Shown here one piece after another: positions 1-64,000 of a DNA stretch of 64,000 bases. The number at the start of each line of letters is the position of its first letter. Position 1 is the first letter of the stretch. Source of the DNA: Patescibacteria group bacterium (GTDB lineage Bacteria > Patescibacteriota > Doudnabacteria > UBA920); the NCBI GenBank assembly GCA_013387205.1, contig WARV01000008.1:64136-128135 (forward strand), given 5' to 3'. The translations under genes and the position numbers were made by a program. The notes beneath the pieces are model-generated. The model worked only from the letters and a program-made list of their open reading frames with translations, was not told where the DNA came from and did not search any database.

Positions 1-175
1 TTAATTTTGTCATTGCGAGGAGCCCGCAGGGCGACGTGGCAATCTATTTTAGAGATCCTTCACCCTCAGATGCATTCGGGTTCAGGATGACGCCTAAAGG
101 CGTTAAGATTGCTTTGCTCCACCTTCGCTAAAGCTACGGCGGACAAGTCAGATGCATTCGCTCGCAATGACGACG
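1..175. repeat. Structured imperfect palindrome, repeat copy A (GTCATTGCGAG ... GTTAAGATTGCTT ... GCTCGCAATGAC); truncated by the window start
   Basis: Arms gtcattgcgag (8-18) and gctcgcaatgac (~160-172) are reverse complements. It shares motifs with copy B at 3345-3545. Confidence 0.5.
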
Positions 176-192
176 AGGATGAAAATTTAAAA

Positions 193-1695
193 ATGGCAAA
201 AAAACAATTTGACCACAAAATTTTGATAATCGGCTACGGGTCGGTTTCACAGTGCACGTTGCCAATTTTGTTAGAAAAATTGGATACGCCTTTGTCTAAC
301 ATTACCATCATGGATTTTGAAGACAAGGCCGCGGCGTTAAAACCATTTACCGACAAAGGCATAAATTTTGTCCGTAACCGCATCACTCCAGAAAATTTGG
401 ACAGCGAACTTTCCAAATATGTGGATGACGGCGGATTGTTAATTGATTTGGCCTGGAACATTGGTGCCAATGATATAATCGGCTGGTGCCACGACCACAA
501 TGTTTTATACGTTAACACCTCTGTGGAAGTTTGGGACTCCATAAAAGGCTTATTCACGGATTCTCCTTTCGAAAAATCACTTTATTTCAGGCAGATGAAA
601 CTGAGAGAAATGTCCAAAGACTGGAAAGATGCCACAACAGCAGTGGTTGACCATGGCGCGAATCCTGGATTAATTTCCCATTTCGTCAAACAGGGTTTAA
701 TTGATATTGCCAACAGAAAGATTTCCGACGGTAAAGCAACCGGCCAGGATAAAGATGAATTAGAGCAATTCATTAAAGACAGGGCGTTTAATAAGTTAGC
801 GCAAAAATTAAAAGTAAAAGTCATCCATTGCAGCGAGCGTGATACGCAAATCACAAACAAGCCGAAAGAGGTTGATGAATTCGTCGGCACCTGGAGTGTA
901 GAAGGCCTTCGTGAAGAAGGAACTGCTCCAGCAGAAATGGGATGGGGTTCTCATGAGAAAGAACTTCCCGCGTTGGCGCATGTGCCGCCGTTCGGTCCCA
1001 AGAACCAAATCTTTTTGGCGCAGATGGGCATGAACACCTGGGTCAGGTCCTGGATTCCGGACGAAGAAATTGTCGGTATGGTCATCCGCCACGGCGAAGC
1101 GTTCGGCCTTTCTGACAGATTGACTGTTTGGGATGGCGAACCTTTTGATGCTACAAAAGGCACATCTGATGAGGATTATAAAGGGAGAAAAGCACTTTAC
1201 CGTCCGACAGTCCACTATGCTTATATGCCTTGCCACGAGACTTTGTCCAGCATCTGCGAATTGCGCGGCAGGAATTATGAAATGCAATCAAAAGTCAGGA
1301 TTTTGGAAGACGAAATAACGTCCGGTGCGGATATCTTAGGTGCATTGCTCATGGGCCACGAATACAATTCCTGGTGGACCGGCAGCAATTTATCAATCGA
1401 GGAAGCCCGCAAGTTGGCTCCCGGCCAGAATGCCACGACTTTGCAGGTAGCCGCAGGGATAATGGGTGCTATTTTGTGGATGATAGAAAACCCGAAGAAA
1501 GGCATTTGCATACCGGATGATTTGCCGCACGATTTTGTACTGGATATTGCCAAACCGTATTTGGGCGAATTTATTTCTACGCCATCTGACTGGACCCCTA
1601 TGAAAAACCGCCAGGTCTTCTTTAAAGAAAATCCGTGCGCTTCAGGCAATCCTGAGGATCCGTGGCAATACGAGAATTTCCAGTTCATCGATTAA
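193..1695 (+). CDS. Homospermidine synthase-like / saccharopine-dehydrogenase-family NAD-binding protein
   Basis: The N-terminus KILIIGYGSVSQCTLPILLEKL resembles the Rossmann GFGSIG.GTLP motif of bacterial homospermidine synthases. Length is about 500 aa. The ORF-track start at 109 lies inside the upstream repeat, so the ATG at 193 is preferred. Confidence 0.55.
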   Translation: MAKKQFDHKILIIGYGSVSQCTLPILLEKLDTPLSNITIMDFEDKAAALKPFTDKGINFVRNRITPENLDSELSKYVDDGGLLIDLAWNIGANDIIGWCHDHNVLYVNTSVEVWDSIKGLFTDSPFEKSLYFRQMKLREMSKDWKDATTAVVDHGANPGLISHFVKQGLIDIANRKISDGKATGQDKDELEQFIKDRAFNKLAQKLKVKVIHCSERDTQITNKPKEVDEFVGTWSVEGLREEGTAPAEMGWGSHEKELPALAHVPPFGPKNQIFLAQMGMNTWVRSWIPDEEIVGMVIRHGEAFGLSDRLTVWDGEPFDATKGTSDEDYKGRKALYRPTVHYAYMPCHETLSSICELRGRNYEMQSKVRILEDEITSGADILGALLMGHEYNSWWTGSNLSIEEARKLAPGQNATTLQVAAGIMGAILWMIENPKKGICIPDDLPHDFVLDIAKPYLGEFISTPSDWTPMKNRQVFFKENPCASGNPEDPWQYENFQFID

Positions 1696-1744
1696 AAATA
1701 AAGCGACGAGAGAGCTTTAAGCGGCTCTCTCGTCGTGTATGTAA

Positions 1745-2077
1745 TTACTGGTTTATCAGCATAATCCCGATTAAGGCCAGGGCGGTTCCCGCAATGTGAA
1801 CGGGCTGAATCGTATCGCCGAAATACAGCCAACCGATAAGCATAACGCAAATGGTATAAGAAACCATCTGCATTATGCATAACCTGCCCAATTCCCATCG
1901 CTCCCTGAACATGTAAACGAACAAAATCATTTGGATGGTGTAAAGCACGATAGACGGCGGAATAAGCCAGTGGCTCAATCCGTGCCGCAATGAAGCGGAA
2001 TCGTTCGCGGCCTTTTTTAAAAAGGCATCAGCCACCGCTACGGAAATGCCCATTATTACCAGTATTAGAACTTTCAT
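1745..2077 (-). CDS. SMR/DMT-family small membrane transporter with 4 TM helices
   Basis: 110 aa with four hydrophobic helices. It sits between the two polyamine enzymes. MdtJI-type SMR proteins export spermidine (an inference). Confidence 0.55.
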   Translation of the reverse strand: MKVLILVIMGISVAVADAFLKKAANDSASLRHGLSHWLIPPSIVLYTIQMILFVYMFRERWELGRLCIMQMVSYTICVMLIGWLYFGDTIQPVHIAGTALALIGIMLINQ

Positions 2078-2134
2078 TTAGTTCCCCCTTGACCAAATAA
2101 TTTATCATTATTTTTATTTATAGTCAAGCCTAAG

Positions 2135-3340
2135 ATGACCAACCAACAAAAAGAATTTTTGCAAAAGATGGCCAAAGAGCATGGAACTCCCTTGTTCGTT
2201 ATTGACCACGAAATAATAAGAAATAATTTTAAAGAGTTCAGGGAAAAACTTCCTGATGTCCAGCCGTATTTCGCGGTAAAGGCTAACTCTAATCCGGAAA
2301 TAATCAAGACCATGTTCAACATGGGATCCAGCTTTGACGTGGCATCGATTTACGAATTCAAGCTGGTCCATAAGCATATTGAAGGCTGGCCGGATAAGGA
2401 AAGGCAAGATTTCATTTGGGACAAGGTTATTTACGCCAACACCATTAAACCGGCCAAGGTTTTGGCCAAGCTGAACCAGTATAAAATTTTAGTCACGTTT
2501 GATAATCTTGAAGAATTAAAAAAGATTAAACAGCACGCGCCTGACGTGGGATTAATTTTGCGCATTCGGGTGCCAAACACGGGCTCCATGGTAGAATTAT
2601 CATCTAAATTTGGCGCGCATCCTTCGGAAGCGGCGGATTTGATTTCCGAGGCAGCGAATATGGGCCTTGGCGTGGAAGGGATTAGTTTCCACGTAGGCAG
2701 CCAGTGCAATAATTTTGACAATTACGTGCAAGCGTTGAATTTGTCACATAACATTTTTAAAGAAGCTGAGCTGCGTGGTATTGAAATAGGTTTTACCGAC
2801 AAAGAAGGCAAAAAGAAAAAAGTTTTGGACATTGGCGGCGGTTTTCCAGTTAAGTATTCGCCGGACGTGAAATCTTTTGCCATGCTGGCCAAAAAACTGA
2901 ATTCGGAAATTAAAAGGCTGTTCGGCAAAGACAATATCCAGGTTATTGCCGAACCTGGCAGGTTTATGGTGGCCACTGCTTGTACATTGGTTACAAAAAT
3001 AATAGGCAAAGCAGTGCGCGACGGCAAGACTTGTTATTACTTGGACGACGGAGTTTACCACACTTTTTCCGGCCAGGTTTACGACCATCAACTGTATCCT
3101 TTGCATGCTTTTAAGGACGGAGAATTAAAGGTTTGCGCGACTTTCGGTCCGACTTGCGATGCTTTTGATACCATTTCTCTGGCCGATGAATTGCCCGAAG
3201 ATTTGCAGATTGATGATTTGCTTTACGCAGAGAATATTGGCGCTTATACATTGGCTTCGGCAACGGATTTTAACGGTTTTCCGGAAGCCAGAGTGCTGAA
3301 CATTAACGTAGAAGTAAAAGAAAAGCAGCCGGTAAAATAA
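2135..3340 (+). CDS. PLP-dependent ornithine/lysine decarboxylase (Orn/DAP/Arg decarboxylase family 2, alanine-racemase fold)
   Basis: Carries the PYFAVKANSNPEII motif (PLP-lysine region of ODC-type enzymes); length is 401 aa. Confidence 0.7.
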   Translation: MTNQQKEFLQKMAKEHGTPLFVIDHEIIRNNFKEFREKLPDVQPYFAVKANSNPEIIKTMFNMGSSFDVASIYEFKLVHKHIEGWPDKERQDFIWDKVIYANTIKPAKVLAKLNQYKILVTFDNLEELKKIKQHAPDVGLILRIRVPNTGSMVELSSKFGAHPSEAADLISEAANMGLGVEGISFHVGSQCNNFDNYVQALNLSHNIFKEAELRGIEIGFTDKEGKKKKVLDIGGGFPVKYSPDVKSFAMLAKKLNSEIKRLFGKDNIQVIAEPGRFMVATACTLVTKIIGKAVRDGKTCYYLDDGVYHTFSGQVYDHQLYPLHAFKDGELKVCATFGPTCDAFDTISLADELPEDLQIDDLLYAENIGAYTLASATDFNGFPEARVLNINVEVKEKQPVK

Positions 3341-3344
3341 CAAT

Positions 3345-3545
3345 TGAATCTACGAATTGGACGAACCTACCCCAACGGGGCCCCTTCGGGGCGAATCCCT
3401 ACGAAGCTGCGAATTGTATCAATGTCATTGCGAGCGAATGCCTCAAAGAGGTCCCTTTGGGGCATCTGAGCGAAGCAGTCCACCCTAAGGTTAAGATTGC
3501 TTCGTCTGTTGGATGCGCTCCAGGCTCGCAATGACAGAAAGCAAC
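3345..3545. repeat. Structured palindromic repeat, copy B, of the same family as 1-175
   Basis: gtcattgcgagcgaatgc ... ggttaagattgcttcg ... gctcgcaatgac. The long stem has a loop of about 90 nt. Confidence 0.5.
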
Positions 3546-3648
3546 CTTCAAAAAACGGCTAAATATTAGGTTTTAGCCGTTTATGATGCAGGATTGACAT
3601 AAGTCTTGGCTTAGTTTATAGTCATAAATAGGCATTAAATAAAAATAT

Positions 3649-3885
3649 ATGCAAGACGTAAATTTCCAACCAGTTTTTGATTACATAGATCAAACAAAAC
3701 AAGAATTGTTTGATAAATTAGCAAGTAAAGAAGATTTGAATATGCTCAAAAACTCTGTCGATGCCTATGCTAAACAATCAAAAGACATGTATCAGGAAGT
3801 AACTGTTTTGGTAGCCAAAGTCAGCAGAATGGAAAATTGGATTAAACAGGCATCCACAAAGTTAGGGATTGAATATCAAGTTTAA
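3649..3885 (+). CDS. Hypothetical small coiled-coil protein
   Basis: 78-aa ORF with coding-like composition; no family recognised. Confidence 0.35.
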   Translation: MQDVNFQPVFDYIDQTKQELFDKLASKEDLNMLKNSVDAYAKQSKDMYQEVTVLVAKVSRMENWIKQASTKLGIEYQV

Positions 3886-3920
3886 TTAATCATTAAAATA
3901 TCAGTCAAAGAAAGTTAATT

Positions 3921-4247
3921 ATGGCAAACGATTACTTAAAGAAAGAACCGTCAAAAACAGAAAAGTTGATTTACGAGCTGTATATGCAGCAACAGCAAAT
4001 GGACCGCGCATTATACACCAATTCCGCATTGCTTATGGCTTTGGCTATAGAAACGAAAATTTCACCGGAAGCACTGGCAGAGTTTTTGGTAAATGGCAAT
4101 GAGAAGATAAAAGAATACAGCGGAAAAGTCAACAAGAAAATTGAAGAACTGGAAAAGGAGCAACAGAAACAGCACCCTCATGGACATGACCATAGCCATG
4201 AAGGCCATGACCACAATCACGAAGCTCCAAAGGAAGAAGCTAAATAA
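3921..4247 (+). CDS. Hypothetical protein with a His-rich C-terminal tail (HPHGHDHSHEGHDHNHE)
   Basis: 108-aa ORF followed by a strong terminator. Confidence 0.45.
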   Translation: MANDYLKKEPSKTEKLIYELYMQQQQMDRALYTNSALLMALAIETKISPEALAEFLVNGNEKIKEYSGKVNKKIEELEKEQQKQHPHGHDHSHEGHDHNHEAPKEEAK

Positions 4248-4266
4248 ATCTTTAATTATGTTTTAT

Positions 4267-4303
4267 CAAGGGGCATCCTTGCTTTCAGGCAAGGATGCCC
4301 CTT
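4267..4303 (+). terminator. Rho-independent terminator
   Basis: aaggggcatccttgc-tttcag-gcaaggatgcccctt followed by gtatttgg. Confidence 0.6.
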
Positions 4304-4328
4304 GTATTTGGTAAATTTATGGTATAAT
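4303..4328 (+). promoter_or_regulatory. Candidate promoter: TTGTAT, 14-nt spacer, extended -10 TGGTATAAT
   Basis: tggtataat at 4320-4328, upstream of the DUF1653 gene. Confidence 0.3.
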
Positions 4329-4338
4329 TAAAGTAATT

Positions 4339-4569
4339 ATGGAAATCAAAAAAGGGTTATATAAACATTTTAAAGGGAATAATTACAAAGTAATCGGCGT
4401 TGCCAAGCATTCAGAGACTTTGGAAGATTGTGTTGTTTATGAGGCTCAATATGGCGAGCGGGGCTTGTGGGTCAGGCCGGCTAAGATGTTTTTGGAAAAC
4501 GTGGAAGTTGACGGCAAAATGGTTCCTAGGTTTGATTTTTTGTCTGAAGATGAAACTAAAATTACGTAA
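4339..4569 (+). CDS. DUF1653-family protein
   Basis: YKHFKGNNYKV ... ETLEDCVVYEAQYG ... WVRP ... MF matches the DUF1653 pattern. Confidence 0.55.
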   Translation: MEIKKGLYKHFKGNNYKVIGVAKHSETLEDCVVYEAQYGERGLWVRPAKMFLENVEVDGKMVPRFDFLSEDETKIT

Positions 4570-4623
4570 AAGACCACGTAATCAATTATATTTATATATA
4601 GCCAAACATTAAAAAATAAAACT

Positions 4624-5550
4624 ATGTCTAAAATAATAATTACTTCAGGTAAGAATTATGTTGATATAGACGCTTTAGCCTCGGCTTTAGCATTAAGGGA
4701 TTTATTAATTTTGGAAGGAGAAGACGCAGAAGCGGTTTTGGCCGGTCCTTTAAACCACAGCGTGAGCCCGGAAATAAAAAGTTGGGGATTGAATTACTCA
4801 ACTGAATTAAAATATTTGGATGTAGATTTTATATTAGTCGATGTTTCCGAGGCGAGCCATTTTCCGATGTTTTTAAATCAAAACAGGATTATTAAGATAT
4901 ATGACCACCACTTTAACTTTGCGGATTTTTGGAAAAAGAGCATCGGGAATAAAGCTGTCATAGAGCCGGTAGGGTCTTGCGCAACGTTAATCTGGGAGGA
5001 ATACGTAAAACAGGGAAAAGAAAAACAGATCAGTGCCATTAATTCTAACCTTTTGGCTACGGCAATCGTCTCAAATACTTTAAATTTCAATGCCAGTGTA
5101 ACTACCGACAGGGACAAGGCAGCTTTTGCAGGGCTCCAAAGCAGCATGAGTCTTGGCGGCGATTGGGTTAGGCGCTATTTTGACCAACAGGAGGACCAGG
5201 TTATTGATGACCCTTACCAATCTATTGTTAGGGATACGAAAGTACAAGATATATCCAACTTAGGGTTTGTTGTTGTTATAGGGCAAATTGAATTATGGGA
5301 CGGCAGTCAATTTACAAAAAACCATCAAAGCGTAATTAAAGACGCTTTAACCAGCTTTAACCAGGAACACTGGTTCTTTAGCTGCCCTAGTATCAGCGAA
5401 GGAAAGAATTACATTTACGCCGAAAGCGATAAAATTAAAGAAATGCTGAAAAGGATAATCGGTGCGAAATTCGAATCAAATTTAGGTGAAACTCCTAAGC
5501 TATGGCTCAGGAAAGAAATTTTTAACAAGCTTTACCAGTTAAAGGATTAA
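4624..5550 (+). CDS. DHH-family phosphoesterase (NrnA-like)
   Basis: DIDALASALAL motif I and the DHH motif (IYDHHFN). Confidence 0.6.
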   Translation: MSKIIITSGKNYVDIDALASALALRDLLILEGEDAEAVLAGPLNHSVSPEIKSWGLNYSTELKYLDVDFILVDVSEASHFPMFLNQNRIIKIYDHHFNFADFWKKSIGNKAVIEPVGSCATLIWEEYVKQGKEKQISAINSNLLATAIVSNTLNFNASVTTDRDKAAFAGLQSSMSLGGDWVRRYFDQQEDQVIDDPYQSIVRDTKVQDISNLGFVVVIGQIELWDGSQFTKNHQSVIKDALTSFNQEHWFFSCPSISEGKNYIYAESDKIKEMLKRIIGAKFESNLGETPKLWLRKEIFNKLYQLKD

Positions 5551-5553
5551 ATC

Positions 5554-6021
5554 ATGGAATTCAATAAAGAGTTTAGACCGAAAGTAGGGTTTGGGGTATA
5601 TATAATCAATGATAAAAATCAGATACTGTTAATGCATAGAATTGGATCGCATTCATCAAACACCTGGTGTCCTCCAGGAGGGCATTTGGAATTTAAAGAA
5701 AGTTTTTTAGATGGCGCTAAAAGAGAAACCAAAGAAGAATCAGGATTAGATATTGAGGATATTGAATTAGTTGGGGTAACAAATGATATTTACGAAACCG
5801 AAAACAAACATTATGTTACTTTGGCATTAAAAGCAAAGGCATATAAAGGTGAACCGAAAATTATAGAGCCGGATAAGTGTGATGAGGTTGCCTGGTTCGA
5901 TTTAGATAAGATGCCAAGTAATTTAATGCTGACTAATAAGAATTTTTTTAACAGCAATCCGGAATGCCTCTGCGGCAGCGGTAAGAAATATTTTGATTGC
6001 CATAAAAAACTTGGAAGCTAA
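5554..6021 (+). CDS. NUDIX hydrolase with a C-terminal SEC-C metal-binding motif
   Basis: Nudix box GGHLEFKESFLDGAKRETKEESG; C-terminus CLCGSGKKYFDCH. Confidence 0.7.
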   Translation: MEFNKEFRPKVGFGVYIINDKNQILLMHRIGSHSSNTWCPPGGHLEFKESFLDGAKRETKEESGLDIEDIELVGVTNDIYETENKHYVTLALKAKAYKGEPKIIEPDKCDEVAWFDLDKMPSNLMLTNKNFFNSNPECLCGSGKKYFDCHKKLGS

Positions 6022-6034
6022 TGCCTAATTCATC

Positions 6035-6607
6035 ATGGGAAAGAAATTAACTAAGCAGCAAAAACAGCTGGAACTGGGCAAAATAGCCAAAGAAATTGAA
6101 AAATGCAAAATTTGCAAAATCGATAAGGTTGGCATGGCGGTTCCAGGAGAAGGAAATCCGGATGCGGATATAATGTTTATCGGTGAAGCTCCGGGAAAAA
6201 AAGAAGCGGCCACAGGCCGTCCTTTTATTGGTAGGGCAGGGAAGCTGCTCAGGTCGCTTATTAATGAGGCGGGTTTAAAGGAAGAAGATGTTTTTATAAC
6301 CAGTCCCGTCAAATATTTGCCAATTTATATTACCCCTAAGCCGTCAGATATCGAGCATGGCAGGACGCATTTAAACGAACAGATTGCAATTATTGAACCA
6401 AAAATTATCGTATTGCTTGGCAATACTGCCTGCTTGGCGGTTTTAAAAGAAAAATGCTTTATAGCCAAAGACCATGGCAAGATAATTGAAAAAGGCGGGC
6501 GCAAATATTTAATCGCTTACCATCCGGCTGCGCCTCTGTATTCGCCAAAATTGCGCGATGAGATAAAGAAAGATTTTGAAAAACTTAAAAAGATCATTAA
6601 GGAATAG
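6035..6607 (+). CDS. Uracil-DNA glycosylase, family 4
   Basis: GEAPG motif (FIGEAPGKKE) and RPFIGRAGKLL. Confidence 0.8.
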   Translation: MGKKLTKQQKQLELGKIAKEIEKCKICKIDKVGMAVPGEGNPDADIMFIGEAPGKKEAATGRPFIGRAGKLLRSLINEAGLKEEDVFITSPVKYLPIYITPKPSDIEHGRTHLNEQIAIIEPKIIVLLGNTACLAVLKEKCFIAKDHGKIIEKGGRKYLIAYHPAAPLYSPKLRDEIKKDFEKLKKIIKE

Positions 6608-9166
6608 ATGAAAATGAAGAAGAAAAACCACGTCAAATTACCAATTCATGTCAGACCAGAACGGTATGAGATAATGCTCAAGCCGGATTTGGAGAATTTT
6701 TTGTTTGAAGGAGAAGAAACGATCTTTTTAACATTGGATAAATCAGTAAATGAAATTACTCTCCACTCCAAAGAATTGGAAATAGAATCGGCAGTATTTA
6801 GAGTTAAGAGTAAAGGGATAAGAGTTAAGAATATCAAATACGACGAAAAGGCGGAGACGATTATTTTTTCTTTTGCAGATAAACTGCCCAAAGGGGCAGG
6901 GGAATTGAAATTAAAATTCAAAGGCATTTTAAATGACAAAATGCGCGGATTTTACCGGAGCAAATACCACCATAAAGGCAAGGAAAGACACATGGCTACT
7001 ACGCAGTTTGAAGCGACTGATGCCAGGCGCGCCTTTCCTTGTTTTGACGAACCAGCGCAAAAAGCGATTTTCGACGTAACTTTAATGATTCCAAGCTTCA
7101 CAACCGCAATATCCAACACGATTGAAACTGAAGTCGTAGAACATACCAATGGGCTAAAGTCGGTTAAGTTCGCTTCGACCCCGAAAATGTCAACTTACCT
7201 TTTGGCCTTCATTGTCGGGGAATTCGAATGGATAGAAAGCAAAACCAAAGACGGGGTTGTGGTCAGGGTTTTTACAACACCGGGGAAAAAGCATCAGGCG
7301 AAATTCGCGCTTGGATGCGCGGTAAAATCACTGGAGTTTTACAATAATTATTTTGGCATTCCGTATCCGTTGCCGGTAATGGATTTAATTGCTATCCCGG
7401 ATTTTGAATCCGCGGCAATGGAAAACTGGGGAGCTGTTACTTACCGCGAATCCGCCCTGCTTGTTGATGAAGAACGTTCTTCAACCGCTAATAAAGAATG
7501 GGTGGCGATTGTCGTAGCTCATGAGCTGGCTCACCAGTGGTTCGGTAATTTAGTGACAATGGATTGGTGGACAGATTTGTGGCTGAACGAAGGCTTTGCG
7601 TCATACATGGAATATCTGGCAGTTGACCATATGTTTCCGAAATGGAACATGTGGACGCAGTATGTCGGCGGAAGATTCGCCAGGGCCTTGGATTTGGATT
7701 CGTTGGAACACACGCATCCAATTGAAATTGAGGTGCATCATCCGGACGAAATTGGAGAAATTTTTGATGAAGTCAGCTATGCCAAAGGCTCGGCCGTCAT
7801 CCGCATGCTGGCAGAATATTTAGGCGCGGAAACTTTCCGGAGAGGACTGGGTCATTACCTGAAAAAACACCAGTTCGGCAATGCAATAACATCTGATTTA
7901 TGGAAATCTTTTGAAGAAGTTTCCGGCAAGCCAGTAGGAAAAATAATGCAAAATTGGACGAGCAGGGCCGGTTATCCTTTGGTTAGCGTAGCTGACGGAG
8001 GAAAAATTTTGAACTTGAGCCAAAAAAGATTTTACAGCAGCCCGCTTTCGCTAAAAACTTCCAAAGACAATACTGTGTGGCAAATTCCTGTCAGCCTTTC
8101 ATCAGATAAAGACATGAATCAGGATAAAATAATTTTGGCATCAAAATCGCAGGCGATTAAATTGCCGGAAAATTTGAAATGGATAAAATTTAATGCCGGA
8201 CAAACCGGATTTTTCAGGACAAAATATCCTGAAAACCTGCTTGAAGGATTGTCGCAGCCAATAAAGGCAAAAAAACTTCCTGCTGCTGACCGATTGGGAA
8301 TTTTAAGCGATGCTTTTGCGTTAGTCGAAGCCGGGCAAATGCCGACTGTCGCGCTTTTGGAACTTTTAAAAAGTTATGAAGATGAAAATGATTATACGGT
8401 ATGGACAGAAATTATTTCTTGTCTAAGGACGCTGGACTCTTTGCTGTTTGAGACGGATGCCAGGAAGAAATTCAATGAATTCAGCCGCAAGATGCTTAAA
8501 AAAATAGCCGAACGCGTGGGGTGGGTTGCTAAAAAGCACGAAGACCATACGACTACGTTATTGCGCAGCCTGGTCTTGGTCAATTTAGGACACTTTGGCG
8601 ACAAGGATATAAAAACCAAATCTCTTAAAATGTTTTGGGGCAAAAAAAACATACCTGCGGATTTGCGCGGAATCGTCTATAGGATGGTGGCGGAAAACGG
8701 TTCCAATAAAGAATTTTTAGAGATGAAAAAAAGGTACGAGGCCGAACCTATGCATGAAGAGCAGGACAGGCTAGGCAGGAACATGGCATTTTTTGCTGAT
8801 GAAAAAATCCTGGCTAAGGTCTTTGATTTCGCCATGTCCGGCAAAGTCAGGATCCAGGATACGCCGTTTATAATAGGTTCGGGATTCTTTAATCCTGCCG
8901 GCAGGAACGCTGTGCTATCTTACGTTAAAAAGAATTGGAAAAATCTTGCTGATAAATTCGGCAGCGGCCACTTAATAGTAAGGTTTATCCACCCGATGGA
9001 TAGTTTTGTTTCAAAAGAGAAAGCGGATGAAATTGAACAATTCTTTAAAAAGTACCCGACTCCTTCGGCTAACAGGACCATAAAGCAGGTTTTGGAAAAA
9101 ATTATTTCCAACGACGCCTGGCTTAAGAGAGATTTAGATAGTATTAATGAATGGTTAAAAAAATAA
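6608..9166 (+). CDS. pepN: Aminopeptidase N (M1 family zinc metallopeptidase)
   Basis: GAMEN motif, then HELAHQWFGN ... 18 residues ... E (HEXXH-E); 852 aa. Confidence 0.85.
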   Translation: MKMKKKNHVKLPIHVRPERYEIMLKPDLENFLFEGEETIFLTLDKSVNEITLHSKELEIESAVFRVKSKGIRVKNIKYDEKAETIIFSFADKLPKGAGELKLKFKGILNDKMRGFYRSKYHHKGKERHMATTQFEATDARRAFPCFDEPAQKAIFDVTLMIPSFTTAISNTIETEVVEHTNGLKSVKFASTPKMSTYLLAFIVGEFEWIESKTKDGVVVRVFTTPGKKHQAKFALGCAVKSLEFYNNYFGIPYPLPVMDLIAIPDFESAAMENWGAVTYRESALLVDEERSSTANKEWVAIVVAHELAHQWFGNLVTMDWWTDLWLNEGFASYMEYLAVDHMFPKWNMWTQYVGGRFARALDLDSLEHTHPIEIEVHHPDEIGEIFDEVSYAKGSAVIRMLAEYLGAETFRRGLGHYLKKHQFGNAITSDLWKSFEEVSGKPVGKIMQNWTSRAGYPLVSVADGGKILNLSQKRFYSSPLSLKTSKDNTVWQIPVSLSSDKDMNQDKIILASKSQAIKLPENLKWIKFNAGQTGFFRTKYPENLLEGLSQPIKAKKLPAADRLGILSDAFALVEAGQMPTVALLELLKSYEDENDYTVWTEIISCLRTLDSLLFETDARKKFNEFSRKMLKKIAERVGWVAKKHEDHTTTLLRSLVLVNLGHFGDKDIKTKSLKMFWGKKNIPADLRGIVYRMVAENGSNKEFLEMKKRYEAEPMHEEQDRLGRNMAFFADEKILAKVFDFAMSGKVRIQDTPFIIGSGFFNPAGRNAVLSYVKKNWKNLADKFGSGHLIVRFIHPMDSFVSKEKADEIEQFFKKYPTPSANRTIKQVLEKIISNDAWLKRDLDSINEWLKK

Positions 9167-9288
9167 CTAATCATATAACCAATCTACAAATCCATACTAA
9201 TAATAACTAATGACAACTAATACTACCTTAGTACGCATTAGTTGTCATTGGTAATATTCGTTACATTAGTTGATTGGTTAATCAATGA

Positions 9289-10290
9289 ATGAACACAAAG
9301 AAATTTAAAAACAACAAGCAAGACATGATTAAAGCGGCAAAAATAATTAAAGCCGGAGGGCTTGTTGCGTTCCCAACGGAAACGGTTTACGGGCTCGGTG
9401 CCAATGCCTTGGATAAAAAAGCGGTCGCTAAGATTTTTAAGGCGAAAAGGCGCCCAAAATGGGACCCGATTATTTCCCATGTGGATTCGCTTGAAATGAT
9501 AGAATCTTTGGTCGGGAATCTTCCTGAGGATTTTTGGATTGTTTATACAAATTTCATGCCGGGACCGATAACCGTTTTGCTCGAAAAATCCAAAATTGTA
9601 CCCGATATTTTGACAGCCGGGAGTGAAAAAGTCTCTATTAGGATGCCAAGCGATAAAATTGCCAGGCGGCTTATTAAATTAAGTGGCGTGCCGATTGCCG
9701 CACCTAGCGCAAACTTATTTGGCAAAACCAGTCCGACAGACGCTAAGCACGTATTGTCAGATTTATCAGGAAAAATTGATGCGATAATCGATGGCGGACA
9801 AACAAAAGTCGGCGTGGAATCGACCGTATTGGATTTAACTGGCAAGGTGCCTGTAATTTTAAGGCCGGGAGGCATTACGAAAGAAGAATTGGAAAAAGTT
9901 TTGGGTAAAGTAAAGATTGCCAGCAAATCGATCGTGAAACCCAAAACCAACATGGCTTCGCCGGGTATGCATTTTAGGCATTATGCTCCAAAAGCGAAAT
10001 TGATTTTAACCAAAGGTGACCCCGAAAGCCTTAAAAGGGAAATTTCACTTTATCAAAAACAAGGAAAGCGGGTAGGGGTCATGCTGCCTAAAAACTGGAA
10101 AATTAAAACAGGTGCTGCCGCAAACTATAATTGGGGAAATTGGGATAATTTAAGACAATTGGCGCAAAATGTTTATAGAGGCTTAAGGTTTCTTGATGAC
10201 CAGGGCGTAGATATTATCATTTGCCCAAAACCAGAAGCTGAAAGTTTGGGCTTTGCGATAAACGACAGGCTTGAAAGGGCTTCCAAGTGA
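9289..10290 (+). CDS. tsaC: L-threonylcarbamoyladenylate synthase (Sua5/TsaC; the YrdC domain plus a Sua5 C-domain)
   Basis: GGLVAFPTETVYGLGANA. At 333 aa it is the long Sua5 type. The start could alternatively be the internal Met at about 9325. Confidence 0.8.
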   Translation: MNTKKFKNNKQDMIKAAKIIKAGGLVAFPTETVYGLGANALDKKAVAKIFKAKRRPKWDPIISHVDSLEMIESLVGNLPEDFWIVYTNFMPGPITVLLEKSKIVPDILTAGSEKVSIRMPSDKIARRLIKLSGVPIAAPSANLFGKTSPTDAKHVLSDLSGKIDAIIDGGQTKVGVESTVLDLTGKVPVILRPGGITKEELEKVLGKVKIASKSIVKPKTNMASPGMHFRHYAPKAKLILTKGDPESLKREISLYQKQGKRVGVMLPKNWKIKTGAAANYNWGNWDNLRQLAQNVYRGLRFLDDQGVDIIICPKPEAESLGFAINDRLERASK

Positions 10291-10601
10291 AACAAAAATT
10301 TCGGCAAACCTTTCAGCCATGGCTGTATAAACGTTTCCTATACTGACATGGAATCTTTGTATAATTGGACGGATGAGGGTATGAGATTGGAAATACGCTA
10401 ATATGTGATACCAATTTACGAATACATGCTAATGATACTAATAAATACGAATATTATCTAAGGGTAATCTTCTATAAGTATTAGTATTATTGGTATCATT
10501 AGTATTCAAAATTAGTATATTAGTATCATATTTTGGGTATTGCCAATACCTTCAAATTTTACTATAATGGATAAGACTTATTAACTAACAATTAGGCATA
10601 A

Positions 10602-12122
10602 ATGAAACCGAAAATTAAGCTCCTCCTCTCATTTTTAGGCATTTTAGTGTTAGCCGCCTCAGCTGTATGGATAGCTTTACCGCAAGGCAGCAAAATCGAC
10701 TTAAATAAACTCAAAATAAAATATTCCCAAAGCTTTAGAATCCATTTAGGATTGGACCTTCAGGGCGGATCGCACTTGGTTTACCAGGCTGATTTTAAGG
10801 ATATTAAAGACAGCGATAAAGCTGACGCTCTAAACGCTATCCGTGATACGGTTGAGCGCAGGGTTAACAGCTTTGGAGTCAGCGAACCCCTGGTGCAAGT
10901 TACAGGGACTGACCGTATTATCGTTGAATTGCCTGGCATTAAGGACGTCAACGAAGCCATTAACCAAATAGGCCAGACTCCGTTTTTGGAATTCAGGACA
11001 CAGAACCCGAACCCGCCAGAACTTAAGCCTAATAACAAGGGCGAAGTTGTCATTGACCCGAATTCCCAATGGATTCCAACCGGCTTGTCCGGCAAACAGC
11101 TCAAGAAAGCCAGTGTGGATTTTCAGCAGGGAAAGGGACTTAACAACGAAATAGTGGTCAGGCTGGAATTTAACGACGAAGGAAAAAAATTATTCTCTGA
11201 TATCACGACAGCAAATGTGGGCAAGCAGGTTGCCATCTTTTTGGACGGACAAATTTTGAGCGCTCCGGTCGTGCAAAATCCGATTACTGACGGCACTGCG
11301 ATAATTACCGGAAACTTTACGACCCAGCAGGCCAAAGATTTGGCCACCAGACTCAACAGTGGAGCCCTTCCGGTTCCTATAAAGTTGATTTCGCAGCAGA
11401 ACGTTGGCGCCACGCTAGGAAAAGAATCTGTCCAGAAATCCATCATAGCGGGACTTATTGGTCTTATCATGATTGCCTTGTTCATGATTATGTATTACCG
11501 TTTCCCGGGTTTTTTGGCAGTTATCGCTTTGCTAATTTACGCCGTGGTTTCTTTGGCAGTATTTAAAATCGGCATTTCGTTTACCGCAGTTTTGCTTGTG
11601 GGATTTTTCTTCTTCCTTGGACTTACTGTGAATTTTTGGTTTGGCATTTTGGCGCTCTTGAGTTATATCTTATTGATGTTCCTGAAAGGATTATCTCCGG
11701 TTACTCTAACCTTGGCAGGCATCGCTGGTTTCATTTTGTCCATCGGTATGGCAGTTGACGCCAACATTCTTATTTTCGAGCGCGTAAAAGAAGAAATAAG
11801 GGCAGGCAAAGAAATCCACAAAGCCGTTGATGACGGTTTTGCCAGAGCCTGGCTGTCCATCCGTGATTCAAACGTTTCCAGCTTAATTACTACCGCCATC
11901 CTTTATATTTTCGGCAGCCCGTCCATTAAAGGTTTTGCAGTTACGCTGGGGATTGGTATTTTAATCTCCATGTTTACGGCCATAACCGTCACCAGGACTT
12001 TCCTGAGGCTGTTTGTTGGCAATAACATTATGACCCATCCGTGGCTGTTTGGAGTAAGCAAGTTAAAACCAGAAAAGAAAGATGCTCCGAATACGAATCA
12101 AGAACCTGTAACAACAATATAA
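10602..12122 (+). CDS. secD: Protein translocase subunit SecD
   Basis: LGLDLQGGSHLVY motif; 506 aa with C-terminal TM helices; followed by secF. Confidence 0.85.
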   Translation: MKPKIKLLLSFLGILVLAASAVWIALPQGSKIDLNKLKIKYSQSFRIHLGLDLQGGSHLVYQADFKDIKDSDKADALNAIRDTVERRVNSFGVSEPLVQVTGTDRIIVELPGIKDVNEAINQIGQTPFLEFRTQNPNPPELKPNNKGEVVIDPNSQWIPTGLSGKQLKKASVDFQQGKGLNNEIVVRLEFNDEGKKLFSDITTANVGKQVAIFLDGQILSAPVVQNPITDGTAIITGNFTTQQAKDLATRLNSGALPVPIKLISQQNVGATLGKESVQKSIIAGLIGLIMIALFMIMYYRFPGFLAVIALLIYAVVSLAVFKIGISFTAVLLVGFFFFLGLTVNFWFGILALLSYILLMFLKGLSPVTLTLAGIAGFILSIGMAVDANILIFERVKEEIRAGKEIHKAVDDGFARAWLSIRDSNVSSLITTAILYIFGSPSIKGFAVTLGIGILISMFTAITVTRTFLRLFVGNNIMTHPWLFGVSKLKPEKKDAPNTNQEPVTTI

Positions 12123-12264
12123 ATTAACCTAGTTATTCTAATTAACCTAGTTGACCTAAATAAATCCCAATAACCAAAGAAATCAAGTTTTGGCTTTAGA
12201 AATTAGGCATTAGACATTATTTAGAATAATTAGAACAATTAGGTCAATTAGAAATTTAAATACT
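12123..12264. repeat. Palindromic intergenic element, family R1 ('aattag / ctaatt' word repeats), copy 1
   Basis: Arms of the aattaacctagttattctaatt ... aattagaacaattaggtcaattag type. The same element is found at 24054 and 39296. Confidence 0.55.
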
Positions 12265-13158
12265 ATGTTCCAAACATTAAAATATTACAAACTATGGTTC
12301 GCGGTTTCCGGGATTATCTTGCTTTTCGGGATTGTTTCACTTTCAGTTTACGGCCTTAAGCTGGGGATAGATTTTAAAGGCGGTACGCTAGCGGAAATCC
12401 AATTCAGCAAGGCTTACGACATAAGCAAAGTCCGTGAATCGGTAAGCCAGTCGGGGATAGGGAACTTCCAGCTGCAAACTGCGGAAAACAACACCATAAT
12501 CATAAAAACCGAAGGATTGGACAAAGAAAAGCATGATTTGATGCTGAATAACATAAAAACCCAAGTAGGAGATTTTAAGGAGATCAGGCTTGATTCCATT
12601 GGTCCGATTGTCGGAAAGGAGCTGAAAAAGAATGCGGTATACCAGTTAGTTATAGTTTCGCTCGGGATTGTGATTTACATTGCGTATGCTTTCAGACGCG
12701 TAGCCAAACCGGTGACATCCTGGAGGTTCGGTTGGTCTGCTGTTATTGCTTTGCTGCATGACTTGCTGTTCGTATTGGGAATTTTTTCCATCCTCGGCCA
12801 TTTCAAAGGCGTTGAAGTGGACAGCTTGTTCGTTACTGCAATGCTCACGGTCTTGGGATTCTCAGTCCACGATACGATTGTGGTTTTTGACAGGATTAGG
12901 GAAAACTTAAAAGTTTACGCGGGTGAAAGCATTGAGTTCGTCGTCAACCATAGCATCAGCCAGACTATAGTCAGGTCTTTAAATACCAGCTTGACCGTGT
13001 TGTTCGTCCTTCTGGCCTTGTTACTGTTCGGCGGAGAAACGATTAGGTATTTTGTTTTTGCCTTATTCATCGGAATTATTGTTGGAACATACTCTTCGAT
13101 ATTCATTGCAAGTCCAGTTTTGGTTTTATGGCAAAATTGGAAAACAAAAAAAGCATAA
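12265..13158 (+). CDS. secF: Protein translocase subunit SecF
   Basis: GIDFKGGT motif; 6 TM helices. Confidence 0.85.
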   Translation: MFQTLKYYKLWFAVSGIILLFGIVSLSVYGLKLGIDFKGGTLAEIQFSKAYDISKVRESVSQSGIGNFQLQTAENNTIIIKTEGLDKEKHDLMLNNIKTQVGDFKEIRLDSIGPIVGKELKKNAVYQLVIVSLGIVIYIAYAFRRVAKPVTSWRFGWSAVIALLHDLLFVLGIFSILGHFKGVEVDSLFVTAMLTVLGFSVHDTIVVFDRIRENLKVYAGESIEFVVNHSISQTIVRSLNTSLTVLFVLLALLLFGGETIRYFVFALFIGIIVGTYSSIFIASPVLVLWQNWKTKKA

Positions 13159-13159
13159 T

Positions 13160-13192
13160 GTCAAAAACCCCCTAAAAAGGGGGTTTTTTAGT
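13160..13192 (+). terminator. Rho-independent terminator
   Basis: aaaaccccctaaaaagggggtttttt. Confidence 0.7.
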
Positions 13193-13196
13193 GTAT

Positions 13197-13225
13197 TTGA
13201 CAAGTATATTGGTTTATGATATACT
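13197..13225 (+). promoter_or_regulatory. Sigma-70-like promoter: TTGACA, 17-nt spacer, TATACT
   Basis: Consensus -35 at 13197-13202, exact 17-nt spacer, -10 at 13220-13225, about 95 nt upstream of the ATG at 13321. Confidence 0.5.
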
Positions 13226-13320
13226 AAGTGAAATTAACGAATTATTAATAATTTGTAACTGAAAGTTTCAGATAATAATTTTCTTCAGTTATCGATTATT
13301 AGTCATTAGTTTCAAATTTT

Positions 13321-14415
13321 ATGGGAATTCTTGATACAATTATCCATACTAAACAAAGCGAATCTCTTACGCAATTCAAGCCTGCTGAAATAGTCAGGGA
13401 AATTTTGGCTAGCTTAAAGGAACGCGACAAACAAATTTTAATGCATAGGTATGGCCTTGAAGGCAAAGAAACCAAAACCTTGGCCGCCATTGGAGCTGAA
13501 CAGAATTTAACCAGGGAACGCGTGCGCCAGATTGAAAAAGATTTGATGAAAAATTTGCGTAAGTCCAGCATAAAACTGGAACCTTTTTCCAAGACAAAAG
13601 AATTTTTGCTCAATATTTTTGCCGAACACGGCAGGATTATTGCCGAGGAAAACTTGCTGTTGTATTTGAATATCAAGGACGAAGAAGAGAAAAATGCGAT
13701 TGTATTTTTGCTGCATTTAATTGAAGAATTGGATAATTTTATCCATGATAACTACAAGAAAAGCTGGGTAACGGTTTTATTCAATGAAAATTTGCTGCAT
13801 ACTTTCACCGGTGAAAGCAAGCAGATTTTGTCTTCCAGTACCAAGCCGCTCCCTTCGGAAGAATTTTTGGCGCATTTCAAGCAGACTGATTTTTACCAGC
13901 AAAACCAGGCTGAATTGAGCGATAAAATCATTTTGAATTTTTTGGAACTGACTGTCCATATTGAAAAGAACGTTTACGGGCATTGGGGATTGTCTAACTG
14001 GAAAGAAATCAACCCGAAAGATGTCGGCGACAAAGCTTATCTGGTCATGAAATACCATGGCAAGCCGGAACACTATTCCGCAATCACCGAAATGATCAAC
14101 AAAGCCAAATTCGACAACAGAACTGCATTTAAAGAAACTGTCCATAACGAATTAATCAAAGATTCCCGTTTTATCCTTATCGGAAGGGGTATATACGCCC
14201 TGTCTGAATGGGGTTACAAGCCGGGCGTGGTCGCGGACGTGATCATTGAAATCTTAAAGCAAGCAGGGCAGCCTTTGACTCGCGACAAAATTATTGAAGA
14301 TGTCTTAAAGAGGCGCATGGTCAAGAAAAATACCATTTTAGTCGGCTTATCAAACAAGAAAATTTTTAAGAAAATCGGAAAGAACCTTTACGCCTTGCAA
14401 GACGGCGTGCAATAA
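13321..14415 (+). CDS. Sigma-70 region-4-like HTH domain protein (putative regulator)
   Basis: ILMHRYGLEGKETKTLAAIGAEQNLTRERVRQIEKDLMKNLRK resembles sigma-70 region 4; the rest is unassigned. Confidence 0.5.
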   Translation: MGILDTIIHTKQSESLTQFKPAEIVREILASLKERDKQILMHRYGLEGKETKTLAAIGAEQNLTRERVRQIEKDLMKNLRKSSIKLEPFSKTKEFLLNIFAEHGRIIAEENLLLYLNIKDEEEKNAIVFLLHLIEELDNFIHDNYKKSWVTVLFNENLLHTFTGESKQILSSSTKPLPSEEFLAHFKQTDFYQQNQAELSDKIILNFLELTVHIEKNVYGHWGLSNWKEINPKDVGDKAYLVMKYHGKPEHYSAITEMINKAKFDNRTAFKETVHNELIKDSRFILIGRGIYALSEWGYKPGVVADVIIEILKQAGQPLTRDKIIEDVLKRRMVKKNTILVGLSNKKIFKKIGKNLYALQDGVQ

Positions 14416-14506
14416 TTTTAAAACAGTCAAGAAGTAGTCTTGAAAAGCAGCTTTTCAGGCTAATTCTGAAGGCAAACCCCCTACTTGATACAAAAATATA
14501 AATTAC

Positions 14507-15823
14507 GTGTTTGAAGGAATTTTTCCTAATTTCATAACCATATTCCAAACATCCGCTCTTTTTTTCGCCAAGGGCGGATGGGTCTTTGTCGTTTGGATGA
14601 TAATCTATATCCTGTATAAGATGTACCGCAAGGAAATTGAGCACCAGTATGTCCACGGCATAGAATGGATTTTTTTCAATATAAAAGTTCCAAAAGATAA
14701 CCTGACCAGCACCCTGGCCGTAGAAAATATTTTTGCCCAGCTGCATTCTTTGCATTCAGGATTGACATTTGCGCAAATTTACGTAGAAGGCAGGGTGCAG
14801 TTGTGGTATAGTTTGGAACTTGTCAGCATGGGAGGAAAAATATCTTTCATAATCAGGCTGCCGAAACAGACTAAGGATTTGGTTCAAGCCTCTTTTTACG
14901 CGCAATACCCGAACGCGGAAATTACAGAGGTGGCCGATTATATGGAGAATATCCAGTTTGATCCGGATACTACGACGGATTTTGACATTTGGGGTACGGA
15001 ATGGAAGCTGGAAGAAAACTTTACTTTGCCTTTAAAGACTTACCGGGATTTTGAACATCCGGCATCCGAAGAAAAAATTATAGACCCGTTGCAGGCGCAC
15101 TTTGAATCTTTAAGCATAATGCAACCTCATGAATTTTATGGCGTGCAGATTATAATCCAGACAATAGCGGACAATGACTGGAAACCGGCTTCTGAACGTA
15201 AAGCTAAAGAGCTGACCGGCGAGGAAATCCCGCATCATAAGAGTTTCGTTGATATTTTGCTTACTCCTTTGGATTGGTTTGCCAGTTTGGGCCATGGCGG
15301 GCATGGGCACGACCATGGACACGATGAAAACAAGCCAAGGAATAACTGGATGAGCATGACTGACGTAGAAAAAGAGCGCGTAACTTTAGTGCAAAGGAAA
15401 ATGGGAAAACCGGGATATAAAACTAAAATCAGGCATTTATATATTGCGCCAAAAGACAAATTCGATCCCGCGAAAAAAGGTATCATTATCGGTTCTTATC
15501 GCTTTTTGGGATCTACCTTGACAAATAAGCTCAGGCCTGACGTTTCAAATACTTGGACCGGGGGCGAATATGTTTTTTCGCCAACTTTAGAAAAACCATA
15601 TTTGGATTATAAAATTAAGAAAAGAAAGCGATTTATTTTCAAAGGCTATAAAAACCGCGATATCCATTTGGGCCTGCCCATGTTCGTCTTAAATACTGAG
15701 GAGCTGGCCACGCTTTACCATTTCCCGATTACCAGCGAACTCAGGCAGATTTTGGCTTCTGTCGAAAAAACGGAAAGCAAAAAGACCCAGCCGCCTACCA
15801 ATTTGCCTATTTCTAATTTTTAA
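14507..15823 (+). CDS. Membrane protein (N-terminal TM helices) with an HGGHGHDHGHDE His-rich segment; putative partner of the downstream ATPase
   Basis: Hydrophobic N-terminus; His-rich insert; 67 nt upstream of the ATPase. Confidence 0.45.
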   Translation: MFEGIFPNFITIFQTSALFFAKGGWVFVVWMIIYILYKMYRKEIEHQYVHGIEWIFFNIKVPKDNLTSTLAVENIFAQLHSLHSGLTFAQIYVEGRVQLWYSLELVSMGGKISFIIRLPKQTKDLVQASFYAQYPNAEITEVADYMENIQFDPDTTTDFDIWGTEWKLEENFTLPLKTYRDFEHPASEEKIIDPLQAHFESLSIMQPHEFYGVQIIIQTIADNDWKPASERKAKELTGEEIPHHKSFVDILLTPLDWFASLGHGGHGHDHGHDENKPRNNWMSMTDVEKERVTLVQRKMGKPGYKTKIRHLYIAPKDKFDPAKKGIIIGSYRFLGSTLTNKLRPDVSNTWTGGEYVFSPTLEKPYLDYKIKKRKRFIFKGYKNRDIHLGLPMFVLNTEELATLYHFPITSELRQILASVEKTESKKTQPPTNLPISNF

Positions 15824-15890
15824 TTTTTTGATATTGTTGATGGACGCCTTTGGGGAATCCCCAAGAGGCGTCCATCAAAGGTAAAAATAT

Positions 15891-17918
15891 ATGAGCCAGA
15901 CAGGCAGAGAAGAAATTACCGTGTTTGCCAAAACCAACTTCCGCAATAAGGAGGTGCCTTTTGGCATTAAAACCGACGACCGCAGAAGGCATATGTATTT
16001 AATCGGTAAAACCGGCATGGGCAAAACGACCATGATGGAAAACATGGTCATCCAGGATATCCGCAACGGGCATGGCGTGGCATTTTTGGACCCTCACGGT
16101 GATTCGGTGCAGAGAATCCTAAATTGCGTCCCGAATAACAGGGTAAACGACGTGGTGTATTTCAATCCGGCCGACATGGAATACCCGCTGGCTTTCAATA
16201 TTTTAGAAGCGGTTGACGCCAAATATAAGCACTTGGTGGCTTCCGGCCTTATGGGCGTGTTTACGAAAATTTGGGCCAACTTATGGTCTGCCAGGATGGA
16301 ATATATCTTGAATAACACTATTTTGGCGCTGCTCGACAGTCCAGGCAATACTCTTCTTGGAATTACCAGGATGTACGTAGATAAAAAATACCGCAAAAAA
16401 ATCGTTGATAATATTAAAGACCCGATGGTCAGGGCATTTTGGACCGATGAATTCGCGAACTATAACGAAAAATACCGCACCGAAGCCATTGCGCCAATCC
16501 AAAACAAAGTCGGGCAGTTTTTGTCGTCCGCGATTATCCGCAATATTGTCGGCCAGCCGAAAAGCACTATTGACCTTAGGGAGATAATGGACAAGCAGAA
16601 AATTTTGATCATGGATTTGTCCAAAGGAAAAGTCGGTGAAGACAACTCTGCTTTGCTTGGCGCCATGGTGGTTACCAAATTGCAGCTGGCAGCCATGTCC
16701 CGCACGGACATTCCCGAGCACGAAAGAAAAGATTTCTATTTGTATGTGGACGAGTTCCAGAATTTCGCCACGGAAAGTTTTGCGACAATTTTGTCCGAAG
16801 CCCGCAAATACCGTTTAAACCTGGTTGTCGGGCACCAGTATATGGGCCAGCTTGTACACGAGCGCAATACTAAAGTTAAAGACGCAATTTTGGGCAACGT
16901 CGGCACGATGGTTGTTTATAGGATTGGCGCAGAAGATGCGGAAATCTTGGTCAAGGAATTTGAGCCGGTTTTTGAAGCGATAGATATGGTTAACCTGCCA
17001 AAGTATAATATAATTTTGAAATTGATGATCAATGGCGTGGCGAGCGAGCCTTTTTCAGCCATCACCTTGCCGCCAAGCCCGGATTTCGTGACTGGCAATT
17101 CGGAAAAAGTCATTAAAGTTTCAAGGGAAAGGTATACTAACCCTGTCCACGAAGTAGAAGATAAGATATCACGCTGGATGGGCGCTGAATTCCACCAGGA
17201 ATCCGCCATGCTCATTGGCGAAGCTGCTGAAGAATCTGTTAGCGCACCTAATCAAGAGCCGCAAGTAATAGCGGCTCCTATAAAGCCCGAAAATATCCAA
17301 AAAGCCGAAATTAATCCCGCGCCGGAACAAACAAGCCAGGAAATTGGCAATGTTATCCAGCCGCAGCCGGTAATTTTTGCCAATCCGATTGAAGTGGCGC
17401 CTAAACCTGTAGAAAATAAACAAGAAGCCGTGCAAAGTTCCGCAGCTCCATTAATAGTCCAACAACCGGAAAAAACCGTATCTGAAAATAATTTTCCGGA
17501 AAAAACCAACCCGGTTGTTGCTTACCAGGAAAACCATAATGCCCAACAGAGGGAAACGAGATCGCCGTTATTTAGAAGTGAAAATAGGACGCATAAACCG
17601 CACAAGCCCCATGCAAGCCATGGCCATTCAAGCCATTCTTCCCATTATAAGCCCCACCATAAAACCCCAAGCAACCACCATGTAAAAAAAGAAAACCCGA
17701 TTTGGGATACTGTCGCTAGCCTGCAAAAAGACAAAAGAGACCAGGATAAAAAGATGCTAGGGCGGATTTTTGACTCAAATGATTCCCATAAAACTGTCCA
17801 ATCAAACAGTCAGGCAGTAAACGAACAAGATAGGCAAAATGAGCAATCGCAAAAAAATAACGATAACAACACCGACGGAAAAAAGGTCTTAAATCCCGGC
17901 GAATCGCATAAGTTTTAA
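15891..17918 (+). CDS. VirD4/TraG/TrwB-like type IV coupling-protein ATPase (FtsK/HerA superfamily), soluble, with a low-complexity His/Pro-rich C-terminal tail
   Basis: Walker A LIGKTGMGKTT; FLDPHGD; Walker B YLYVDEFQNF; RLNLVVGHQYMGQL; tail HKPHKPHASHGHSSHSSHYKPHH. Confidence 0.6.
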   Translation: MSQTGREEITVFAKTNFRNKEVPFGIKTDDRRRHMYLIGKTGMGKTTMMENMVIQDIRNGHGVAFLDPHGDSVQRILNCVPNNRVNDVVYFNPADMEYPLAFNILEAVDAKYKHLVASGLMGVFTKIWANLWSARMEYILNNTILALLDSPGNTLLGITRMYVDKKYRKKIVDNIKDPMVRAFWTDEFANYNEKYRTEAIAPIQNKVGQFLSSAIIRNIVGQPKSTIDLREIMDKQKILIMDLSKGKVGEDNSALLGAMVVTKLQLAAMSRTDIPEHERKDFYLYVDEFQNFATESFATILSEARKYRLNLVVGHQYMGQLVHERNTKVKDAILGNVGTMVVYRIGAEDAEILVKEFEPVFEAIDMVNLPKYNIILKLMINGVASEPFSAITLPPSPDFVTGNSEKVIKVSRERYTNPVHEVEDKISRWMGAEFHQESAMLIGEAAEESVSAPNQEPQVIAAPIKPENIQKAEINPAPEQTSQEIGNVIQPQPVIFANPIEVAPKPVENKQEAVQSSAAPLIVQQPEKTVSENNFPEKTNPVVAYQENHNAQQRETRSPLFRSENRTHKPHKPHASHGHSSHSSHYKPHHKTPSNHHVKKENPIWDTVASLQKDKRDQDKKMLGRIFDSNDSHKTVQSNSQAVNEQDRQNEQSQKNNDNNTDGKKVLNPGESHKF

Positions 17919-17933
17919 ATTACAAGGAAAATT

Positions 17934-17962
17934 AAATGGCTCAACCATCGGTTGAGCCATTT
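17934..17962. terminator. Bidirectional terminator hairpin between convergent genes
   Basis: aatggctcaacc-atcg-gttgagccattt. Confidence 0.55.
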
Positions 17963-17974
17963 AAGATACCTGAT

Positions 17975-18295
17975 TTAGAGATATTTTTTAATTTCAGCTT
18001 CTACTGTGGATTTCGGCGCTGCGCCAATGAGCTCGCCAACCATTTTCCCGTCTTTAAAGAATTTCAGTGTCGGGATGCTCATAATGTTGAACCTTGAAGC
18101 GAGCATGTTGTTTTCATCCACGTTGACTTTCCCGACTTTTAATTTTCCTTCATACTCGGTTGCAAGCTCGTCCACAATCGGCCCTAAAACCTTGCAAGGT
18201 CCGCACCAGACTGCCCAAAAATCCACCATCACCGGAAGAGGGGAATTTAATACTTCAGACTCAAAATTTTGTTCTGTTATTGTTATTTCAGACAT
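17975..18295 (-). CDS. trxA: Thioredoxin
   Basis: WAVWCGPCK active site. Trimmed to MSEITITEQ (106 aa) with a GGAG ribosome-binding site upstream. Confidence 0.85.
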   Translation of the reverse strand: MSEITITEQNFESEVLNSPLPVMVDFWAVWCGPCKVLGPIVDELATEYEGKLKVGKVNVDENNMLASRFNIMSIPTLKFFKDGKMVGELIGAAPKSTVEAEIKKYL

Positions 18296-18540
18296 TTGTT
18301 TACTCCGATCCGAATACACCCTATTTCCGAACTCTTTTTTTAGTTCATTCGGATAATTCGGCCTTGCCCGCCATGGCTTTAGCGACGGCGGGATGTATTC
18401 GGAGATTAGAATCGCTACTAACCATTTTATCCACAATAAATAGCTTTGTCAATGTGATTAATTGCGATATAATTTTAATAGAATTTCCGTAATAAAAATG
18501 TAAATAAAACCTCAATTAAAAAACGAAAATCAACAGGGGA

Positions 18541-19524
18541 TTGATGGCTAAAATTAAAATATCAAAGAAAAATTGGTGGTGGATTTTAATACCGGCTCTG
18601 GCTTTACAGGCTCAAATTATCGGCTTGTTGTTTTTTGGGCCAGCCACAAGCTTGCAGACCCAAACCAGTGCGAAAAGAGCCGCATCTATCCCGCTCACTC
18701 CTTCCGTTTTAGGTGCGTCAACCATGATAAGGGGTGGCCAAGCCCAGGACAGCCAGCCGGAATACAAAAAAATAAAAGAACTTGATTTTAATGATATCGG
18801 CGCAAAAAGCGTTTTGGCTTTTGATATGGATTCCGGATATGTTTTAGGCGAAAAAAATCCTGACATGAAGATGCCGATAGCCAGTTTAACCAAGCTCATG
18901 ACCGGGCTTGTTTCTTACGAGACTTTGGATTTTGGCGCTTTGGCGGAAATTCCGGACAAAACGCTTATTAATATTGCCCCAGTACTTCATTTACAGGCAA
19001 GTGATAAGGTGTTAATTTGGGATTTGTTTAATTCCATGATAATCGGGTCGAATAATGACTCGGCTCAGGTACTGTCCATACTGGCAAAACAGGCAACGGG
19101 AAAAGATTTTATCGATTTAATGAATGAAAAAGCCGCGTTTTTAAACATGGAAAATACCAAATTCAGCAATCCGCTTGGTTTTGATAGCGGCTTAAATTAT
19201 TCCACGGCCAATGATTTGAAAATTTTAGTTTTGCAAACCCAAAAACTGGCAGCATTTGCGAATTTAGGGAAAAAAACAGATTACAGTTTTTCTTCGCAAT
19301 CCGGCAGAATTTATAAAACCTCGGCAACAAATAAGCTAATTACGAGATATCCGGAAATCGAAGCTGTTAAAACCGGTTTTACGGAAACAGCCCAGGGAGC
19401 AATGATAAGCAAACTCAACATAAACGGGCATAAGATTATTTTAGAAATTTTAGGAAGCCCTAACCGTGAAAAAGATACTTTGGAGCTGGAAAGGCAGATT
19501 ATTGAAAGTTTCGGGTTAAGATGA
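18541..19524 (+). CDS. D-alanyl-D-alanine carboxypeptidase (S11, PBP5-like)
   Basis: Signal/TM N-terminus; SLTKLMT (SxxK); SNND (SxN). Confidence 0.7.
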   Translation: MMAKIKISKKNWWWILIPALALQAQIIGLLFFGPATSLQTQTSAKRAASIPLTPSVLGASTMIRGGQAQDSQPEYKKIKELDFNDIGAKSVLAFDMDSGYVLGEKNPDMKMPIASLTKLMTGLVSYETLDFGALAEIPDKTLINIAPVLHLQASDKVLIWDLFNSMIIGSNNDSAQVLSILAKQATGKDFIDLMNEKAAFLNMENTKFSNPLGFDSGLNYSTANDLKILVLQTQKLAAFANLGKKTDYSFSSQSGRIYKTSATNKLITRYPEIEAVKTGFTETAQGAMISKLNINGHKIILEILGSPNREKDTLELERQIIESFGLR

Positions 19525-19563
19525 CATCTAAAATCTTACCCGCATTTGTCCTAATAACAGCAA

Positions 19564-19572
19564 AATGGTATA
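19564..19572 (+). promoter_or_regulatory. Extended -10 element TGGTATAAT
   Basis: aaaatggtataattaag, upstream of the MITE-like element and mraY. Confidence 0.3.
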
Positions 19573-19596
19573 ATTAAGTAAATTATTTAGAGCTGG

Positions 19597-19758
19597 TCTC
19601 AAAACCTCATTTTGGCTGCAATTTCAGAATTTTGGCATCTTGTCAGAAAAAATTTCTCGACTTAGCTTTAGCTAAACCTTAAAATTTATTTCTGCCAATC
19701 TGCTCGAAATTCTGAAATTTCGCCTGAAAACCACGTTATGAGACCAGCTCTAACAAGA
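19597..19758. mobile_element. MITE-like element with 15-bp perfect terminal inverted repeats (TTAGAGCTGGTCTCA / TGAGACCAGCTCTAA) and nested internal inverted repeats
   Basis: Terminal inverted repeats at 19597-19611 and 19744-19758. Internal aatttcagaattttggc / gaaattctgaaatttcgcc. Confidence 0.5.
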
Positions 19759-19777
19759 ACCTGGTACAAATACTGCT

Positions 19778-20815
19778 ATGCAAAATGCGGATCTCGCAAA
19801 AATTTTAATTTTGACTTCTTTCGGTTTCGTGTTCGCATTGGGCTGCACCCCTCTTTTAACCTCATTTTTATATAAATACAAGCTCGGAAAACAAATCAGG
19901 AATGACGGGACAACCCCATTATTTTCAAAATTGCATTTGTCTAAAGAAGGGACGCCGACCATGGGCGGAATTTTGGTGTGGGGAACTCCGGTTGCCTTGC
20001 TGGTTTTGTTCTGGATTTTGGGAAGCTGGTTTAAAATTGACGTGTTCAGCAAATTGAATTTTTTAAGCAGGAAAGAAACTCTTTTGCCTATGGGGGCGCT
20101 TATCGGCGCATCCTTGGTCGGCCTTTTGGATGACTGGCTGGACATAAAAAAAAGAGGGCATAATGGAAGAGGTTTAAGGTTCAGGTTCAAGCTGTTTTTG
20201 TATTTAGCGGTCGCCATGATAGGAGCGTGGTGGTTTTATTTTAAGCTTGGTTTTAGCGTAGTGTATGTTCCTTTTTTGGGAAATATTGATTTCGGCTGGT
20301 TTTACATTCCGTTTTTCATTTTAGCCGTGGTATCTACGAGTTTTGCCGTAAACGAAACAGATGGCTTGGACGGTTTGGCAGGCGGAATTTTAATGATAGC
20401 TTTCTTTTTGTATGGCCTAATAGCCATCTTGCAGGGCAAGATCGATTTGGCAAGCTTAATCGGGGTGGTGTGCGGAGCTTTGCTGGCATTTTTATGGTTT
20501 AACGTCCATCCTGCAAGGTTTTTCATGGGCGATACTGGTTCTATGGGGCTTGGCGTGCTATTGGCAATAGTCGCTTTTTTGACCAATTCGGTTTTTATTC
20601 TGGCATTCATAGGTTTTATTTTCATGGTTGAAGCTCTGTCCATTTTCCTTCAACTATTTTGGAAAAAAACATTTAAAAGAAAATTATTTTTATCTTCGCC
20701 AATTCACCATCATTTCCAGGCTTTGGGCTGGCCTGAAGCAAAAATCACCATGCGTTTTTGGATAATTTCCGCGGTCATGGGGATAATCGGAATTGTGATA
20801 TATTTCGTAGGATAA
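19778..20815 (+). CDS. mraY: Phospho-N-acetylmuramoyl-pentapeptide transferase
   Basis: VNETDGLDGLAGG and FFMGDTGSMGLG motifs; 10 TM helices. Confidence 0.9.
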   Translation: MQNADLAKILILTSFGFVFALGCTPLLTSFLYKYKLGKQIRNDGTTPLFSKLHLSKEGTPTMGGILVWGTPVALLVLFWILGSWFKIDVFSKLNFLSRKETLLPMGALIGASLVGLLDDWLDIKKRGHNGRGLRFRFKLFLYLAVAMIGAWWFYFKLGFSVVYVPFLGNIDFGWFYIPFFILAVVSTSFAVNETDGLDGLAGGILMIAFFLYGLIAILQGKIDLASLIGVVCGALLAFLWFNVHPARFFMGDTGSMGLGVLLAIVAFLTNSVFILAFIGFIFMVEALSIFLQLFWKKTFKRKLFLSSPIHHHFQALGWPEAKITMRFWIISAVMGIIGIVIYFVG

Positions 20816-20936
20816 AACAAATTAAAAATTTAAATATCAAAATGTAAAATGACAGTGTAAAATCTAAAATTAAACAGGTATTATAACTTTACATTTTACT
20901 TTGTCATTTTTAATTTTGATTTTTACACTTTAAGTT

Positions 20937-22508
20937 TTGCCACATATGTATTCCTTACTTATCAAGAACGCTAAGGTTATCGACGGCATCAGCGACACGG
21001 CAAGAATTGCCGATGTTGCAATTCAAGGCGACCAGATAGTAAATATTGACGACAAAATCGATACTGGCGCGGAAAAAATAATTGATGCCACTGGGAAAAT
21101 TTTAGCACCTGGTTTTATTGATATTCAGAACCACAGCGACAGTTACTGGCAGATTTTTGACAACCCGAATTTAAGCAGCCTGATAACCCAAGGGTTCACG
21201 ACTGTCTTAATTGGCAACTGTGGGGCAAGCTTGGCGCCGCTTTTAAGCCATGACGCGCTAAATTCCATCCAAAAATGGCATAATTTGGAAGCCGTAAATA
21301 TAAACTGGCAATCGTTCAGCGAATATATTGAAACCCTGGCCAAACAAAAATTTGCCTGCAACATCGCAAGCCTTGTCGGCTACTCCACTTTAAGAAGAGG
21401 TGTTGTCGGCGACCAGATTAGGGGGCTGGAAAAGCAGGAAATGGAAGCTTTGAAGAAAGTCTTAATTGAAAGCTTGGAGTCCGGGGCTTTTGGGCTTTCC
21501 AGCGGGTTGTCTTACGCCCATGAAATAATTATTTCCGAGCTGGAACTTTTTGAACTGGCAAAAATTTTAAAGAAGAAAGATTCATTGTTTTCCGTGCATT
21601 TAAGGAGCGAAGGATCGGAAATCTTGGAAGCTTTGGATGAAGCGCTGGATATTGCGAGGAGTTCCGAGGTCAATTTAAAAATTTCCCATCTCAAAGTCAA
21701 ATACGAAAACAACTGGCCAAAGATGCAGGATGTTTTGGGGCATTTGGATACCGCATACCACAAAGGGATTAACGTGCATTTTGACTCTTATCCTTACGAT
21801 ACAGTCTGGCAGGTGCTTTATTCCTATTTGCCGAAATGGGCGATTGAAGGCGGGCGCGCCATGATGCTCAAGAACTTTGCCGATCCGGTCCAAAAAAACA
21901 AAATATTGACGCATTTGAATAATTCTTTTTCAAAATTCCCTTCAATGATGGTTGCCTCGACTGCAAATAGGCTTAATTTTATGGGCAAGACCATCGGGCA
22001 GATTGCAAAAAATTTGGAAACTTCCAGCGAACAGGCGGTTTTGCATCTTATCCAGAACGGGGGCAGCGAGGTTTTGGTTTTTGAACAGAATTTGAGCATG
22101 GACCAGGTTGGTGATTTAATTGTTCATCCTTTGGCTTTTGCGGCCACTGACGGCGCGGGATTTTCTGAGAATGTTTCGAATAAGTTAGTCCATCCGAGAT
22201 GCTTTGGCACAGCTCCAAAATTCATTAACCTCGCAGTCAAACGGGGCCTAAGCATGCAGCAAGCCATAAAAAAATTAACATCCGGACCGGCTAAAAAAAT
22301 CGGCTTGAAAAAAAGAGGCGAGATTAAAATCGGGAATTTTGCTGACTTGGTTTTGTTTGACCAAAATAATTTGGCCGACATGGCAACTTATGAAAATCCT
22401 TACCAGTTCAGCCGCGGCATCGAGTATGTGTTCGTAAACGGAAAGGCTGTGGTTGCAGAAGGAAAAATTACCAACACATTGCCAGGATATGCGTTAAGAA
22501 AGGTGTGA
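20937..22508 (+). CDS. Amidohydrolase-family protein (D-aminoacylase / N-acyl-D-amino-acid deacylase-like)
   Basis: N-terminus IKNAKVIDG ... APGFIDIQNHSD (metal-binding H-x-H-like region); 523 aa. Confidence 0.55.
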   Translation: MPHMYSLLIKNAKVIDGISDTARIADVAIQGDQIVNIDDKIDTGAEKIIDATGKILAPGFIDIQNHSDSYWQIFDNPNLSSLITQGFTTVLIGNCGASLAPLLSHDALNSIQKWHNLEAVNINWQSFSEYIETLAKQKFACNIASLVGYSTLRRGVVGDQIRGLEKQEMEALKKVLIESLESGAFGLSSGLSYAHEIIISELELFELAKILKKKDSLFSVHLRSEGSEILEALDEALDIARSSEVNLKISHLKVKYENNWPKMQDVLGHLDTAYHKGINVHFDSYPYDTVWQVLYSYLPKWAIEGGRAMMLKNFADPVQKNKILTHLNNSFSKFPSMMVASTANRLNFMGKTIGQIAKNLETSSEQAVLHLIQNGGSEVLVFEQNLSMDQVGDLIVHPLAFAATDGAGFSENVSNKLVHPRCFGTAPKFINLAVKRGLSMQQAIKKLTSGPAKKIGLKKRGEIKIGNFADLVLFDQNNLADMATYENPYQFSRGIEYVFVNGKAVVAEGKITNTLPGYALRKV

Positions 22509-22531
22509 TAATATCAGTTAACTTTACTATG

Positions 22532-22567
22532 AGCATCCCGGCTTTTTGAGCCGGGATGCTTTTTGTT
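22532..22567 (+). terminator. Rho-independent terminator
   Basis: gcatcccggc-tttttga-gccgggatgc-ttttt. Confidence 0.65.
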
Positions 22568-22652
22568 TATAAAACGCTGAGGATTTTGTTAATCACCAAA
22601 AATATGGTAAAATTAATTCAAGAATATTGATGCAATAGACACAGATAACCAG

Positions 22653-24053
22653 ATGAATTTAAAAGAATTGCAAGGAAAACTTGTTGCGGTTTTGGGGTTT
22701 GGCTTAGAAGGCCAGGCTATAACCAGGTATTTACTGAAACACGGCATAAAACCCGTGTTGTTTGATGAAAAGATATGGGATAAATGGGATAAGGACCGGC
22801 AGAGTTTGATAAAATCTCTGGATATCAATTTTATTTTTGGTCCTGATTGCTACAAAGAATTGGCCGGATTTGATATAATTTTCCGCAGTCCAGGCATCCC
22901 ATTGTCAAAGGTCAAAGGTCAAAGGTCAGATGTTGTGATTACTTCCCAGACCAAATGGTTTTTTGAGCATTGCCCCTGTAAAATAATAGGCGTGACCGGA
23001 ACAAAAGGGAAAGGGACAACATCGACTTTAATATCGGAAATATTAAAGTTGCAATTTCGAATTTCGAATTTCGAATTTCAAGTTTATTTAACTGGAAATA
23101 TCGGTAAGGAACAGCCTTTGGATTTTTTGGATAATTTAACAAAGGATGATTGGGTGGTTTACGAGCTTTCCAGTTTCCAGCTGCAGGACTTGGATAGGAG
23201 CCCACACATCGGTGTTGTATTAATGGTCACCCAGGAACATCTTGATTACCATAAAGACGTTGAAGAATATTGCCAGGCAAAAGAATCAATCGTTAAATTC
23301 CAATCCGTAGAAGATTATTCGGTTATAAACATGGATTACGAAAGTTCGGTTAAAATTGGCAATAACGGAGCCGGACAAAAGAGGTATTTCAGCGCCCGGG
23401 GCAAGTCCGGTGTAGATTGCTATGTTAAAGACGGGGCATTTTACTTGAAAAACAATGGCTCATCCCCGGATGAGCCATTCGTTGAAGCCAAAGATTTACA
23501 GCTTAGGGGTGAGCATAATTGGGAAAACGTCTGTGCTGCCGCTACTGCGGCTATTTCTGCCGGATGCAGCTTGGATACCGTAAAAACAGGGGCTTTAGCT
23601 TTTAAAGGCTTAGAACACCGCCTGGAATTTGTTGATGAGAAAAACGGCGTAAAATATTACAACGATTCATTTTCCACCACTCCGGAAACAGCTATTGCCG
23701 CAATCAAGTCTTTCAGCGAACCGGAGATTGTTATCTTAGGCGGTTCGTCCAAGAATTCTGATTTTACAGAGCTTGGCAAAACTATTGTCGAATCGAAAAA
23801 TATCAAATGTTTGGTGCTTATAGGCCTGGAATCCGGCAGGATTTTGGATGCAATAAATTCCAGCGGAAAAATAGAGGCGCAAATTTTGCAAGGCGCTGAA
23901 TCAATGCAAGAAATTTTTGGACAGATTGCTTCCGTAGCAAAAGCGGGAGATGTTGTTTTGTTAAGCCCGGCCTGCGCGTCTTTTGGGATGTTCAAGAATT
24001 ATAAAGATAGGGGAGAGCAGTTTAAATTTTTCGTTGAAAAATTTAAAAATTGA
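22653..24053 (+). CDS. murD: UDP-N-acetylmuramoylalanine--D-glutamate ligase
   Basis: KLVAVLGFGLEGQA; GVTGTKGKGTTST P-loop. Contains two heptamer tandem-repeat tracts. Confidence 0.85.
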   Translation: MNLKELQGKLVAVLGFGLEGQAITRYLLKHGIKPVLFDEKIWDKWDKDRQSLIKSLDINFIFGPDCYKELAGFDIIFRSPGIPLSKVKGQRSDVVITSQTKWFFEHCPCKIIGVTGTKGKGTTSTLISEILKLQFRISNFEFQVYLTGNIGKEQPLDFLDNLTKDDWVVYELSSFQLQDLDRSPHIGVVLMVTQEHLDYHKDVEEYCQAKESIVKFQSVEDYSVINMDYESSVKIGNNGAGQKRYFSARGKSGVDCYVKDGAFYLKNNGSSPDEPFVEAKDLQLRGEHNWENVCAAATAAISAGCSLDTVKTGALAFKGLEHRLEFVDEKNGVKYYNDSFSTTPETAIAAIKSFSEPEIVILGGSSKNSDFTELGKTIVESKNIKCLVLIGLESGRILDAINSSGKIEAQILQGAESMQEIFGQIASVAKAGDVVLLSPACASFGMFKNYKDRGEQFKFFVEKFKN

Positions 24054-24179
24054 CCTAATTAACCTAATTGTTCCTAATTATTCTAAATAATGCATAAAGA
24101 TTTTTAAAAATTAGAGATTGGGATTTATTTAGGTTAATTAGAATAATTAGAGCAATTAGAATAATTTTAATTCTAATCA
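24054..24179. repeat. Palindromic intergenic element, family R1, copy 2
   Basis: tgacctaattaacctaattgttcctaattattctaaataa ... atttaggttaattagaataattagagcaattagaataatt. Confidence 0.6.
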
Positions 24180-25289
24180 ATGTCTAAAAAAAACCAAATT
24201 AAAATTGACTATGCGCTTTTATTGATAGTAGGTGCTCTCTTGGCTTTCGGCTTGGCTGCTTTGTATTCCGCGTCGACTGTAGAATCGTACAAAAAATTCG
24301 GTAATACTACTTACTACATAACGCATCAGCTGGCCAATGGAGTGCTTATCGGGCTTGTCGGCATGTATATCTGTTATAAATTAGATTATCATTATTGGCA
24401 AAAATGGCTTCCTTGGATTATCGTAATTTCCCTTGCCCTTTTGGCAGCAGTTAAGCTTAGTTCATTCGGTTCTTCTGCGGGAGGTGCGGCCAGATGGCTA
24501 AATTTAGGCTTTGTGACTTTCCAACCTTCAGAAATTGCCAAGTTAGCTATTATATTTTACCTGGCTTCGTGGATAGATAAAAAACATAAAGATTTGAATG
24601 ATTTTGCATATGGCGTACTGCCGTCTTTGGTTATTATTGGCCTGTTTGCCGGCCTTATTATTTGGCAGCCGGATATGGGTACAATGCTGGTTCTAATTGC
24701 CGTGTCTGTTTCCATGCTTTTTGTCGCCGGTATTGATTGGCAATACTTTTTATGGACTATTTTGGCGGGAATTTTAGGGCTTCTCGCTTTGGTAAAATTT
24801 GAGCCATATAGGGCAAGAAGGATAACCTCTTTCATTAATCCGGCCATTGACCCGCAAGGGATCAGTTACCATATCAACCAGGCTCTTTTAGCGATTGGCG
24901 CCGGGCAATTGTGGGGCTACGGATACGGCTTGTCCAGGCAGAAATACAACTATCTTCCTGAAGTCATGGGCGATTCAATATTCGCGGTAATTGCAGAGGA
25001 ATTAGGATTCATTCGCGTGGTGCTGTTGCTGCTTTTGTTCGTAATTTTTGCCGTCAAAGGCTTTTCTATTGCGAAAAACGCTCCTGATGATTTTGGACGC
25101 CTAACTGCTTTCGGGATTACCATATGGATTACAGCACAAGCCTTGATTAATATTGGCGCGATGGTCAAGATTTTGCCGCTAACCGGCATTCCGCTGCCAT
25201 TTTTCAGTTATGGCAGCACCGCCTTGCTGTTAAATTTGTCGGCAGTAGGGATTTTATTAAATATTGCAAAACAATCACCAGCCAGATAA
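24180..25289 (+). CDS. ftsW: SEDS-family peptidoglycan glycosyltransferase FtsW/RodA
   Basis: 10-TM SEDS architecture with a conserved C-terminal GGxxxxxxG-like region, in mraY-murD context. Confidence 0.8.
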   Translation: MSKKNQIKIDYALLLIVGALLAFGLAALYSASTVESYKKFGNTTYYITHQLANGVLIGLVGMYICYKLDYHYWQKWLPWIIVISLALLAAVKLSSFGSSAGGAARWLNLGFVTFQPSEIAKLAIIFYLASWIDKKHKDLNDFAYGVLPSLVIIGLFAGLIIWQPDMGTMLVLIAVSVSMLFVAGIDWQYFLWTILAGILGLLALVKFEPYRARRITSFINPAIDPQGISYHINQALLAIGAGQLWGYGYGLSRQKYNYLPEVMGDSIFAVIAEELGFIRVVLLLLLFVIFAVKGFSIAKNAPDDFGRLTAFGITIWITAQALINIGAMVKILPLTGIPLPFFSYGSTALLLNLSAVGILLNIAKQSPAR

Positions 25290-25294
25290 AAAAA

Positions 25295-27481
25295 ATGGGG
25301 AAAAACCAGAAAAAATTCAGGCTCCATATCCACCAAAACTTGTCGATTTCGGTAAGTGCTGAAAGCAAGCTGAAACCTGCGAGTGTTTTTAGCATGCGGA
25401 GTTTTTTTGTTTCAGCATTATTAAAAATTTTCAAATCGATTTACGAATTTTGTTATTTTATCGGGAACGCTATTATAAAGTTTTCGTCTTTGGCAATCAT
25501 TTTTTCTAAAAACGAAGTTTTTAGGACAAAACAATTTTTCTTGAAAAGAATTAAAATATTAGCTCAGCCCGAATATTTTAAAACATTAGCTGTCTTCACT
25601 TTTGTTTTGATAGTGAGCATCTTAGGACTGCAGTCTTTTAAAATTGTCGCCAAGGGGTTGGAAATAAAACAGAGCGTGCTTGGGATTACGGCAATCGGCA
25701 ATAAATACATGTTAGGCGCAAAAAAATCTCTGGAAAAGCAAAACATCGGTTCAGCTGAAGACAGTTTTATAAGAGCATATAATGCTTATAAAGACGGCCA
25801 GAAACAGCTTTCCGGCGCAGAAAATTCAATTAACTTAATACTTGGCCTTTTCCCGCAAAAAAAAGACGCGGAGAATCTCTTAAAGGCAGCTTCGCTGGTT
25901 TCCCAGAGCGGGGCAATGCTCACTTCGGCTTACCAGGATATCTCCAGCCTTAAATTTAACGCCACGGGAATATCTTCCGATCGCCCCGTTCCTGAAGTTT
26001 TTGAGTCTCTGGATAACTCATTGTCAATTGTAGGACAAAACCTGGAAACGGCAGGTTCGCTTTTAAAAACAATCAACCTTTCTTCAATTCCTAAAAATCA
26101 GCAGCCAAATTTTCTTGAATTGGAATCCGGCGTCAATGCTTTAAAATTGTCTTTAAGCAATACCAGGGACATGTTTTCAATAATAAAGAACTTATCCATG
26201 GGAAAACAGCGGATACTGATGCTTTTTGAAAACAACAACGAACTGCGGGCAACGGGCGGATTTATGGGCACGTTCGGCGACATCCAGGTGTCTAACGGGG
26301 TTATGGAAAAAATTAAAATCAGCAGCATTTATGATTTAGACGGGCAGCTTGAAGAAAAAATCATGCCGCCAAACCCGCTGCTGGCGGTGAATGGCCGGTG
26401 GTTTTTAAGGGATGCGAATTGGTTCTCTGATTTTTCATTTTCCGCAAAAAAAATAATTGGTTTTTATGAAAAAGAAGGCGGGGAGACGCCTGATACGGTT
26501 ATTGCAATGACTCCTTCTTTGATTGTCGATATGCTGAAAATTACCGGACCGGTAAATTTGCCCGCGCATGGGGTAAGCCTTGATTCTGATAATTTCATTG
26601 AACAAACCCAGATTGCGACATCCGCTGATGAATACAGGCAAAATACTCCAAAACAGGTTCTTGCTGACTTTGTCCCGGTTTTCTTGCAGAAAATCAGCAA
26701 CCTAAAACCGCAGGATTATCCTGCGGTACTGGAGGTTTTGCAAAAAAACCTGAACGGCAAGCAGATTCTTGCATACTCAAGGAATCCTTTGTTGCAAAAA
26801 AAGCTGGAAGAATACCATTGGGCAGGGCAAATTTTCGGCACGGACAGGGACTTCCTTTCAGTAGTCAGTAGCAACCTGGGCGGCACAAAAACCGATTTAT
26901 ATACTAACCAGCAGATAAATTTGAAAAGCACGATAGATAGCGAGGGGTATATTGTCAACGAACTGCAGATTACCAGGACCAATAGTTTGCCGAAACTGGA
27001 AGACACTAACAATAACAGTTTTATAAGGATTTATGTGCCTAAAGGATCGACTTTAATCAGTAATTTAGGGTTTGATTATAAAAATTTGGATAACGCGGCT
27101 GATAAGGCTTACAAAACTGACGCTGATGTCCATGAGTGGGAAAAAAACTCGGTTAAGGATTTGGTTTCCGGAATGCTCATTGGAACCGAGTCGGGCAAAA
27201 CATATTTCGGCAATTGGCTGAACGTGGAAGGCGGGGAAACCAAAACTGCAAAATTGTCTTACCGGCTGCCTTTTAAAATTAAAGATATTGACCATTATAG
27301 CTTATTAATCCAAAAGCAGGCTGGCGCTATTGACCAAAGCTTAAGTTACGAACTGGATTTTCCGGACAGGTCTATTGCATGGAAAAATTTCAGCGACGCG
27401 GAAATTAATCAGAATAAATTAAATACGGAAATTATTTTAAATAAAGACTACTTGTTGGGCCTGGTATTAAATTCAAAATAA
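25295..27481 (+). CDS. DUF4012 domain-containing protein, membrane-anchored (common in CPR)
   Basis: NNNELRATGGFMGTFGDIQV motif. The N-terminal start is uncertain and may be an internal Met. Confidence 0.5.
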   Translation: MGKNQKKFRLHIHQNLSISVSAESKLKPASVFSMRSFFVSALLKIFKSIYEFCYFIGNAIIKFSSLAIIFSKNEVFRTKQFFLKRIKILAQPEYFKTLAVFTFVLIVSILGLQSFKIVAKGLEIKQSVLGITAIGNKYMLGAKKSLEKQNIGSAEDSFIRAYNAYKDGQKQLSGAENSINLILGLFPQKKDAENLLKAASLVSQSGAMLTSAYQDISSLKFNATGISSDRPVPEVFESLDNSLSIVGQNLETAGSLLKTINLSSIPKNQQPNFLELESGVNALKLSLSNTRDMFSIIKNLSMGKQRILMLFENNNELRATGGFMGTFGDIQVSNGVMEKIKISSIYDLDGQLEEKIMPPNPLLAVNGRWFLRDANWFSDFSFSAKKIIGFYEKEGGETPDTVIAMTPSLIVDMLKITGPVNLPAHGVSLDSDNFIEQTQIATSADEYRQNTPKQVLADFVPVFLQKISNLKPQDYPAVLEVLQKNLNGKQILAYSRNPLLQKKLEEYHWAGQIFGTDRDFLSVVSSNLGGTKTDLYTNQQINLKSTIDSEGYIVNELQITRTNSLPKLEDTNNNSFIRIYVPKGSTLISNLGFDYKNLDNAADKAYKTDADVHEWEKNSVKDLVSGMLIGTESGKTYFGNWLNVEGGETKTAKLSYRLPFKIKDIDHYSLLIQKQAGAIDQSLSYELDFPDRSIAWKNFSDAEINQNKLNTEIILNKDYLLGLVLNSK

Positions 27482-27493
27482 CTCTTCAAAATA

Positions 27494-29101
27494 ATGCTAA
27501 ACAGGATTAAAAACATCGAAGCGAATTTTTCAATATCCAAAGCCGCGTTCATAATAGGCTTTTTTACGCTGCTGACAAAGTTTTTGGCTATTTACCGCGA
27601 GAGGCTGTTTGCATCGACCTTCGGGCAAAACCAAATTCTGGATTCTTATTTCGCGGCGTTCAGGATCCCTGATTTCGTGACAAACTTATTCATATTAAAC
27701 ACGCTTGCCGTTGCTTTTATTCCGGTTTATACGGAAATTTTAACCAAAGACAAAAAGAAGACCGATGAAATCGCGGCGTCCATCCTTAATTTGGTCCTTT
27801 TGGGGATTTCCGGCATTTGCCTTATTTTATTTTTGTTTTCGGGTTACTTAACACAAAAATTAGTCCCCGGTTTTAACCAGGAATATTACAGCTACACGTT
27901 GAATTTAACCAGGTTGTTTTTGCTCTCTCCGGTAATTTTTGCGGCATCCACAATCTTCGGCGGAATTTTGAACGCACAGAAAAAATTCCTTGTTGCGAGT
28001 ATTGCGCCGATATTTTACAATCTGGGAATTATCTTCGGGGTAATATTTTTATATCCTCGTTTTGGCGTAATGGGCTTGGGGTACGGGGTGGTACTGGGTG
28101 CAATTGTCCAGATGCTCATCCAATGGATCAGCACAAGCCAGATTGGATTTTCCATAAAGCCTATTTTAAACTTTAAGGATAATTACGTCGTCAGGATTTG
28201 GAAACTTTACGTACCAAGGATTTTTACGTTCGATTTGGCGAATGTCACGCTGCTGCTTGGTACAATGATCGGGTCAAAACTGATTGCAGGTTCCATATCC
28301 GCGTTAAACCAGGCTTACAATTTAGAATCAGTTCCCGTTAGTATTTTTGCCTACTCATTGGCCCTGGCTTCGTTTCCGGTACTTTCTGAATTTTTTGCGC
28401 TTAAAAATGACAGGGCTTTTACAAAATCAATATCCCAAACAATACAGCAAGTTCTATTTTTCATTATCCCAATATCGATTTTAATGCTATTGATGAGGGC
28501 GTATATTGTCAGGCTTATTTTAGGAGCCGGGAATTTCAACTGGGAAGATACCATTAGGACCTTTAACGTGCTGGGAATTTTCAGCTTTTCCCTGTTCAGT
28601 CAAAGCCTTACGACGGTCCTTTCCAGGGCTTTTTACGCCAGACAAAATACAAAAGTTCCGGTTTACATCAACTTGTTTGCCATTTTCTTAAATATTATTT
28701 TCTCCGTAATATTAGGATACAAGTATGGAGTAGCCGGGATTACGGCGGCATTTGTGATTTCCAGCATCGTAAGCGCGATTTTATTGTTTATTGTCCTAAG
28801 GCACCATTTGAAGGATTCGCTCGGCGAGGAAAATATTGAAACCTTAAAAGAGTTCGACCAAAACTTGTCCAGTTCCGTAACAAAGATAATTATTTCCAGT
28901 ATTGTTATGGGCTTGGTCAGCTATGCATCCATTTACTTTCTGGCGCCTTTTGTTGACACCAGGACTGTTGTCGGGATTTTAATCCAATCCGGCTTGGCCA
29001 GTATTTTCGGCGGTATCTGCTATATGCTTACAGGAAAGCTTTTAAAACTGACTGAGGCCAAATATATGCTGGATTTCTTTCGCAAATTACTGTATATTTA
29101 A
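27494..29101 (+). CDS. murJ: Lipid II flippase MurJ
   Basis: N-terminus LAIYRERLFASTFGQNQILDSYFAAFRIPD; 14 TM helices. Confidence 0.85.
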   Translation: MLNRIKNIEANFSISKAAFIIGFFTLLTKFLAIYRERLFASTFGQNQILDSYFAAFRIPDFVTNLFILNTLAVAFIPVYTEILTKDKKKTDEIAASILNLVLLGISGICLILFLFSGYLTQKLVPGFNQEYYSYTLNLTRLFLLSPVIFAASTIFGGILNAQKKFLVASIAPIFYNLGIIFGVIFLYPRFGVMGLGYGVVLGAIVQMLIQWISTSQIGFSIKPILNFKDNYVVRIWKLYVPRIFTFDLANVTLLLGTMIGSKLIAGSISALNQAYNLESVPVSIFAYSLALASFPVLSEFFALKNDRAFTKSISQTIQQVLFFIIPISILMLLMRAYIVRLILGAGNFNWEDTIRTFNVLGIFSFSLFSQSLTTVLSRAFYARQNTKVPVYINLFAIFLNIIFSVILGYKYGVAGITAAFVISSIVSAILLFIVLRHHLKDSLGEENIETLKEFDQNLSSSVTKIIISSIVMGLVSYASIYFLAPFVDTRTVVGILIQSGLASIFGGICYMLTGKLLKLTEAKYMLDFFRKLLYI

Positions 29102-29106
29102 TGAAT

Positions 29107-29231
29107 ATGGAATTAAACAATATCAGGAATTTTTGCATAGATTCTTCATTATTTTCTCTCCTAGCAGGAGAGATAGCCTGAAAGGCTAGAGAGGTTGAAC
29201 CGTTGTTCATCGTAATAAACAGATAATATTT
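29107..29231 (+). repeat. Duplicated lepA 5' end (33 nt, 28/33 identical) followed by an inserted hairpin element (tctctcctagcaggagaga)
   Basis: atggaattaaacaatatcaggaatttttgcata at 29107, versus atggaactaagtaacatcaggaatttttgcata at 29232. Confidence 0.6.
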
Positions 29232-31061
29232 ATGGAACTAAGTAACATCAGGAATTTTTGCATAATCGCTCATATTGACCACGGCAAGTCCACTTTAGCT
29301 GACCGGCTTTTAGAAATTACCAATACGGTATCCAAACGTGAAATGAAAGACCAGATACTTGACCAAATGGATCTTGAGCGCGAACGCGGTATTACCATCA
29401 AATTGCAACCCGTTAGGATGGAATATAAAATTCCAAATAAAATCCAAGATCCAAATTCCCAAACCTTAAATCCTAAATCTTATATCTTAAATTTAATCGA
29501 CACACCGGGCCATGTGGACTTTACATATGAAGTTTCGCGCTCTTTAGCCTGCTGCGAAGGCGCAATTTTAGTTGTAGACAGCACCCAAGGAATCGAAGCC
29601 CAGACTTTGGCTAACGTGTATCTAGCCTTAGAGCACGATTTAACCTTGATTCCGGTTGTCAATAAAATTGACCTGCCGAATTCCGACAAGAAAAAAACCG
29701 CGGAAGAATTAAAAGCGGCCTTTGGATTTACTGATAACGAAATTTTATATGCTTCGGGAAAAACCGGCGAAGGCGTGGAAGGAATTTTAGATGCCGTGGT
29801 GGAACGCGTTGCTCCGCCAAAAGGCGAAAGCAGCAAAGCTTTAAGAGCTTTGATTTTCGATTCGGTTTACGATATTCACCGCGGAGTTATCGTCTTTGTC
29901 AGGATTATGGACGGACAGCTTTTTCCGCGCGAAAAAATATATATGCTCGGTAGCGAAACCCAGGCAGAGAGCCTTGAGGTCGGGTATTTCCATCCAAAAA
30001 TGGAAAAAAGCGGACAATTGAAAACCGGAGAAGTCGGGTATATTGTCACGGGATTGCGGGATGTAAGCAAAGCCAGGGTCGGGGACACAGTCACGCTTTG
30101 GGAAATTCGCCAGGAAGCATTGCCGCTTCCAGGATACAAGCAGATTAAACCAATGGTTTACGCGACAATTTTCCCGGTTTCAGGAGACGACTATCCGCTG
30201 CTTCGCGACGCAATGGAAAAATTAAAGCTTTCAGATTCAGCTTTGGAATTTGAACCTATAAACATCCCTTCAATCGGCTTTGGATTCAGGACTGGCTTTT
30301 TAGGGCTTCTACACATGGATATTGTGCAGGAGCGTCTTAGCCGCGAGTATGATTTGGATTTGGTACTCACTGCACCATCTGTGGCTTACCGCGTAGTAAA
30401 AACCGATAATACGGAAATTTATATCCATAACCCGGCAGAATTCCCAGACCCATCAGTCATAAAAGAACTGTACGAGCCGTGGATGATGGTAAATATTTTA
30501 ACCCCGTCCGATTACATTGGCCCGATTATGGAAATTGCCACGCAGCGCAGGGCGATATCTAAAGACATTAAATACATCGGCAAAGACAGGGTGGATATGC
30601 ATTTTGAAATGCCTTTGGCTAATATTATTTTGGATTTTTATGATAAGTTAAAGAGCGTGTCTTCTGGTTATGCTTCTTTAAATTACGATTTTATCGAAGA
30701 AAGAATTGGGGATTTGGTCAAAGTTGATGTTTTGGTCGCAGGCGAGCCTGTTCCGGCATTGGCAGCGATTATGCATCGCAGCGTCGCGCATGTGGAAGGG
30801 AAAGAACTGATTGAAAAATTAAAGAAATTGATTCCGCGCCACCAGTTTGAAATCGCGCTTCAGGCTGCAATCGGCGGAAAAGTCATTGCGCGCGAAACCA
30901 TTTCAGCCTTGAGAAAAGACGTTACCGGCTACTTGTATGGTGGCGACGTCACCCGTAAAATGAAACTTTTGAACAAACAGAAAAAAGGCAAAAAGAGAAT
31001 GAAAAAAATCGGGAAAGTAGATATACCGCAGGAAGCCTTCCTCGCTGTGCTTAAAAAATAA
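29232..31061 (+). CDS. lepA: Elongation factor 4 (LepA)
   Basis: NFCIIAHIDHGKSTLADRLL; DTPGHVDF. It has an insertion of about 10 aa before DTPGH. Confidence 0.9.
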   Translation: MELSNIRNFCIIAHIDHGKSTLADRLLEITNTVSKREMKDQILDQMDLERERGITIKLQPVRMEYKIPNKIQDPNSQTLNPKSYILNLIDTPGHVDFTYEVSRSLACCEGAILVVDSTQGIEAQTLANVYLALEHDLTLIPVVNKIDLPNSDKKKTAEELKAAFGFTDNEILYASGKTGEGVEGILDAVVERVAPPKGESSKALRALIFDSVYDIHRGVIVFVRIMDGQLFPREKIYMLGSETQAESLEVGYFHPKMEKSGQLKTGEVGYIVTGLRDVSKARVGDTVTLWEIRQEALPLPGYKQIKPMVYATIFPVSGDDYPLLRDAMEKLKLSDSALEFEPINIPSIGFGFRTGFLGLLHMDIVQERLSREYDLDLVLTAPSVAYRVVKTDNTEIYIHNPAEFPDPSVIKELYEPWMMVNILTPSDYIGPIMEIATQRRAISKDIKYIGKDRVDMHFEMPLANIILDFYDKLKSVSSGYASLNYDFIEERIGDLVKVDVLVAGEPVPALAAIMHRSVAHVEGKELIEKLKKLIPRHQFEIALQAAIGGKVIARETISALRKDVTGYLYGGDVTRKMKLLNKQKKGKKRMKKIGKVDIPQEAFLAVLKK

Positions 31062-31070
31062 GACAAAAGA

Positions 31071-31116
31071 AGCGCGCCTCAGACCCATTCGGTTGAGGCG
31101 CGCTGAAGTTTTTATT
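31071..31116. terminator. Bidirectional rho-independent terminator
   Basis: agcgcgcctc ... gaggcgcgct with a T-run to the right and an A-run to the left. Confidence 0.65.
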
Positions 31117-31321
31117 ATTCAGGATTTAGCCGTGCGATTGTGATAACGTTATTGCAAAAGGCTAATGACAGATCTTTTTGGGGCATTGCGAGTTCGATCT
31201 GAAGGATTGGGTGATCGAAAAGTGGGTCTATGGGCGGATTGATTGTGAAATTTTTTGATCCGCCTGGTTCTAACCCATGACATTCATCATGCAAATACTT
31301 AGCTATTTCCTTCAAAGTCAT
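31115..31321 (-). CDS. Hypothetical protein (GC-rich; possibly the C-terminal part of an interrupted gene)
   Basis: 68-aa ORF with a GAGGAA ribosome-binding site. It is in the same frame as 31352-31540 and separated from it by a single TAG. Confidence 0.4.
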   Translation of the reverse strand: MTLKEIAKYLHDECHGLEPGGSKNFTINPPIDPLFDHPILQIELAMPQKDLSLAFCNNVITIARLNPE

Positions 31322-31351
31322 AGTTTCCTCACTTAGATTTGTTTTAAAAAC

Positions 31352-31540
31352 CTAGCTGCTGCGGTTGCTGTGTCCTTCCTGGCGGAGATCCCGTCGCGCG
31401 TTCCGGAAATCCACCGGATCGATTCTGGGTTGTTCCCAGATATCACGTTTTGCCAAAGCCGCAAGTTCGCTGCTTGTTTTGCCGGCTCCTTCTAAAGCCT
31501 GTGCGGTATCTTCCTCTGTGGCTCGCCCTAAATTATCCAT
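31352..31540 (-). CDS. Hypothetical protein (GC-rich, about 55% GC)
   Basis: Strong AAGGAGGAG ribosome-binding site 10 nt upstream of the ATG; 62 aa. Confidence 0.45.
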   Translation of the reverse strand: MDNLGRATEEDTAQALEGAGKTSSELAALAKRDIWEQPRIDPVDFRNARRDLRQEGHSNRSS

Positions 31541-31672
31541 CTATAGTGTTACTCCTCCTTCCGCTGTAAAATAGCAAAAATTTTGGGTTTAATCAAGGCG
31601 ATTCCAAAATAAACTCCGACGTAACCATACGCTGGAATCGGCGGCGGACGAGAAGTGTAATGTTATTTTAGC

Positions 31673-31702
31673 GAATGGCTCAAGCCTAGGCTTGAGCCAT
31701 TC
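31673..31702. promoter_or_regulatory. Perfect 30-nt palindrome (14-bp arms): gaatggctcaagcc-ta-ggcttgagccattc
   Basis: Read directly from the sequence. No adjacent U-tract, so it is not a canonical terminator. Confidence 0.4.
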
Positions 31703-31870
31703 AACCTCAATAAAATGAGGGGTTTTATAATATTACCAAAAAGTATGCTAAAATAAAGACATGTTCAGAAACAGGAAAGTTTTAAACCGGATAATGTATG
31801 TCTTGGCCATAATCATGATTGCTTCCATGGTTTTGGTATTGTTTGGTTTTTCGTTATTTAAATAAATATA

Positions 31871-31910
31871 ATCCGAATTACCCGAATCTTATCCAAATGA
31901 CCCGAAAACG
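31871..31910. repeat. Partial copy (left arm) of palindromic element family R2
   Basis: atccgaattacccgaatcttatccaaatgacccgaaaa matches the left arms at 40018 and 59100. Confidence 0.5.
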
Positions 31911-31965
31911 ATATTCGTAGTTCGTAGAGATTCGTTGATTCGTTCCATTTGCAGATTCGATTTTT

Positions 31966-32478
31966 ATGTTTAAGTTTGACCTGCACCACAATGAAAACCT
32001 GGTCGAAATGTTCAGGAAATCGGAAATGGTTTTAGCCAAGCCGGTCCTTGCGATTTTTGTTTTTATTTATATTCCCTGGTATTTCTTAATCAAGTATGAA
32101 CTTGTCGCTGATTACAAAAACATCCTTTTGGCTTGGACAACTCTTGTTCTTATTTTTGGGATTCATAGGTACTTATTATGGCTTTTGAATGTCTGCCTGC
32201 TTACCAGCCAGAGATTTGTGATGGTGGAGTACAAAAGCTTGTTTAAAAAGAAAGTGGTGGAAATTCATCTTGATAAAATCAGTAACATCAGCTATTCGAC
32301 ATCAGGTATTTTTTCCTCCTTGTTCGGTTTTGGCGATTTGCATGTCCAATTTTCGGGATCGTCGGAAATGATAATTGCCAAAAACATCAGCCAGCCATCT
32401 AAAGTTAAAGATAAAATTTGGAAAGCGGCAAAGGCAGCAACACATAAAAGCGTTCACTCAGTTGTTGCGATGGAATAA
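31966..32478 (+). CDS. Membrane protein with a bacterial PH domain (YdbT/DUF304-like)
   Basis: Two N-terminal TM helices followed by a soluble domain of about 90 aa; bPH_2-like pattern. Confidence 0.45.
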   Translation: MFKFDLHHNENLVEMFRKSEMVLAKPVLAIFVFIYIPWYFLIKYELVADYKNILLAWTTLVLIFGIHRYLLWLLNVCLLTSQRFVMVEYKSLFKKKVVEIHLDKISNISYSTSGIFSSLFGFGDLHVQFSGSSEMIIAKNISQPSKVKDKIWKAAKAATHKSVHSVVAME

Positions 32479-32515
32479 TTTTTGTCAATTATGTCAATTT
32501 TGTTCAATTCTAATT

Positions 32516-32887
32516 ATGGATCGCAAAATCCTTCTATCATCAAAGATAACTTTAGCAATACTGGCTGTATTTTTAGGATTCCTGTGCAATATTAAATACA
32601 AGCAATGGGCCAGCCAAAAGGCTATTGAAAAAGAAAAGACAAGCCTGGCCCTGCAGGCAGACCAGTTGGATAAAAAGAACCAGGAACTCGACCAGTCGCT
32701 TTCTTACCTGAATTCCCAAAGTTTCAAGGAAAGGGTAGCCAGGCAGCAGCTGAACTTAAAAAAAGACGGTGAGACAGTTTATAATTTTTCAAATCCGCAG
32801 GTTAGCCCTGGCGATGACGGTGCTAACCAAAAATCAGGCAAAAGCAATATCCAAAAATGGTGGGAATATTTTTACGACAATAAATAA
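32516..32887 (+). CDS. Septum-formation initiator family protein (FtsB/DivIC-like)
   Basis: Single N-terminal TM helix and a coiled coil (KTSLALQADQLDKKNQELDQSLSYLNSQSFKERVARQQLNL). Trimmed to the ATG at 32516. Confidence 0.5.
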   Translation: MDRKILLSSKITLAILAVFLGFLCNIKYKQWASQKAIEKEKTSLALQADQLDKKNQELDQSLSYLNSQSFKERVARQQLNLKKDGETVYNFSNPQVSPGDDGANQKSGKSNIQKWWEYFYDNK

Positions 32888-32900
32888 TTAAATACAAGAT

Positions 32901-33791
32901 ATGAAAAAACTTAAAAAGTGGCACATAGTATCAATAAGTTTAGTTGTAGTAATTTTGGCAGGGCTAACAGGTTTAGGCTTTTGGCTGTCCAAGGGCAAAA
33001 TTACGCAAACAAAGGCAAAAATTTATAAAGTACTTCCTTTCCCAATGGCACTGGTCAATAACCATCCTTTGACCATGAAGAATTTTTTGAGCCGGTTAGA
33101 TTCAGCTAAGGTATTTTACGATAAATCAGGCACGAAATACGACGAAACCGGACTGGAAGAAGCCATTGCAAACAAAATGGTTGATGAGGAAAAAATTAAC
33201 ATTTTGGCGAAAACCAATAACGTCAGCGTAAAAGACAGCGAAATTAACGACGAATATTCTGTCAGAGCCAAGTCTGCGGACTTGGAAGGCAAGAAGAACT
33301 TCGAAGATCTTTTGAAAAGCTATGGCCTAAATACCGCGTCGTTCAAAAGCGATGTCATAAGGCCTGACCTTTTGGCGACAAATTTAGTGGTGTGGTTTAA
33401 CGCCCAAAAAAACCTTAACTCCGACCAGTATAAGCTGGCTGACGACTTGATGAAAAAGATCGAAAGCGGCCAGTCAATGGAAGACATTGCTTCAAAATTC
33501 TCCCAGGAAGACGCTACAAAAATGACTCAGGGCGATTTGGGTTTTATTGAAATTAACGGTGTCCTGCCTGAACTTAAGGAAACATTGGATTCCATGTCTG
33601 CCGGCCAGTCAAAAATTGCCGCCAGCCGCTACGGCATCCATATTTTAAAGCTTGAAGAGAAAGACAATAATGGCGAAAATAACGGCGCCAGGATGCATAT
33701 TAAGCAGATTTTCATCAAACCGAATGATTTTGAAAAGTGGTTTAAAGACGAAACGCAAAATTTCAAAGTTAAAAAAATAGTTAAAATTTAG
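32901..33791 (+). CDS. Parvulin-type peptidyl-prolyl cis-trans isomerase (PrsA/SurA-like), membrane-anchored
   Basis: N-terminal TM helix; C-terminal rotamase domain GDLGFI ... GQS ... YGIHILKLEE. Confidence 0.6.
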   Translation: MKKLKKWHIVSISLVVVILAGLTGLGFWLSKGKITQTKAKIYKVLPFPMALVNNHPLTMKNFLSRLDSAKVFYDKSGTKYDETGLEEAIANKMVDEEKINILAKTNNVSVKDSEINDEYSVRAKSADLEGKKNFEDLLKSYGLNTASFKSDVIRPDLLATNLVVWFNAQKNLNSDQYKLADDLMKKIESGQSMEDIASKFSQEDATKMTQGDLGFIEINGVLPELKETLDSMSAGQSKIAASRYGIHILKLEEKDNNGENNGARMHIKQIFIKPNDFEKWFKDETQNFKVKKIVKI

Positions 33792-33871
33792 AAATTAAAA
33801 AAGAAGTAGTCTTGAAAAGCTGCTTTTAAGGCGATATTCCAGAATTTTGAGACTACTTCAAGCAAACAAAT

Positions 33872-35767
33872 ATGGAAAATGAGGTCGTAAAATACATAAA
33901 AGAGGCCCGACAACATGGCTTAAGCGATCTTGAAATAAAACAAAATTTGCTCAATGTTGGCTGGGAAGCCGATGCAGTTGAGGATAGTTTTGCGTATGTC
34001 AAAGCTTCAGAAAATAAGCCTTTGGCAAACCGCGACGAAGATATTAAAACTCACGCGTCTCAGACCCCCGACCAATATTATAAAAGAACCCTTGGCGATA
34101 CCGGTGGTGTTGCGCATGGTATAAATTCTGTTAAGCCTGCTCAGTTACCACACGAAGAACCGCAAATGGCTGCAAAACCTGCTTCTGTCCAAACCAACCT
34201 CCCGCAGCATGCACTAAATATTTCCAAAAAACAATCAATCTTCAAAAATCCAAAATTTTGGACTAGCATTATTTTACTGGCTATGATTGGAGTCGGCGGC
34301 TATGCGTATTACACTTACGCCTATAACTCTCCTGAAAAAATTTGGAATAAGTTCGTAAAATCTGAAAAAAGCAGTATTTTTGAAAGCAATTTCACTTACG
34401 CATATGCGGATAAAGGTAAAATTTCCAGCGATAACAAAGATCTGGCTTCCTTAAAAGGCATAAAACTCTCGTTTGCAGGGGATTCATACGTAAATTCCAC
34501 AGACCCGAATAACACGCAGTCCAGTTCAAAGTTCCAATATTCGTTCAGCAGCGGAAATACCAGCATCAGCACCGGAGCGGAATATATCCTGCTGAATAAA
34601 AATTTTTACCTGAATGTTGGCGATAACCCTTTTTTGTCCAAAATCTTGGATTCTGTAAGCAAGGGTAAAAAATATGACTGGATAAAAATCGATTTAGGCG
34701 CGATTCAGGATGAAATGGCAAAAAGCAATAAAGACGGCCTGGATAAGTTTAATGAAATATTCAATCCAAGTTTTAAGCAGGAATTAGCAAATATTTGGGA
34801 AAACGCGACATTGGTTAAAATAGATAAATATCTCGGCAGGGAAAAAGTCGGCGACGTTAACACCCTTCATTTTAAAAATTCCCTGGACAAGCAGGCTTTA
34901 AAAGACGCGATAAGGCAATACGCGGATAAGATAATAAATGCTTTAAACGAAAAAGAAACAAATCCTGAAAATAAACTAAAAGATGAGGATAGAAACGCTC
35001 TCTATTCGGCCATAAACAGTTTAATTGATAAAACCAACATTTCGGAATTTGAAACATGGATTGGCATAAAAGATTTTAAGTTATACAAAGTCCATCTGGT
35101 AACCAGTGCTCCTTCTGTGGCGTCTATTGCCAATCTGGCGTCTACGGAATATTCAGACATGGCAAATCTGCCCACGCAAAACAGCGACACCAAAAAAATA
35201 TCGGACATCAGGCAGTTATCGGCAGCCTTGGAAAGCTACCATAAAGATAAGGGCGGTTACCCGGAAGCGAACAACGGCGTTCCCACGGATATTTCACCGT
35301 TTTATGTTGCAGTCGTCCCTGTTGCCCCAAGCGCTACGGGCAATTGCACGGATTTTTATAATACATACTGGTATACGCCAAAAGGCGAAAAGAAAACAGT
35401 GAACGGCAAAACATTATACAGTTCGTTCGAATATACTTTTTGCATTGGCACAGACCAGGGAATGTACAAAGCGGGAATTGGCAAGCTGACACCATCAGGA
35501 ATTGAAATCCCCATAACCTGTCCCGGCACGCCGGAGCAATGCAGTAAGCCAAGCCAAAACCAAGATAAAACCAGGGATGAAAAAATCAATGAATTTATTT
35601 CAAAAATTGATTTTGCGGGCGAAATAAGAATTGACATGGTTTATTCCAATTACGGAAAGGCCAAGCAGCTGGAAGCGCCAAAAGAATATTTTGATGTAGT
35701 GAATGAATTAAAAAATACCCAATCCCAATCAAATTTTAAAAAAAGTTTGACTGGCAACATAAGATAA
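33872..35767 (+). CDS. Hypothetical membrane-anchored protein with a pseudopilin-like (GspG-type) segment
   Basis: TM helix around residue 140. DIRQLSAALESYHKDKGGYPEAN matches the D..R..DL..L..AL..Y....G.YP pattern. Confidence 0.4.
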   Translation: MENEVVKYIKEARQHGLSDLEIKQNLLNVGWEADAVEDSFAYVKASENKPLANRDEDIKTHASQTPDQYYKRTLGDTGGVAHGINSVKPAQLPHEEPQMAAKPASVQTNLPQHALNISKKQSIFKNPKFWTSIILLAMIGVGGYAYYTYAYNSPEKIWNKFVKSEKSSIFESNFTYAYADKGKISSDNKDLASLKGIKLSFAGDSYVNSTDPNNTQSSSKFQYSFSSGNTSISTGAEYILLNKNFYLNVGDNPFLSKILDSVSKGKKYDWIKIDLGAIQDEMAKSNKDGLDKFNEIFNPSFKQELANIWENATLVKIDKYLGREKVGDVNTLHFKNSLDKQALKDAIRQYADKIINALNEKETNPENKLKDEDRNALYSAINSLIDKTNISEFETWIGIKDFKLYKVHLVTSAPSVASIANLASTEYSDMANLPTQNSDTKKISDIRQLSAALESYHKDKGGYPEANNGVPTDISPFYVAVVPVAPSATGNCTDFYNTYWYTPKGEKKTVNGKTLYSSFEYTFCIGTDQGMYKAGIGKLTPSGIEIPITCPGTPEQCSKPSQNQDKTRDEKINEFISKIDFAGEIRIDMVYSNYGKAKQLEAPKEYFDVVNELKNTQSQSNFKKSLTGNIR

Positions 35768-35789
35768 CACTAAGAGTATAATTAAAAAG

Positions 35790-35816
35790 ATCCGGCCGGT
35801 TGCCGGTCTTTTTAAT
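35790..35816 (+). terminator. Rho-independent terminator
   Basis: gatccggccggttgccggtcttttt. Confidence 0.55.
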
Positions 35817-35858
35817 TTCACCAATTTAAGATATAATAAGTACAAGTATTTTTTTATC

Positions 35859-36980
35859 ATGCCCAAAATTTTATACCGCACTTGGATTGAAATTGACAAG
35901 AAAGCGGTCAGTCACAATTTTTTAACCTTCAAAAAACTTATTAACACAAAAACCAAGCTTTTAGGCGTGGTTAAATCCAATGCGTACGGCCATGAACTAA
36001 TGGGTTTTTCACGCGTCTTAAGCGATTTGGGCATTGACTGGCTGGGTGTGGATTCCATAACCGAAGCGCATACGCTCAGGCGCCATAAAATAAATAACCG
36101 GATTTTGGTTTTGGGATATACGCTCCCGGCAAATTTTGATTTGGCAGGCAACCACGGCATTGCTTTGACTATTTCTGATTTTATAAATTTAGGAATGGCC
36201 AAAAAACATAAAGGCGATATTACCATCCACTTGAAAATTGATACTGGAATGCACAGGCAGGGATTTTTGCTTAAAGACCTGCCAAAAGCATTATCGATCA
36301 TTAAAAATTCCAAGAACATAAAGCTGCAGGGGGTTTATACGCATTTTGCGGCAGCCAAAGCCCCGGATTGGTCAGGCCAAACCCAAAAACAGATTGAGCA
36401 ATTTGAAAAAGCAGTTGCTTTGGCAAAAAAAATCCAGCCAAACATTATTGCCCATGCTTCGGCATCTGCCGGAACGTTAAATTATGCTTTCGCGCACTTT
36501 GACATGGTCAGGGTTGGTGCCGGGCTTTATGGCTTGTGGCCATCTTTAGAAACTAAGCTCAGCAAGGAAAAACAATTGCAGCTAAAACCGGTTTTAACCT
36601 GGAAGACAATTATCAGCGAAGTAAAAACCCTTGAAAAAGGCGAAAAAATCGGGTATGATTTTACGGAAGAACTAAAAAGAAAAACCCGGGTTGCCATATT
36701 GCCGATTGGCTATTGGCACGGATACTGGAGGGCGCTTTCCGGCAAGGCTTGTGTTCTTGCTGGGGGTAAAAGAGCCAAAGTTTTAGGCCGTATCAGCATG
36801 GACATGACGGCAATTGACATAACTGATGCAAGCCAAGCCAAAGTCGGGGACGAAGTAGTGTTAATTGGAAGGCAGGGCAAGGAAAATATCACGGCTGATG
36901 AATTGGCAGAAATCGCAGGAACAACAAATTATGAAATAATCACCAGGATTAATCCATTAATAAAAAAGTTCTTTATATAA
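35859..36980 (+). CDS. alr: Alanine racemase
   Basis: GVVKSNAYGHE (PLP-lysine motif); 373 aa. Confidence 0.85.
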   Translation: MPKILYRTWIEIDKKAVSHNFLTFKKLINTKTKLLGVVKSNAYGHELMGFSRVLSDLGIDWLGVDSITEAHTLRRHKINNRILVLGYTLPANFDLAGNHGIALTISDFINLGMAKKHKGDITIHLKIDTGMHRQGFLLKDLPKALSIIKNSKNIKLQGVYTHFAAAKAPDWSGQTQKQIEQFEKAVALAKKIQPNIIAHASASAGTLNYAFAHFDMVRVGAGLYGLWPSLETKLSKEKQLQLKPVLTWKTIISEVKTLEKGEKIGYDFTEELKRKTRVAILPIGYWHGYWRALSGKACVLAGGKRAKVLGRISMDMTAIDITDASQAKVGDEVVLIGRQGKENITADELAEIAGTTNYEIITRINPLIKKFFI

Positions 36981-36986
36981 CATTAC

Positions 36987-37062
36987 GCCGGCTTAGCTCA
37001 TCTGGTAGAGCAGCGGTATCGTAAACCGCAGGTGGTCGGTTCAAGTCCGACAGCCGGCTCCA
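36987..37062 (+). tRNA. tRNA-Thr (anticodon CGU)
   Basis: Manual cloverleaf: acceptor GCCGGCT/AGCCGGC, D arm GCTC/GAGC, anticodon loop ATCGTAA, T loop TTCAAGT, CCA end. Confidence 0.8.
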
Positions 37063-37076
37063 TTTTATCAGAAATT

Positions 37077-37685
37077 ATGAAAATTCCTAAAGGCGCAAAA
37101 CGGGTTTTTAAGGGAATTATTTTTGACGTTTACCAATGGCAGCAAAAGATGTTTGATGGAAGCCTTGAAACGTTTGAGGCAATAAAAAGGCAAAAGACTG
37201 TTGTTATAATCCCTACATTCAAAAATAAAATAGTTCTCATTAAACAAAAGCAGCCAAATACAGGCTGGTTTTATAGTTTTCCAAGCGGCAGGATGGATAA
37301 GCAAGACAAAAACCCCAAAACGGCCGCTTTAAGGGAATTAAAAGAAGAGACAGGACTTACCCCAAAGAAGGTCGTCTTATGGAAAACCATAAATAATGGC
37401 GGGAAAACCGACCATGATGTATACATATTTTTAGCTAAAGACTGCCGTAAAACGCACGAGCAACAACTGGATGCGGGTGAAAAAGTCAAAGTATACAACT
37501 TCGCTTTTGACGAATTCCTAAAATTGTCAGATAGCGAATATTTTATCGAAAAATCAATTTTAATTGATCTATTAAAGGCAAGATTAAGCAAAAAGTATTG
37601 CGAGATGCTCAAAAAAGCGTTTTTTGGCAATTTGTCAAGCCTGCCAAAAACCGCCAGTCTTGCCAAGCCCGGCATTTTTTGTTAA
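37077..37685 (+). CDS. NUDIX hydrolase (ADP-ribose pyrophosphatase-like)
   Basis: Nudix box GRMDKQDKNPKTAALRELKEETG. Trimmed from the ORF-track start, which overlapped the tRNA. Confidence 0.6.
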   Translation: MKIPKGAKRVFKGIIFDVYQWQQKMFDGSLETFEAIKRQKTVVIIPTFKNKIVLIKQKQPNTGWFYSFPSGRMDKQDKNPKTAALRELKEETGLTPKKVVLWKTINNGGKTDHDVYIFLAKDCRKTHEQQLDAGEKVKVYNFAFDEFLKLSDSEYFIEKSILIDLLKARLSKKYCEMLKKAFFGNLSSLPKTASLAKPGIFC

Positions 37686-37702
37686 ACTAAGTCCGTTATA
37701 TT

Positions 37703-37972
37703 ATGCAAGACCCCAATCAAATCCCTCAAGAGGAAGCGGCAAAAAAAGAATTCAAGCAAAAGAGAAAAGTTGTCATGGTCGTTTTTGCCGATGCGGCGCT
37801 GGAGTTCGCAATAATGATCTTCCTGCCGTTGTTCGTCTTTATAGAAATTGGCAAAAAATATAACCTGATGCATAATGCCTGGTATTTGATTTTTGGGCTC
37901 ATCCTGGCTCTAAGCATTAGCGCAATTTCAATAGGCACAAGAGCGATAGATTTCAAAAAAAGATTAAAATAA
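37703..37972 (+). CDS. Small 2-TM membrane protein, possibly AtpZ/AtpI-like
   Basis: 89 aa with two TM helices, immediately upstream of atpB. Confidence 0.35.
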   Translation: MQDPNQIPQEEAAKKEFKQKRKVVMVVFADAALEFAIMIFLPLFVFIEIGKKYNLMHNAWYLIFGLILALSISAISIGTRAIDFKKRLK

Positions 37973-37993
37973 TTAAATTTACAAAGATTTTTC

Positions 37994-38869
37994 ATGCTTG
38001 CCATACCACCATTAGCTGCTGAAACAATATTTTATATAGGTTCTTTCCCGGTAACCAACTCTTACATAAATTCTACCATTGTCGTTATCGGCTTTATTAT
38101 CTTCGCTTTCATAATAAACGCCGCAATAAAAAAATATTATCCGCTGAAAAAAGCCCCCAAAGGCATACTTAACTTTTTTGAGGGTGTTTTGGAATTTTTG
38201 CTGGGTTATATCGATAACGTTACAAAAGACCGCAAAAAAACCATCAGGTTTTTGCCGTTAGTCGGTTCCCTGTTCTTGTTTATTTTGGTTTCAAACTGGA
38301 TGGGCTTGCTGCCTGGAATCGGATCCATTGGCATAACGGAAATGGTTAACGGCCACGCAGAATTTATCCCGATTTTCCGTCCCGCTAATACCGATTTGAA
38401 CATGACCCTTTCTATGGCGGTTTTAGCCGTTACAGCTTCCCATTTCTTAGGCATCGTCACCATTGGGTTCTTTAAATACGCAAACAAATTCATTAAATTC
38501 GGGGATTTATACCAGGCTATAAAAAGCATGAAGCCTGTGAATATTTTAACCGCGGTTATTGAATTTTTCGTAGGCTTAATTGAAATTGTTTCCGAAGTGG
38601 CAAAAATGGTTTCGCTTTCTTTGAGGCTTTTGGGCAATATTTTCGCAGGAGAAGTCCTTTTGACCGTGTTGGCCGGCTTAATCCCATTTTTAATTCCTCT
38701 TCCGTTTATGGCTTTGGAATTATTGGTTGGCTTTATCCAGGCAGTCGTATTTTCCATGTTGGCGCTGGTTTACTTGACTATGGCTACTGCAGAAACCCAT
38801 GGCCACGCTGAAACGGGACATGACGAATCTTTTGCCGAAGCCGAAGAAAACCAAACACCGGCAGTTTAA
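37994..38869 (+). CDS. atpB: F0F1 ATP synthase subunit a
   Basis: LSLRLLGNIFAGEVL (the essential Arg motif). Confidence 0.85.
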   Translation: MLAIPPLAAETIFYIGSFPVTNSYINSTIVVIGFIIFAFIINAAIKKYYPLKKAPKGILNFFEGVLEFLLGYIDNVTKDRKKTIRFLPLVGSLFLFILVSNWMGLLPGIGSIGITEMVNGHAEFIPIFRPANTDLNMTLSMAVLAVTASHFLGIVTIGFFKYANKFIKFGDLYQAIKSMKPVNILTAVIEFFVGLIEIVSEVAKMVSLSLRLLGNIFAGEVLLTVLAGLIPFLIPLPFMALELLVGFIQAVVFSMLALVYLTMATAETHGHAETGHDESFAEAEENQTPAV

Positions 38870-39020
38870 AAATTATTCAATTGCGAATTTCGAATTGCGA
38901 ATTTCCGCCAGCTGGCGAATCGTGATCCGTGATACGTAATTGACAAATTAATACCCGCAAGGAGACGTTAAACTAAAATCAATTACGATAATAGTCTACT
39001 GAGCGGGAAAGAAAGGGTGA

Positions 39021-39242
<222 letters not shown>

Positions 39243-39295
39243 AATTAGTTTTAGACTCTTGGGAGAAGATTTCTCCTTTGAGCTTATAACTAATT

Positions 39296-39442
39296 CCCAA
39301 ATTTTTAATTGACCTAATTAACCTAATTGTTCCTAATTATTCTAAATAAATCCCAATTTCTAATTACACAAATATTAGACATTGGATCATTAGTCATTAT
39401 TTAGGTTAATTAGAATAATTAGAGCAATTAGAATAATTCTTT
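39296..39442. repeat. Palindromic intergenic element, family R1, copy 3
   Basis: tgacctaattaacctaattgttcctaattattctaaataaatcccaat ... atttaggttaattagaataattagagcaattagaataatt. Confidence 0.6.
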
Positions 39443-40018
39443 ATGATAATCGATATCCATCAAATTTCTCAACTCTTGATCCCAATTGCCCACGCGGCAG
39501 AAGAAGCCGCAAACACGGAATCTTCCGGAGGCGCCTTGGCGACTTTGGGCGTTAACTGGAAATTATTTATTGCCCAACTGGTTAACTTCGGCATAATTTT
39601 GGCCGTCCTTTGGAAATTTGTCTTCATTCCAGTGGCAAAACAGCTTACTGAAAGAACAGAAAAAATTGAAAAATCGTTAAGCGATGCCGACAGGATAACT
39701 AAAGAAAAGGATGAATTCACCAAATGGCGCGAAGCCGAAATTTCCAAGACTAAAGCCCAAGCGGCCACGATAGTCGCAGCAGCGGAAAGCGAGGCTAATA
39801 AAGCCAAGCAGCAGATAGCCGAACAGACCAAGCAGGAACAGGATAAAATTATCAGGCAGGCCAAAGATTTGATTGAATCGGAAAAGCAGAAAGCAGTCAG
39901 GGATATTAAGTCTGAGGTGGCGGAAATGGTTACTGCGGCTACAGAAAAGATTTTAAGGCAAAAATTGGACAATAAGACAGATAAGGAATTGATTAAGGAA
40001 TCATTAAAAAGTATATAA
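39443..40018 (+). CDS. atpF: F0F1 ATP synthase subunit b
   Basis: N-terminal TM helix and a long charged coiled coil. Confidence 0.75.
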   Translation: MIIDIHQISQLLIPIAHAAEEAANTESSGGALATLGVNWKLFIAQLVNFGIILAVLWKFVFIPVAKQLTERTEKIEKSLSDADRITKEKDEFTKWREAEISKTKAQAATIVAAAESEANKAKQQIAEQTKQEQDKIIRQAKDLIESEKQKAVRDIKSEVAEMVTAATEKILRQKLDNKTDKELIKESLKSI

Positions 40019-40105
40019 TCCGAATTACCCGAATTCTATCCAAATGCCCCGAAAAGGGAAAAGCATTTGGGGTATTCGGATAACTATTCGGAGCATTAGG
40101 ATTAT
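40018..40105. repeat. Palindromic element family R2, full copy, ending 4 nt before the atpH ATG and containing its AGGA ribosome-binding site
   Basis: atccgaattacccgaattctatccaaatgccccgaaaaggg ... tttggggtattcggataactattcggagcattaggattat; the two halves are reverse complements. Confidence 0.6.
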
Positions 40106-40109
40106 GTAA

Positions 40110-40502
40110 ATGAAAATCTCTCCCCAACAATACGCTCAAAGCCTTTTTGACGCCATAAGCGAAACTAACCCCAAGGACCACGATTTGATCATGGACAATT
40201 TTGTAAAGATTTTGGCAAAGAACGGGGACTTGGATAAATATCCGGAAATCGAAAAGGAATTTAGGTCGTTGCAGCTGAAAGATAAAGGGATTAAAGAAGC
40301 AGAAATAACCTTAGCAAGGCCGCATGAAGTATCGCACGAAATAGTACAGGAACTGAATAAGATAATCGGCAACAAAGTTGAAGTTAAAACTAAGATTGAT
40401 GAAAACCTGATAGGCGGAGTGGTGGTAAGGGTAGACGACCAGCTTATAGACGCCAGCGTAAAAAAACAGCTTGAAAATTTAAACCAATCACTTAAATCAT
40501 AA
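40110..40502 (+). CDS. atpH: F0F1 ATP synthase subunit delta (short form)
   Basis: C-terminus IGGVVVRVDDQLIDASVKKQLENL (OSCP signature). 130 aa, versus about 177 aa typically. Confidence 0.7.
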   Translation: MKISPQQYAQSLFDAISETNPKDHDLIMDNFVKILAKNGDLDKYPEIEKEFRSLQLKDKGIKEAEITLARPHEVSHEIVQELNKIIGNKVEVKTKIDENLIGGVVVRVDDQLIDASVKKQLENLNQSLKS

Positions 40503-40524
40503 AACTTTAATCTAAATTAATTTT

Positions 40525-42027
40525 ATGGCAAACTCTGACACAATCGTAAAACAACTCAAAGACAAGATCGCCGGTTTTTCACCTGACGTGAAAATTGAAA
40601 AAGTCGGCACGGTTTTGGAAGTCGGCGATGGCGTGGCACGCATTAGCGGACTTAAAGAAGCCGCCAGCATGGAAATGCTTGATTTCGGGCATGGCACTTT
40701 TGGCGTGGCTTTGAACCTTGAAGAAAACATGGTCGGTAGCATTGTTTTGGGTGATTATCACCAAATCAAAGTTGGCGACATAGTTAAGCCTACAGGAAGA
40801 ATCTTGTCCGTGCCGGTAGGTGAAAATTTGATTGGCAGAACCGTTGATGCATTGGGCAGGCCAAAAGACGGCAAAGGCGAGATTAAGGCAGATGGGTTTT
40901 ATCCGGTAGAAAAAATCGCTCCCGGCGTTATTACCAGGCAAAAAGTGAAACAACCGGTACAGACCGGTATTAAAACTATTGACGCCTTAATTCCAGTCGG
41001 CCGCGGACAGCGCGAACTTATTATTGGCGACCGTCAAACCGGAAAGACCGCAATTGCTATTGACGCAATTATCAACCAAAAAGGCCAGGACATGATTTGT
41101 GTTTACGTGGCTGTAGGACAAAAAGAAAGCAAAGTGGCAAGAATTGTGTCTGAGCTGGAAAAATACGGAGCTATGGAATATACCATTGTGGTTTCCGCTT
41201 CGTCTTCTGAACCGGCAGCGCTTTCTTATATTGCCCCGTATTCCGGATGCGCTATTGGCGAATATTTCATGGATAAAGGAAAAGATGTTTTGGTCATTTA
41301 CGACGATTTATCCAAGCAGGCTGTGGCTTACCGCGAAATCTCTTTGCTGCTCCGCAGGCCTCCGGGAAGAGAAGCTTATCCGGGAGACGTGTTTTATCTC
41401 CATTCCAGGTTGTTGGAGCGCGCTGCCAAGCTGAATCCGGATTTCGGCGGCGGATCTTTGACTGCCTTGCCGATTATAGAAACCCAGGCAGGGGACATTT
41501 CTGCCTACATTCCCACCAACGTAATTTCCATTACCGACGGGCAAATTTTCTTGGAATCGGATTTGTTCTACAAAGGCATTAGACCGGCTTTAAACGTTGG
41601 ACTGTCCGTGTCTCGCGTGGGGTCCGACGCCCAGACCAAAGCCATGAAAAAAGTGGCAGGCAAGTTAAAGCTGGCCATGGCGCAATTCAGGGAATTGGAA
41701 GCTTTTGCTTCTTTCGGTTCAGACTTGGACGAAGCCACCAAGAAACAATTGGAATTAGGACGCAGGCTGACTGAAGTATTAAAACAGCCGCAATTCCAGC
41801 CTCTGCCATTGGAAAGAGAAGTTACCATTCTTTACGCAGTCAACAACGGATACTTTAACGAAATTCCGGTTGAAAAGGTGCGCGATGCGGAAGAAAAATT
41901 ATATTCATTCATGGAAGCCAATGGTAAAGATGTTTTGGAAAGCATTAAAGCAACCAAAGAATTGAATGACGACACAGAGTCTAAGTTAAAAGAATTGATA
42001 ACCCAGTTTGTGCAATCTGTAAAATAA
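40525..42027 (+). CDS. atpA: F0F1 ATP synthase subunit alpha
   Basis: GDRQTGKT P-loop; 500 aa. Confidence 0.95.
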
Positions 42028-42065
42028 ATACCATAAGCTATACGCTATAAACTAAACGCTACTAT

Positions 42066-42965
42066 ATGGCCGGAATGATAGATATAAAAAGAAGAATAAA
42101 GTCAGTGCAGAGCACGCGCAAAATTACGCGCGCCATGCAGCTGGTTTCGGGCGCCAAAATGCGCAGGGCGCAAAACGCAGCACTGTCTTCGCGCACTTAT
42201 TCAGATTTGGCTTGGGAACTCATTAAAAACCTGTCAAAAACCCAGGAGTTAAGCCCGGCGTTGCTTAAAGTCCATCCCAAAGCGCAAAAAATGGCTGTAT
42301 TGCTCATTTCCAGCAATAAGGGCTTTGTTGGAAGCCTTAACACAAATCTCTTGCCCAAGCTTAAATCTTTAATTAGCGAAACTGGCCTTGAAACAGAAGT
42401 GATTGTTTACGGGCAGAAGGGAAAAGAAGCTACGGTTAGAAACGCGCTTTCTGTAACGGCAGATTTTGAAAAGTACGAACGGACAATTCAGCCGGAAGAT
42501 GTTTATCCTATTTCCAAACTCATAAGCGATTTGTATAAAACTGGAAAATATAAAAGCGTGGTTATAATTTACAGCCACTTTGTTTCTACGCTACAGCAGA
42601 TTCCCACAGTAAAACAGCTTTTGCCATTTGAGCAGGACATTATCACCAAAGCACATAAAAGAAAAACAGAAGATGACAACGAAGACGGCGGAATTGTCGG
42701 TTACGGATATAACTATTTGTTTGAACCCAACCCAAAATTAGTATTCAACCATTTGCTGCCCAGGATTATTGAAAGCCAGATTTACCAGACCATGCTCGAA
42801 GCCAACGCATCCGAACATAGCGCCCGTATGATTATGATGAAAAACGCCACTGACGCGGCATCTGACATTATTTCCGACCTGACATTGACTTATAACCAAT
42901 TAAGGCAAAGCAAAATTACCACCGAACTTACGGAAATCACTGCCGGAAAAATCGCCTTGGAATAA
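42066..42965 (+). CDS. atpG: F0F1 ATP synthase subunit gamma
   Basis: IKRRIKSVQSTRKITRAMQLVSGAKMRRAQ N-terminus; C-terminus ITTELTEI. Confidence 0.9.
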   Translation: MAGMIDIKRRIKSVQSTRKITRAMQLVSGAKMRRAQNAALSSRTYSDLAWELIKNLSKTQELSPALLKVHPKAQKMAVLLISSNKGFVGSLNTNLLPKLKSLISETGLETEVIVYGQKGKEATVRNALSVTADFEKYERTIQPEDVYPISKLISDLYKTGKYKSVVIIYSHFVSTLQQIPTVKQLLPFEQDIITKAHKRKTEDDNEDGGIVGYGYNYLFEPNPKLVFNHLLPRIIESQIYQTMLEANASEHSARMIMMKNATDAASDIISDLTLTYNQLRQSKITTELTEITAGKIALE

Positions 42966-42972
42966 GGAATTT

Positions 42973-43227
42973 ATGGAACAAGAATTTTTTGAAAATAACA
43001 ACGGCCATAACAAAGACGAACTTATTACTAAGATTGCAATACTTTTAGATCCGGATGGCGGCGAAATTATTGCCAACCAAATAATTTCAGGAAAAGAAAT
43101 CGAACCAGAAACGGAAGAATACAAGAAAACAGAAGATATTATAAAATCACTTCTTCATTTGTCTATCCCGGAAATTGAACAGTGGTGCAAGGATAATGAA
43201 ATGGATATATCTAACAATGCTAATTAA
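42973..43227 (+). CDS. Hypothetical acidic small protein inserted between atpG and atpD
   Basis: 84-aa ORF that fits the intergenic gap tightly; no family recognised. Confidence 0.35.
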   Translation: MEQEFFENNNGHNKDELITKIAILLDPDGGEIIANQIISGKEIEPETEEYKKTEDIIKSLLHLSIPEIEQWCKDNEMDISNNAN

Positions 43228-43265
43228 ACTTTTAAACTTAAAATTTTAAATCTTTAATCTATTAA

Positions 43266-44651
<1,386 letters not shown>

Positions 44652-44670
44652 TAGCTTGTTAAATTAAATT

Positions 44671-45123
44671 ATGAGCAAACTCTATTTCAAATTAGTAACT
44701 CCAGAAAAGACTGTCGCCGACCAGGAGGCGGACAGTTTGTCATGTCCTACTTCTTTGGGGCAAATTACCATTTTGCCCGGCCATATTCCGTTAGTCGGCA
44801 ACCTTGTTCCAGGAGAACTTGTGATTAAATCCGGCAATAGCGAGCTGTTTTTGAACGTGACCGGCGGGTTTGTGGAAGTAAGACCAAACAACCAAATAGT
44901 GATTTTGGCAGATGCCGCTGAACATCATTACGAAATAGATGAGCAGCGGGCAAAGGAAGCCGTTGAACGGGCCAAGAAAGCCATGACCGAGACAAAGCTG
45001 AGCGCACAGGAACACGCGCAAGTCACGGCAGCCCTCGAAAGAAGTTTGGCAAGACTGAATGTCGCTAAAAAACACGCGCACAGAAAAACTCCAATTACCG
45101 GTGAAGGAGTATTTAATGAGTAA
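44671..45123 (+). CDS. atpC: F0F1 ATP synthase subunit epsilon
   Basis: Beta-sandwich N-terminus (LVTPEK ... ILPGHIPLV) plus a helical C-terminus. Confidence 0.8.
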   Translation: MSKLYFKLVTPEKTVADQEADSLSCPTSLGQITILPGHIPLVGNLVPGELVIKSGNSELFLNVTGGFVEVRPNNQIVILADAAEHHYEIDEQRAKEAVERAKKAMTETKLSAQEHAQVTAALERSLARLNVAKKHAHRKTPITGEGVFNE

Positions 45124-45167
45124 CGCTGATGTCGCGCTGGCTTACTGCAACCGCTGATTAAGCGCTA

Positions 45168-45917
45168 ATGATTATGATCACCAAACACAACATCAATTTA
45201 GAAAAAAACCCGCTAACCAATTTTGGTATGCGGGTTTTGAATATGCTTGTGGAAAACTCTAACCAAACTTATATTGCCGGAGGGACTGTTCGCGATATTT
45301 TATTAAAACGCAAACTGCGTGATTTTGACATTGCAACAGACCTGCAACCGGAAACAGTATGGAATCTGCTAGAACAAAACTTTTCTGCCAAGCGATACAG
45401 GTCAGAAAAACATTTGCATTTTGGCGTATCAAAAATCCAATTAAAAAATTCCGCTGAAATCGATATTACAACCTTCAGAAAAGAGGTTTACAAAGAGCAA
45501 ATGTATCCGAAAGTTGTTTTTGTTGAAAGTGCCAAGCAGGATAGCAAAAGACGCGACTTTACCATAAATTCCTTATATTTAAGCAATAATTTAACAGATA
45601 TATTAGATTTCCACAAAGGCGTTGCTGATTTAAAAAACAAAGTAATCAGATTTATCGGCAACCCGAAAAAAAGAATCAGGGAAGATCCTTTGCGCATCAT
45701 CCGCGCTTTGAGATTAGCTCTAATTTTGGATTTCAAGCTGGAAAAAAATACTGCCAAAGCTATTCAAAAGCATTTTGATGAAATTAAAAATATTACTTCA
45801 TCAAAAACTTTTTCTGAAATTAATAAATTGAAAAATATCAAAAAGAAAAATTTTCTAAAACATCTCATAACTGACAGAAAATCTCTTGACAATTATTTGG
45901 AAAAGTTTTACTATTAA
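45168..45917 (+). CDS. tRNA nucleotidyltransferase / poly(A) polymerase family head-domain protein (short, 249 aa)
   Basis: IAGGTVRDILL ... DFDIAT (Pol-beta-like nucleotidyltransferase motif G[SG]x9-13Dh[DE]h) and RDFTINSL. Confidence 0.6.
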   Translation: MIMITKHNINLEKNPLTNFGMRVLNMLVENSNQTYIAGGTVRDILLKRKLRDFDIATDLQPETVWNLLEQNFSAKRYRSEKHLHFGVSKIQLKNSAEIDITTFRKEVYKEQMYPKVVFVESAKQDSKRRDFTINSLYLSNNLTDILDFHKGVADLKNKVIRFIGNPKKRIREDPLRIIRALRLALILDFKLEKNTAKAIQKHFDEIKNITSSKTFSEINKLKNIKKKNFLKHLITDRKSLDNYLEKFYY

Positions 45918-46115
45918 AATAGAAACAACGGAGAATAAAACTGAAACAGATATTTAAAATCAGAAATTCAAAATAAATTTTGTGACGCGGATTCGAAATT
46001 AATTCGGTTGCGGAAAAAAATTTTTTCACTACTCAGCCGCTTTAAGCGGATAAAACAGAGTAGAAAATTAAGAAGCTCTGCCAAAATTAGTAGAGCTTTA
46101 AGGGAGACTAGTACA

Positions 46116-46190
46116 ATGGCTACTAAGAAGAAAGCTGCAAAGAAGCCAGCAAAGAAGAAAAAAGTCGCTGCGAAAAAGAAGCGCGCCTAG
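46116..46190 (+). CDS. Tiny lysine-rich basic peptide (MATKKKAAKKPAKKKKVAAKKKRA)
   Basis: AAGGGAGA ribosome-binding site 8 nt upstream; followed by a strong terminator. Histone-H1-like composition. Confidence 0.3.
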   Translation: MATKKKAAKKPAKKKKVAAKKKRA

Positions 46191-46221
46191 TTCTTCTCCA
46201 CTCCGACTTGTCGGAGTAGCA

Positions 46222-46262
46222 AAACCGTCCTCAAAACATTAGGACGGTTTTGTTTTTGGTTT
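46222..46262 (+). terminator. Rho-independent terminator
   Basis: ccgtcctcaaaacattaggacgg-ttttgttttt. Confidence 0.6.
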
Positions 46263-46345
46263 TTGATGGCGGGACATAAACTATTATTTACAAAAAAGCG
46301 CCATTACCCGTATAACTTTTACGGATTGGCGCTTTTGAGCTGTAG

Positions 46346-47209
46346 TTAGTGTGTTATTGGCACATCTTTATACAAAGGAGGCAATAGTGAAAAGATCAGC
46401 TTAACCATTTTAATCTCATTGTCTTTTCCCCGCCACTCCTTAAGTGCGCAGGTCGAAGGAAACTCAATCTTTGGATTGCAAGACCTGGTGATTACGTGGA
46501 TGTAAGTGAGGGAAAAGGGTACCCCACCCACCAATATCCTATCACGCTCACCAACTGTTTCTTTCTGCGCAGGCTTAACAACCAACTTAGTTAAGTACTC
46601 CTTGTCGGTAAGCTTGACCAACGCGTCTTTGAGAGCAGGACCTGTTTCTACGCTCGGGTAGTCAGCCTTACTAGTGTCGATGCTGGTAGGATAGGTCATG
46701 GCCGTAAGAAATCCAGTATCTTTATTGCATACTTCCAGCTGGCTAACTTGCCAGTCACCGGAAAGAATTTGCGGAGACTGCTGCTCAGCGCACTCTGCCA
46801 GAAGAGGATTCTTTTTGCCTCTCTTGAAAACTTCACGGAACTGCCGGCAAACATCGTTTATAACACCCCATTTGGACCAAGGTAACGGTTCAAACAGGTC
46901 AATCCGCGCAACATTGTTTTCAATGGAAAAAATTAGGTATATTGCGCTACAGATATTTAAGTCTCCGCTAACTTGTGCGTTGTCGAGCTGGCAGCTGCGA
47001 AACGGCGCGTCCACAACGTTACCCCAAACGCTGAACCAAAGTTTATACAGGTAATTCGGCACCAGCACCTCCACGGTTCCGTGCGTTTTTGGCAAGAAAT
47101 TATCAGCATTTGATGATTCTGTGGGTAAAAAGAACCTGGCTAACAGGTTACTGAATCTTCTGGGACCGACTGGATACTTAAGTAGTAGTCTGCGAATTAC
47201 AGCTTCCAT
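46346..47209 (-). CDS. Hypothetical protein (island cargo)
   Basis: 287-aa ORF, about 48% GC; no family recognised. Confidence 0.45.
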   Translation of the reverse strand: MEAVIRRLLLKYPVGPRRFSNLLARFFLPTESSNADNFLPKTHGTVEVLVPNYLYKLWFSVWGNVVDAPFRSCQLDNAQVSGDLNICSAIYLIFSIENNVARIDLFEPLPWSKWGVINDVCRQFREVFKRGKKNPLLAECAEQQSPQILSGDWQVSQLEVCNKDTGFLTAMTYPTSIDTSKADYPSVETGPALKDALVKLTDKEYLTKLVVKPAQKETVGERDRILVGGVPFSLTYIHVITRSCNPKIEFPSTCALKEWRGKDNEIKMVKLIFSLLPPLYKDVPITH

Positions 47210-48077
47210 ATATTTTCCTCCTAAAACTTTTCCTAAATTAATGACGGATTTGTAAAGAAAAATAAATAACTAGCCATTCAGATATTTTTGTAATCTTTAA
47301 AAACTTTAGAGTATGGCTTAACGACAAGGAAAAATAACGGCTTGGATATTATCTATCTCTTTTGATTAAATGTAGCGGACACTGTTCGAATCTAAAAAAT
47401 CGATAAAAAACATTTACGATTATAAATTTATAACTGTAGTTCTCCTAAGAGGTTTTGTGGTTTTTTTAGTCCTAACTTGCTTAGGGATATATCAAAAACC
47501 ACCAATATTTATTGGTGGTTTTTGATGGCGGCGAGCCAAAAACCACGCTCGAACTTTGGAGTTGGTCTGTCAGCATCTTGCCGCGCTTACCGAATGAAAC
47601 ACCCAAATTAAACAGCTATTTGAGCAAGGAATACGCGAGCCAACGCTGGCGGTAATTCTCTAAAAAAGTTATAATATAGCCATAAACCATTAACAAAACT
47701 CTTATGGACACGAAACAAAAAGATAACTTTACGGACGTATTAGACCATTTATCCAGCAACGATTCATCAGCGAATAGCGATAGCAGCGCTGGGTCAGGCC
47801 AAGTTGTTGGCGCGGACGGCCAAGTTGTAACTTTAGGTAATAAAGACGGACAAAATACCTCTATGGATAATTAAGCTGAATCTACTTGAACTTACAGTTA
47901 CTACCAAGAGTCTAAACACTTAAATATAATCGGCGAAAAATCAAAATTAGGAGCGCGGCAGTAGGCAACAAATACGCTGTAGGAAATAAAGGCGGCGGTA
48001 GAAAGTCAGCTTTTCAAGAGCAGGCTGACGCTGCCTTTTTTGCTGACCTCTGGAACGGCCGGTTAAAGAAGGAACGT

Positions 48078-48428
48078 ATGCAACGCAAAATCCAAAAAGG
48101 CAGATACGGCGCTAAGCATATTCTCGCTGTTAAAATCCTTGAGGGAAACGATAAGTTGCTTGCTAAACTTTTAGATAAATTCTTCCCTGACCAAATTAGC
48201 CACACTGACCCTGTTGCGGGATATTTCGTGAGTAGAGATGAATTAGAGCGCCAAAGACTGCAACTAAAGCAGTTAATTGAAGATACTAAAGCTCAAGCTG
48301 GCGGGCTTTTTGAGTCTGAACCTGAACCGATAAGCAAAGCCGAAGAGGAGCAAATAATAAAGGCCTTTCGTAATTTCGGAATGATTAAGGAAGATGATAA
48401 AGCAACGGAGTCAGAAACCGTGAGTTAG
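48078..48428 (+). CDS. Hypothetical protein (island cargo). The frame is open upstream without an ATG, so it may use a non-ATG start
   Basis: The upstream in-frame stretch encodes ... YAVGNKGGGRKSAFQEQADAAFFADLWNGRL ..., reminiscent of the N-termini of phage small terminases (weak). Confidence 0.35.
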   Translation: MQRKIQKGRYGAKHILAVKILEGNDKLLAKLLDKFFPDQISHTDPVAGYFVSRDELERQRLQLKQLIEDTKAQAGGLFESEPEPISKAEEEQIIKAFRNFGMIKEDDKATESETVS

Positions 48429-48489
48429 GTGGTAGGGTAAAAAGGTGTTATAATATAAGCGAAATAACACAACTTTAAGAAACAAAAAT

Positions 48490-49362
48490 ATGGAAAACAA
48501 TATAGGCAATAATATGCCACCAAGACCTGAACCAAGTCATGCTAATTCTGCTATGCCGACAGTTAACAGAAAATGGTATAAGCATAAAGGGATAATTGCA
48601 ATCATAATTTTAACCGTGATTGCGGGTGTTGTTGTTTGGGGTTACACATTGAATCAACCGCAAAATTTAGGTGCCATAACCAATGTTATAAACAGAAAAA
48701 AGTTAGCAGCTTCCAATTCGTTAATTTACCCAGGAGCCAAATTAACCGCTGTCAAAAAAAACAATGACGGAACTTCTTCTGTTGGATACGAAACATATGG
48801 AGATAACGTTCAATCATTTTATGCAGAACAACTTAAACAATTAGGATGGAATAAAGTAGCCGAATTGGGAGCCGCAGATATGACTTTATGCGGAGGCGAT
48901 TGGGGCGGCACATACGAAAAAGACGGCCAAAAATTTAAGTTGCATATATGTGGGCCTGATTCAGGAGATTTCCAGAAAGATATCAGTTTTTACTTTTACA
49001 ATGTCGAGCCAGAAAAAGTTTTAGGTGATAATTTATCAGGCGGGACTTTAAGCTGCGTTACTGATGCAAAAATTAATCTAACGAGTGCCTGCGCCACCCA
49101 AGACACTATAAAAATCACTTTGAATACACAGCGTCCAGAGTTGAATAAATTTCAGGTTTATATAACGGGTGAAAAATATACGAGCTTCCCTGACGTAAAT
49201 GCTATTGCTAGCAATTCCACTGTAAAAGAAGTTGATATCCCATACGACATTACAAAATGGGGTAATATCCAAAAAGTGCAGGTTACCCCCGTTATCACAA
49301 GCGATGGGACATTTTATTGCAGCGAACAAGCGGTTGAATCAGCTGTAAAAACTTGTAATTAA
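48490..49362 (+). CDS. Membrane-anchored hypothetical protein (island cargo)
   Basis: TM helix at residues about 33-55; Cys-containing extracytoplasmic domain. Confidence 0.45.
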   Translation: MENNIGNNMPPRPEPSHANSAMPTVNRKWYKHKGIIAIIILTVIAGVVVWGYTLNQPQNLGAITNVINRKKLAASNSLIYPGAKLTAVKKNNDGTSSVGYETYGDNVQSFYAEQLKQLGWNKVAELGAADMTLCGGDWGGTYEKDGQKFKLHICGPDSGDFQKDISFYFYNVEPEKVLGDNLSGGTLSCVTDAKINLTSACATQDTIKITLNTQRPELNKFQVYITGEKYTSFPDVNAIASNSTVKEVDIPYDITKWGNIQKVQVTPVITSDGTFYCSEQAVESAVKTCN

Positions 49363-49391
49363 ACTTTGGCAAAAAGTAATTTAATAGGAAA

Positions 49392-49416
49392 GTCCGACGA
49401 TTTGTCGGGCTTTTCT
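49392..49416 (+). terminator. Weak terminator hairpin
   Basis: ccgacgatttgtcgg-gcttttct. Confidence 0.35.
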
Positions 49417-49468
49417 ATTTGGTTTATTCTTTCTGGATAAATTAAAGCAATCCGAGTAAAATTAACTT

Positions 49469-51145
49469 ATGGACAACGCTGAAAACCCGAACTCAAATAA
49501 CAGCAATCCCCTTTTGACCACTAAAGATTTAGTCAGCCTTTTGTCATCTAAGTTCCAAAGAAATGAGCAAGTAAGGGATACTAGCAATTACAGGTATGTC
49601 ATATACGCTAGAAAATCGACGGAGAACGCCGAAAAACAGGTCAGGTCGCTATCTGACCAAGTTATTGAATGTAAGCAATTAGCCGAAAAGGAAAACTTAA
49701 AAATTATATCGGTTATCACCGAATCGGAATCGGCCAAAGAGCCGGACATTCGGCCAAAGTTTCGGCAGATGTTGGAAGATATGAAAAGCGGAAAATTTGA
49801 GGGGGTAATTGCGTGGCATCCTGACCGGCTGGCGCGTAATATGAAAGACGCCGGTGAGATTATAGATTTGCTGGACAAGGAACTTATTAAAGATTTAAGG
49901 TTTGTCAGTTACGTTTTTGTAAACGATACGGCCGGCAAAATGATGTTGGGTATTTCTTTTGTCCTGTCTAAACAGTATTCGGACAAGTTGAGCGACGATG
50001 TTTTGCGAGGCAATAAACGGAGCATTGAAGAGGGTAAATATCTTGGCCGCGTTAAACACGGCTATTACAAGGACGCAAATCAATTACTGCGGCCGGACGG
50101 CGATAATTTCCTTCTTATAAAGCAAGCCTTTCAATTACGGCTACAAGGTAAAACGATTGACGAGATTAAGGACTTTTTACACGCGCATAATTATTCGCTG
50201 CGGCAGCCCAACGGCCAGCATAAACTTTACAGGATAGATAAAAAGCGTGTTTCGGACTTTCTTAAAGACCCAGCCTATACTGGCGTGCTTATACGTGGCG
50301 ATAACATTGTGGATTTAACCGAAAAATACCAATTCGTTCCTGTTATTTCGGTAGATGACTTTTTAAAAATTAACAAACTCACTCTGTCCAAAGCGTTTCG
50401 CTTGGTCAAGAAATTCTATCCGCCTAATAAGATTAAAGCCGACCTGTTTCGGGGTTTGGTAACTTGCGGTGAATGTAACGAAATTATGTCATCGGGAATT
50501 ACAACCAAGCCCAAAGTCGGCAAGTCTTATTTTTACTTTCGTTGCGAAACTGACCGCTGTCCGGTAAAAGACAAATCCGTTAGGGCTAAAGTTATTGTGG
50601 ACTCGGCTTGCGAGTATTTAGAGCAAAATCAATTTAGCAGCCCAAAAGCCTATGAGCATTATAAAAAGGAATCGGCCAAAGTTTTTACCGAGCGACTGGC
50701 TGATGTTAAAAAGCAGCACGATGTTTTAGTGGCTTCCAAGCGTGAGGGTGAAAAGCGGCTATCTAAAATTAAAGACTTCTTGCTAAAGGAAGATGACCAA
50801 GCGCTAAGGGAATCATTTAAGGCCGATTTAGCCACAAAAGAAAAAGAATTAACAGAACTGGCCGAGCAAATATCCAAACTCAAAGCAGCTTTGCACACTA
50901 AAAAGACGGCGATTTTAAATTATCCGCAGTTTCTCGAACTTTTAGTTAAACTGCCCGTGGTTATTAGACAAACTAAGAATATGCAGGACTTAGACTTCCT
51001 TATACGAAAAATCTTCTCGAACTTTATTATCAGCAAACAAAAAACGGCTCAAATAAAACTAAATGAACCGTTTAATGCCCTCCTTGGGGTGGCAAAAATG
51101 CCCGAAAGTATACAATGGCGGGGACGGCGGGGCTCGAACCCGTAA
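49469..51145 (+). CDS. Large serine recombinase (resolvase catalytic domain, recombinase domain and zinc ribbon)
   Basis: YVIYARKSTENAEKQVRSLSDQ (catalytic Ser); HPDRLARN; CGECN ... C ... C zinc ribbon; 558 aa. The last 10 codons are antisense to tRNA-Asp. Confidence 0.8.
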   Translation: MDNAENPNSNNSNPLLTTKDLVSLLSSKFQRNEQVRDTSNYRYVIYARKSTENAEKQVRSLSDQVIECKQLAEKENLKIISVITESESAKEPDIRPKFRQMLEDMKSGKFEGVIAWHPDRLARNMKDAGEIIDLLDKELIKDLRFVSYVFVNDTAGKMMLGISFVLSKQYSDKLSDDVLRGNKRSIEEGKYLGRVKHGYYKDANQLLRPDGDNFLLIKQAFQLRLQGKTIDEIKDFLHAHNYSLRQPNGQHKLYRIDKKRVSDFLKDPAYTGVLIRGDNIVDLTEKYQFVPVISVDDFLKINKLTLSKAFRLVKKFYPPNKIKADLFRGLVTCGECNEIMSSGITTKPKVGKSYFYFRCETDRCPVKDKSVRAKVIVDSACEYLEQNQFSSPKAYEHYKKESAKVFTERLADVKKQHDVLVASKREGEKRLSKIKDFLLKEDDQALRESFKADLATKEKELTELAEQISKLKAALHTKKTAILNYPQFLELLVKLPVVIRQTKNMQDLDFLIRKIFSNFIISKQKTAQIKLNEPFNALLGVAKMPESIQWRGRRGSNP

Positions 51146-51192
51146 CCTCTCGCGTGACAGGCGAGTGCTCTAACCAATTGAGCTACGCCCCC
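51116..51192 (-). tRNA. tRNA-Asp (anticodon GUC)
   Basis: Manual fold: GGGGGCG acceptor, D arm GCTC/GAGC, anticodon loop CTGTCAC, T loop TTCGAGC, CCA end. Confidence 0.8.
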
Positions 51193-51268
51193 AAATATTA
51201 AGTTCTAAATCCTAATTTCTAAACTCTAAATATTGCTAAAGGATATGGCCAAAGGCCAGACGAAGCTT

Positions 51269-51345
51269 TAGCGAAGTCTGGTGCCGGAGGGTGGAATTGC
51301 ACCGCCGACCTTGGGCTTATGAGTCCCACGCTCTAACTAACTGAG
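51269..51345 (-). tRNA. tRNA-Met or tRNA-Ile2 (anticodon CAU), with an atypical T arm
   Basis: Acceptor GCCGGAG/CTCCGGC, anticodon loop CTCATAA, CCA end. The T loop TGCAATT has one stem mismatch. Confidence 0.6.
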
Positions 51346-51465
51346 CTACTCCGGCTTATTGCTGTTTAAACTAAAACCCTCCGGACAGAGGGTAAAAATC
51401 TGTCACGATTTTCAGGTTTTTAACCTAGTCAGTTTTCCATATCCATAATTGATGAAAAACTAGCT

Positions 51466-51541
51466 TGGTTGCGGGACCCGGACTCGAACCGGGAACCTCA
51501 AGGTTATGAGCCTTGCGAGCTGCCAATTGCTCTATCCCGCG
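51466..51541 (-). tRNA. Initiator-like tRNA-fMet (anticodon CAU) with a C1:A72 mismatch
   Basis: CGCGGGA ... TCCCGCA-A-CCA, anticodon loop CTCATAA, T loop TTCGAGT. Confidence 0.7.
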
Positions 51542-51722
51542 ATAATAACTGATATATTATAATATACAATTAAAAATTAATCAAATCCACATTTCACAAT
51601 TCAAACAAAGCCGGGTCTTTACTGCCAAATATTTGTCAACAAATGCGTAAAATTGATATAATAATAACAACAATATACTAGACGGTTTTAACGTCTTATC
51701 TAATAGAAATAACAAATAAAAC

Positions 51723-52757
51723 ATGATAAATACAATACTTTATGTGGTATCAGCGGTGCTCTTTGCAGGTATGGCTGTTTTGGCATATCTTTTGATAGAC
51801 TTAAAAAAGCAAGCAGAGAAACCTCAAGATGATAACAGCCTAAAGGTAATGATGGAATGGATGAAAGAGATTAAAAGCGGCACGGACAAAACCCGCGATT
51901 CCATGCAGCAGAGCATTAACGAAACGAATAAAGCCATTAACGAAAGATTGGATAATGCGGCAAGAGTGATTGCGGGACTTCAGGGCAAACTAGGAGAAAT
52001 GACTCAAATTGGACCGGATATTCGCAGATTGTCGGAAGTCTTAGCCAGCCCAAAAGCCCGCGGTAATTTTGGAGAAGAAATGCTGGAAAGCTTGCTTGCG
52101 GAAACTTTGCCGAAATCAGTTTATGGCATACAGTATAAATTCAAAAATGGCGAGACCGTAGACGCTTACGTATCCATCGATAATAAAATTTTGCCCATCG
52201 ACAGCAAATTCAGCATGGAAAATTTCAGGATGTTTAAAGAAGCTAAAGACGACGATACTGCGGAGACTTTGAAAAAAGCGTTCCTTAAAGACGTAAAAAA
52301 GCGCATAGACGAAATTCATAAAAAATATATTTTGCCGCAAGAGAACACTTTTGACTTTGCCTTAATGTATGTGCCAAGCGAAGGAGTTTATAGCGAGATT
52401 GTGGAATCTTTGGAAACCATGGCATATTGCCGCAAACAAAACGTCATCCCGGTAAGTCCTAACACTTTATTTGCATACATGCGCATTGTTATTGTGTCTT
52501 TGCGCGGCCAGCAAATAAATGATGCAGCTCAAGAAATTATGAAGATGATTTCCGGTATAAAACAGGAAAGCGAAAAATTCGGGCGGAATTTGGAAATTTT
52601 AGGAAAACATATAGTAAACGCAGGCAGCGCTTACACAACTGTCGGCAACGATTTCGCCAAACTCAAAACCAGCATAACAAACGCTGCCACATTACAGCTC
52701 AAAGAAGCTCCAGAGGCCAAAGAAACGGTTATAGAAACACAAAAATTATTAGATTAA
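51723..52757 (+). CDS. rmuC: DNA recombination protein RmuC
   Basis: N-terminal TM helix, coiled coil, then a nuclease-like C-domain (DAYVSIDNKILPIDSKF ... FALMYVPSEGVY). Confidence 0.75.
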   Translation: MINTILYVVSAVLFAGMAVLAYLLIDLKKQAEKPQDDNSLKVMMEWMKEIKSGTDKTRDSMQQSINETNKAINERLDNAARVIAGLQGKLGEMTQIGPDIRRLSEVLASPKARGNFGEEMLESLLAETLPKSVYGIQYKFKNGETVDAYVSIDNKILPIDSKFSMENFRMFKEAKDDDTAETLKKAFLKDVKKRIDEIHKKYILPQENTFDFALMYVPSEGVYSEIVESLETMAYCRKQNVIPVSPNTLFAYMRIVIVSLRGQQINDAAQEIMKMISGIKQESEKFGRNLEILGKHIVNAGSAYTTVGNDFAKLKTSITNAATLQLKEAPEAKETVIETQKLLD

Positions 52758-52786
52758 ACTATGCGTGTTGGTATTTTCATAAGATT

Positions 52787-53263
52787 ATGAAAAAAAACGA
52801 CAAAATTAGCATTACCGGATTTACATTAATTGAGTTGCTGGTAGTAATAGCTATTGTAGGCCTGCTTGCATCAGTGCTCCTTATGACCTTGAACAACGCA
52901 AGGATAAAAGCCAGAGACGTAAAAAGAAAGTCCGACGCTGCTCAGCTCGCAAAAGCACTGGCTTTATATTACGACAGTAACCAGTCAAAATACCCCTTAG
53001 GGCCCATATCTACCGTTAACGGCGATTGGCCGGCGGCTTTCAAGCAGCAGATGGAGCCATTCGTTTCGGCGTTGCCAAAAGATCCTCTTGCCAATAATTT
53101 AAACAGATTTTATGAAATACTGCTCTGGCCTTCGAGTATATGCAAAGACCATTATGTGATTCTTGTAGTACTGGAAGACGCGGCAAATATGAGCCCTTCT
53201 GACAATACATGCGATTATCCGACTAATTTTGGCTGGGTATTTCAGGACTTGGGCGCTCCTTAA
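52787..53263 (+). CDS. Prepilin-type N-terminal cleavage/methylation domain protein (type IV pilin / T2SS pseudopilin)
   Basis: GFTLIELLVVIAIVGLLA prepilin motif; DVKRKSDAAQLAKALALYYDSNQSKYP. Confidence 0.7.
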   Translation: MKKNDKISITGFTLIELLVVIAIVGLLASVLLMTLNNARIKARDVKRKSDAAQLAKALALYYDSNQSKYPLGPISTVNGDWPAAFKQQMEPFVSALPKDPLANNLNRFYEILLWPSSICKDHYVILVVLEDAANMSPSDNTCDYPTNFGWVFQDLGAP

Positions 53264-53586
53264 AATAGCCCATGCGCTGCACTGCCTCATTTGGTGGCAA
53301 TGTTTTAAATTGGTATAATAATTTCAGCCATTTTGCCGCGAAATCCGTCTTAACTATCAAAAATAAACCCCGCACAACCTGATTTATCTATTTTTACAGC
53401 AATAAATATCAACAAAGAAGATTACTATCAAACACAAAGATATTTAAAAATACTTAATTTAAAGTTAGGATTAATAATTAATTTTCAAAGCTTATATTTA
53501 AAACCTCAAAGGGTGATAAATTTTTTAAAAATTAATTTTCCGAAGTTATTTCGCAGATTCGAATAATTTCGAAGTTTCGAACCATT

Positions 53587-54105
53587 ATGCCAATTAGAAA
53601 TCCTGACCAAAGAGTCGGAGTGTTCGTGGATGTGCAGAATTTATATTATTCTGCACGCAATATTTACAACGCCAGGGTAAAATTTAATGAAGTTTTAAAC
53701 GAGGCCGTGGCAGGGCGCAAACTTATCCGCGCTATTGCCTATGTCGTGGAAGCCAACATGCCGGAAGAGCACACGTTTTTTGAGGCTTTGGAAAAGGCTG
53801 GCTTTGAAGTTAAAAGAAAAGAACTGCAAACCTTTGCCGGCGGCCACCAAAAAGGCGATTGGGACGTAGGGATAGCTATGGACATCGTAAAGTTAATGAA
53901 TAAACTGGATGTCGTGGTGTTGTGTAGCGGCGATGGCGATTATGTTCCACTTTTGGAATACATGCAAATGTCCGGGCAATTTACGGAAACCTTAGCATTT
54001 GGCAAATCGTGCAGCGGAAAAATTAAAGAGCTGACCGATTATTTCATTGACCTTGATGAAAACCCCAGAAAATTCTTAATGCCAATTCGTAACGGAAGGA
54101 AATAA
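53587..54105 (+). CDS. NYN-domain (LabA/DUF88-like) putative RNase
   Basis: VGVFVDVQNLYYSAR ... VVLCSGDGDYVPLL. Confidence 0.65.
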   Translation: MPIRNPDQRVGVFVDVQNLYYSARNIYNARVKFNEVLNEAVAGRKLIRAIAYVVEANMPEEHTFFEALEKAGFEVKRKELQTFAGGHQKGDWDVGIAMDIVKLMNKLDVVVLCSGDGDYVPLLEYMQMSGQFTETLAFGKSCSGKIKELTDYFIDLDENPRKFLMPIRNGRK

Positions 54106-54136
54106 ACCGACCCTAAAATTTACATGTTTGTTAGCC

Positions 54137-54179
54137 CTCTTCTCCTAGCCAGGAGAAGAGATGGAGATGAGGTCGAAAC
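54137..54179. repeat. Left bracket of the DUF559 cassette: 10-bp-stem hairpin ctcttctcct-agcc-aggagaagag plus inverted repeat gatgaggtcgaaac
   Basis: Read directly from the sequence. The partner on the right is at 54530-54577. Confidence 0.6.
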
Positions 54180-54530
54180 ATGACAACAGACCCAAATTTT
54201 GTAAAACTATCCAGGCAGTTAAGAAAAAACCAGACACCTTGGGAAAAGAAATTATGGATGCACTTAAAGGGCAGTAAGTTTTATGGTTATAAGTTTAAAA
54301 GGCAGACAGTAATCGGCTCATTTATTTATGACTTTAGCTGCTTTGAAAAGAAGCTTCTAATTGAGCTAGATGGTTCCCAACATACAAATGATGAGATAAA
54401 GCATAAAGACCAGGCAAAAGAAGACTTTGCCAGAAAGCTAGGCTATCAGATACTAAGATTTTACAATTACGATATTGCTAATAACCTCGAAGGTGTATTA
54501 GAAAAAATAGAATTAACAATCAACCGCTAG
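54180..54530 (+). CDS. DUF559 endonuclease-domain protein (Vsr/PD-(D/E)xK-like)
   Basis: LR.NQT.WEKKLW.HL ... KFKRQ ... IYDF ... LLIELDG.QH ... ILRFYNYDI, the DUF559 pattern; 116 aa. Confidence 0.65.
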   Translation: MTTDPNFVKLSRQLRKNQTPWEKKLWMHLKGSKFYGYKFKRQTVIGSFIYDFSCFEKKLLIELDGSQHTNDEIKHKDQAKEDFARKLGYQILRFYNYDIANNLEGVLEKIELTINR

Positions 54531-54577
54531 TTCGACCTCATCCGGCCTGCGGCCACCTTCTCCTTGCCAGGAGAAGA
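54530..54577. repeat. Right bracket: inverted repeat gttcgacctcatc, a GC hairpin, and hairpin cttctcct-tgcc-aggagaag (which provides the ribosome-binding site for the PIN gene)
   Basis: Reverse complement of the left bracket (13/14 and 8/10). Confidence 0.6.
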
Positions 54578-54587
54578 GGAAAAATAC

Positions 54588-55037
54588 ATGAAAATTGTTT
54601 TAGACACAAATGTCCTGATTAACGGATTTAAAGATGATTACTCCTTTGAAAAACGCATCATAGACGAGGTTTTGGAAGGAAAGTTACAGGCCTATGCCAA
54701 CAGGCAAACATTGCGTGAAAATAGGCTAATTTCCTCGCAATTGATAGATAACGACGAATACAGGCACCAATTAGACGATTTATTTAGCAAAATCCATTGG
54801 GTTGTTAACCGTAGGCAAATTCATGTAGTTGACGATCCTGAAGATAACAAAATATTGGAAAGTGCTGTTGAAGCCGAAGCGGATTATTTAATTACCAGCG
54901 ATAACGACTTGCTAAAACTAAAAGCATATCAAGACATAGAAATAGTAACCCCATCCCAGTTTTGGTCCAAATACAAAGACGAAGGCAATGACTTATGGAA
55001 GCAATGGACAAACTTCATTAGAAATGACAAAAATTAA
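54588..55037 (+). CDS. PIN-domain nuclease (VapC-like toxin family)
   Basis: MKIVLDTNVLI ... and a later ITSDNDLL acidic motif. The start was trimmed to the ATG 8 nt after the AGGAGAAGAGG site. Confidence 0.6.
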   Translation: MKIVLDTNVLINGFKDDYSFEKRIIDEVLEGKLQAYANRQTLRENRLISSQLIDNDEYRHQLDDLFSKIHWVVNRRQIHVVDDPEDNKILESAVEAEADYLITSDNDLLKLKAYQDIEIVTPSQFWSKYKDEGNDLWKQWTNFIRNDKN

Positions 55038-55069
55038 AAAAATGACAAAATTGACAAAAATAATCAAAA

Positions 55070-55457
55070 ATGGAAAAAGACTTTAAAAATTGGTTACATA
55101 AAAAAGAAAATATACACAACTGCAAATCCTAGGCCTTATTATCACGAACGGGAAATCTGGTATTGTTCTTTTGGTATAAATGTCGGTTTTGAGCAAGACG
55201 GCAAAGGAGAAGATTGTTTCAGGCCCGTTTTAATATTTAGAAAATTCAATAATGAAATTTTTTGGGCAGCACCGTTAACATCGGCGCTCAAGAATTCACC
55301 ATACTATCAAATTATAAAGTTTAGCGATAGGCAAAGTTCAGTAATTTTATCACAAATTCGTTTGATTGACGCAAAAAGATTGGGCTATAAAATTGGCACT
55401 TTGGATAAAAACCAATTTTCTGAAACAATAAAAAACCTCAAAGCATTACTGCCTTGA
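55070..55457 (+). pseudogene. MazF/PemK-family mRNA-interferase toxin gene with a +1 frameshift (or sequencing error) in an A-run near the 5' end
   Basis: ATG frame gives MEKDFKNWLHKKENIHNCKS followed by TAG. The +1 frame continues as PRPYYHEREIWYCSFGINVGFEQDGK ... VLIF ... AAPLTSA ... ILSQIRLIDAKRLGYKIGTL, which aligns with MazF. Confidence 0.55.
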
Positions 55458-55530
55458 GCTTTGCAATTTTAACCCCCGCCGAAGCGGGGTCGGGCCGAAG
55501 CCATTTAGTAACTATATTGTACACCCTTTT

Positions 55531-58500
55531 ATGACGTTTGTCAAGAATAGCGACTTACTTGAAAATTTAAACAAAGAACAAAAAGAGGCTGTTGTTCATA
55601 AAGATGGGCCGCTTTTGATTGTGGCTGGGGCAGGCACGGGTAAAACCACAGTAATCACCAGAAAAATCGCGCACTTAATTGAACAAGGCCAGGCCAAGCC
55701 TGATGAAATTTTAGCTTTGACTTTTACGGAAAAAGCTGCCGGGGAAATGCAGGAACGCGTGGATATTTTATTGCCTTTGGGCTATCACGACTTGTGGATT
55801 TCTACTTTTCATAGCTTTTGCCAAAGAATTTTGGAGCAGCATGGCTTGGATATTGGCCTTCCGGGCGATTTTAAAATACTAACCGACGTCCAACAATGGG
55901 TAATGGTGCATAATAATTTGAATAAGTTTAATCTTGATTATTATAGGCCCCTGGGCAACCCCAAAAAATTCATTTCTGCGCTTTTAAAACATTTTTCCAA
56001 ATGCAAAGACGAGCTGATTACTCCTGGAGAATATTTAAATCATGCTGAAAGCCTGAGGCTTGGGACTGATCAACCTTCGAAAAAGAAAAGTAAAAATGTA
56101 GGGGCGGATCTCATCCGCCCTAAAATCGGGAAGGTAAGATCTTCCCCTACAACTACTGCATTAATCGAACAACCTGTTGCAACTGAAGACATGGATGAAA
56201 CTGAAATCTTCAGGCTGGAAGAAGTAGCCAATGCTTACCACACTTACCAAAAAATGCTTTTGGACGGCAATTTCCTGGATTTTGCGGATTTGATAAATTA
56301 TACTTTGGAACTGTTTAAAAAGCGCCCTAAGATCCTCGAGTATTACCAAAACAAGTTCAAATATATTTTGGTGGATGAATTCCAGGATACCAATTACGCC
56401 CAGTACCAGCTGGTAAAAATGCTGTCTGGCAACAATGGAAATTTAACCGTGGTTGGCGATGACGACCAGTCCATATATAAGTTCCGCGGCGCCAGCGTCT
56501 CCAATATCTTAAAATTCCAAGAAGATTACCCCAAACTAAAACAAATTACCTTGGTGGAAAATTACCGGAGCAGCCAGGAAATTTTGGATTTGGCTTATAA
56601 TTTTATCCAATTAAACAATCCGGACAGGCTGGAAGTTAAATTAAAAATCGACAAGAGGTTAAAATCTTCAAATAAAACGGATGCGGTAATTCAAGTTTTA
56701 GAAGGCAAGGATTTAAGCGACGAACTGAATTCTGTCGCAAAAAAAATCTTAGAATTGAAGGAAAACAATAAGGATTCGACTTGGAACGATTTTGCCGTTT
56801 TAATCCGCAGCAACTCCGCGGCAGACGAATTATTACCCATACTTTCTTCATACAACATCCCGCATACCTTTGTTGCCAATACCGGGCTTTACAAAAAGCC
56901 GCTAATCGCCAGCTTAATAGCTTATATCAAGCTTTTGGATAATTTCCACGATTCATTCAGCCTTTACAGGGTGCTATGTTTTGCTGATTTTGGGATTAAG
57001 CCTGATGAAATTTCCACAATGCTGGAAAACTCAGCCAAAAAAACCTTGTCTTTGTATGAAATTTTGCAGGTAGCGGATTTAGACCCATCCTTGAGTAGCG
57101 AGACTAAAGCAAGCATAAAAAAGTTTGTTTCTTTCCTGCATAAGCATGCCGATTTGGCGCAAAGCAAATCCGCAACCGAATGCTTTGTCGACATTGTCTC
57201 AGACCTGCATTTGCAAAAAAAACTCCAGGCGCAGAATTTGGAAAACGCGGAAAACCGCGAACTGCTCGAACAATTTTACAAAAAAATAGAAAATTTCACA
57301 CAGGAAAGCGCAGACAAAAGCATTCATTATTTTATCCATCTGCTGGATTTGGAAATGGAGGCAGGGGACGAAGGACAGATAAAATTCGACCCGAACCTGG
57401 GCCCGGAAAGCCTTAAGGTTTTAACTGTGCACGCGGCCAAAGGATTGGAATTTTCCCATGTATTTATTATCAATATGGTTGACCAAAGGTTTCCGACCAG
57501 AGCCAGGAAGGATTCCATAGAAATTCCGACAAGTTTGGTTAAAGACATTTTGCCGGAAGGGGACTTCCACTTACAGGAAGAGCGCAGGTTATTTTACGTT
57601 TCACTAACCCGCGCTAAAACGAATTTATATTTAAGCTGGGCCAAAGATTATGGCGGAAAAACCTTAAAAAAACCCTCGCAATTTTTAGTTGAAGCTAAGC
57701 TGGTGCCAAGCGAAAAAGTATCCGCCGCCACAGGAAAAGTCATTTTCACCAAACCCGCGCCGCAAAAGATAGTTTTCCAGCAGCTGCCAAACAGTTTTTC
57801 TTTTTCCAAAATCAAAGCATTTAAAAATTGCCCGCTTGAATATAAATATAGATATTATTTGAAATTCCCTACCAAGGGCAATCGGTATTTAAGCTTTGGA
57901 CAAACCATCCATTTAACCTTTGAACAATTTTTAAAGGATTATTTAAAAAGGCTGAATTCCAAGCAGCAGGATTTATTTGGAAATACGCCCGGCAAAATTG
58001 AAATTGGAAGCCGTGAATTTTTAGAGCAGCTTTACCATCAAAATTGGATTGACGAATGGTACCAAAGCAAATCGCAAAAAGAAATGTACAGGAAGAGAGG
58101 ATTAAAGATGCTCAGGACATTTTACGATTACGCTTCGCAAAATATTCCAGCGCCAAAATTCATTGAGCAGAGCTTTAATATGAAAATTGACAAGTATTTC
58201 TTTAACGGCAAAATCGACAGGGCAGACCTGCTCCAGGACGGCAGGATAATGATTTTGGACTATAAAACAAGCGAAAAAGTGCCAAAAAAAACAGACAAAG
58301 ACGACTTAGACCAACTGTATATTTACCAATGGGCGGCTCAGGAGCACCTGAATGAAAAGGTGGGCGGTTTGGCTTATTGGTATTTGGACGAAAATAAATT
58401 TGTCCAGGAAGAAGTGGCGCCTGAAGAAAAAATCGCAAAACTTAAAAACGATCTTTTAGAAACCATTGAAAAGATTATATACACAATAAAGTACGATTTA

Positions 58501-58560
58501 TTTAAACAAGAACACGATAAGCTGCACGACCATCATTGCGAATTTGAAAACCTAGAATAG
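55531..58560 (+). CDS. UvrD/PcrA-family helicase with a C-terminal PD-(D/E)xK (RecB/Cas4-like) nuclease domain
   Basis: AGAGTGKTTVIT Walker A; DEFQDTN; VENYRSS; C-terminus ILDYKTSEK ... QLYIYQWAA. Confidence 0.75.
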   Translation: MTFVKNSDLLENLNKEQKEAVVHKDGPLLIVAGAGTGKTTVITRKIAHLIEQGQAKPDEILALTFTEKAAGEMQERVDILLPLGYHDLWISTFHSFCQRILEQHGLDIGLPGDFKILTDVQQWVMVHNNLNKFNLDYYRPLGNPKKFISALLKHFSKCKDELITPGEYLNHAESLRLGTDQPSKKKSKNVGADLIRPKIGKVRSSPTTTALIEQPVATEDMDETEIFRLEEVANAYHTYQKMLLDGNFLDFADLINYTLELFKKRPKILEYYQNKFKYILVDEFQDTNYAQYQLVKMLSGNNGNLTVVGDDDQSIYKFRGASVSNILKFQEDYPKLKQITLVENYRSSQEILDLAYNFIQLNNPDRLEVKLKIDKRLKSSNKTDAVIQVLEGKDLSDELNSVAKKILELKENNKDSTWNDFAVLIRSNSAADELLPILSSYNIPHTFVANTGLYKKPLIASLIAYIKLLDNFHDSFSLYRVLCFADFGIKPDEISTMLENSAKKTLSLYEILQVADLDPSLSSETKASIKKFVSFLHKHADLAQSKSATECFVDIVSDLHLQKKLQAQNLENAENRELLEQFYKKIENFTQESADKSIHYFIHLLDLEMEAGDEGQIKFDPNLGPESLKVLTVHAAKGLEFSHVFIINMVDQRFPTRARKDSIEIPTSLVKDILPEGDFHLQEERRLFYVSLTRAKTNLYLSWAKDYGGKTLKKPSQFLVEAKLVPSEKVSAATGKVIFTKPAPQKIVFQQLPNSFSFSKIKAFKNCPLEYKYRYYLKFPTKGNRYLSFGQTIHLTFEQFLKDYLKRLNSKQQDLFGNTPGKIEIGSREFLEQLYHQNWIDEWYQSKSQKEMYRKRGLKMLRTFYDYASQNIPAPKFIEQSFNMKIDKYFFNGKIDRADLLQDGRIMILDYKTSEKVPKKTDKDDLDQLYIYQWAAQEHLNEKVGGLAYWYLDENKFVQEEVAPEEKIAKLKNDLLETIEKIIYTIKYDLFKQEHDKLHDHHCEFENLE

Positions 58561-58717
58561 CTCTCTACTAAATACTAATTCTTCTACTAAATACGAAATA
58601 ATACTAAAGATACTAAATCTAATATCAGTAATGATATCAATTAAGGTGGTTTTAAGGCTTTTAGTATATTTAGTACTTTTAGTATTTAGTAGAAGGTAGA
58701 AGTATGGTATAATAAAT

Positions 58718-59092
58718 ATGTTGAAATCTCCAAAACAACAAGTTGCTTACATAATTATCAGCACGCTCTTGGCGGGTTTTTCACTGGGATCAATAATCAA
58801 TTTTACCGATCCCTTTACTGCCAGCAAGATAACCCACGGTTTCTTTTATCTGAGTTTGTTCATTTTTAGTTTAGGAATTTTCACGACAATCGGCCTGCTA
58901 ATAAGGAAATGGTTTAACCCGGCCCTGTTCGTGATAAATTTAAACAATAGCTTCAGGCAGGCTCTGCTGATTTCACTTTTAATCATCGCATCCTTCTTAT
59001 TACTGGCAAACAAGCTGTTGTTTTGGTGGGTTGAGGCAAGCTTAGCGCTATTTTTGATATTTTTAGAGGCATTCTTAAATCTTAAAGTCTGA
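58718..59092 (+). CDS. Small 4-TM membrane protein, hypothetical
   Basis: 124-aa hydrophobic ORF. Confidence 0.35.
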   Translation: MLKSPKQQVAYIIISTLLAGFSLGSIINFTDPFTASKITHGFFYLSLFIFSLGIFTTIGLLIRKWFNPALFVINLNNSFRQALLISLLIIASFLLLANKLLFWWVEASLALFLIFLEAFLNLKV

Positions 59093-59099
59093 TAACATA

Positions 59100-59185
59100 A
59101 TCCGAATTATCCGAATCTTATCCAAATGACCCGAAAAGGGAACCGTTTGGGGCATTCGGATAGTAATTCGGGGCATTAGGATTAT
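59100..59185. repeat. Palindromic element family R2, full copy, ending 4 nt before the pheS ATG and containing its ribosome-binding site
   Basis: atccgaattatccgaatcttatccaaatgacccgaaaagggaaccgtttggggcattcggatagtaattcggggcattaggattat. Confidence 0.6.
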
Positions 59186-59189
59186 TTTA

Positions 59190-60179
59190 ATGATCAACAT
59201 TGACCAAATCAAGCAATCTTTCGAGCAGGATATAAAAGCTATCACTGATGTTGAGAGTTTGAAAGTTAAGTATCTGGGTAGAAAGCAGGGGCTTTTAACT
59301 TTGGCTTTTAAAGAACTGGTAAATTTAGACCAGGCCCAAAGGCAAAAACTAGGCCCTTTGTTAAATTCTTTGAAAAAGGAAATTGAAAACGCAATATTAA
59401 ATTTGGAAAAACAATCTGCGTCAAGTTCAGAAAAAGCCGATTTAACAGTACCTCCAATTTCTGAAATGACCGGGATGCTGCACCCCTTAAGCAAAACCCA
59501 AAAAGACCTGGAAGATATCTTTCTTTCCTTGGGCTTTACGGTTGAAAACGGCCCTGAAATAGAAAGCGATTATAATAATTTCGTTGCTTTAAACTTTCCA
59601 GATGACCATCCGGCGCGCGACATGCAAGATACTTTTTACATAAAAGGGCCCGAGACCAAAGACCCGCATAAAAAATTGGTAATGCGTACGCATACTTCGC
59701 CCGTGCAAGTCAGGTTCATGAAAACCCACAAACCGCCGTTTGCCATTATTGTTCCCGGAACTGTTTATAGGAACGAGGCTACAGATGTCACCCACGAATA
59801 CACGCTTACCCAACTGGAAGGCTTGGTCGTAGGGGAAGATGTGAATTTCGCGAACATGGTCTGGACGCTGGATTACGTCTTAAAAAAGTATTTCGGGTCT
59901 GATATAAAAACAAAAATTTTGCCGACATATTTCCCGTTCGTAGAACCGGGAGCTGAATTGGCAATGTCCAGCCCGCGTTTTAAGGATGGAAAATGGGTGG
60001 AAATGCTGGGCTGCGGCATGGTCCATCAAAATGTTTTCAAGCACGCCGGCTACCAGACGGGTAAATACCAGGGATTCGCCTTTGGTTTTGGCACCATGAG
60101 ATTCCCTTTAATGAAGCATGGAATTCCTGACATCAGGCTGCTTCATGAAAATAATTTGCAATTTTTAAGCCAATTCTAA
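59190..60179 (+). CDS. pheS: Phenylalanine--tRNA ligase alpha subunit
   Basis: TQLEGLVVGEDVNFANMVWTLDYVLKKYFG and FPFVEPGAEL (class II motifs). Confidence 0.9.
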   Translation: MINIDQIKQSFEQDIKAITDVESLKVKYLGRKQGLLTLAFKELVNLDQAQRQKLGPLLNSLKKEIENAILNLEKQSASSSEKADLTVPPISEMTGMLHPLSKTQKDLEDIFLSLGFTVENGPEIESDYNNFVALNFPDDHPARDMQDTFYIKGPETKDPHKKLVMRTHTSPVQVRFMKTHKPPFAIIVPGTVYRNEATDVTHEYTLTQLEGLVVGEDVNFANMVWTLDYVLKKYFGSDIKTKILPTYFPFVEPGAELAMSSPRFKDGKWVEMLGCGMVHQNVFKHAGYQTGKYQGFAFGFGTMRFPLMKHGIPDIRLLHENNLQFLSQF

Positions 60180-60295
60180 GAGCCGCGGAAAAATCGCGGA
60201 TAGCAACGCCCCAAAGGGGCCGCTTTGTGGCTGATAAAACGCTGAAATAAATCAATATAGTTTTAAATAGTATTAATTTTAAATACGTTCATTCT

Positions 60296-61846
60296 ATGGA
60301 CGAACAAAAACAAGAACAAAAAAATTATCCAGACGAAACCCCTTCGGGAATACCGCTGGAAGCTTTGCGTGCGAAAAGTGAAGGTACAGCACAGGAAAAA
60401 GAAGAATACATGTTTTTCAACGTCATGCCTAAGGTGAAAGTGGAAGAAAAATTGGTTGAACCATCCATAAAAATCAGCGAATCTGACGTTAAAAAAGAAG
60501 CCAAAACCGAAAGTGCTTTTATTTTAGTGGTACAAAAATATAAAAAAATTATTATAATTTCCGTTGCTTCGATAATCCTTGGTTTGGCAGGATATTTCGC
60601 ATATTATAAACTGGTGGTTCAAAAACAGAAAGAAACAGAAGCAATGTTGAATAATCTTGCATTTGTAAATAAAAAGGCCGCAAACATCCCAAATCCTGAA
60701 AACCAAAGCAAAAGCGAAGATGCGGCCGCCAAATCTACCACGCCGAAAGAATGGCAATTAAAATATTTCAATAATGAAGCTTGCCAGGACATGGCCACAT
60801 GCGGAGACAATGCCGATCCTGACCATGACGGACTGGTTAATATAGATGAATTTAAACTTGGAACTGACCCGAATAATCCGGATTCCGACCAGGACGGATT
60901 ATCAGACGGCGATGAAGCGCACGTATTCGGCACTAGTCCGCTTAATTCCCATACCGCTGGCGATCCTAAATATTCAGATGCGGATTTCATTAAAGGCGGG
61001 TATGACATTAACCACCCTGACAAAAAATTTACTGACGATCAAATTAAGGACTTGGGCAATTTGATGACTGAAAAAGGCCTGCATCCGCCGACTTTGGAAA
61101 CCTTGCAAAGCGTGCTTAATTCCGTTTATCATTTTGGAGAGATCCAGCCAGGCGCTACCAGCAGTTTAGACAGTATCAAAACTTCAACCACGTCGCAGCA
61201 GACAAACCTTGACAGCTTTGACCAAAGCGTCGAAGCCAAGCAGGACCGAGACACCCAGAGAAGCCTTGCAATTAAAAACATTGGCATTGCTCTGATAAAA
61301 TATTATGCAGATAATAAATCTTATCCCAAGACCGGAATCTTTTCTGAAATGGTTGATTCTGTTAAATTATACTTTAAAACTGCAGTTAACCCCAAAGACC
61401 CTATTAATATAGACCCGTACGTTTACAGCTACGCGCCAAACCCGGATGCCAGCGATTATCTTTTAAGTTTTTACAGCGAAGTTGCCGGGCAGCTAATTAA
61501 AAAACATGCCAGCGATGCCCTAAAGGATAAATCAGTGGAAGAAGCGGCAATTTTCGACGACCAGAGAAAAGCTGATTTGGAATCCTTGCAAACCGCACTG
61601 CTTCTTTATTCCAACAAAAACGTTGCGGGCGACCAGGCTTACGTATTCCCTACGGTTGAAAAATATAAATCAGCCATAATGCCGGCATACATTACCGCAA
61701 TCCCCAAAGACCCGAAGACGGGCGCAGATTACGAATACAAAGTCTCCGGCACGTTTAGCACCTTTACCTTAAAGGCCATACTTGATAACCCAAAGCCAGG
61801 AACAACGGGATATTTATGCAACCAGGAAGAATGCAGAGAATATTAA
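60296..61846 (+). CDS. Hypothetical membrane-anchored extracytoplasmic protein with thrombospondin-type-3-like Ca-binding repeats and two pseudopilin-like segments
   Basis: DPDHDGLVNIDEFKLGTDPNNPDSDQDGLSDGDE; RDTQRSLAIKNIGIALIKYYADNKSYPKTG; QRKADLESLQTALLLYSNKN. Confidence 0.45.
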   Translation: MDEQKQEQKNYPDETPSGIPLEALRAKSEGTAQEKEEYMFFNVMPKVKVEEKLVEPSIKISESDVKKEAKTESAFILVVQKYKKIIIISVASIILGLAGYFAYYKLVVQKQKETEAMLNNLAFVNKKAANIPNPENQSKSEDAAAKSTTPKEWQLKYFNNEACQDMATCGDNADPDHDGLVNIDEFKLGTDPNNPDSDQDGLSDGDEAHVFGTSPLNSHTAGDPKYSDADFIKGGYDINHPDKKFTDDQIKDLGNLMTEKGLHPPTLETLQSVLNSVYHFGEIQPGATSSLDSIKTSTTSQQTNLDSFDQSVEAKQDRDTQRSLAIKNIGIALIKYYADNKSYPKTGIFSEMVDSVKLYFKTAVNPKDPINIDPYVYSYAPNPDASDYLLSFYSEVAGQLIKKHASDALKDKSVEEAAIFDDQRKADLESLQTALLLYSNKNVAGDQAYVFPTVEKYKSAIMPAYITAIPKDPKTGADYEYKVSGTFSTFTLKAILDNPKPGTTGYLCNQEECREY

Positions 61847-61872
61847 AACCGCAGATACGCTGATTAACGCAG

Positions 61873-62283
61873 ATGACTCAGATGATTACAAATCACAATA
61901 AATATGTATACCTGTACCAAAATTTGACCCAAAAGATAATCCGTGCATTATATAATGTATATAATCGGCTAGGATACGGCTATAGAGAAAAGGAATTCCA
62001 AAAAGCATTTGCGGAAGAACTGATAAAATTTGGTTTGAAATTTTCAAGGGAATTATATTGCCGATTAATGTATGAAGACAAATTAATAGCAAAATTTTAT
62101 ATTGATTTTTTAATATAAAATAAAGTCGTAGTAGAGCTTAAAGTTGCAGAGGAATTCTATCGAAAACACTTCAATCAGATAATGGTTTATTTAAAAACAA
62201 ACAATATTCAACTAGGACTATTGGCAATTTTCATAAAAAGAAAGGTAATAATTAAAAGAATAATCAACCAGAAATCAGCGTAA
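61873..62283 (+). pseudogene. GxxExxY-family (PD-(D/E)xK-like) gene interrupted by an in-frame TAA at 62116-62118
   Basis: ... LGYGYREKEFQKAFAEEL ... AKFYIDFLI-TAA-NKVVVELKVAEEFYRKHFNQIMVYLKTNNIQLGLLAIF in one frame. Confidence 0.55.
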
Positions 62284-62312
62284 TCAGCGATTATCTGCGT
62301 ATCAGCGGTCTT

Positions 62313-64000
62313 ATGAAATTATCGTACAACCTCCTAAAACAATTTGTTAATACCAAACACAGTCCGCAGGAACTTGCGCGGATAGTTACCGAGCATTCTT
62401 TGGAAATGACCGTGCAAGAAAAAGCATCCGGGGATTTTTCGGGGATAATTACTGCAAAAGTTTTGGAAATTAACAAACACCCTAATGCTGACAGGCTTAG
62501 AATTGTTAAAGCGGAAGCTGGCGGTAAAATTTATGACCCCATAGTTTGCGGCGCTTTTAATTTTGGCGTAGGGGACATGGTCGCACTGGCCCTACCCGGA
62601 GCGAAAATCGCGCAAAACATCCACTCTGAAGCGCATGAGCCTTTCGTCCTGCAAAAGGCCAAAATTAGGGGAGTGGAAAGCCAAGGCATGATTTGTGCGG
62701 CCTTTGAGCTTGGTTTGGAAGACAAACCCGGAGAAGGAATAATGCTTTTGGATAAAAATACCAAAACAGGAATAAGCCTAAACAAAGTTTTAACCGCATC
62801 CGAACAGGTTTTTGAAGCATCCCTGCCAGCTAACAGGCCAGACTTGTTTTCCCATTTGGGAATGGCCAGGGAAATAGCCGCTATCTTGAATGCAAAAATC
62901 AAAGAACCGAAACTGAATCTGCCACGGGTAAATCCTTCTAAAACCTGGAAAGTATCTGTCTTAGATAAAACCTTGTGCCCAAAATACATTGGCGCGCGCC
63001 TGTCCGGCATCCAAATTAAAGAATCCCCGAAATTTATCCAGGATACATTAAAAGCTGTCGGTATCAGGCCGCTAAATAACGTAGTTGATATCACAAACTA
63101 TGTAATGATTGAACTTGGCCAGCCTTTGCATGCATTTAACGCCAAAAAAGTAACCGGCAACATAATTGTCAGGAAAGCAAAACCTCAAGAAAAATTTTCA
63201 GGCATAAACCATAAAGATTACGAACTGGACATTAGCATGCTGGTAATTGCCGACGAAGCCAAATCTTTGGCCTTGGCTGGTATTATCGGCGGATTAAACA
63301 GCGAAATTAACGATAATACTTTCGACATAATCCTTGAGGCTGCGAATTTTAACGGCATTAATGTCAGGAAGACATCAAGAAAATTAGGAATCAGGACAGA
63401 CAGCAGCCACTTGTTCGAAAAACAATTGCATCCAAAACAGGCGGATATGGGTATTGCCAGGGCTATTTCTTTGCTGCAAACTTATGCCGGCGCAAAGCTT
63501 GAATCTATAAATATATCAAAGCTACCGGAAAAAACCTCAAAGGCGGTTAAATTCACCACTGAAGGTGTAAACAAACTGCTCGGGTCTAATTTTAAAGCCA
63601 ATGAAATTAAAAAACTTCTTTCAAGGTTCCAAATTAAAGTTAGCGGCAACAAAACCATGTCAGCCACTCCGCCATGGTGGAGGACAGACCTGGAAAACGA
63701 AGCGGATATGGCAGAAGAAGTCTTGAAACTTGCCGGATATAATTCCATTAAGCTGCAACCCTTACAGGTTCCGCCCGTGGTTGCCTTTGAATATAATCAT
63801 TTATTCAACCAATACATCCGGGAAAGCAAAGAGCTTTGGGCCCGCTTGGGATTTGCCGAGGCGCAGAATTATAATTTTGTGTCTGAAAACGATATTATAA
63901 AATTCGGAGCGAACCCCAAAGATTATATCGCCGTGGAAAATCCGTTAAGCAGGGACCAGGCTTTCTTAAAACGGCATTTATTGATCCCTTTGCTAAAAAA
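62313..64000 (+). CDS. pheT: Phenylalanine--tRNA ligase beta subunit (5' partial; continues beyond the window)
   Basis: MKLSYNLLKQFV ... the tRNA-binding domain ITAKVLEI ... HPNADRL ... V, and the B3/4 region. Open frame to the window end; absent from the ORF track because it is open-ended. Confidence 0.85.
   Translation, partial: MKLSYNLLKQFVNTKHSPQELARIVTEHSLEMTVQEKASGDFSGIITAKVLEINKHPNADRLRIVKAEAGGKIYDPIVCGAFNFGVGDMVALALPGAKIAQNIHSEAHEPFVLQKAKIRGVESQGMICAAFELGLEDKPGEGIMLLDKNTKTGISLNKVLTASEQVFEASLPANRPDLFSHLGMAREIAAILNAKIKEPKLNLPRVNPSKTWKVSVLDKTLCPKYIGARLSGIQIKESPKFIQDTLKAVGIRPLNNVVDITNYVMIELGQPLHAFNAKKVTGNIIVRKAKPQEKFSGINHKDYELDISMLVIADEAKSLALAGIIGGLNSEINDNTFDIILEAANFNGINVRKTSRKLGIRTDSSHLFEKQLHPKQADMGIARAISLLQTYAGAKLESINISKLPEKTSKAVKFTTEGVNKLLGSNFKANEIKKLLSRFQIKVSGNKTMSATPPWWRTDLENEADMAEEVLKLAGYNSIKLQPLQVPPVVAFEYNHLFNQYIRESKELWARLGFAEAQNYNFVSENDIIKFGANPKDYIAVENPLSRDQAFLKRHLLIPLLK

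Follow-up and report, generated by a model that had tools for sequence, protein, structure and literature searches.

The window, a 64-kb stretch of DNA (64,000 nucleotides) that probably comes from a Patescibacteria genome, begins with a structured repeat that is followed by polyamine genes and a second repeat, which raises the question whether such repeats delimit a transferred gene cassette, serve as RNA elements of the genes beside them or belong to a repeat family of its own kind. Considering the results below, we concluded that a conserved polyamine gene pair is probably flanked here by independent copies of ubiquitous, selfish REP-like palindromes, and not by the borders of a cassette. 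The features are listed in Table 1.

Table 1. Features of the polyamine locus in the window
Feature	Coordinates	Strand	Description and basis
Copy A	8-172		composite palindrome of three CGTC/TGTC-tagged units, tags outward; termini, fold, unit HMM matches
Unit A1, canonical	8-46	+	T-GTC-ATTGC-GAG-[GAGCCCGCAGGGCGACGTG]-GCAAT-CT; nhmmer E 3.6e-8 against the profile of 388 foreign units
Unit A2, nested, sister type	52-92	-	CGTC-ATCCT-GA...-AGGAT-CTC; from sequence
Unit A3, atypical	104-172	-	CGTC-ATTGC-GAG head, 46-nt loop starting CGAATGCATCTGA, GCAAT-CTT; head E 0.011
hss, predicted homospermidine synthase, 500 aa	193-1695	+	PF03435 and PF16653; PDB 2ph5, E 7e-97
12-bp GC-rich hairpin	1704-1735		between convergent hss and 110-aa ORF; terminator-like, T-run on minus strand
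Orphan ORF, 110 aa, four hydrophobic segments	1745-2077	-	segments judged by eye from the translation
odc, predicted PLP-dependent ornithine (possibly ornithine/lysine) decarboxylase, alanine-racemase fold, 401 aa	2135-3340	+	PF02784, PF00278
Copy B	3423-3536		head-to-head dimer in the 3′ region of odc; termini, fold, unit HMM
Unit B1, atypical	3423-3482	+	TGTC-ATTGC-GAG head, 40-nt loop with its own hairpin, GCAGT-CCA; head E 0.012
Unit B2, canonical, clade-specific subtype	3493-3536	-	loop ..GGAGCGCATCCAACAGACGAA; nhmmer E 1.1e-6
Promoter-like site of the next gene (3649-3885)	3594-3622	+	TTGACA-17-TATAGT, 11 of 12

An ordinary polyamine gene pair lies between the repeats

The assignments of hss and odc made in the earlier note were both upheld. 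Every one of the 14 PDB matches of the hss product was a homospermidine synthase, the best of them (2ph5) extending over residues 5-496. Judged by its sequence, the product is a bacterial homospermidine synthase of full length, including the NAD(P)-binding and the saccharopine-dehydrogenase C-terminal domains, and it resembles the solved enzymes of Blastochloris viridis (4plp) and Legionella (2ph5) from end to end. The homologue search returned 7965 matches at E≤1e-30 and found hss common in Patescibacteria; the gene has also been reported in CPR (Li et al., 2023; PMC10407285), so that finding this pathway in a small genome is not as noteworthy as had been supposed.

The domains of the odc product were detected at E 6.6e-50 (PF02784) and E 1.4e-16 (PF00278). 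Its best PDB matches were lysine/ornithine decarboxylases (5gjm, E 2e-66; 2plj, E 3e-66), followed by eukaryotic ornithine decarboxylases (3e-49) and, far behind, DAP decarboxylase (4e-28), while the lysA model scored 166.6 bits against a cutoff of 297.9 and the speA and nspC models likewise stayed below their cutoffs. The best structural relatives are dual-specificity enzymes, and ornithine is the putative substrate in view of the conserved adjacency to hss. The sequences support a pathway in which odc would convert ornithine to putrescine and hss would form sym-homospermidine from two putrescines. The hss-ODC clusters described in CPR (Li et al., 2023; PMC10407285) likewise combine hss with a putrescine-forming decarboxylase in a CPR genome, but the decarboxylase there is a pyruvoyl enzyme derived from SpeD, whereas that of the window has the PLP-dependent alanine-racemase fold.

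The ORF between the two genes had been called SMR exporter-like, which the HMM searches did not bear out. No SMR match (PF00893) was obtained even at E≤10, and the sole hits were EamA (E 1.6e-4; 22.4 bits, below the cutoff of 28.2) and a 14.8-bit match to Mtp. The protein search returned just the ORF itself, there were no relatives in PDB, and no similarity was seen to the EamA gene of a related locus (L269, see below). A half-size DMT-superfamily transporter is one possible identity of the product. Without regard to this ORF, hss-odc is an ordinary, conserved polyamine gene pair.

The repeats are built of short palindromic units

Exact matches to the 11-mer GTCATTGCGAG, in either orientation, were found at four sites of the window (9-19, 161-171, 3424-3434, and 3525-3535). 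At ≤1 mismatch there were six matches versus 0.74 expected, and 0 of 100 shuffles yielded as many as six. The four exact sites make up two palindromes, copy A (165 nt) and copy B (114 nt), with predicted folding energies of -61.5 and -60.2 kcal/mol, which lie beyond those of shuffled sequences (z -3.4 and -7.7, respectively). The structured repeats noticed earlier are real to this extent, and the motifs ascribed to them (GTTAAGATTGCTT, GATGC, and CACCCT) are present, but their limits were wrong: the second one does not occupy 3345-3545, and the stretch 3341-3425 lies outside the repeat and folds no better than shuffles (z +0.3/+0.5). The idea that copies A and B are versions of one unit of ~170 nt was rejected, copy A being a composite of three units; the two have in common mainly the termini and one unit type. 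No target-site duplication was found at either copy, and the profile made from the 388 foreign units detected no further copies in the 64-kb window.

The tags of the outer units are TGTC at 8-11 and 3423-3426, and, in reverse complement, CGTC at 169-172 and TGTC at 3533-3536, while the nested unit A2 has a CGTC tag (reverse complement of 89-92) and the head motif TCAGGATGAC at 82-91. The tail is CCA in B1 and CTA or CTT in the other units. The spacer of copy B measures 10 nt, and that of copy A is occupied by the third unit. The first 37 nt of A1 are identical in elements of three unrelated viral contigs (L020, L036, and L039), the type of A2 also makes up the dimers flanking hss in L270/L272, and B2 can be aligned with the unit on the right-hand side in both L276 and L275. 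Copy B was found together with the same flanks in the Logan contig L001. Copy A ends 20 nt before the start codon of hss and copy B begins 82 nt after the stop codon of odc; since the promoter-like site of the next gene is located further downstream, copy B is situated between transcription units.

The units belong to a family spread over many phyla

The termini YGTCATTGCGAG...CTCGCAATGACR bound short palindromes at >270 unrelated loci of many phyla and of phage contigs. Such abundance, at hundreds of loci that have nothing to do with one another, is what the earlier note had itself named beforehand as speaking against its proposal. In viral contigs, the pattern GTCATTGCGAG-N-CTCGCAATGAC was found in 58 stretches when the gap was set to 70-100 and in 92 when it was set to 30-60. 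It was also found at ≥120 loci of genomes, which, among the matches listed, belonged to Alpha- and Gammaproteobacteria, Bacteroidota, Chloroflexota, Desulfobacterota, Ignavibacteriota, Parcubacteria, Clostridia, and Rickettsiaceae, and included Bradyrhizobium and Coxiellaceae. The element is also present, unannotated, on plasmids of Novosphingobium, Methylosinus, and Methylobacterium, with N. aromaticivorans among the hosts.

The units are ~25-60 nt long and follow the scheme (C/T)GTC-ATTGC-GAG-(variable loop, often with a GCGNAGC mini-hairpin)-GAA-GCAAT-CC(A). Among 289 elements, GTC was preceded by C in 66% and by T in 29%, and the opposite side carried the complement of that base. GCAAY was found in 90% of the half-elements. 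The tail after GCAAT was CCA in 249 (48%) and CTC in 122 (23%) of 521 units, and GCGNAGC occurred in 152 of the 388 units versus 9.4 in shuffles. The stem ATTGC/GCAAT consists of five contiguous Watson-Crick pairs, the first two being A-T, and the positions that follow are mismatched; loop length is 9-19 nt for most units and 19-46 nt for those of the window. The tags were outside in all elements found, the spacer had a median of 28 nt (5th-95th percentile 16-57), and the two halves were unequal, differing in loop length, in 188 of 232 dimers.

Identity between the flanks of 289 elements was at background for k = 1-8, which speaks against target-site duplication. In the ~2.2 Mb of loci, no neighbouring gene family was enriched and no transposase was linked to the elements. 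Three pairs of the same termini lay >260 nt apart, and none of them enclosed a transposase-like ORF in this sample, which is biased toward short elements. Some copies are intragenic: a 108-nt element lies in frame within an 840-aa ORF of L281, which by its N-terminus is probably leucyl-tRNA synthetase, and 75-nt copies reside within long ORFs on phage contigs, such as a portal-like ORF in L140. ORFs that read through the repeats and yield peptides of the HCE...LAMT type were regarded as spurious.

Relation to known palindromic repeats

The CGTC-tagged REP superfamily was described by Di Nocera, De Gregorio and Rocco (2013; BMC Genomics 14:522, PMC3733652) and includes dRS3 of Neisseria and RPE-4/RPE-6 of Rickettsia. 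Its units carry an unpaired CGTC or TGTC tag, a stem starting with AT and a short unpaired CCA tail; they mostly form head-to-head dimers, often heterodimers, with the tags outside and spacers of 20-100 bp, and they have no dedicated transposase, no target duplications, and occasional intragenic copies (PMC3733652). The family found here is alike in the outer CGTC/TGTC tag, the body starting with AT and the CCA-type tail, in the predominance of head-to-head dimers, mostly heterodimers, with spacers of tens of nucleotides, as well as in the lack of target duplication and dedicated transposase and in the intragenic copies. The hosts overlap, too: those reported from five phyla include Bradyrhizobium, N. 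aromaticivorans, Coxiella, and Rickettsia (PMC3733652), and ours include Bradyrhizobium, Novosphingobium aromaticivorans, Coxiellaceae, and Rickettsiaceae. There are also differences. The published stem has 8-9 bp and the loop 4-5 nt, the latter being variable in Bradyrhizobium CGTC-1 (PMC3733652), whereas the stem of the present family has five perfect pairs followed by mismatches and an internal mini-hairpin, and its loops vary in length and exceed the published ones, the longest in the window having 46 nt. Beyond the five phyla of the description, the family was also seen in Patescibacteria, Chloroflexota, Desulfobacterota, Ignavibacteriota, and phage contigs. The supplements of that paper (PMC3733652) contained no strings matching the element, and the comparison was made with the published description of features, by which the window repeats fit the CGTC-tagged REP superfamily as head-to-head dimers.

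The GTAG REPs, BIMEs, and REPINs are similar in having short palindromic units, an inverted dimeric arrangement from which a single long hairpin can form, intergenic location and no target duplication; they are mobilized by RAYT (IS200/IS605-like Y1 transposases), presumably pass through a single-stranded DNA stage in processing, and can stabilize the upstream mRNA. Assignment to the GTAG REP/RAYT system was rejected, as the tag is CGTC/TGTC rather than GTAG and neither a RAYT gene nor any recurrent neighbour was found at the loci examined. The Rickettsia palindromic elements, described by Ogata et al. in 2000 and 2002, are reportedly selfish DNA of ~100 nt that can lie in frame within protein-coding genes. 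The in-frame copies in the 840-aa ORF and in the long phage ORFs are reminiscent of them, while the window copies differ in being intergenic. Bacterial MITEs such as Correia elements and Nezha share the size (~100-170 nt), the terminal inverted repeats and the strong hairpin potential; a non-autonomous DDE transposon of this kind was rejected, because there was neither a target-site duplication nor, in the sample biased toward short elements, a cognate IS with the same ends.

Occupancy of the sites in relatives argues against a cassette

The earlier note had suggested MITE-like borders of a transferred cassette. On such a reading, the repeats would be the terminal inverted structures of a composite unit that imported hss, the membrane ORF, and odc together. 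In favour of such an origin, both copies of the 64-kb window flank exactly the hss-to-odc block, elements cluster at hss/odc borders in several lineages, and close relatives carry hss-odc in two or more genomic contexts. In addition, hss is prone to horizontal transfer, being ~72% identical to Methanoperedens proteins, and a comparison of the window with L269 shows higher conservation of HSS (83%) and ODC (85%) than of the genes in synteny around them (35-68%), which is compatible with some horizontal homogenization of the module.

The relatives that keep hss-odc and the flanking synteny tell otherwise. An element is found only upstream of hss in L275, L271, and L269, only downstream of odc in L276, and not at all at hss-odc in L265, L267, and L273; the two sites are thus occupied independently. 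That the adjacency of hss and odc is conserved in two different contexts was counted against the cassette as well. L269 has the same order as the window (hss, odc, ORFs of 78 and 108 aa, NUDIX, and M1 peptidase), with secA upstream of hss, where the window itself begins at copy A. Its sole element, upstream of hss, is decayed, odc is followed by none, and five additional genes separate its hss from odc. In L275, this upstream site holds a clean 86-nt element and the left flank is the same, while no element was found after odc. In L270/L272, the elements flank hss alone and not hss plus odc. Since relatives with conserved synteny bear the element on one side or neither, the repeats are not the limits of a mobile cassette. 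The lack of target-site duplication at the window copies and in the family, the likeness of A and B in just the generic family termini and one unit type, and the lack of an associated transposase, both at the loci examined and in the published superfamily (PMC3733652), point in the same direction. Judged by the synteny data, the cassette is largely refuted and we consider it highly improbable.

Possible roles of the hairpins beside hss and odc

The family was also considered for the cis-regulatory RNA that had been suggested as the other option. The hairpins may have been co-opted as a 5′-leader before the ribosome-binding site of hss and as a 3′ stabilizer or insulator after odc, where, by analogy with REP elements in enterobacterial operons, they would determine how stable the transcripts are or how well they are translated. 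The structures are predicted to be very stable, an element of either of two sister types ends 20-53 nt before the ATG of hss in five lineages (the window, L275, L269, L271, and L270/L272), and copy B comes after the stop codon of odc and before the next promoter. REPs are reported to be mostly downstream of ORFs, and many are plausibly transcribed (PMC3733652). Nevertheless, close relatives have no elements (L265, L267, and L273) or a decayed one (L269), the inner stem showed no covariation across the two halves of the elements, and the same elements sit at hundreds of unrelated loci and inside ORFs. Neither did Rfam contain such a family, as the window repeats gave no match at the gathering threshold or at E≤10, and none was seen in 12 loci of canonical copies. 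Co-option is therefore unlikely.

Instead, the flanking repeats are best explained as independent copies of the cross-phylum family of small palindromes, copy B being a head-to-head dimer and copy A a trimer. The family behaves as selfish REP-like DNA settling in intergenic spacers and occasionally in frame inside genes. Their propagation may proceed via single-stranded DNA hairpin intermediates and an enzyme acting in trans. Once inserted, the copies would be transcribed as stable hairpins, one directly before the ribosome-binding site of hss and the other within the 3′ region of odc, and may incidentally stabilize or insulate the transcripts. One observation is not predicted by a purely random selfish-DNA model, namely the over-representation at hss/odc boundaries: at Patescibacteria hss loci, 17 of 36 heads fell within the 4.8% of the sequence at these boundaries, apparently through at least 4-5 independent insertions of two sister types. 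It is conceivable, though unlikely, that CGTC-type hairpins of Patescibacteria are retained there non-randomly and serve this horizontally mobile polyamine module, in which case they might be portable transcript insulators or stabilizers, or short homology patches for swapping the module between lineages.

For the locus itself, the finding has little consequence, as ordinary selfish palindromic repeats lie beside an ordinary polyamine gene pair. It matters more for the repeats. The CGTC-type REP family extends far beyond the five phyla described, and Patescibacteria, Chloroflexota, and phage genomes are among its hosts, its termini being preserved base for base. Rfam has no entry for it, the public records retrieved leave it unannotated, and the ORFs reading through it are a source of junk protein predictions.

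Two palindromic repeats and the genes between them

A search of the 64 kb window for the 11-mer GTCATTGCGAG or its reverse complement revealed four exact sites (9-19, 161-171, 3424-3434, and 3525-3535), while six matches were found at ≤1 mismatch (0.74 expected; six were reached by no shuffle). The four exact sites form two palindromes: copy A (8-172), located upstream of the homospermidine synthase gene hss, and copy B (3423-3536), located downstream of the ornithine/lysine decarboxylase gene odc. Their folds reached −61.5 and −60.2 kcal/mol with z values of −3.4 and −7.7 versus shuffled controls, respectively. A profile of 388 units (half-elements consisting of a CGTC/TGTC head, a loop, and a GCAAT-type end) derived from other genomes matched the window at the four heads only, thus copies A and B are the sole copies within it. 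The observation of the earlier note was confirmed in part: the palindromes are present and fold strongly, but the extent given there for copy B was too long: the 3341-3423 segment had neither a structure signal nor a family match and was rejected as part of the repeat. Elements on unrelated viral contigs match copy A exactly over its first 37 nt, and the canonical unit of copy B carries a clade-specific loop common to the hss- or odc-adjoining elements of the comparison loci L275 and L276. The component units and other features are listed in the table.

The gene calls of the earlier note were largely right. All 14 solved-structure matches of the hss product were homospermidine synthases, the best being Legionella 2ph5 (E 7e-97, whole length). 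The odc product, a PLP decarboxylase of alanine-racemase fold, gave its best matches with the dual lysine/ornithine decarboxylases 5gjm (E 2e-66) and 2plj (3e-66), followed among solved structures by eukaryotic ODCs (3e-49) and, clearly more distantly, by DAP decarboxylases (4e-28), and it remained under the cutoffs of the lysA, speA, and nspC models. Judged from these homologies, the two enzymes would lead from ornithine through putrescine to sym-homospermidine; from the gene context, we infer that ornithine is preferred over lysine. The third call, an SMR exporter-like gene, was not supported. Its 110-aa ORF has four hydrophobic segments, but the profile search gave no SMR match and a sub-threshold EamA match, no relative was present among solved structures, and the protein search found no homologue but itself, thus the likeness is one of topology only. 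Kinship with the EamA gene lying between hss and odc in L269 was rejected for lack of homology. The ORF could be an orphan that evolves rapidly, or else a relic. At this position, relatives have different genes or none.

Occupancy of the two sites in relatives

The presence of hss in CPR has been reported previously (PMC10407285). The closest named HSS homologues (70-85% identity) belong to Patescibacteria (Doudnabacteria, Paceibacterota, Nealsonbacteria), thus the window probably comes from the CPR (candidate phyla radiation). The HSS homologues of Methanoperedens/Methanosarcinales are 72-73% identical to the window HSS (P0065, P0079, P0085, P0097, P0101, P0111, P0113), an archaeal identity that would indicate inter-domain transfer with Patescibacteria. 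The hss-odc adjacency is kept in two genomic contexts. L269 shares the gene order of the window (hss, odc, 78-aa and 108-aa ORFs, NUDIX, M1 peptidase), with five additional genes between hss and odc and with secA upstream of hss, where the window begins at copy A.

The repeats had been proposed to be borders of a transferred cassette or cis-regulatory RNAs. Upstream of hss, L269 has a decayed element at the same site, L271 a half-decayed one, and L275 a clean element of 86 nt whose left flank is the same. Downstream, L269 has a remnant after hss and none after odc, none was seen after hss in L271 (its contig ends at the odc start), and none was found in L275. L276 carries an element after odc only, and L265, L267, and L273 carry none on either side. 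In L270/L272, sister-type dimers lie before and after hss, thus hss alone is flanked. The two sites are therefore occupied independently while genes and synteny are kept, unlike cassette borders, and no target-site duplication was detected in the family. The riboregulator interpretation fared no better: Rfam searches of the window and 12 canonical loci gave nothing at gathering or permissive thresholds, and the inner stem lacks compensated changes (see below). Neither interpretation is supported.

Separately from the repeats, six distinct Patescibacteria relatives share a conserved leader ahead of hss. This leader comprises a TTGACA-17-TAAATT promoter-like site, an invariant hairpin, AAGTCA-AYYCA-ATGGCTT, with ATGGCTTAG (Met-Ala-stop) inside, and a terminal intrinsic terminator with compensatory changes in its stem. 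The leader has no Rfam match and is missing at secA-context loci (the window begins too late to show it). It may act as an attenuator or a riboswitch-like element of the homospermidine operon. Other peculiarities of these loci include a LAGLIDADG ORF immediately upstream of hss in L272, an intein that bears a LAGLIDADG endonuclease domain and splits GyrA in L270, and the recurrence of the last ~45 hss codons ~300 nt beyond the stop codon of the gene in L275, where the 3′-end of hss appears to have been duplicated or replaced by an insertion.

Features of the window and of comparison loci (L-numbers)
Feature	Position	Strand	Remarks
Copy A canonical unit	8-46	+	
Copy A nested sister-type unit	52-92	-	CGTC-ATCCT...AGGAT-CTC
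Copy A atypical long-loop unit	104-172	-	
hss	193-1695	+	500 aa; PF03435, PF16653
12-bp hairpin	1704-1735		between convergent hss and 110-aa ORF
110-aa ORF	1745-2077	-	
odc	2135-3340	+	401 aa; PF02784, PF00278
Copy B atypical unit	3423-3482	+	
Copy B canonical unit	3493-3536	-	
Strong promoter-like site	3594-3622		ahead of next gene
Second palindrome family	31856-31960, 40003-40113, 59085-59193		~100 nt, intergenic
Third family	12116-12258, 24048-24175, 39299-39438		
hss leader	L265 ~9830-9990		
hss leader	L267 ~9800-9990		
hss leader	L270 ~8700-8880		same as L272 ~9690-9870
hss leader	L273 ~860-1040		
hss leader	L274 ~3480-3660		
hss leader	L275 ~9700-9880		
hss 3′-end recurrence	L275 11400-11910		
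GyrA with intein	L270 17739-20460		
In-frame copy, 108 nt	L281 14940-15047		inside 840-aa ORF
In-frame copy, 75 nt	L140 2260-2334		inside long portal-like phage-contig ORF
In-frame copy, 75 nt	L133 3129-3203		inside long phage-contig ORF
In-frame copy, 75 nt	L122 941-1015		inside long phage-contig ORF

Spread and anatomy of the family

The repeat family is ubiquitous. Scanning for both termini at a distance of 70-100 or 30-60 nt yielded 58 and 92 matching stretches, respectively, in viral contigs, and at least 120 loci with paired termini in one-genome-per-species contigs. The hosts among the matches listed include Bradyrhizobium and other Alphaproteobacteria, Legionellales, Coxiellaceae, Solimonas, Mucilaginibacter, Pedobacter, Chloroflexus, Anaerolineae, Desulfobacterota, Ignavibacteriota, Armatimonadetes, Parcubacteria, Clostridia, and a Rickettsiaceae endosymbiont. 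Plasmids of Novosphingobium, Methylosinus, and Methylobacterium carry copies as well, which are unannotated. A literal search for the repeat strings across 8 million papers returned unrelated primers only.

The elements are mostly 60-130 nt long. The palindrome reaches one base past the 11-mer, with C in front of it in 66% and T in 29% of cases and the complementary base behind it, which gives the CGTC/TGTC head. In 90% of half-elements, the order is GTC-ATTGC-GAG-loop-GAA/GTG/GCG-GCAAT, followed by CCA (48%) or CTC (23%). The loop contained GCGNAGC in 152 of the 388 distinct units (L003-L264), compared with 9.4 in shuffles (39% vs ~2%). Since d(GCGNAGC) is a classic, very stable DNA mini-hairpin, this enrichment is a hint that single-stranded DNA is the form in which the units act. 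Loop length was unequal between the two halves in 188/232 cases, and RNA-type covariation of the inner stem was rejected, because mismatched GAA/GTG and GAA/GCG heterodimers outnumber the compensated GTG/GTG and GCG/GCG pairs. Thus, what is repeated is the half-unit, in inverted dimers with heads outward, rather than one selected long RNA helix.

No long (autonomous) elements with the same ends were found, and no recurrent neighbouring gene emerged when 1804 ORFs lying ≤150 nt from elements were clustered; a link to GIY-YIG or four-helix-bundle (23S IVS) genes was rejected, the clusters comprising phage structural and spurious read-through ORFs only. Some copies lie in frame inside long ORFs, like Rickettsia palindromic elements; the ORF in L281, judged from its N-terminus, is probably a leucyl-tRNA synthetase.

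Two further families occur in the window. In one, periodic CCGAAT-like units precede their inverted complement (ATTCGG); the other is formed by AT-rich inverted arrays of 9-nt period, TTAGAATAA / TTAGAGCAA, two of its three copies sharing identical 42-43-nt segments.

Relation to CGTC-tagged REPs and enrichment at hss/odc

The CGTC-tagged REP superfamily (Di Nocera et al. 2013, PMC3733652) is characterized by a CGTC, often TGTC, tag, stems beginning with A-T pairs, CCA tails, and units paired for the most part head to head, with the tags on the outside and 20-100 bp of spacer; heterodimers are frequent. A dedicated transposase is absent, intragenic copies occur, and the hosts include Bradyrhizobium, N. 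aromaticivorans, and Coxiella, with RPE-4 and RPE-6 as the Rickettsia and dRS3 as the Neisseria representatives (PMC3733652). The tag, A-T start of the body, tail, dimer layout with frequent heterodimers, lack of transposase, intragenic copies, and overlapping hosts are matched by our elements, although the stem is described as having 8-9 pairs versus five perfect pairs in the unit here. Placed by these described features, the elements were filed as CGTC-type REP-like head-to-head dimers, with no subfamily assigned.

The hss loci compared (86, plus the window; 968 kb in total) contained 36 element heads, of which 17 lay ≤200 nt from hss/odc gene ends, that is, in 4.8% of the sequence; among the 19 distant heads, ~7 would be accounted for by chance matches to the degenerate pattern. 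The enrichment is weakened by the intergenic preference of the elements and by insertions partly shared by descent; still, ~4-5 independent insertions adjoin hss/odc versus ~2 elsewhere. Between the window and L269, conservation is also higher for HSS and ODC (83% and 85%) than for the syntenic neighbours (35-68%). Permissive long spacers are one possible explanation, and transfer along with a module that tends to move horizontally is another. A co-opted RNA role is also possible, suggested by the fact that in five lineages the elements end 20-53 nt ahead of the hss start codon. The elements themselves are further examples of selfish palindromic repeats of a kind already known, adjoining a polyamine gene pair that is likewise of a known kind.

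Follow-up and report, generated by a model that had tools for sequence, protein, structure and literature searches.

A conserved Patescibacteria operon encodes a sigma region 4 protein and a putative split, membrane-anchored T4CP-type ATPase

What does a VirD4-like ATPase do when it is encoded, apart from any membrane anchor, behind a sigma-factor-like protein and a membrane protein on a Patescibacteria chromosome? To address this question, we analyzed three ORFs, g1, g2, and g3, in a 64-kb stretch of DNA (the window). All three are on the + strand, with the boundaries given in an earlier note on this DNA, and g3 spans positions 15891-17918. The unit is bounded 5′ by the secF terminator and a near-consensus promoter and 3′ by a strong terminator; as that note had proposed, the three same-strand ORFs look like one transcription unit. 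Its features are as follows.

13163-13188, + strand: terminator-like hairpin (intrinsic) at the end of the upstream secD-secF unit; 11-bp stem with 5 GC pairs, then a T run
13197-13225, + strand: sigma-70-type promoter-like site, TTGACA-17-TATACT with extended -10 TG; 11/12 match, consensus match only
13321-14415, + strand: g1, 364 aa; sigma-70 region 4 domain (~residues 10-85) and HARE-HTH winged helices (Pfam, family profile)
14507-15823, + strand: g2, 438 aa; membrane anchor with an N-terminal helix and a predicted cytoplasmic VirB4-NTD-like domain (AF2, Foldseek, hhalign)
15832-15883, + strand: strong RNA hairpin in the g2-g3 spacer, no U tract; MFE -34 kcal/mol, z -7.08 versus shuffles
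15891-17213, + strand: g3 core, residues 1-441; predicted soluble T4CP-type P-loop ATPase (Pfam, NCBIfam, PDB profile search)
17214-17918, + strand: g3 tail, residues 442-675; disordered and N/P/Q/E/S/K-rich (composition, motif conservation)
17932-17964, either strand: palindrome that folds into a 15-bp-stem hairpin, located where the g3 and thioredoxin genes converge; reads on both strands (the scan reported -)

The promoter-like site described earlier is indeed present. It is intergenic, lies immediately 3′ of the secF terminator, and precedes the g1 ATG by 95 nt. Our scan returned 13 such sites versus 13.3 in shuffled sequences, i.e., no excess, so 13197-13225 is a promoter candidate backed by its position and its 11/12 match only. 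The hairpin between g2 and g3 may tune g3 relative to g2; strong, nonhomologous hairpins also occupy this spacer in three related loci (L007, L009, and L079). The hairpin at 17932-17964 is likely the operon end. secDF flanks the locus on one side; on the other come the genes for thioredoxin and D-Ala-D-Ala carboxypeptidase, then mraY, murD, ftsW, and murJ.

We compared g3 with Pfam, NCBIfam, and PDB profiles. The best profiles were T4CP families: TrwB_AAD_bind (52.9 bits; gathering score, 20.5), DUF87 (36 bits), TraG-D_C (27.9 bits), and T4SS-DNA_transf (25.9 bits) all exceeded their gathering scores, while CagE_TrbE_VirB, AAA_10, and P-loop_TraG gave no match. In the PDB search, g3 matched TrwB (E, 5.6e-8) and DotL (E, 2.9e-7), while the VirB4 C-terminal domain (4ag5) scored an E of only 0.37. 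It scored far under every NCBIfam equivalog cutoff. The ATPase motifs that had been noted are all there (Walker A, GKTGMGKT, residues 39-46; DPHGD, 67-71; Walker B, YVDEFQNF, 285-292; RLNLVVGHQ, 308-316), a helical insert separates the two Walker motifs, and G39, G42, G44, K45, D67, P68, E288, R305, L309, and Q316 are invariant in 44 orthologs, including gp156 of phage G. The absence of an N-terminal TM anchor was likewise borne out, as g3 has no TM-grade hydrophobic window (maximum KD19, 1.21). Because the structure model of g3 has a pLDDT of only 48, we based the T4CP assignment on sequence profiles, whose strongest PDB alignments lie mostly around Walker A. These profiles support the classification of g3 as a predicted VirD4/TrwB-type P-loop ATPase without a membrane anchor of its own. 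The core is about 85% identical among close relatives, and in distant loci its median identity is 61%, versus 49% for SecD and 43% for SecF.

The g3 tail carries a conserved KKENPIW..VA motif and the C-terminal motif VLNPGESHKF. The earlier note had drawn attention to His-rich segments in g2 and g3 and had suggested metal-binding tails. Both segments exist, but they are lineage-specific and neither is a family feature: the tract in the g3 tail is window-specific and absent even from close relatives, and the Gly/His loop of g2 (GGGHGHGH, 263-274), a low-confidence loop in the model, is kept only in relatives with at least 50% identity. Metal-binding tails of this kind are not conserved; the widespread g3-tail element is instead a treble-clef zinc finger (PF23477), which 22 of 45 orthologs carry but which the window's lineage lacks.

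g2 has one TM-grade hydrophobic window (residues 15-37; maximum KD19, 2.0) within a hydrophobic helix of about residues 5-38, and the AF2 model (pLDDT, 86.9) has a single long helix across residues 7-50. A domain of roughly 380 residues follows. When the model was compared with the PDB using Foldseek, all top 12 matches were TrwK/VirB4; TM-scores were low (0.32-0.36), with consistent E-values and probabilities. As modeled, the large domain matches the fold of the VirB4 (TrwK) N-terminal domain. Hence, the proposal that the upstream gene supplies TM helices holds insofar as g2 anchors, with one helix, but falls short in that g2 is more than an anchor. Other features of g2 are a conserved LNTEELATLYHFP motif and a PPxNLP C terminus. 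Its homologs form 1568 representative clusters, and their 99-100% coverage backs the GTG start; the NCBI call is 400 aa long and lacks the TM segment.

A search of BFVD with the g2 model retrieved gp156 of Bacillus phage G (1e-16) and the VirB4-like gp155 (4e-6). In hhalign, the g2 family matched gp156 with a probability of 98.6 (E, 1e-15), residues 69-422 of g2 corresponding to residues 29-321; residues 37-456 of g3 correspond to residues 381-809 of the same protein (27% identity; E, 2e-47). PHROG 5156 (824 positions) matches g2 and g3 in order. g2 and g3 therefore correspond to two halves of what is one polypeptide in Bacillus phages: g2 shares homology with the first half of gp156, and the second half resembles g3. 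We conclude that the module is not a T4CP without its TMD but the product of a fission that divided the gene of a TM-NTD-ATPase protein. The single-chain form apparently exists in Saccharibacteria too: SEML1_0293 of Southlakia epibionticum has 921 aa with a PF10412 match beginning at residue 402, and we infer from its length, Pfam coordinates, and synteny that it is a fused g2 and g3.

The sigma-r4-like HTH protein reported to precede these genes is g1, with Sigma70_r4 at residues 29-81, HARE-HTH at residues 238-297, and a second, weaker HARE-HTH stretch. The family profile matched region 4 of primary sigma factors in the PDB (E, 5.6e-19), and a TRERVRQIE-type motif is invariant in the family. 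In NCBIfam, g1 weakly matches TIGR04567 (RNAP delta), and some homologs carry the JGI name "delta subunit." g1 lacks sigma regions 2 and 3 and so cannot serve as a sigma factor alone. Its most likely targets are DNA (-35-like sites), RNA polymerase, or both.

We then examined 84 related Patescibacteria loci (680 ORFs; neighbors within 7 kb). g3 was next after g2 in 55 of 72 informative loci, and g1 was directly upstream of g2 in 45 of 65; in 24 of 45 loci, the g2-g3 spacer was 20 nt or less or the genes overlapped. The gene order is thus co-conserved, as expected of the proposed operon, over wide divergence (g2 identity down to 27-31%). Adjacency is not obligatory, since g2 lacked a nearby g3 in 16 of 72 informative loci and g1 was missing in 20 of 65. 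In one locus (L035), g1 and g2 are still adjacent without g3, and an XerC-like integrase-like ORF (read from the sequence) lies upstream of g1. We concluded that the locus is a vertically inherited, single-copy, phylum-wide Patescibacteria operon among housekeeping genes. Upstream of it, secDF was present in 31 of 45 loci, and secA in some. As a separate observation, the secDF synteny could point to protein export instead of DNA.

Published transposon sequencing (Tn-seq) data for S. epibionticum bear on function. By domain coordinates and synteny, SEML1_0294 and SEML1_0293 are the apparent orthologs of g1 and of g2-g3, respectively. SEML1_0294 is essential (ES/ES/ES), whereas SEML1_0293 is nonessential (NE) but depleted about 4-fold (reads, 5817 to 2940 to 1372) (PMC10633639, Table S1); both are classed as core, Patescibacteria-enriched families (PMC10633639, supplements). 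These data do not agree with the earlier suggestion of a motor that CPR episymbionts depend on. Since the g1 ortholog is essential and the ATPase ortholog is not, g1 may be a mere neighbor; in our reading, it has an essential function of its own and may besides act as a regulator or adaptor for the ATPase.

We propose, with a probability of roughly 0.5, that g2 and g3 of this phylum-wide operon form a split, membrane-anchored T4CP-type motor that acts at the membrane independently of a T4SS and contributes to fitness, with g1 cotranscribed. The single N-terminal TM helix of g2 would hold the VirB4-NTD-like platform, and g2 would recruit a g3 oligomer, probably a hexamer by analogy with TrwB, to the cytoplasmic membrane face. 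ATP hydrolysis by g3 would then move or remodel a DNA or nucleoprotein substrate at the membrane, and partners might be chosen by the g3 tail motifs or, in other lineages, by the zinc finger. Most likely, this machine works independently of the Patescibacteria T4SS and is not indispensable.

A less likely explanation is that g2 and g3 are the missing coupling ATPase of a Patescibacteria T4SS encoded elsewhere in the genome, with the g2 N-terminal domain docking on the inner-membrane complex of VirB4 and g3 feeding DNA or proteins to the channel. T4CPs are the best families and best solved relatives of g3, and in phage G the g2-g3-like gp156 adjoins gp155. In addition, Patescibacteria T4SS clusters have no recognizable coupling protein (PMC10633639), and only 148 of 5713 T4CP homologs lie near virB4 (PMC12102498). 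However, of 3035 Patescibacteria genomes, 2918 encode VirD4-like proteins, about 500 more than the 2417 with VirB4 (PMC12102498), and in S. epibionticum the T4SS genes and another T4CP-like protein, SEML1_0142, are essential, whereas SEML1_0293 is not. The 680 ORFs of the 84 loci include no VirB4-like and no second T4CP-like gene, and the clustered neighbors show no recurring relaxase, VirB6, or VirB8 family. No T4SS gene lies within 7 kb in these loci or in the 64-kb window, which argues against the secretion link drawn in the earlier note. Moreover, T4SS proteins are typically much less conserved than g3.

It is unlikely that the locus centers on g1 as an essential RNAP-associated transcription factor, its region 4 touching the beta-flap and its HARE-HTH acting as in RNAP delta, with the ATPase either an unrelated promoter sharer or acting on transcription complexes at the membrane near Sec. 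The region 4 match and its invariant motif, the HARE-HTH fold shared with RNAP delta and the delta-subunit matches and names, the essentiality of SEML1_0294 next to a nonessential ATPase, the g1-g2 pair that persists without g3, and the upstream secDF and sometimes secA are all consistent with it. Against it, adjacency of g1 and g2 in so many of these loci and in Saccharibacteria, across very deep divergence, would be difficult to account for if the two were functionally unconnected, and no T4CP-type ATPase is known to act on RNA polymerase.

We consider it quite unlikely that the ATPase, together with ComEC and type IV pili, drives natural transformation or helps in this form of DNA uptake. 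Analogues would be the VirB4-family ATPases of the Helicobacter pylori ComB and archaeal Ced DNA-import systems, and g3 has a weak match to CedD in NCBIfam (E, 8.5e-6; Walker A region only). In two loci (L033 and L040), the genes after g2 read from their sequences (no profile scan) as ComEC-like, metallo-beta-lactamase, PilM-like, and pilin genes, and in S. epibionticum dprA is five genes away from the pair. Patescibacteria are naturally transformable and unable to synthesize nucleotides (PMC10633639; PMC12857230). However, the ComEC-like and pilin-like families occur in only 4 of the 84 loci, g3 is missing from the loci with competence neighbors, no competence gene is linked in the window, and there is no homology to ComFA. 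ComEC is dispensable in S. epibionticum, so uptake cannot account for the strong conservation.

A split FtsK-like segregation or dimer-resolution motor, with g2 as anchor, g3 as motor, and g1 as DNA-recognition winged helix, is very improbable. The three parts resemble the TM, motor, and gamma domains of FtsK, mraY-murD-ftsW adjoins the locus in this genome, and L035 has its XerC-like ORF; however, neither adjacency recurs in related loci, S. epibionticum has a canonical essential FtsK (SEML1_0096; 4TM, alpha, motor, and gamma domains), and g3 has no FtsK_SpoIIIE Pfam match at an E of ≤0.1, with only subthreshold matches at Walker A in 5 of 6 scanned orthologs. An anti-phage defense module, suggested by matches to mad8 (PADLOC; E, 6.5e-15 for g3), HerA, MzaA (4e-8 for g1), and DptH (1e-4; Walker B region), is scarcely credible, as the matches are at the domain level only and a single-copy locus syntenic with housekeeping genes across the phylum, core in S. 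epibionticum and with an ATPase more conserved than SecD, is the opposite of a patchy, fast-evolving defense island.

Compared with known machines, g3 shares Walker A, the DPxGD motif, Walker B, and the helical insert with T4CPs (TrwB of R388, VirD4, TraD, and DotL) and, like TraD and VirD4, ends in a long disordered tail that bears terminal motifs. Unlike T4CPs, it lacks a TMD at the N terminus of its own chain, its g2 anchor has an N-terminal domain of the VirB4 type, which is missing from T4CPs, and its locus is chromosomal, syntenic, and far more conserved, with no relaxase or mating-pair-formation gene nearby. g2 and g3 together have the layout of VirB4 (TrwK of R388; PDB 7o42, 7o43, 8rtb, and 8rtd), namely, membrane association, an N-terminal domain of ~350-400 aa, and a C-terminal P-loop domain; in contrast to VirB4, the ATPase half scores as a T4CP, and there are two genes and no T4SS context. 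FtsK/SpoIIIE, of the same superfamily, likewise pairs a membrane-anchored ATPase and its long low-complexity linker with a winged helix that reads DNA, but the winged helices here are of another type and sit in a protein of their own, and S. epibionticum has a canonical FtsK as well. The g1 N terminus is a bona fide region 4.2-type HTH, and its C-terminal half carries HARE-type winged helices like the N-terminal domain of the RNAP delta subunit (RpoE), without the acidic delta-like tail; unlike sigma-70 or delta, g1 has a Patescibacteria-enriched combination of the two. The phage proteins are fused and lack the N-terminal TM helix and the long tail. gp156 is homologous over both halves, SPO1 gp27.4 (906 aa; matched in the ATPase half only) is probably of the same kind, and proteins of phages JL and Slash are matched by the fold of g2 only. 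In the Saccharibacteria strain ML1, the ATPase is one protein and the tables for that genome list no annotated secDF, whereas the gene order and Pfam signatures of SEML1_0294/SEML1_0293 are as here: Sigma70_r4 and HARE-HTH, followed by PF10412, PF12696, and PF01935.

The operon comprises g1 (a protein with sigma factor region 4 and HARE-HTH domains), g2 (a membrane anchor) and g3 (a coupling protein [T4CP]-type ATPase). It lies downstream of secD and secF.

Features of the operon and its flanks (window coordinates)
10602-12122, secD, upstream of the operon
12265-13158, secF, upstream of the operon
13163-13188, terminator-like hairpin after secF
13197-13225, promoter-like sequence TTGACA-17-TATACT with an extended -10 TG (11/12 match), directly after the secF hairpin
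13321-14415, + strand, g1, ORF of 364 aa
14507-15823, + strand, g2, ORF of 438 aa with a GTG start
15832-15883, hairpin in the g2-g3 spacer, no U tract (-34 kcal/mol; z, -7.1)
15891-17918, + strand, g3, ORF of 675 aa
17932-17964, palindromic hairpin with a 15-bp stem, between g3 and a convergent thioredoxin gene

The three ORFs, the motifs quoted in the earlier note, and both His-rich tracts were present as described there. We found no convincing plus-strand terminator between g1, g2, and g3, and an Rfam scan of the window detected tRNAs only, with no RNA element in the operon. The promoter scan overall was not enriched over shuffled sequences (13 sites versus 13.3); hence, the grounds for our promoter call at 13197-13225 are where the site lies and how closely it fits the consensus (11/12). 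Equally strong, unrelated hairpins fill the g2-g3 spacer in four related loci (L007, L009, L043, and L079), and the spacer is almost absent in about half of the loci: the genes overlap or are separated by ≤20 nt in 24 of 45 loci where both g2 and g3 are complete. The thioredoxin ORF as called (17975-18436, minus strand, TTG start, 153 aa) probably extends too far; its thioredoxin domain does not begin until residue 51, and alignments with relatives start at approximately residue 30 to 45.

Residues 1 to 441 of g3 form a soluble P-loop ATPase core. Four Pfam families matched g3 above the gathering score (GA): TrwB_AAD_bind (52.9 bits; GA, 20.5), DUF87 (36 bits; GA, 23.2), a domain common to VirB4- and VirD4-like proteins, TraG-D_C (27.9 bits; GA, 22), and T4SS-DNA_transf (25.9 bits; GA, 20.1). 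The TrwB_AAD_bind alignment, which pairs g3 residues 27 to 345 with profile positions 10 to 310, includes the all-alpha insert region; helices were predicted at residues 104 to 212, but the AF2 model of g3 was poor (pLDDT, 48), with a shallow alignment of ~85% identity. Key positions of the Walker A and B motifs are invariant across 44 orthologs, including gp156 of Bacillus phage G. When the profile of these 44 orthologs was compared with the PDB, the best solved relatives were TrwB, the T4CP of R388 (E value, 5.6e-8), and DotL (2.9e-7), with the VirB4 C-terminal domain (PDB 4ag5) at 0.37. In Pfam, CagE_TrbE_VirB, AAA_10, and P-loop_TraG gave no match to g3 at an E value of 0.1 or better, and NCBIfam VirB4_plasma matched only the Walker A region (16.9 bits). 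The FtsK motor, gamma, and 4TM families (PF01580, PF09397, and PF13491) did not match the g3 of the window, and g3 orthologs matched FtsK_SpoIIIE only in sub-threshold alignments to Walker A (13.5 to 17.4 bits; GA, 24). No HAS-barrel was detected in g3. No NCBIfam equivalog or subfamily cutoff was reached, the best scores being those of SXT_TraD (53.4 against 366) and CD1115 VirD4-like (41.7 against 250). Because TrwB and DotL are the best solved relatives and the VirB4 C-terminal domain scores only 0.37, we concluded from sequence comparison that g3 is predicted to be T4CP-type and not VirB4-, FtsK-, or HerA-type. The profile searches thus agree with the family assignment in the earlier note: T4CP families were best, and no unrelated P-loop family was found. 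Its proposal that the ATPase has no TM anchor of its own is also borne out by the lack of any TM-grade hydropathy window in g3, in which Walker A begins at residue 39.

The sole TM-grade segment of g2 spans residues 15 to 37, and the basic residues that follow would place the large g2 domain in the cytoplasm. The earlier note had assigned TM helices to this gene; the anchor is indeed on g2, but it is a single helix joined to a VirB4-like N-terminal domain. The NCBI call for g2 is a 400-aa protein starting at internal Met39, which omits the TM helix (region 14507-14621 of the window); homologs align from residue 1 to 7, in support of the upstream GTG start. Homologs are abundant (1,162 close homologs; 1,568 representative clusters), and those listed are 50 to 65% identical over 90 to 100% of the query. 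Most carry PF26449, for which a literature search found nothing. A cluster look-up yielded neither a name nor an accession for g1, g2, or g3. An AF2 model of g2, based on an alignment of 52 sequences, had a pLDDT of 86.9 and a pTM of 0.81. In a Foldseek search of the PDB with this model, the top 12 matches were all chains of TrwK, the VirB4 of the R388 T4SS (E values, 1.3e-4 to 2.9e-3; probability, 0.98 to 1.0), with low TM-scores (TMq) of 0.32 to 0.36. Among viral models, Foldseek matched g2 to phage G gp156 (1e-16) and to the VirB4-like phage G protein gp155 (4e-6), as well as to a 913-aa phage JL protein and a 551-aa phage Slash protein. The g2 sequence profile had no match among PDB sequences, and hhalign found no match between the g2 family and gp155, so the link to VirB4 is structural only. 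We concluded that the large domain of g2 probably has the fold of a VirB4-type N-terminal domain.

Sequence comparisons with phage proteins indicate that g2 and g3 are the two parts of what was a single protein. PHROG 5156 (824 positions) matches g2 residues 89 to 316 at positions 67 to 289 and then g3 residues 18 to 435 at positions 396 to 814 (E value, 1e-64). Phage G gp156 (825 aa) behaves in the same way: g2 residues 69 to 422 align with gp156 residues 29 to 321 by hhalign (probability, 98.6; E value, 1e-15), ending in the common motif LNTEELATLYHFP / LNVQEMSQFIHLP, and g3 residues 37 to 456 align with residues 381 to 809 by BLASTP (E value, 2e-47). The split falls after the conserved ELAT..H.P motif and ahead of the strand that leads into Walker A. 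The gp156 gene (90859-93336 of L005, the phage G locus) adjoins that of VirB4-like gp155, and its “MsbA-like” annotation looks wrong. In phage SPO1 (L086), gp27.4 (92636-95356; 906 aa) is encoded at a distance of ~2 kb from two genes, gene 27 and the middle-gene sigma factor gene, gene 28. Large Bacillus phages thus have single-chain relatives in gp156 and, probably, gp27.4. The apparent counterpart of g2-g3 in the Saccharibacterium Southlakia epibionticum, SEML1_0293, is a single 921-aa protein in which the PF10412 match starts at residue 402 (PMC10633639, Table S2); its length and Pfam coordinates suggest a fused g2-g3 form.

In a search with the g1 family profile, residues 10 to 85 aligned with region 4 of primary sigma factors (E value, 5.6e-19); Pfam Sigma70_r4 matches residues 29 to 81 of g1, and a T.RERVRQIE-type motif is invariant in the family. 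HARE-type winged helices follow region 4. We concluded that g1 is not a sigma factor because regions 2 and 3 are absent; all NCBIfam sigma matches fell at the profile C-terminal end. The S. epibionticum counterpart, SEML1_0294 (349 aa; Sigma70_r4, residues 27 to 72; HARE-HTH, residues 225 to 283), immediately precedes SEML1_0293 and has the same orientation. Its family is classed as core and Patescibacteria-enriched, and the gene is essential at each of the three time points; the species has a separate essential RpoD, SEML1_0063 (PMC10633639).

We compared the operon with 84 related loci, comprising 4 from genomes, found by searching genome contigs with a single protein, and 80 from metagenome contigs, where searching with an alignment brought in the diversity; g2 identity extended down to 27 to 31%. 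The gene order in the earlier note is conserved: g3 is directly downstream of g2 in 55 of 72 informative loci (and 6.7 kb away in one more), and g1 is directly upstream in 45 of 65. Synteny extends to secD-secF, which immediately precedes g1 or g2 in 31 of the 45 loci with enough flank, across deep divergence; secA family genes are near the operon in 9 loci. In the window, secF is set apart from g1 by the terminator-like hairpin and the promoter-like site that follows it. The only widely recurrent neighbor families are g2, g3, g1, and SecD/F, with an MnmA-like family in 12 loci. No T4SS family recurs among the clustered neighbors of the 84 loci, and among their 680 ORFs (±7 kb) a phmmer search with gp155 found no VirB4-like gene and the g3 profile found no second g3-like copy. 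Where g3 is missing, the next genes read by eye as nusA-tig-clpP or comEC-MBL-pilM-pilin, and other such loci run on into different genes, among them a putative glycosyltransferase. In the 15 distant loci with all five genes, median identity to the window was 61% for g3, 49% for secD, 43% for secF, 36% for g1, and 31% for g2. The g3 core is thus more conserved than SecD. Such slow evolution of the ATPase is unusual among proteins of the conjugation type and suggests a conserved role in the cell. We concluded that the operon is phylum-wide and encodes a fissioned membrane motor, with a VirB4-like N-terminal domain on one chain and a T4CP-type ATPase on the other, together with g1. Its anatomy, homology, fission, and co-conservation are evident from these comparisons.

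The g3 tail (residues 442 to 675) is a disordered region rich in N, P, Q, E, S, and K. Close relatives have in common only KKENPIW..VA and a terminal (V/I)LxPG(E/Q)(S/T)H; in other lineages the tail ends in PGQV.KF or a helical ELKK.LEE motif. A treble-clef zinc finger (PF23477) scored above the gathering score in 4 of 6 scanned g3 orthologs from distant lineages, and 22 of the 45 orthologs have a CxxC...CxxC pattern; zinc-finger tails include those of L038, L036, L016, and L017. The window clade has lost all tail Cys residues and has raised His counts (14 in the window and 3 to 12 in L001 to L009). The suggestion of metal-binding His tails did not hold for the family: the His-rich tract of g3 is confined to the window genome, and the Gly/His loop of g2 (residues 263 to 274), in a low-confidence region of the model, is found only in those relatives whose identity is ≥50%. 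T4CP tails recruit adaptors, as in TraD-TraM and DotL, and the variable g3 tails with short end motifs may recall such adaptor-recruiting tails. Overall, the observation in the earlier note was confirmed and its interpretation was partly right.

The setting is housekeeping DNA (secDF, mraY, murD, ftsW, murJ, lepA, and pheS, with F-type ATP synthase subunits and an AddA-like helicase-nuclease), and the named homologs are from “Candidatus Doudnabacteria” or Patescibacteria. A 728-aa DUF4012 protein (25295-27481) lies between ftsW and murJ in the cell wall cluster. A serine recombinase (Resolvase and Zn_ribbon_recom; 558 aa) in the region 49469-51541 ends at 51145, overlapping the first of three opposite-strand tRNAs (51119-51192, 51282-51355, and 51469-51541); this region may mark where an integrated element ends. 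Upstream of the recombinase are two ORFs without a Pfam match (46346-47209, minus strand, and 48490-49362). No Pfam family passed its threshold for two further large ORFs, 33872-35767 (631 aa) and 60296-61846 (516 aa), the latter showing only a sub-threshold bacterial TSP3 repeat.

Could g2 and g3 be an obligatory T4SS coupling protein? Transposon sequencing of S. epibionticum weakens this explanation. SEML1_0293 was called non-essential by the authors, whereas the T4SS genes are essential (PMC10633639). A second T4CP-like protein, SEML1_0142 (1,019 aa; FtsK-like P-loop, residues 381 to 800; no Pfam match), is essential and is a better candidate for the T4SS coupling ATPase than the g3 ortholog. 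Moreover, in a survey of 3,035 genomes, VirB4 was found in 2,417 and VirD4-like proteins in 2,918 (96%), with virB4 close by in just 148 cases; the survey left the role of the VirD4-like proteins open and allowed for exaptation (PMC12102498). In the 64-kb window itself we found no T4SS, relaxase, or competence genes; the VirB4 genes that the earlier note had suggested seeking were likewise missing from the 84 loci at ±7 kb. Normalized reads for SEML1_0293 nevertheless fell from 5,817 to 2,940 to 1,372 during outgrowth, with those of its immediate neighbors steady or rising (PMC10633639). We read this fall as a contribution to fitness. Since essential SEML1_0294 lies beside non-essential SEML1_0293, we concluded that g1 does more than serve the ATPase.

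A link of the ATPase to competence or DNA uptake has few points of contact. ComEC-like genes are neighbors in four loci, and dprA is five genes away in S. epibionticum. Two loci (L033, 2997-7411, and L040, 5429-10064) have g2 without g3, followed by genes that read by eye as ComEC-like, metallo-beta-lactamase, PilM-like, and response regulator, and in L040 also a type IV pilin. We rejected replacement of FtsK, given that S. epibionticum also has a canonical and essential FtsK, SEML1_0096 (PMC10633639). We likewise rejected a defense system (domain-level matches to mad8, MzaA, and DptH), outweighed by synteny, core-family status, and conservation.

For the motor encoded by g1-g2-g3, we infer the oligomeric state, the cellular role, and the substrate, which would most likely be DNA or nucleoprotein. 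We put at roughly one in five the chance that it is a Patescibacteria-specific machine without counterpart in other bacteria, a membrane-anchored VirB4/VirD4-like translocase working via essential g1, whose target at the membrane would be either chromosomal DNA or RNA polymerase during transcription. The g2-g3 family would in that case be a third, vertically inherited branch alongside VirB4 and VirD4 instead of a mobile-element relic. Such a machine might, for example, tether or clear transcription complexes beside the Sec translocon or move DNA in budding-type epibiont division. If the ATPase branch is ancient and vertically inherited, it bears on the divergence of VirB4, VirD4, and FtsK-like motors.

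In the searchable literature we encountered no earlier account of the g1-g2-g3 module, of g2 as a VirB4-like protein, or of the secDF synteny; published work already covers the orphan genes of T4CP-like proteins and the phenotypes seen by Tn-seq. Patescibacteria account for much of bacterial diversity, and most of the conserved genes enriched in this phylum lack an assigned function. The orphan coupling proteins are now given a defined anatomy: a fissioned TM-NTD-ATPase with a fixed g1 partner that is essential in the sole tractable model, a conserved chromosomal context, and single-chain relatives in Bacillus phages. Their role thereby becomes directly testable in S. epibionticum with SEML1_0293 and SEML1_0294. 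In PHROG 5156 and gp156, both domains are homologous to those of the operon and in the same order, but they are encoded by one gene there and by two here. T4CPs carry the N-terminal TM domain in the same chain as the ATPase, whereas here the anchor is on the separate g2. Compared with VirB4, g2-g3 has a similar N-terminal domain, but its ATPase half is not VirB4-type by profile, and no T4SS cluster surrounds it in the window or the 84 loci.

Follow-up and report, generated by a model that had tools for sequence, protein, structure and literature searches.

Genomes of the CPR (Patescibacteria) are roughly 1 Mb long, with almost no spare DNA, and to our knowledge the way in which these organisms regulate their genes is essentially unknown. 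What, then, is the role of a palindrome of about 90 nt found immediately upstream of two unrelated genes, atpH and pheS, in a 64-kb stretch of Doudnabacteria DNA (the window, considered here at its full length)? A first, sequence-only reading of this DNA had seen in it either a translational control structure shared by the two genes, with their Shine-Dalgarno (SD) sequence held in a hairpin stem, or a MITE that brings along a ribosome-binding site. The answer that we propose, and to which we would give an even chance, is that the element, named R2, is the local member of a Patescibacteria-wide family of modular, polar and roughly palindromic intercistronic repeats akin to REPs and MITEs, which would be co-transcribed with their neighbours and have their start-side arm shaped into a candidate ribosome-binding region. 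The analysis lends no support to a hairpin dedicated to switching translation.

Copies of R2 in the window

The first copy (copy 1; 40015–40105, plus strand) is a 91-nt imperfect palindrome that occupies the gap between atpF and atpH. Its boundaries were set by an alignment of 17 elements (alignment A2); four 8-nt units make up each arm, and the loop lies at about 40056–40066. The TAA stop codon of atpF (40016–40018, plus strand), which closes the ORF encoding F0 subunit B (39443–40018), is part of the ATAATCC that forms the left terminus. At the opposite end the terminal unit, ATTAGGATTAT, contains AGGA (40098–40101, plus strand), a candidate SD motif 8 nt from the ATG of atpH, the gene of the F1 delta subunit (40110–40502, plus strand; 130 aa). 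The second copy (copy 2; 59097–59185, plus strand, boundaries also from A2) is an 89-nt imperfect palindrome between a 124-aa ORF of unknown function (58718–59092) and pheS (59190–60179, plus strand; TIGR00468, E = 1.6e-81), and its terminal unit has AGGA at 59178–59181 (plus strand), again 8 nt from the start codon.

Much of the initial description holds. The two full copies are where they had been placed, once the terminal ATA and TAT are included; both stop exactly 4 nt short of an ATG (40110 and 59190), in front of genes whose identity NCBIfam establishes; AGGA is the sole SD-like 4-mer before atpH and pheS; and the antisense ORFs that the element had been said to create (39993–40181 and 59075–59494, minus strand) both exist. 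Other figures need correction. The element is 89–91 nt long rather than 86 nt, the copies are 85.7% identical (78/91) and not about 90%, and the arms, described as perfect, leave each copy 69–73% identical to its own reverse complement, with several mismatches that recur across genomes, such as a G.A in the terminal helix of 17/17 elements.

The start codon of atpH can be taken as fixed because the lengths of its homologues cluster at 130 aa: among the matches listed, 120 homologues are nearly all 128–136 aa long, and mostly exactly 130. A shortening of atpH by insertion of the element is ruled out, 130 aa being the norm of the clade.

What had been taken for a half-copy at 31871–31910 is a whole element, chimeric in nature (copy 3, family D2; 31868–31960, plus strand). 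Its R2 left arm is real (31868–31909; 90–95% identical to the other left arms) and is followed by a different right arm, built of ATTCGT-type units and devoid of AGGA, which ends about 5 nt 5' of the ATG (31966) of an ORF for a bPH_2-domain protein. A degenerate relative at 18296–18410 (plus strand) has a GC-rich hairpin nested inside, as do elements at four other loci (L040, L054, L015 and L009). This fourth element is not next to a start codon, the nearest following ATG being about 130 nt away. The window contains three R2 copies, or four with the degenerate relative; a 17-mer seed occurs 11 times in it, against 0.5 expected by chance, and R2 together with other palindromes built of units accounts for about 2–3% of its length.

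A modular architecture

R2 is an AT-rich, modular element of about 90 nt that begins with ATAATCC and ends with GGATTAT. Each arm consists of about four 8-nt units (ATCCGAAT or CCCCGAAT) at a spacing of roughly 10 nt, ATCCGAAT and NCCCGAAT together forming a super-unit of about 21 nt, and the second arm presents the same units inverted. The units are conserved; the spacers between them are not complementary from one arm to the other. The left end, adjoining the stop codon of the preceding gene, has the sequence ATAATCCGAAT, preceded by T (TATAAT) in about 65% and by C (CATAAT) in about 24% of copies. In about 60% of cases ATTAGGATTAT is the sequence of the right end, next to the start codon of the following gene, and the two termini form inverted repeats complementary at 10/11 positions. 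On the start side the terminal unit is usually changed from ATTCGGAT to ATTAGGAT; this C-to-A transversion, which creates AGGA, is restricted to the terminal unit, the inner ones keeping ATTCGG. Many other unit families of like architecture populate the same genome, with periods of 7–10 nt and quite different sequences.

Polarity with respect to genes

With duplicates removed, and polarity read from two independent scans, termini of the AGGA form (ATTAGGATTA) adjoin 27 starts against a single gene end, and those of the ATTCGGATTAT form (ATTCGGATTA, with CGGA) 18 starts against 35 gene ends (odds ratio 52, Fisher p = 1.6e-8). Elements chosen by their left end alone have AGGA on 13 of about 22 right ends. 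The idea of a repeat that donates a ribosome-binding site gains in this way statistical support across the family, with a usual AGGA-to-start spacing of 6–10 nt (16/27 cases). Roughly one AGGA end in three is at an unsuitable distance, either too close (2–3 nt, before rpiB and ruvX) or too far (15–19 nt, before tsf, rpsJ and tuf, in a subfamily of 126 nt).

Not all of this geometry has to do with AGGA. The 18 start-facing ends with CGGA have the same modal distance to the start codon, 5–7 nt, and the spacing is independent of AGGA for that reason. Copies occupy very short gaps between genes of the same strand; therefore the left end abuts or contains a stop codon, found from -3 to +5 nt of it (at -3 in 11/35 termini adjacent to a gene end), while the right end falls a few nt before a start. 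Indeed, both ends touch genes because the elements fill spacers that are otherwise about 10 nt long. The distance of 4 nt to the ATG, exact as it is in both window copies, is largely a consequence of spacer filling. The ATG itself is outside the repeat, save in four cases where it overlaps the last base.

Many copies are internal to conserved operons, where they precede rpsG, tsf, tuf, rpsJ, rpsI, rplR, rpmJ, rpmA, rplT, rpoA, ssb and atpH. Another copy follows a T-box-like leader and its terminator and precedes the start codon of thrS; it is conserved together with the leader.

Would an SD motif be of any use in these organisms? SD-like 4-mers precede 13/60 genes of the window and 15/67 genes of relatives (about 22%), including a full AGGAGG and an AAGGA that recurs before atpE. 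Judged by such motifs, SD use in the lineage is a minority habit, yet a real one. The majority of genes have no SD motif, and the atpH genes of relatives have no conserved one. The anti-SD sequence has been reported absent from part of the Parcubacteria (PMC9297842); a search of the 227 loci for the 3' end of a 16S rRNA found none.

We can now outline how an intercistronic repeat of this kind might work. The element would be transcribed within an operon or a leader, and the C-to-A change would set a weak candidate SD, AGGA, at about 8 nt from the start codon. A gene severed from its old upstream context might thereby still initiate, with the start-side arm as its translation initiation region. 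In the full-length transcript AGGA would pair in part with the TCC at the left terminus. Ribosomes that finish at the stop codon, where the stem begins, would melt it and thereby couple translation to some extent. The stable hairpin within the element may, in addition, influence mRNA processing or stability. Copies would spread or turn over without duplicating their target site.

Selfish DNA?

The alternative that survives best is that R2 is a purely selfish miniature repeat, without any role in expression, which lands in the scarce non-coding nucleotides and has intrinsically different ends (CCGAAT on the left, TAGGAT on the right). Its orientation would follow the replication strand, as with hairpins mobilised by IS200/IS605 or RAYT enzymes, and gene direction only indirectly. 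We think this unlikely, although by no means negligible. Nearly all genes of the window are on one strand, so that polarity could reflect insertion into one particular strand, set by the direction of replication, and both ends adjoin genes whatever the terminal variant. The units also form direct tandem arrays (L075, L173 and L184), and at L184 an R2-type element lies in frame within an ATP-sulfurylase-like ORF, like selfish Rickettsia palindromic elements. There is no target-site duplication, as in elements of the ssDNA/Y1 type: compared by eye, the flanking dinucleotides of the 17 full elements are uncorrelated, nor do they extend the inverted repeat. The absence of covariation and of strand-specific folding, described below, also agrees with this explanation.

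The turnover seen at the atpF–atpH spacer suits both this explanation and the preferred one. Three relatives have no R2 there; they have palindromes of three different, unrelated families, and none shows a clean empty site. The window's closest relatives (L046, L069 and L051), about 67% identical in atpH among the matches listed, have R2-type elements at other loci. The high identity of orthologous copies could stem from recent spread of an active repeat.

Several features fit poorly with mere selfishness. AGGA and CGGA right ends coexist within the 126-nt subfamily, and the difference between left and right is not a fixed design for that reason. The start-side arm is far better kept than fourfold degenerate sites: 62/62 positions identical against 58% in the rplT pair, which comes from a single sample, and about 93% against 46% in the ssb pair; for the whole element of the thrS pair the figures are 93% and 54%. 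It is also better kept than the far arm in 3/4 orthologous pairs, and the copy behind the T-box leader is conserved jointly with that leader. No transposase partner (Y1 or RAYT) with the same termini was noticed among the loci read, and a genome of roughly 1 Mb would need many enzymes to mobilise all its unit families. Were R2 selfish DNA only, it would still be a new and widely distributed family of MITE/REP-like elements in a poorly studied bacterial branch.

There is also a bolder reading. The start-side arm (ATTYGGGG-C-ATTCGGAT-n4-ATTCGGGG-C-ATTAGGAT-TAT) might be a portable 5'-UTR and translation-initiation module used Patescibacteria-wide, installed by the repeat before highly expressed genes (those of ribosomal proteins, EF-Tu/Ts, SSB, GroES and ATP synthase) and read by a factor specific for repeated AUU(C/A)GG motifs. 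We regard this conjecture as rather improbable; if true, organisms largely without SD initiation would have a cis-regulatory code in common.

Hairpin switch, promoter or protein-binding array?

As a control device for translation, the stem would hide the SD and the surroundings of the start codon in atpH and pheS until temperature, a protein or upstream translation opened it. Folding at first seems to favour this. The predicted hairpins of the two copies are stable (-35 to -38 kcal/mol, with -38.3 kcal/mol for copy 1) and both are much more stable than those of shuffled sequences (z = -4.8 for copy 1, -4.2 for copy 2). AGGA is predicted to be mostly paired, as had been proposed, with a probability of being unpaired of 0.25 in the full hairpin of copy 1 and of 0.10–0.25 over the copies. 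The position of the stop codon, at the foot of the stem, is that required for coupling; when a ribosome is modelled there, so that the stop region stays single-stranded, the predicted accessibility from SD to AUG rises from 0.25 to 0.57 in copy 1 and from 0.31 to 0.38 in copy 2. The pairing itself, however, does not appear to have been selected. Across the 17 elements there are no compensatory changes between arms, the covariation score being 0.042 against a shuffled mean of 0.062, with 499/500 column shuffles scoring at least as high, and mismatches are conserved. Folding is not specific to the sense strand, sense and antisense energies of 15 palindromes being unbiased. In orthologous rplT and tsf copies the left arm is absent, replaced or diverged and the right arm persists. 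The genes served (atpH, pheS, ribosomal-protein genes, ssb and metK) are unrelated; the palindromes that relatives carry at the atpF–atpH site are of other families, without a conserved SD, in a lineage where about one gene in five has an SD-like motif; and the regions 38800–40200 and 58500–59300 match no Rfam family at E <= 1, the whole window giving only tRNAs at gathering score. The notion of a shared translational control structure finds no support, and we hold a dedicated switch to be quite improbable.

Might R2 be a portable promoter instead? The left (T/C)ATAAT would then be a -10 box, yielding a transcript with a stabilising 5' hairpin and a free AGGA, or else TTCGGA-N16-TAGGAT of the right arm would drive a leaderless or short-leader mRNA. 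The frequency of TATAAT at the left end speaks for this idea, as does the C-to-A change, which supplies position 2 of a -10-like TAGGAT with its essential A, 7 nt upstream of the start codon in both window copies; many of the downstream genes, moreover, head classical operons (rpsJ, groES, metK, pheS). It is also quite improbable, for scans for sigma-70 consensus promoters and terminators made no sense-strand call on copy 1 or copy 2, there is no conserved -35 box or TG extension, and TAGGAT matches at 4/6 positions only. The T of TATAAT looks like part of the inverted terminus because it is mirrored at the opposite end by the A that follows ATTAT. A promoter in the copy between the T-box terminator and thrS would bypass the riboswitch; many copies (before atpH, rpsG, tsf and rplT) are internal to operons; and CGGA ends keep the same spacing to the start codon.

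That the 8-nt units, one helical turn (about 10 bp) apart, make a DNA-level array which binds a nucleoid or regulatory protein, or forms bending phased A-tracts, with the palindrome incidental, is very improbable: conserved units between arm-to-arm non-complementary spacers, the purely direct arrays of L075, L173 and L184 and the lack of a strand-specific folding signal suit it, but a role at the level of DNA accounts poorly for the strong polarity with gene direction and for a change found in the terminal unit alone, no candidate binding protein was identified, and the other unit families of the genome have periods of 7–10 nt and quite different sequences.

Three further candidates were set aside. 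TIGR-Tas guide arrays seem not to apply, the window copies being single dispersed palindromes and not arrays, with no Tas gene noticed nearby; the context of the motif does not fit the ANGGA of CsrA-type GGA sites; and resemblance to DnaA boxes (TTATCCAAA) is set aside, the elements being dispersed and not clustered.

Relation to known repeats

Among the closest known systems is REP2 (CREN) of Neisseria, with a similar inverted repeat in Borrelia: dispersed stem-loop repeats placed directly 5' of ORFs, to which they bring a ribosome-binding site (PMC3184786). R2 likewise lies directly upstream of ORFs and offers a candidate site. REP2 has its own promoter and ATG, has no inverted repeats at its termini and occurs in a single genus, whereas R2 is a near-palindrome of 8-nt units, without detectable promoter and usually with the start codon outside, spread over many CPR lineages and without sequence similarity to REP2. 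ERIC (IRU) and Correia (CREE/NEMIS) elements are MITE-like imperfect palindromes of about 100–150 nt, intergenic, transcribed with the flanking genes and acting on their neighbours in an orientation-dependent manner (in part PMC3184786). Correia elements duplicate a TA target and have IHF sites and promoters. R2 is of similar size, imperfectly palindromic and intergenic, but it has no target-site duplication, builds its arms from tandem 8-nt units, systematically turns an AGGA end towards starts, belongs to another phylum and shares no sequence with them. Measured against MITEs in general, R2 is short, non-coding and bounded by terminal inverted repeats, and differs in its lack of target-site duplication.

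Rickettsia palindromic elements are repeats of reduced genomes that can sit in frame in protein genes (PMC3184786). The in-frame copy of L184 is alike in this respect; the window copies, like most relatives, lie between genes, with no coding role seen. The REP/BIME/REPIN systems, mobilised by RAYT transposases, are multi-copy extragenic palindromes without target duplication, located between co-transcribed genes, with hairpins that act on mRNA stability and mosaic clusters of alternating orientation (PMC3116915, PMC3733652, PMC2817692). REPs are GC-rich hairpins of 20–40 nt tagged by GTAG or CGTC; R2, AT-rich and about 90 nt long, starts with ATAATCC and has no such tag. We know of no RAYT for R2. 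Eukaryotic foldback (FB) elements, of kilobase scale, consist of two inverted arrays of short sub-repeats, and R2 resembles them in this by analogy only, with no homology or mechanism implied. Finally, RNAs that sequester an SD are recognised by selected pairing and covariation, neither of which is seen in R2, though its candidate SD is predicted to be paired.

Distribution and consequences

Pattern scans found elements of like architecture, among the matches listed, in MAGs labelled Doudnabacteria, Falkowbacteria, Saccharibacteria, Paceibacterota and Parcubacteria, and in many metagenome contigs. All 10 matches in viral contigs are coding sequence (NPNDPN-type peptides) that fits the pattern by chance, with two units only, and include no true element. 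Our search of the literature on palindromic, intergenic and hairpin repeats of CPR/Patescibacteria found no description of the R2 family, which is apparently a dispersed repeat family of many CPR genomes not yet described.

This gives a concrete and testable handle on how these organisms set expression within operons, the element lying in those of ribosomal proteins, ATP synthase and tRNA synthetases, with an end shaped by whether or not it faces a start. The repeat also matters to the annotation of CPR MAGs, which is affected by spurious antisense ORFs, by upstream stop codons that the repeat supplies and by copies in frame within genes. R2 repeats break assemblies as well: a 1.1-kb Logan contig (L001) starts inside copy 1.

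Anatomy of the repeat

Two full copies of R2 are found where the sequence-only reading had placed them, with 4 nt between their right end and the start codons (ATG) of atpH and pheS, and with AGGA 8 nt before the ATG. Copy 1 (40015-40105 including terminal ATA/TAT, forward strand) lies between atpF (39443-40018) and atpH (40110-40502), the TAA stop of atpF (40016-40018) falling within its first bases. Copy 2 (59097-59185 including terminal ATA/TAT, forward strand) lies between an unknown ORF of 124 aa (58718-59092) and pheS (59190-60179); the flanking genes were named with NCBIfam. Both copies fold far better than shuffled sequence (z = -4.8 and -4.2). Their regularity had been overstated: they share 85.7% identity rather than about 90%, and their arms are not perfect, since comparison of each copy with its own reverse complement gives just 69-73% identity. 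The presumed half-copy near 31871 has a genuine left arm (31868-31909, forward strand), but it is not a half, continuing into a right arm of different, ATTCGT-type units that stops about 5 nt 5' of the ATG with which a bPH_2-domain gene begins. At 18296-18410 (forward strand) there is a fourth relative, which is degenerate and has a GC hairpin nested in it, and a seed 17-mer has 11 matches in the window against 0.5 expected. At 40104-40112 the terminus of copy 1, ATGTAAATG, makes a minimal start-stop (ATG TAA) directly before the atpH ATG, a feature absent from copy 2.

Both arms consist of about four consecutive 8-nt units (ATCCGAAT, A(C/T)CCGAAT, ATCCAAAT and NCCCGAAA on the left, their inverted forms on the right), separated by spacers of 1-4 nt that are not complementary between arms; a pair of units forms a super-unit about 21 nt long. 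In the window, the density of the unit motif in non-coding DNA is about four times that in coding DNA. Nearly all the longer same-strand spacers there hold palindromes of short units, belonging to different families (CTAAT, ACTAAT, ACTAAAT, TAAAAT, AATTTCG, CCGAAT), and the atp operon has three of these families, one each in the atpB-atpE, atpE-atpF and atpF-atpH spacers.

A family found in many Patescibacteria

R2 has relatives well beyond the window. Among the matches listed for a degenerate terminal pattern, MAGs labelled Doudnabacteria, Falkowbacteria, Saccharibacteria, Paceibacterota and Parcubacteria carry R2-type elements, and a second, more specific pattern recovered about a hundred metagenome contigs with them. 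We extracted 36 distinct full elements of 84-126 nt, about 17 of which share the plan of the window copies. A viral collection gave chance coding matches only, no Rfam family matches R2, and no description was found in the literature searched. Family members precede tsf, tuf, rpsG, rpsJ, rpsI, rplR, rpmJ, rpmA, rplT, rplI, rpoA, nusG, groES, ssb, gap, metK, rpiB and ruvX (NCBIfam names); since many of these genes lie inside classical operons, the elements are probably co-transcribed with them.

To judge by homologues of atpH, the window belongs in or near Candidatus Doudnabacteria. Three relatives have R2-type elements at other genome sites (L046, L069 and L051) and, in their atpF-atpH spacers, palindromes of three other families with no conserved SD; hence atpH does not require R2 as such. 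A delta subunit of 130 aa is the norm of the clade, which confirms the atpH start codon at 40110: the product aligns to 53-178 of a 179-position profile, some 50 N-terminal residues missing, and nearly all of the 120 homologues listed are short (128-136 aa). Extra small ORFs lie between atp genes in the window (42973-43227) and in relatives' operons (L106, 8116-8373; L108, 10394-10798).

Polarity of the ends

In most elements the distance of the left end from the preceding stop codon is -3 to +5 nt (for 11 of 35 the stop is the TAA inside ATAATCC), and the right end mostly lies 4-7 nt 5' of a start codon, whichever terminal variant it bears. This placement is mostly geometry: with the element removed a spacer of about 10 nt is left, so that ending 4 nt before an ATG is no sign of control alone.

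The polarity of the ends is genuine. When every terminus was classed by what adjoins its outer side, the ATTAGGATTA variant, with AGGA on the outward-reading strand, faced a gene start 27 times and a gene end once, and the ATTCGGATTA variant a start 18 times and an end 35 times (after duplicate removal, odds ratio 52, p = 1.6e-8), a pattern seen separately in the genome and metagenome scans. AGGA also stood at the right end in 13 of about 22 elements picked solely because their left end adjoins a stop codon. The variants differ by a C-to-A transversion that affects the terminal unit alone, ATTCGG being retained in the inner ones. For 16 of the 27 starts, AGGA lies 6-10 nt away. In the window 13 of 60 genes, and in relatives 15 of 67, are preceded by SD-like motifs, among them AGGAGG and an AAGGA that recurs before atpE, with a background rate of about 15%: a minority habit in the lineage, but a real one.

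These patterns support a start-facing end selected to provide a weak, putative SD, and to that extent the proposal that R2 donates a ribosome-binding site has statistical support. It is weakened by the 18 start-facing ends that retain CGGA at equal distance from the start codon, and by the third or so of AGGA ends that are badly spaced (2-3 or 15-19 nt). The reported absence of the anti-SD in part of Parcubacteria also counts against it (PMC9297842).

Apparent constraint before the start codon, rather than on the stem

In orthologous pairs of loci the start-side arm is conserved far above neutral sites: 62/62 identical, loop included, before rplT (L123/L185; fourfold sites 58%), about 93% before ssb (L082/L146; 46%), and 93% over the whole element before thrS (L116/L143; 54%). 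L123 lacks the outer left arm, and the L003 locus has a shortened one. Constraint thus appears to bear on the sequence immediately upstream of the start codon rather than on the stem. Such identity might also arise if an active repeat had spread recently, and both members of the rplT pair come from a single sample.

A shared translational control structure, as once proposed, fares less well. In an alignment of 17 elements 86% of cells pair, against 86.8% in column shuffles; covariation is below the shuffled mean, several mismatches are conserved (the terminal-helix G.A in 17/17), and sense and antisense strands of 15 palindromes fold equally well. The hairpin is not supported as the feature under selection. 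As for a promoter or terminator, consensus scans of the window copies found neither on the sense strand, and at L116 (7717-8032) and L143 (reverse strand) a 126-nt member stands between a T-box-like leader with terminator (44.5 bits, E = 1.4e-8, below the Rfam gathering score) and thrS, leader and element each >90% conserved and the short flanking linkers identical, where a promoter would bypass the riboswitch.

A possible mode of action

We give an even chance to R2 being a REP/MITE-like intercistronic repeat, transcribed with its neighbours, whose start-side arm acts as a translation initiation region with a weak SD. Anatomy, distribution, polarity and conservation are observed, and mobility, transcription, SD use and coupling are what we infer: R2 would proliferate or turn over without target duplication, reside in intercistronic and leader spacers transcribed with the flanking genes, and offer its AGGA to ribosomes, while a ribosome that reaches the stop codon at the stem base and terminates there would open the terminal helix. 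In a simple constraint model, SD-to-AUG accessibility for copy 1 rises from 0.25 to 0.57, and that for copy 2 from 0.31 to 0.38, which fits modest translational coupling but is no proof of it.

The nearest functional precedent is REP2/CREN of Neisseria, which brings promoter, RBS and ATG to downstream genes (PMC3184786); in lifestyle the nearest are ERIC, Correia and REP/REPIN. R2 lacks defining features of each of them, having no target duplication, no GTAG/CGTC tag, no promoter and no similarity to them in sequence. Two further traits set it apart: its arms are composed of 8-nt units, and its terminal unit varies according to whether a start codon lies beyond it.

Other repeats and structured regions

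Palindromes of the same build (units CTAAT/ATTAG, ACTAAT, TAAAAT, AATTTCG, ACTAAAT) occupy many same-strand spacers, two of them in the atp operon (9167-9288, 10395-10530, 12123-12264, 20830-20932, 24054-24179, 38874-38955, 39313-39442, 58565-58700); right arms of these non-R2 palindromes stop a few nt before start codons, without SD-like motifs. A GC-richer family (GTCATTGCGAG...CTCGCAATGAC, inner hairpin GGATCCCTTAA...TTAAGGGATTCC) occurs in the window (3341-3648) and in atp-operon spacers of three relatives (L104, 9960-10368 and 13638-13771; L106, 8371-8514 and 11307-11426; L108, 7786-7912, 9183-9334 and 9893-10003). Two non-coding regions with strong predicted structure, 31575-31860 (about 290 nt) and 47210-48077 (868 nt), gave nothing at gathering score in an Rfam search and may contain divergent structured RNAs.

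Contig L184 has, at about 590-700 on the reverse strand, an ATP-sulfurylase-like ORF with an R2-type element in frame inside it, the element's 21-nt super-unit TATAATCCGAATGCCCCGAAT translating as YNPNAPN; the same unit forms long direct tandem arrays in Falkowbacteria-type contigs (L075, L173, L184 1240-1850). Short-read contigs frequently start or stop inside repeats of this family (L001, equal to window 40082-41182; L044, L024, L088, L160, L166), and the family therefore fragments CPR assemblies.
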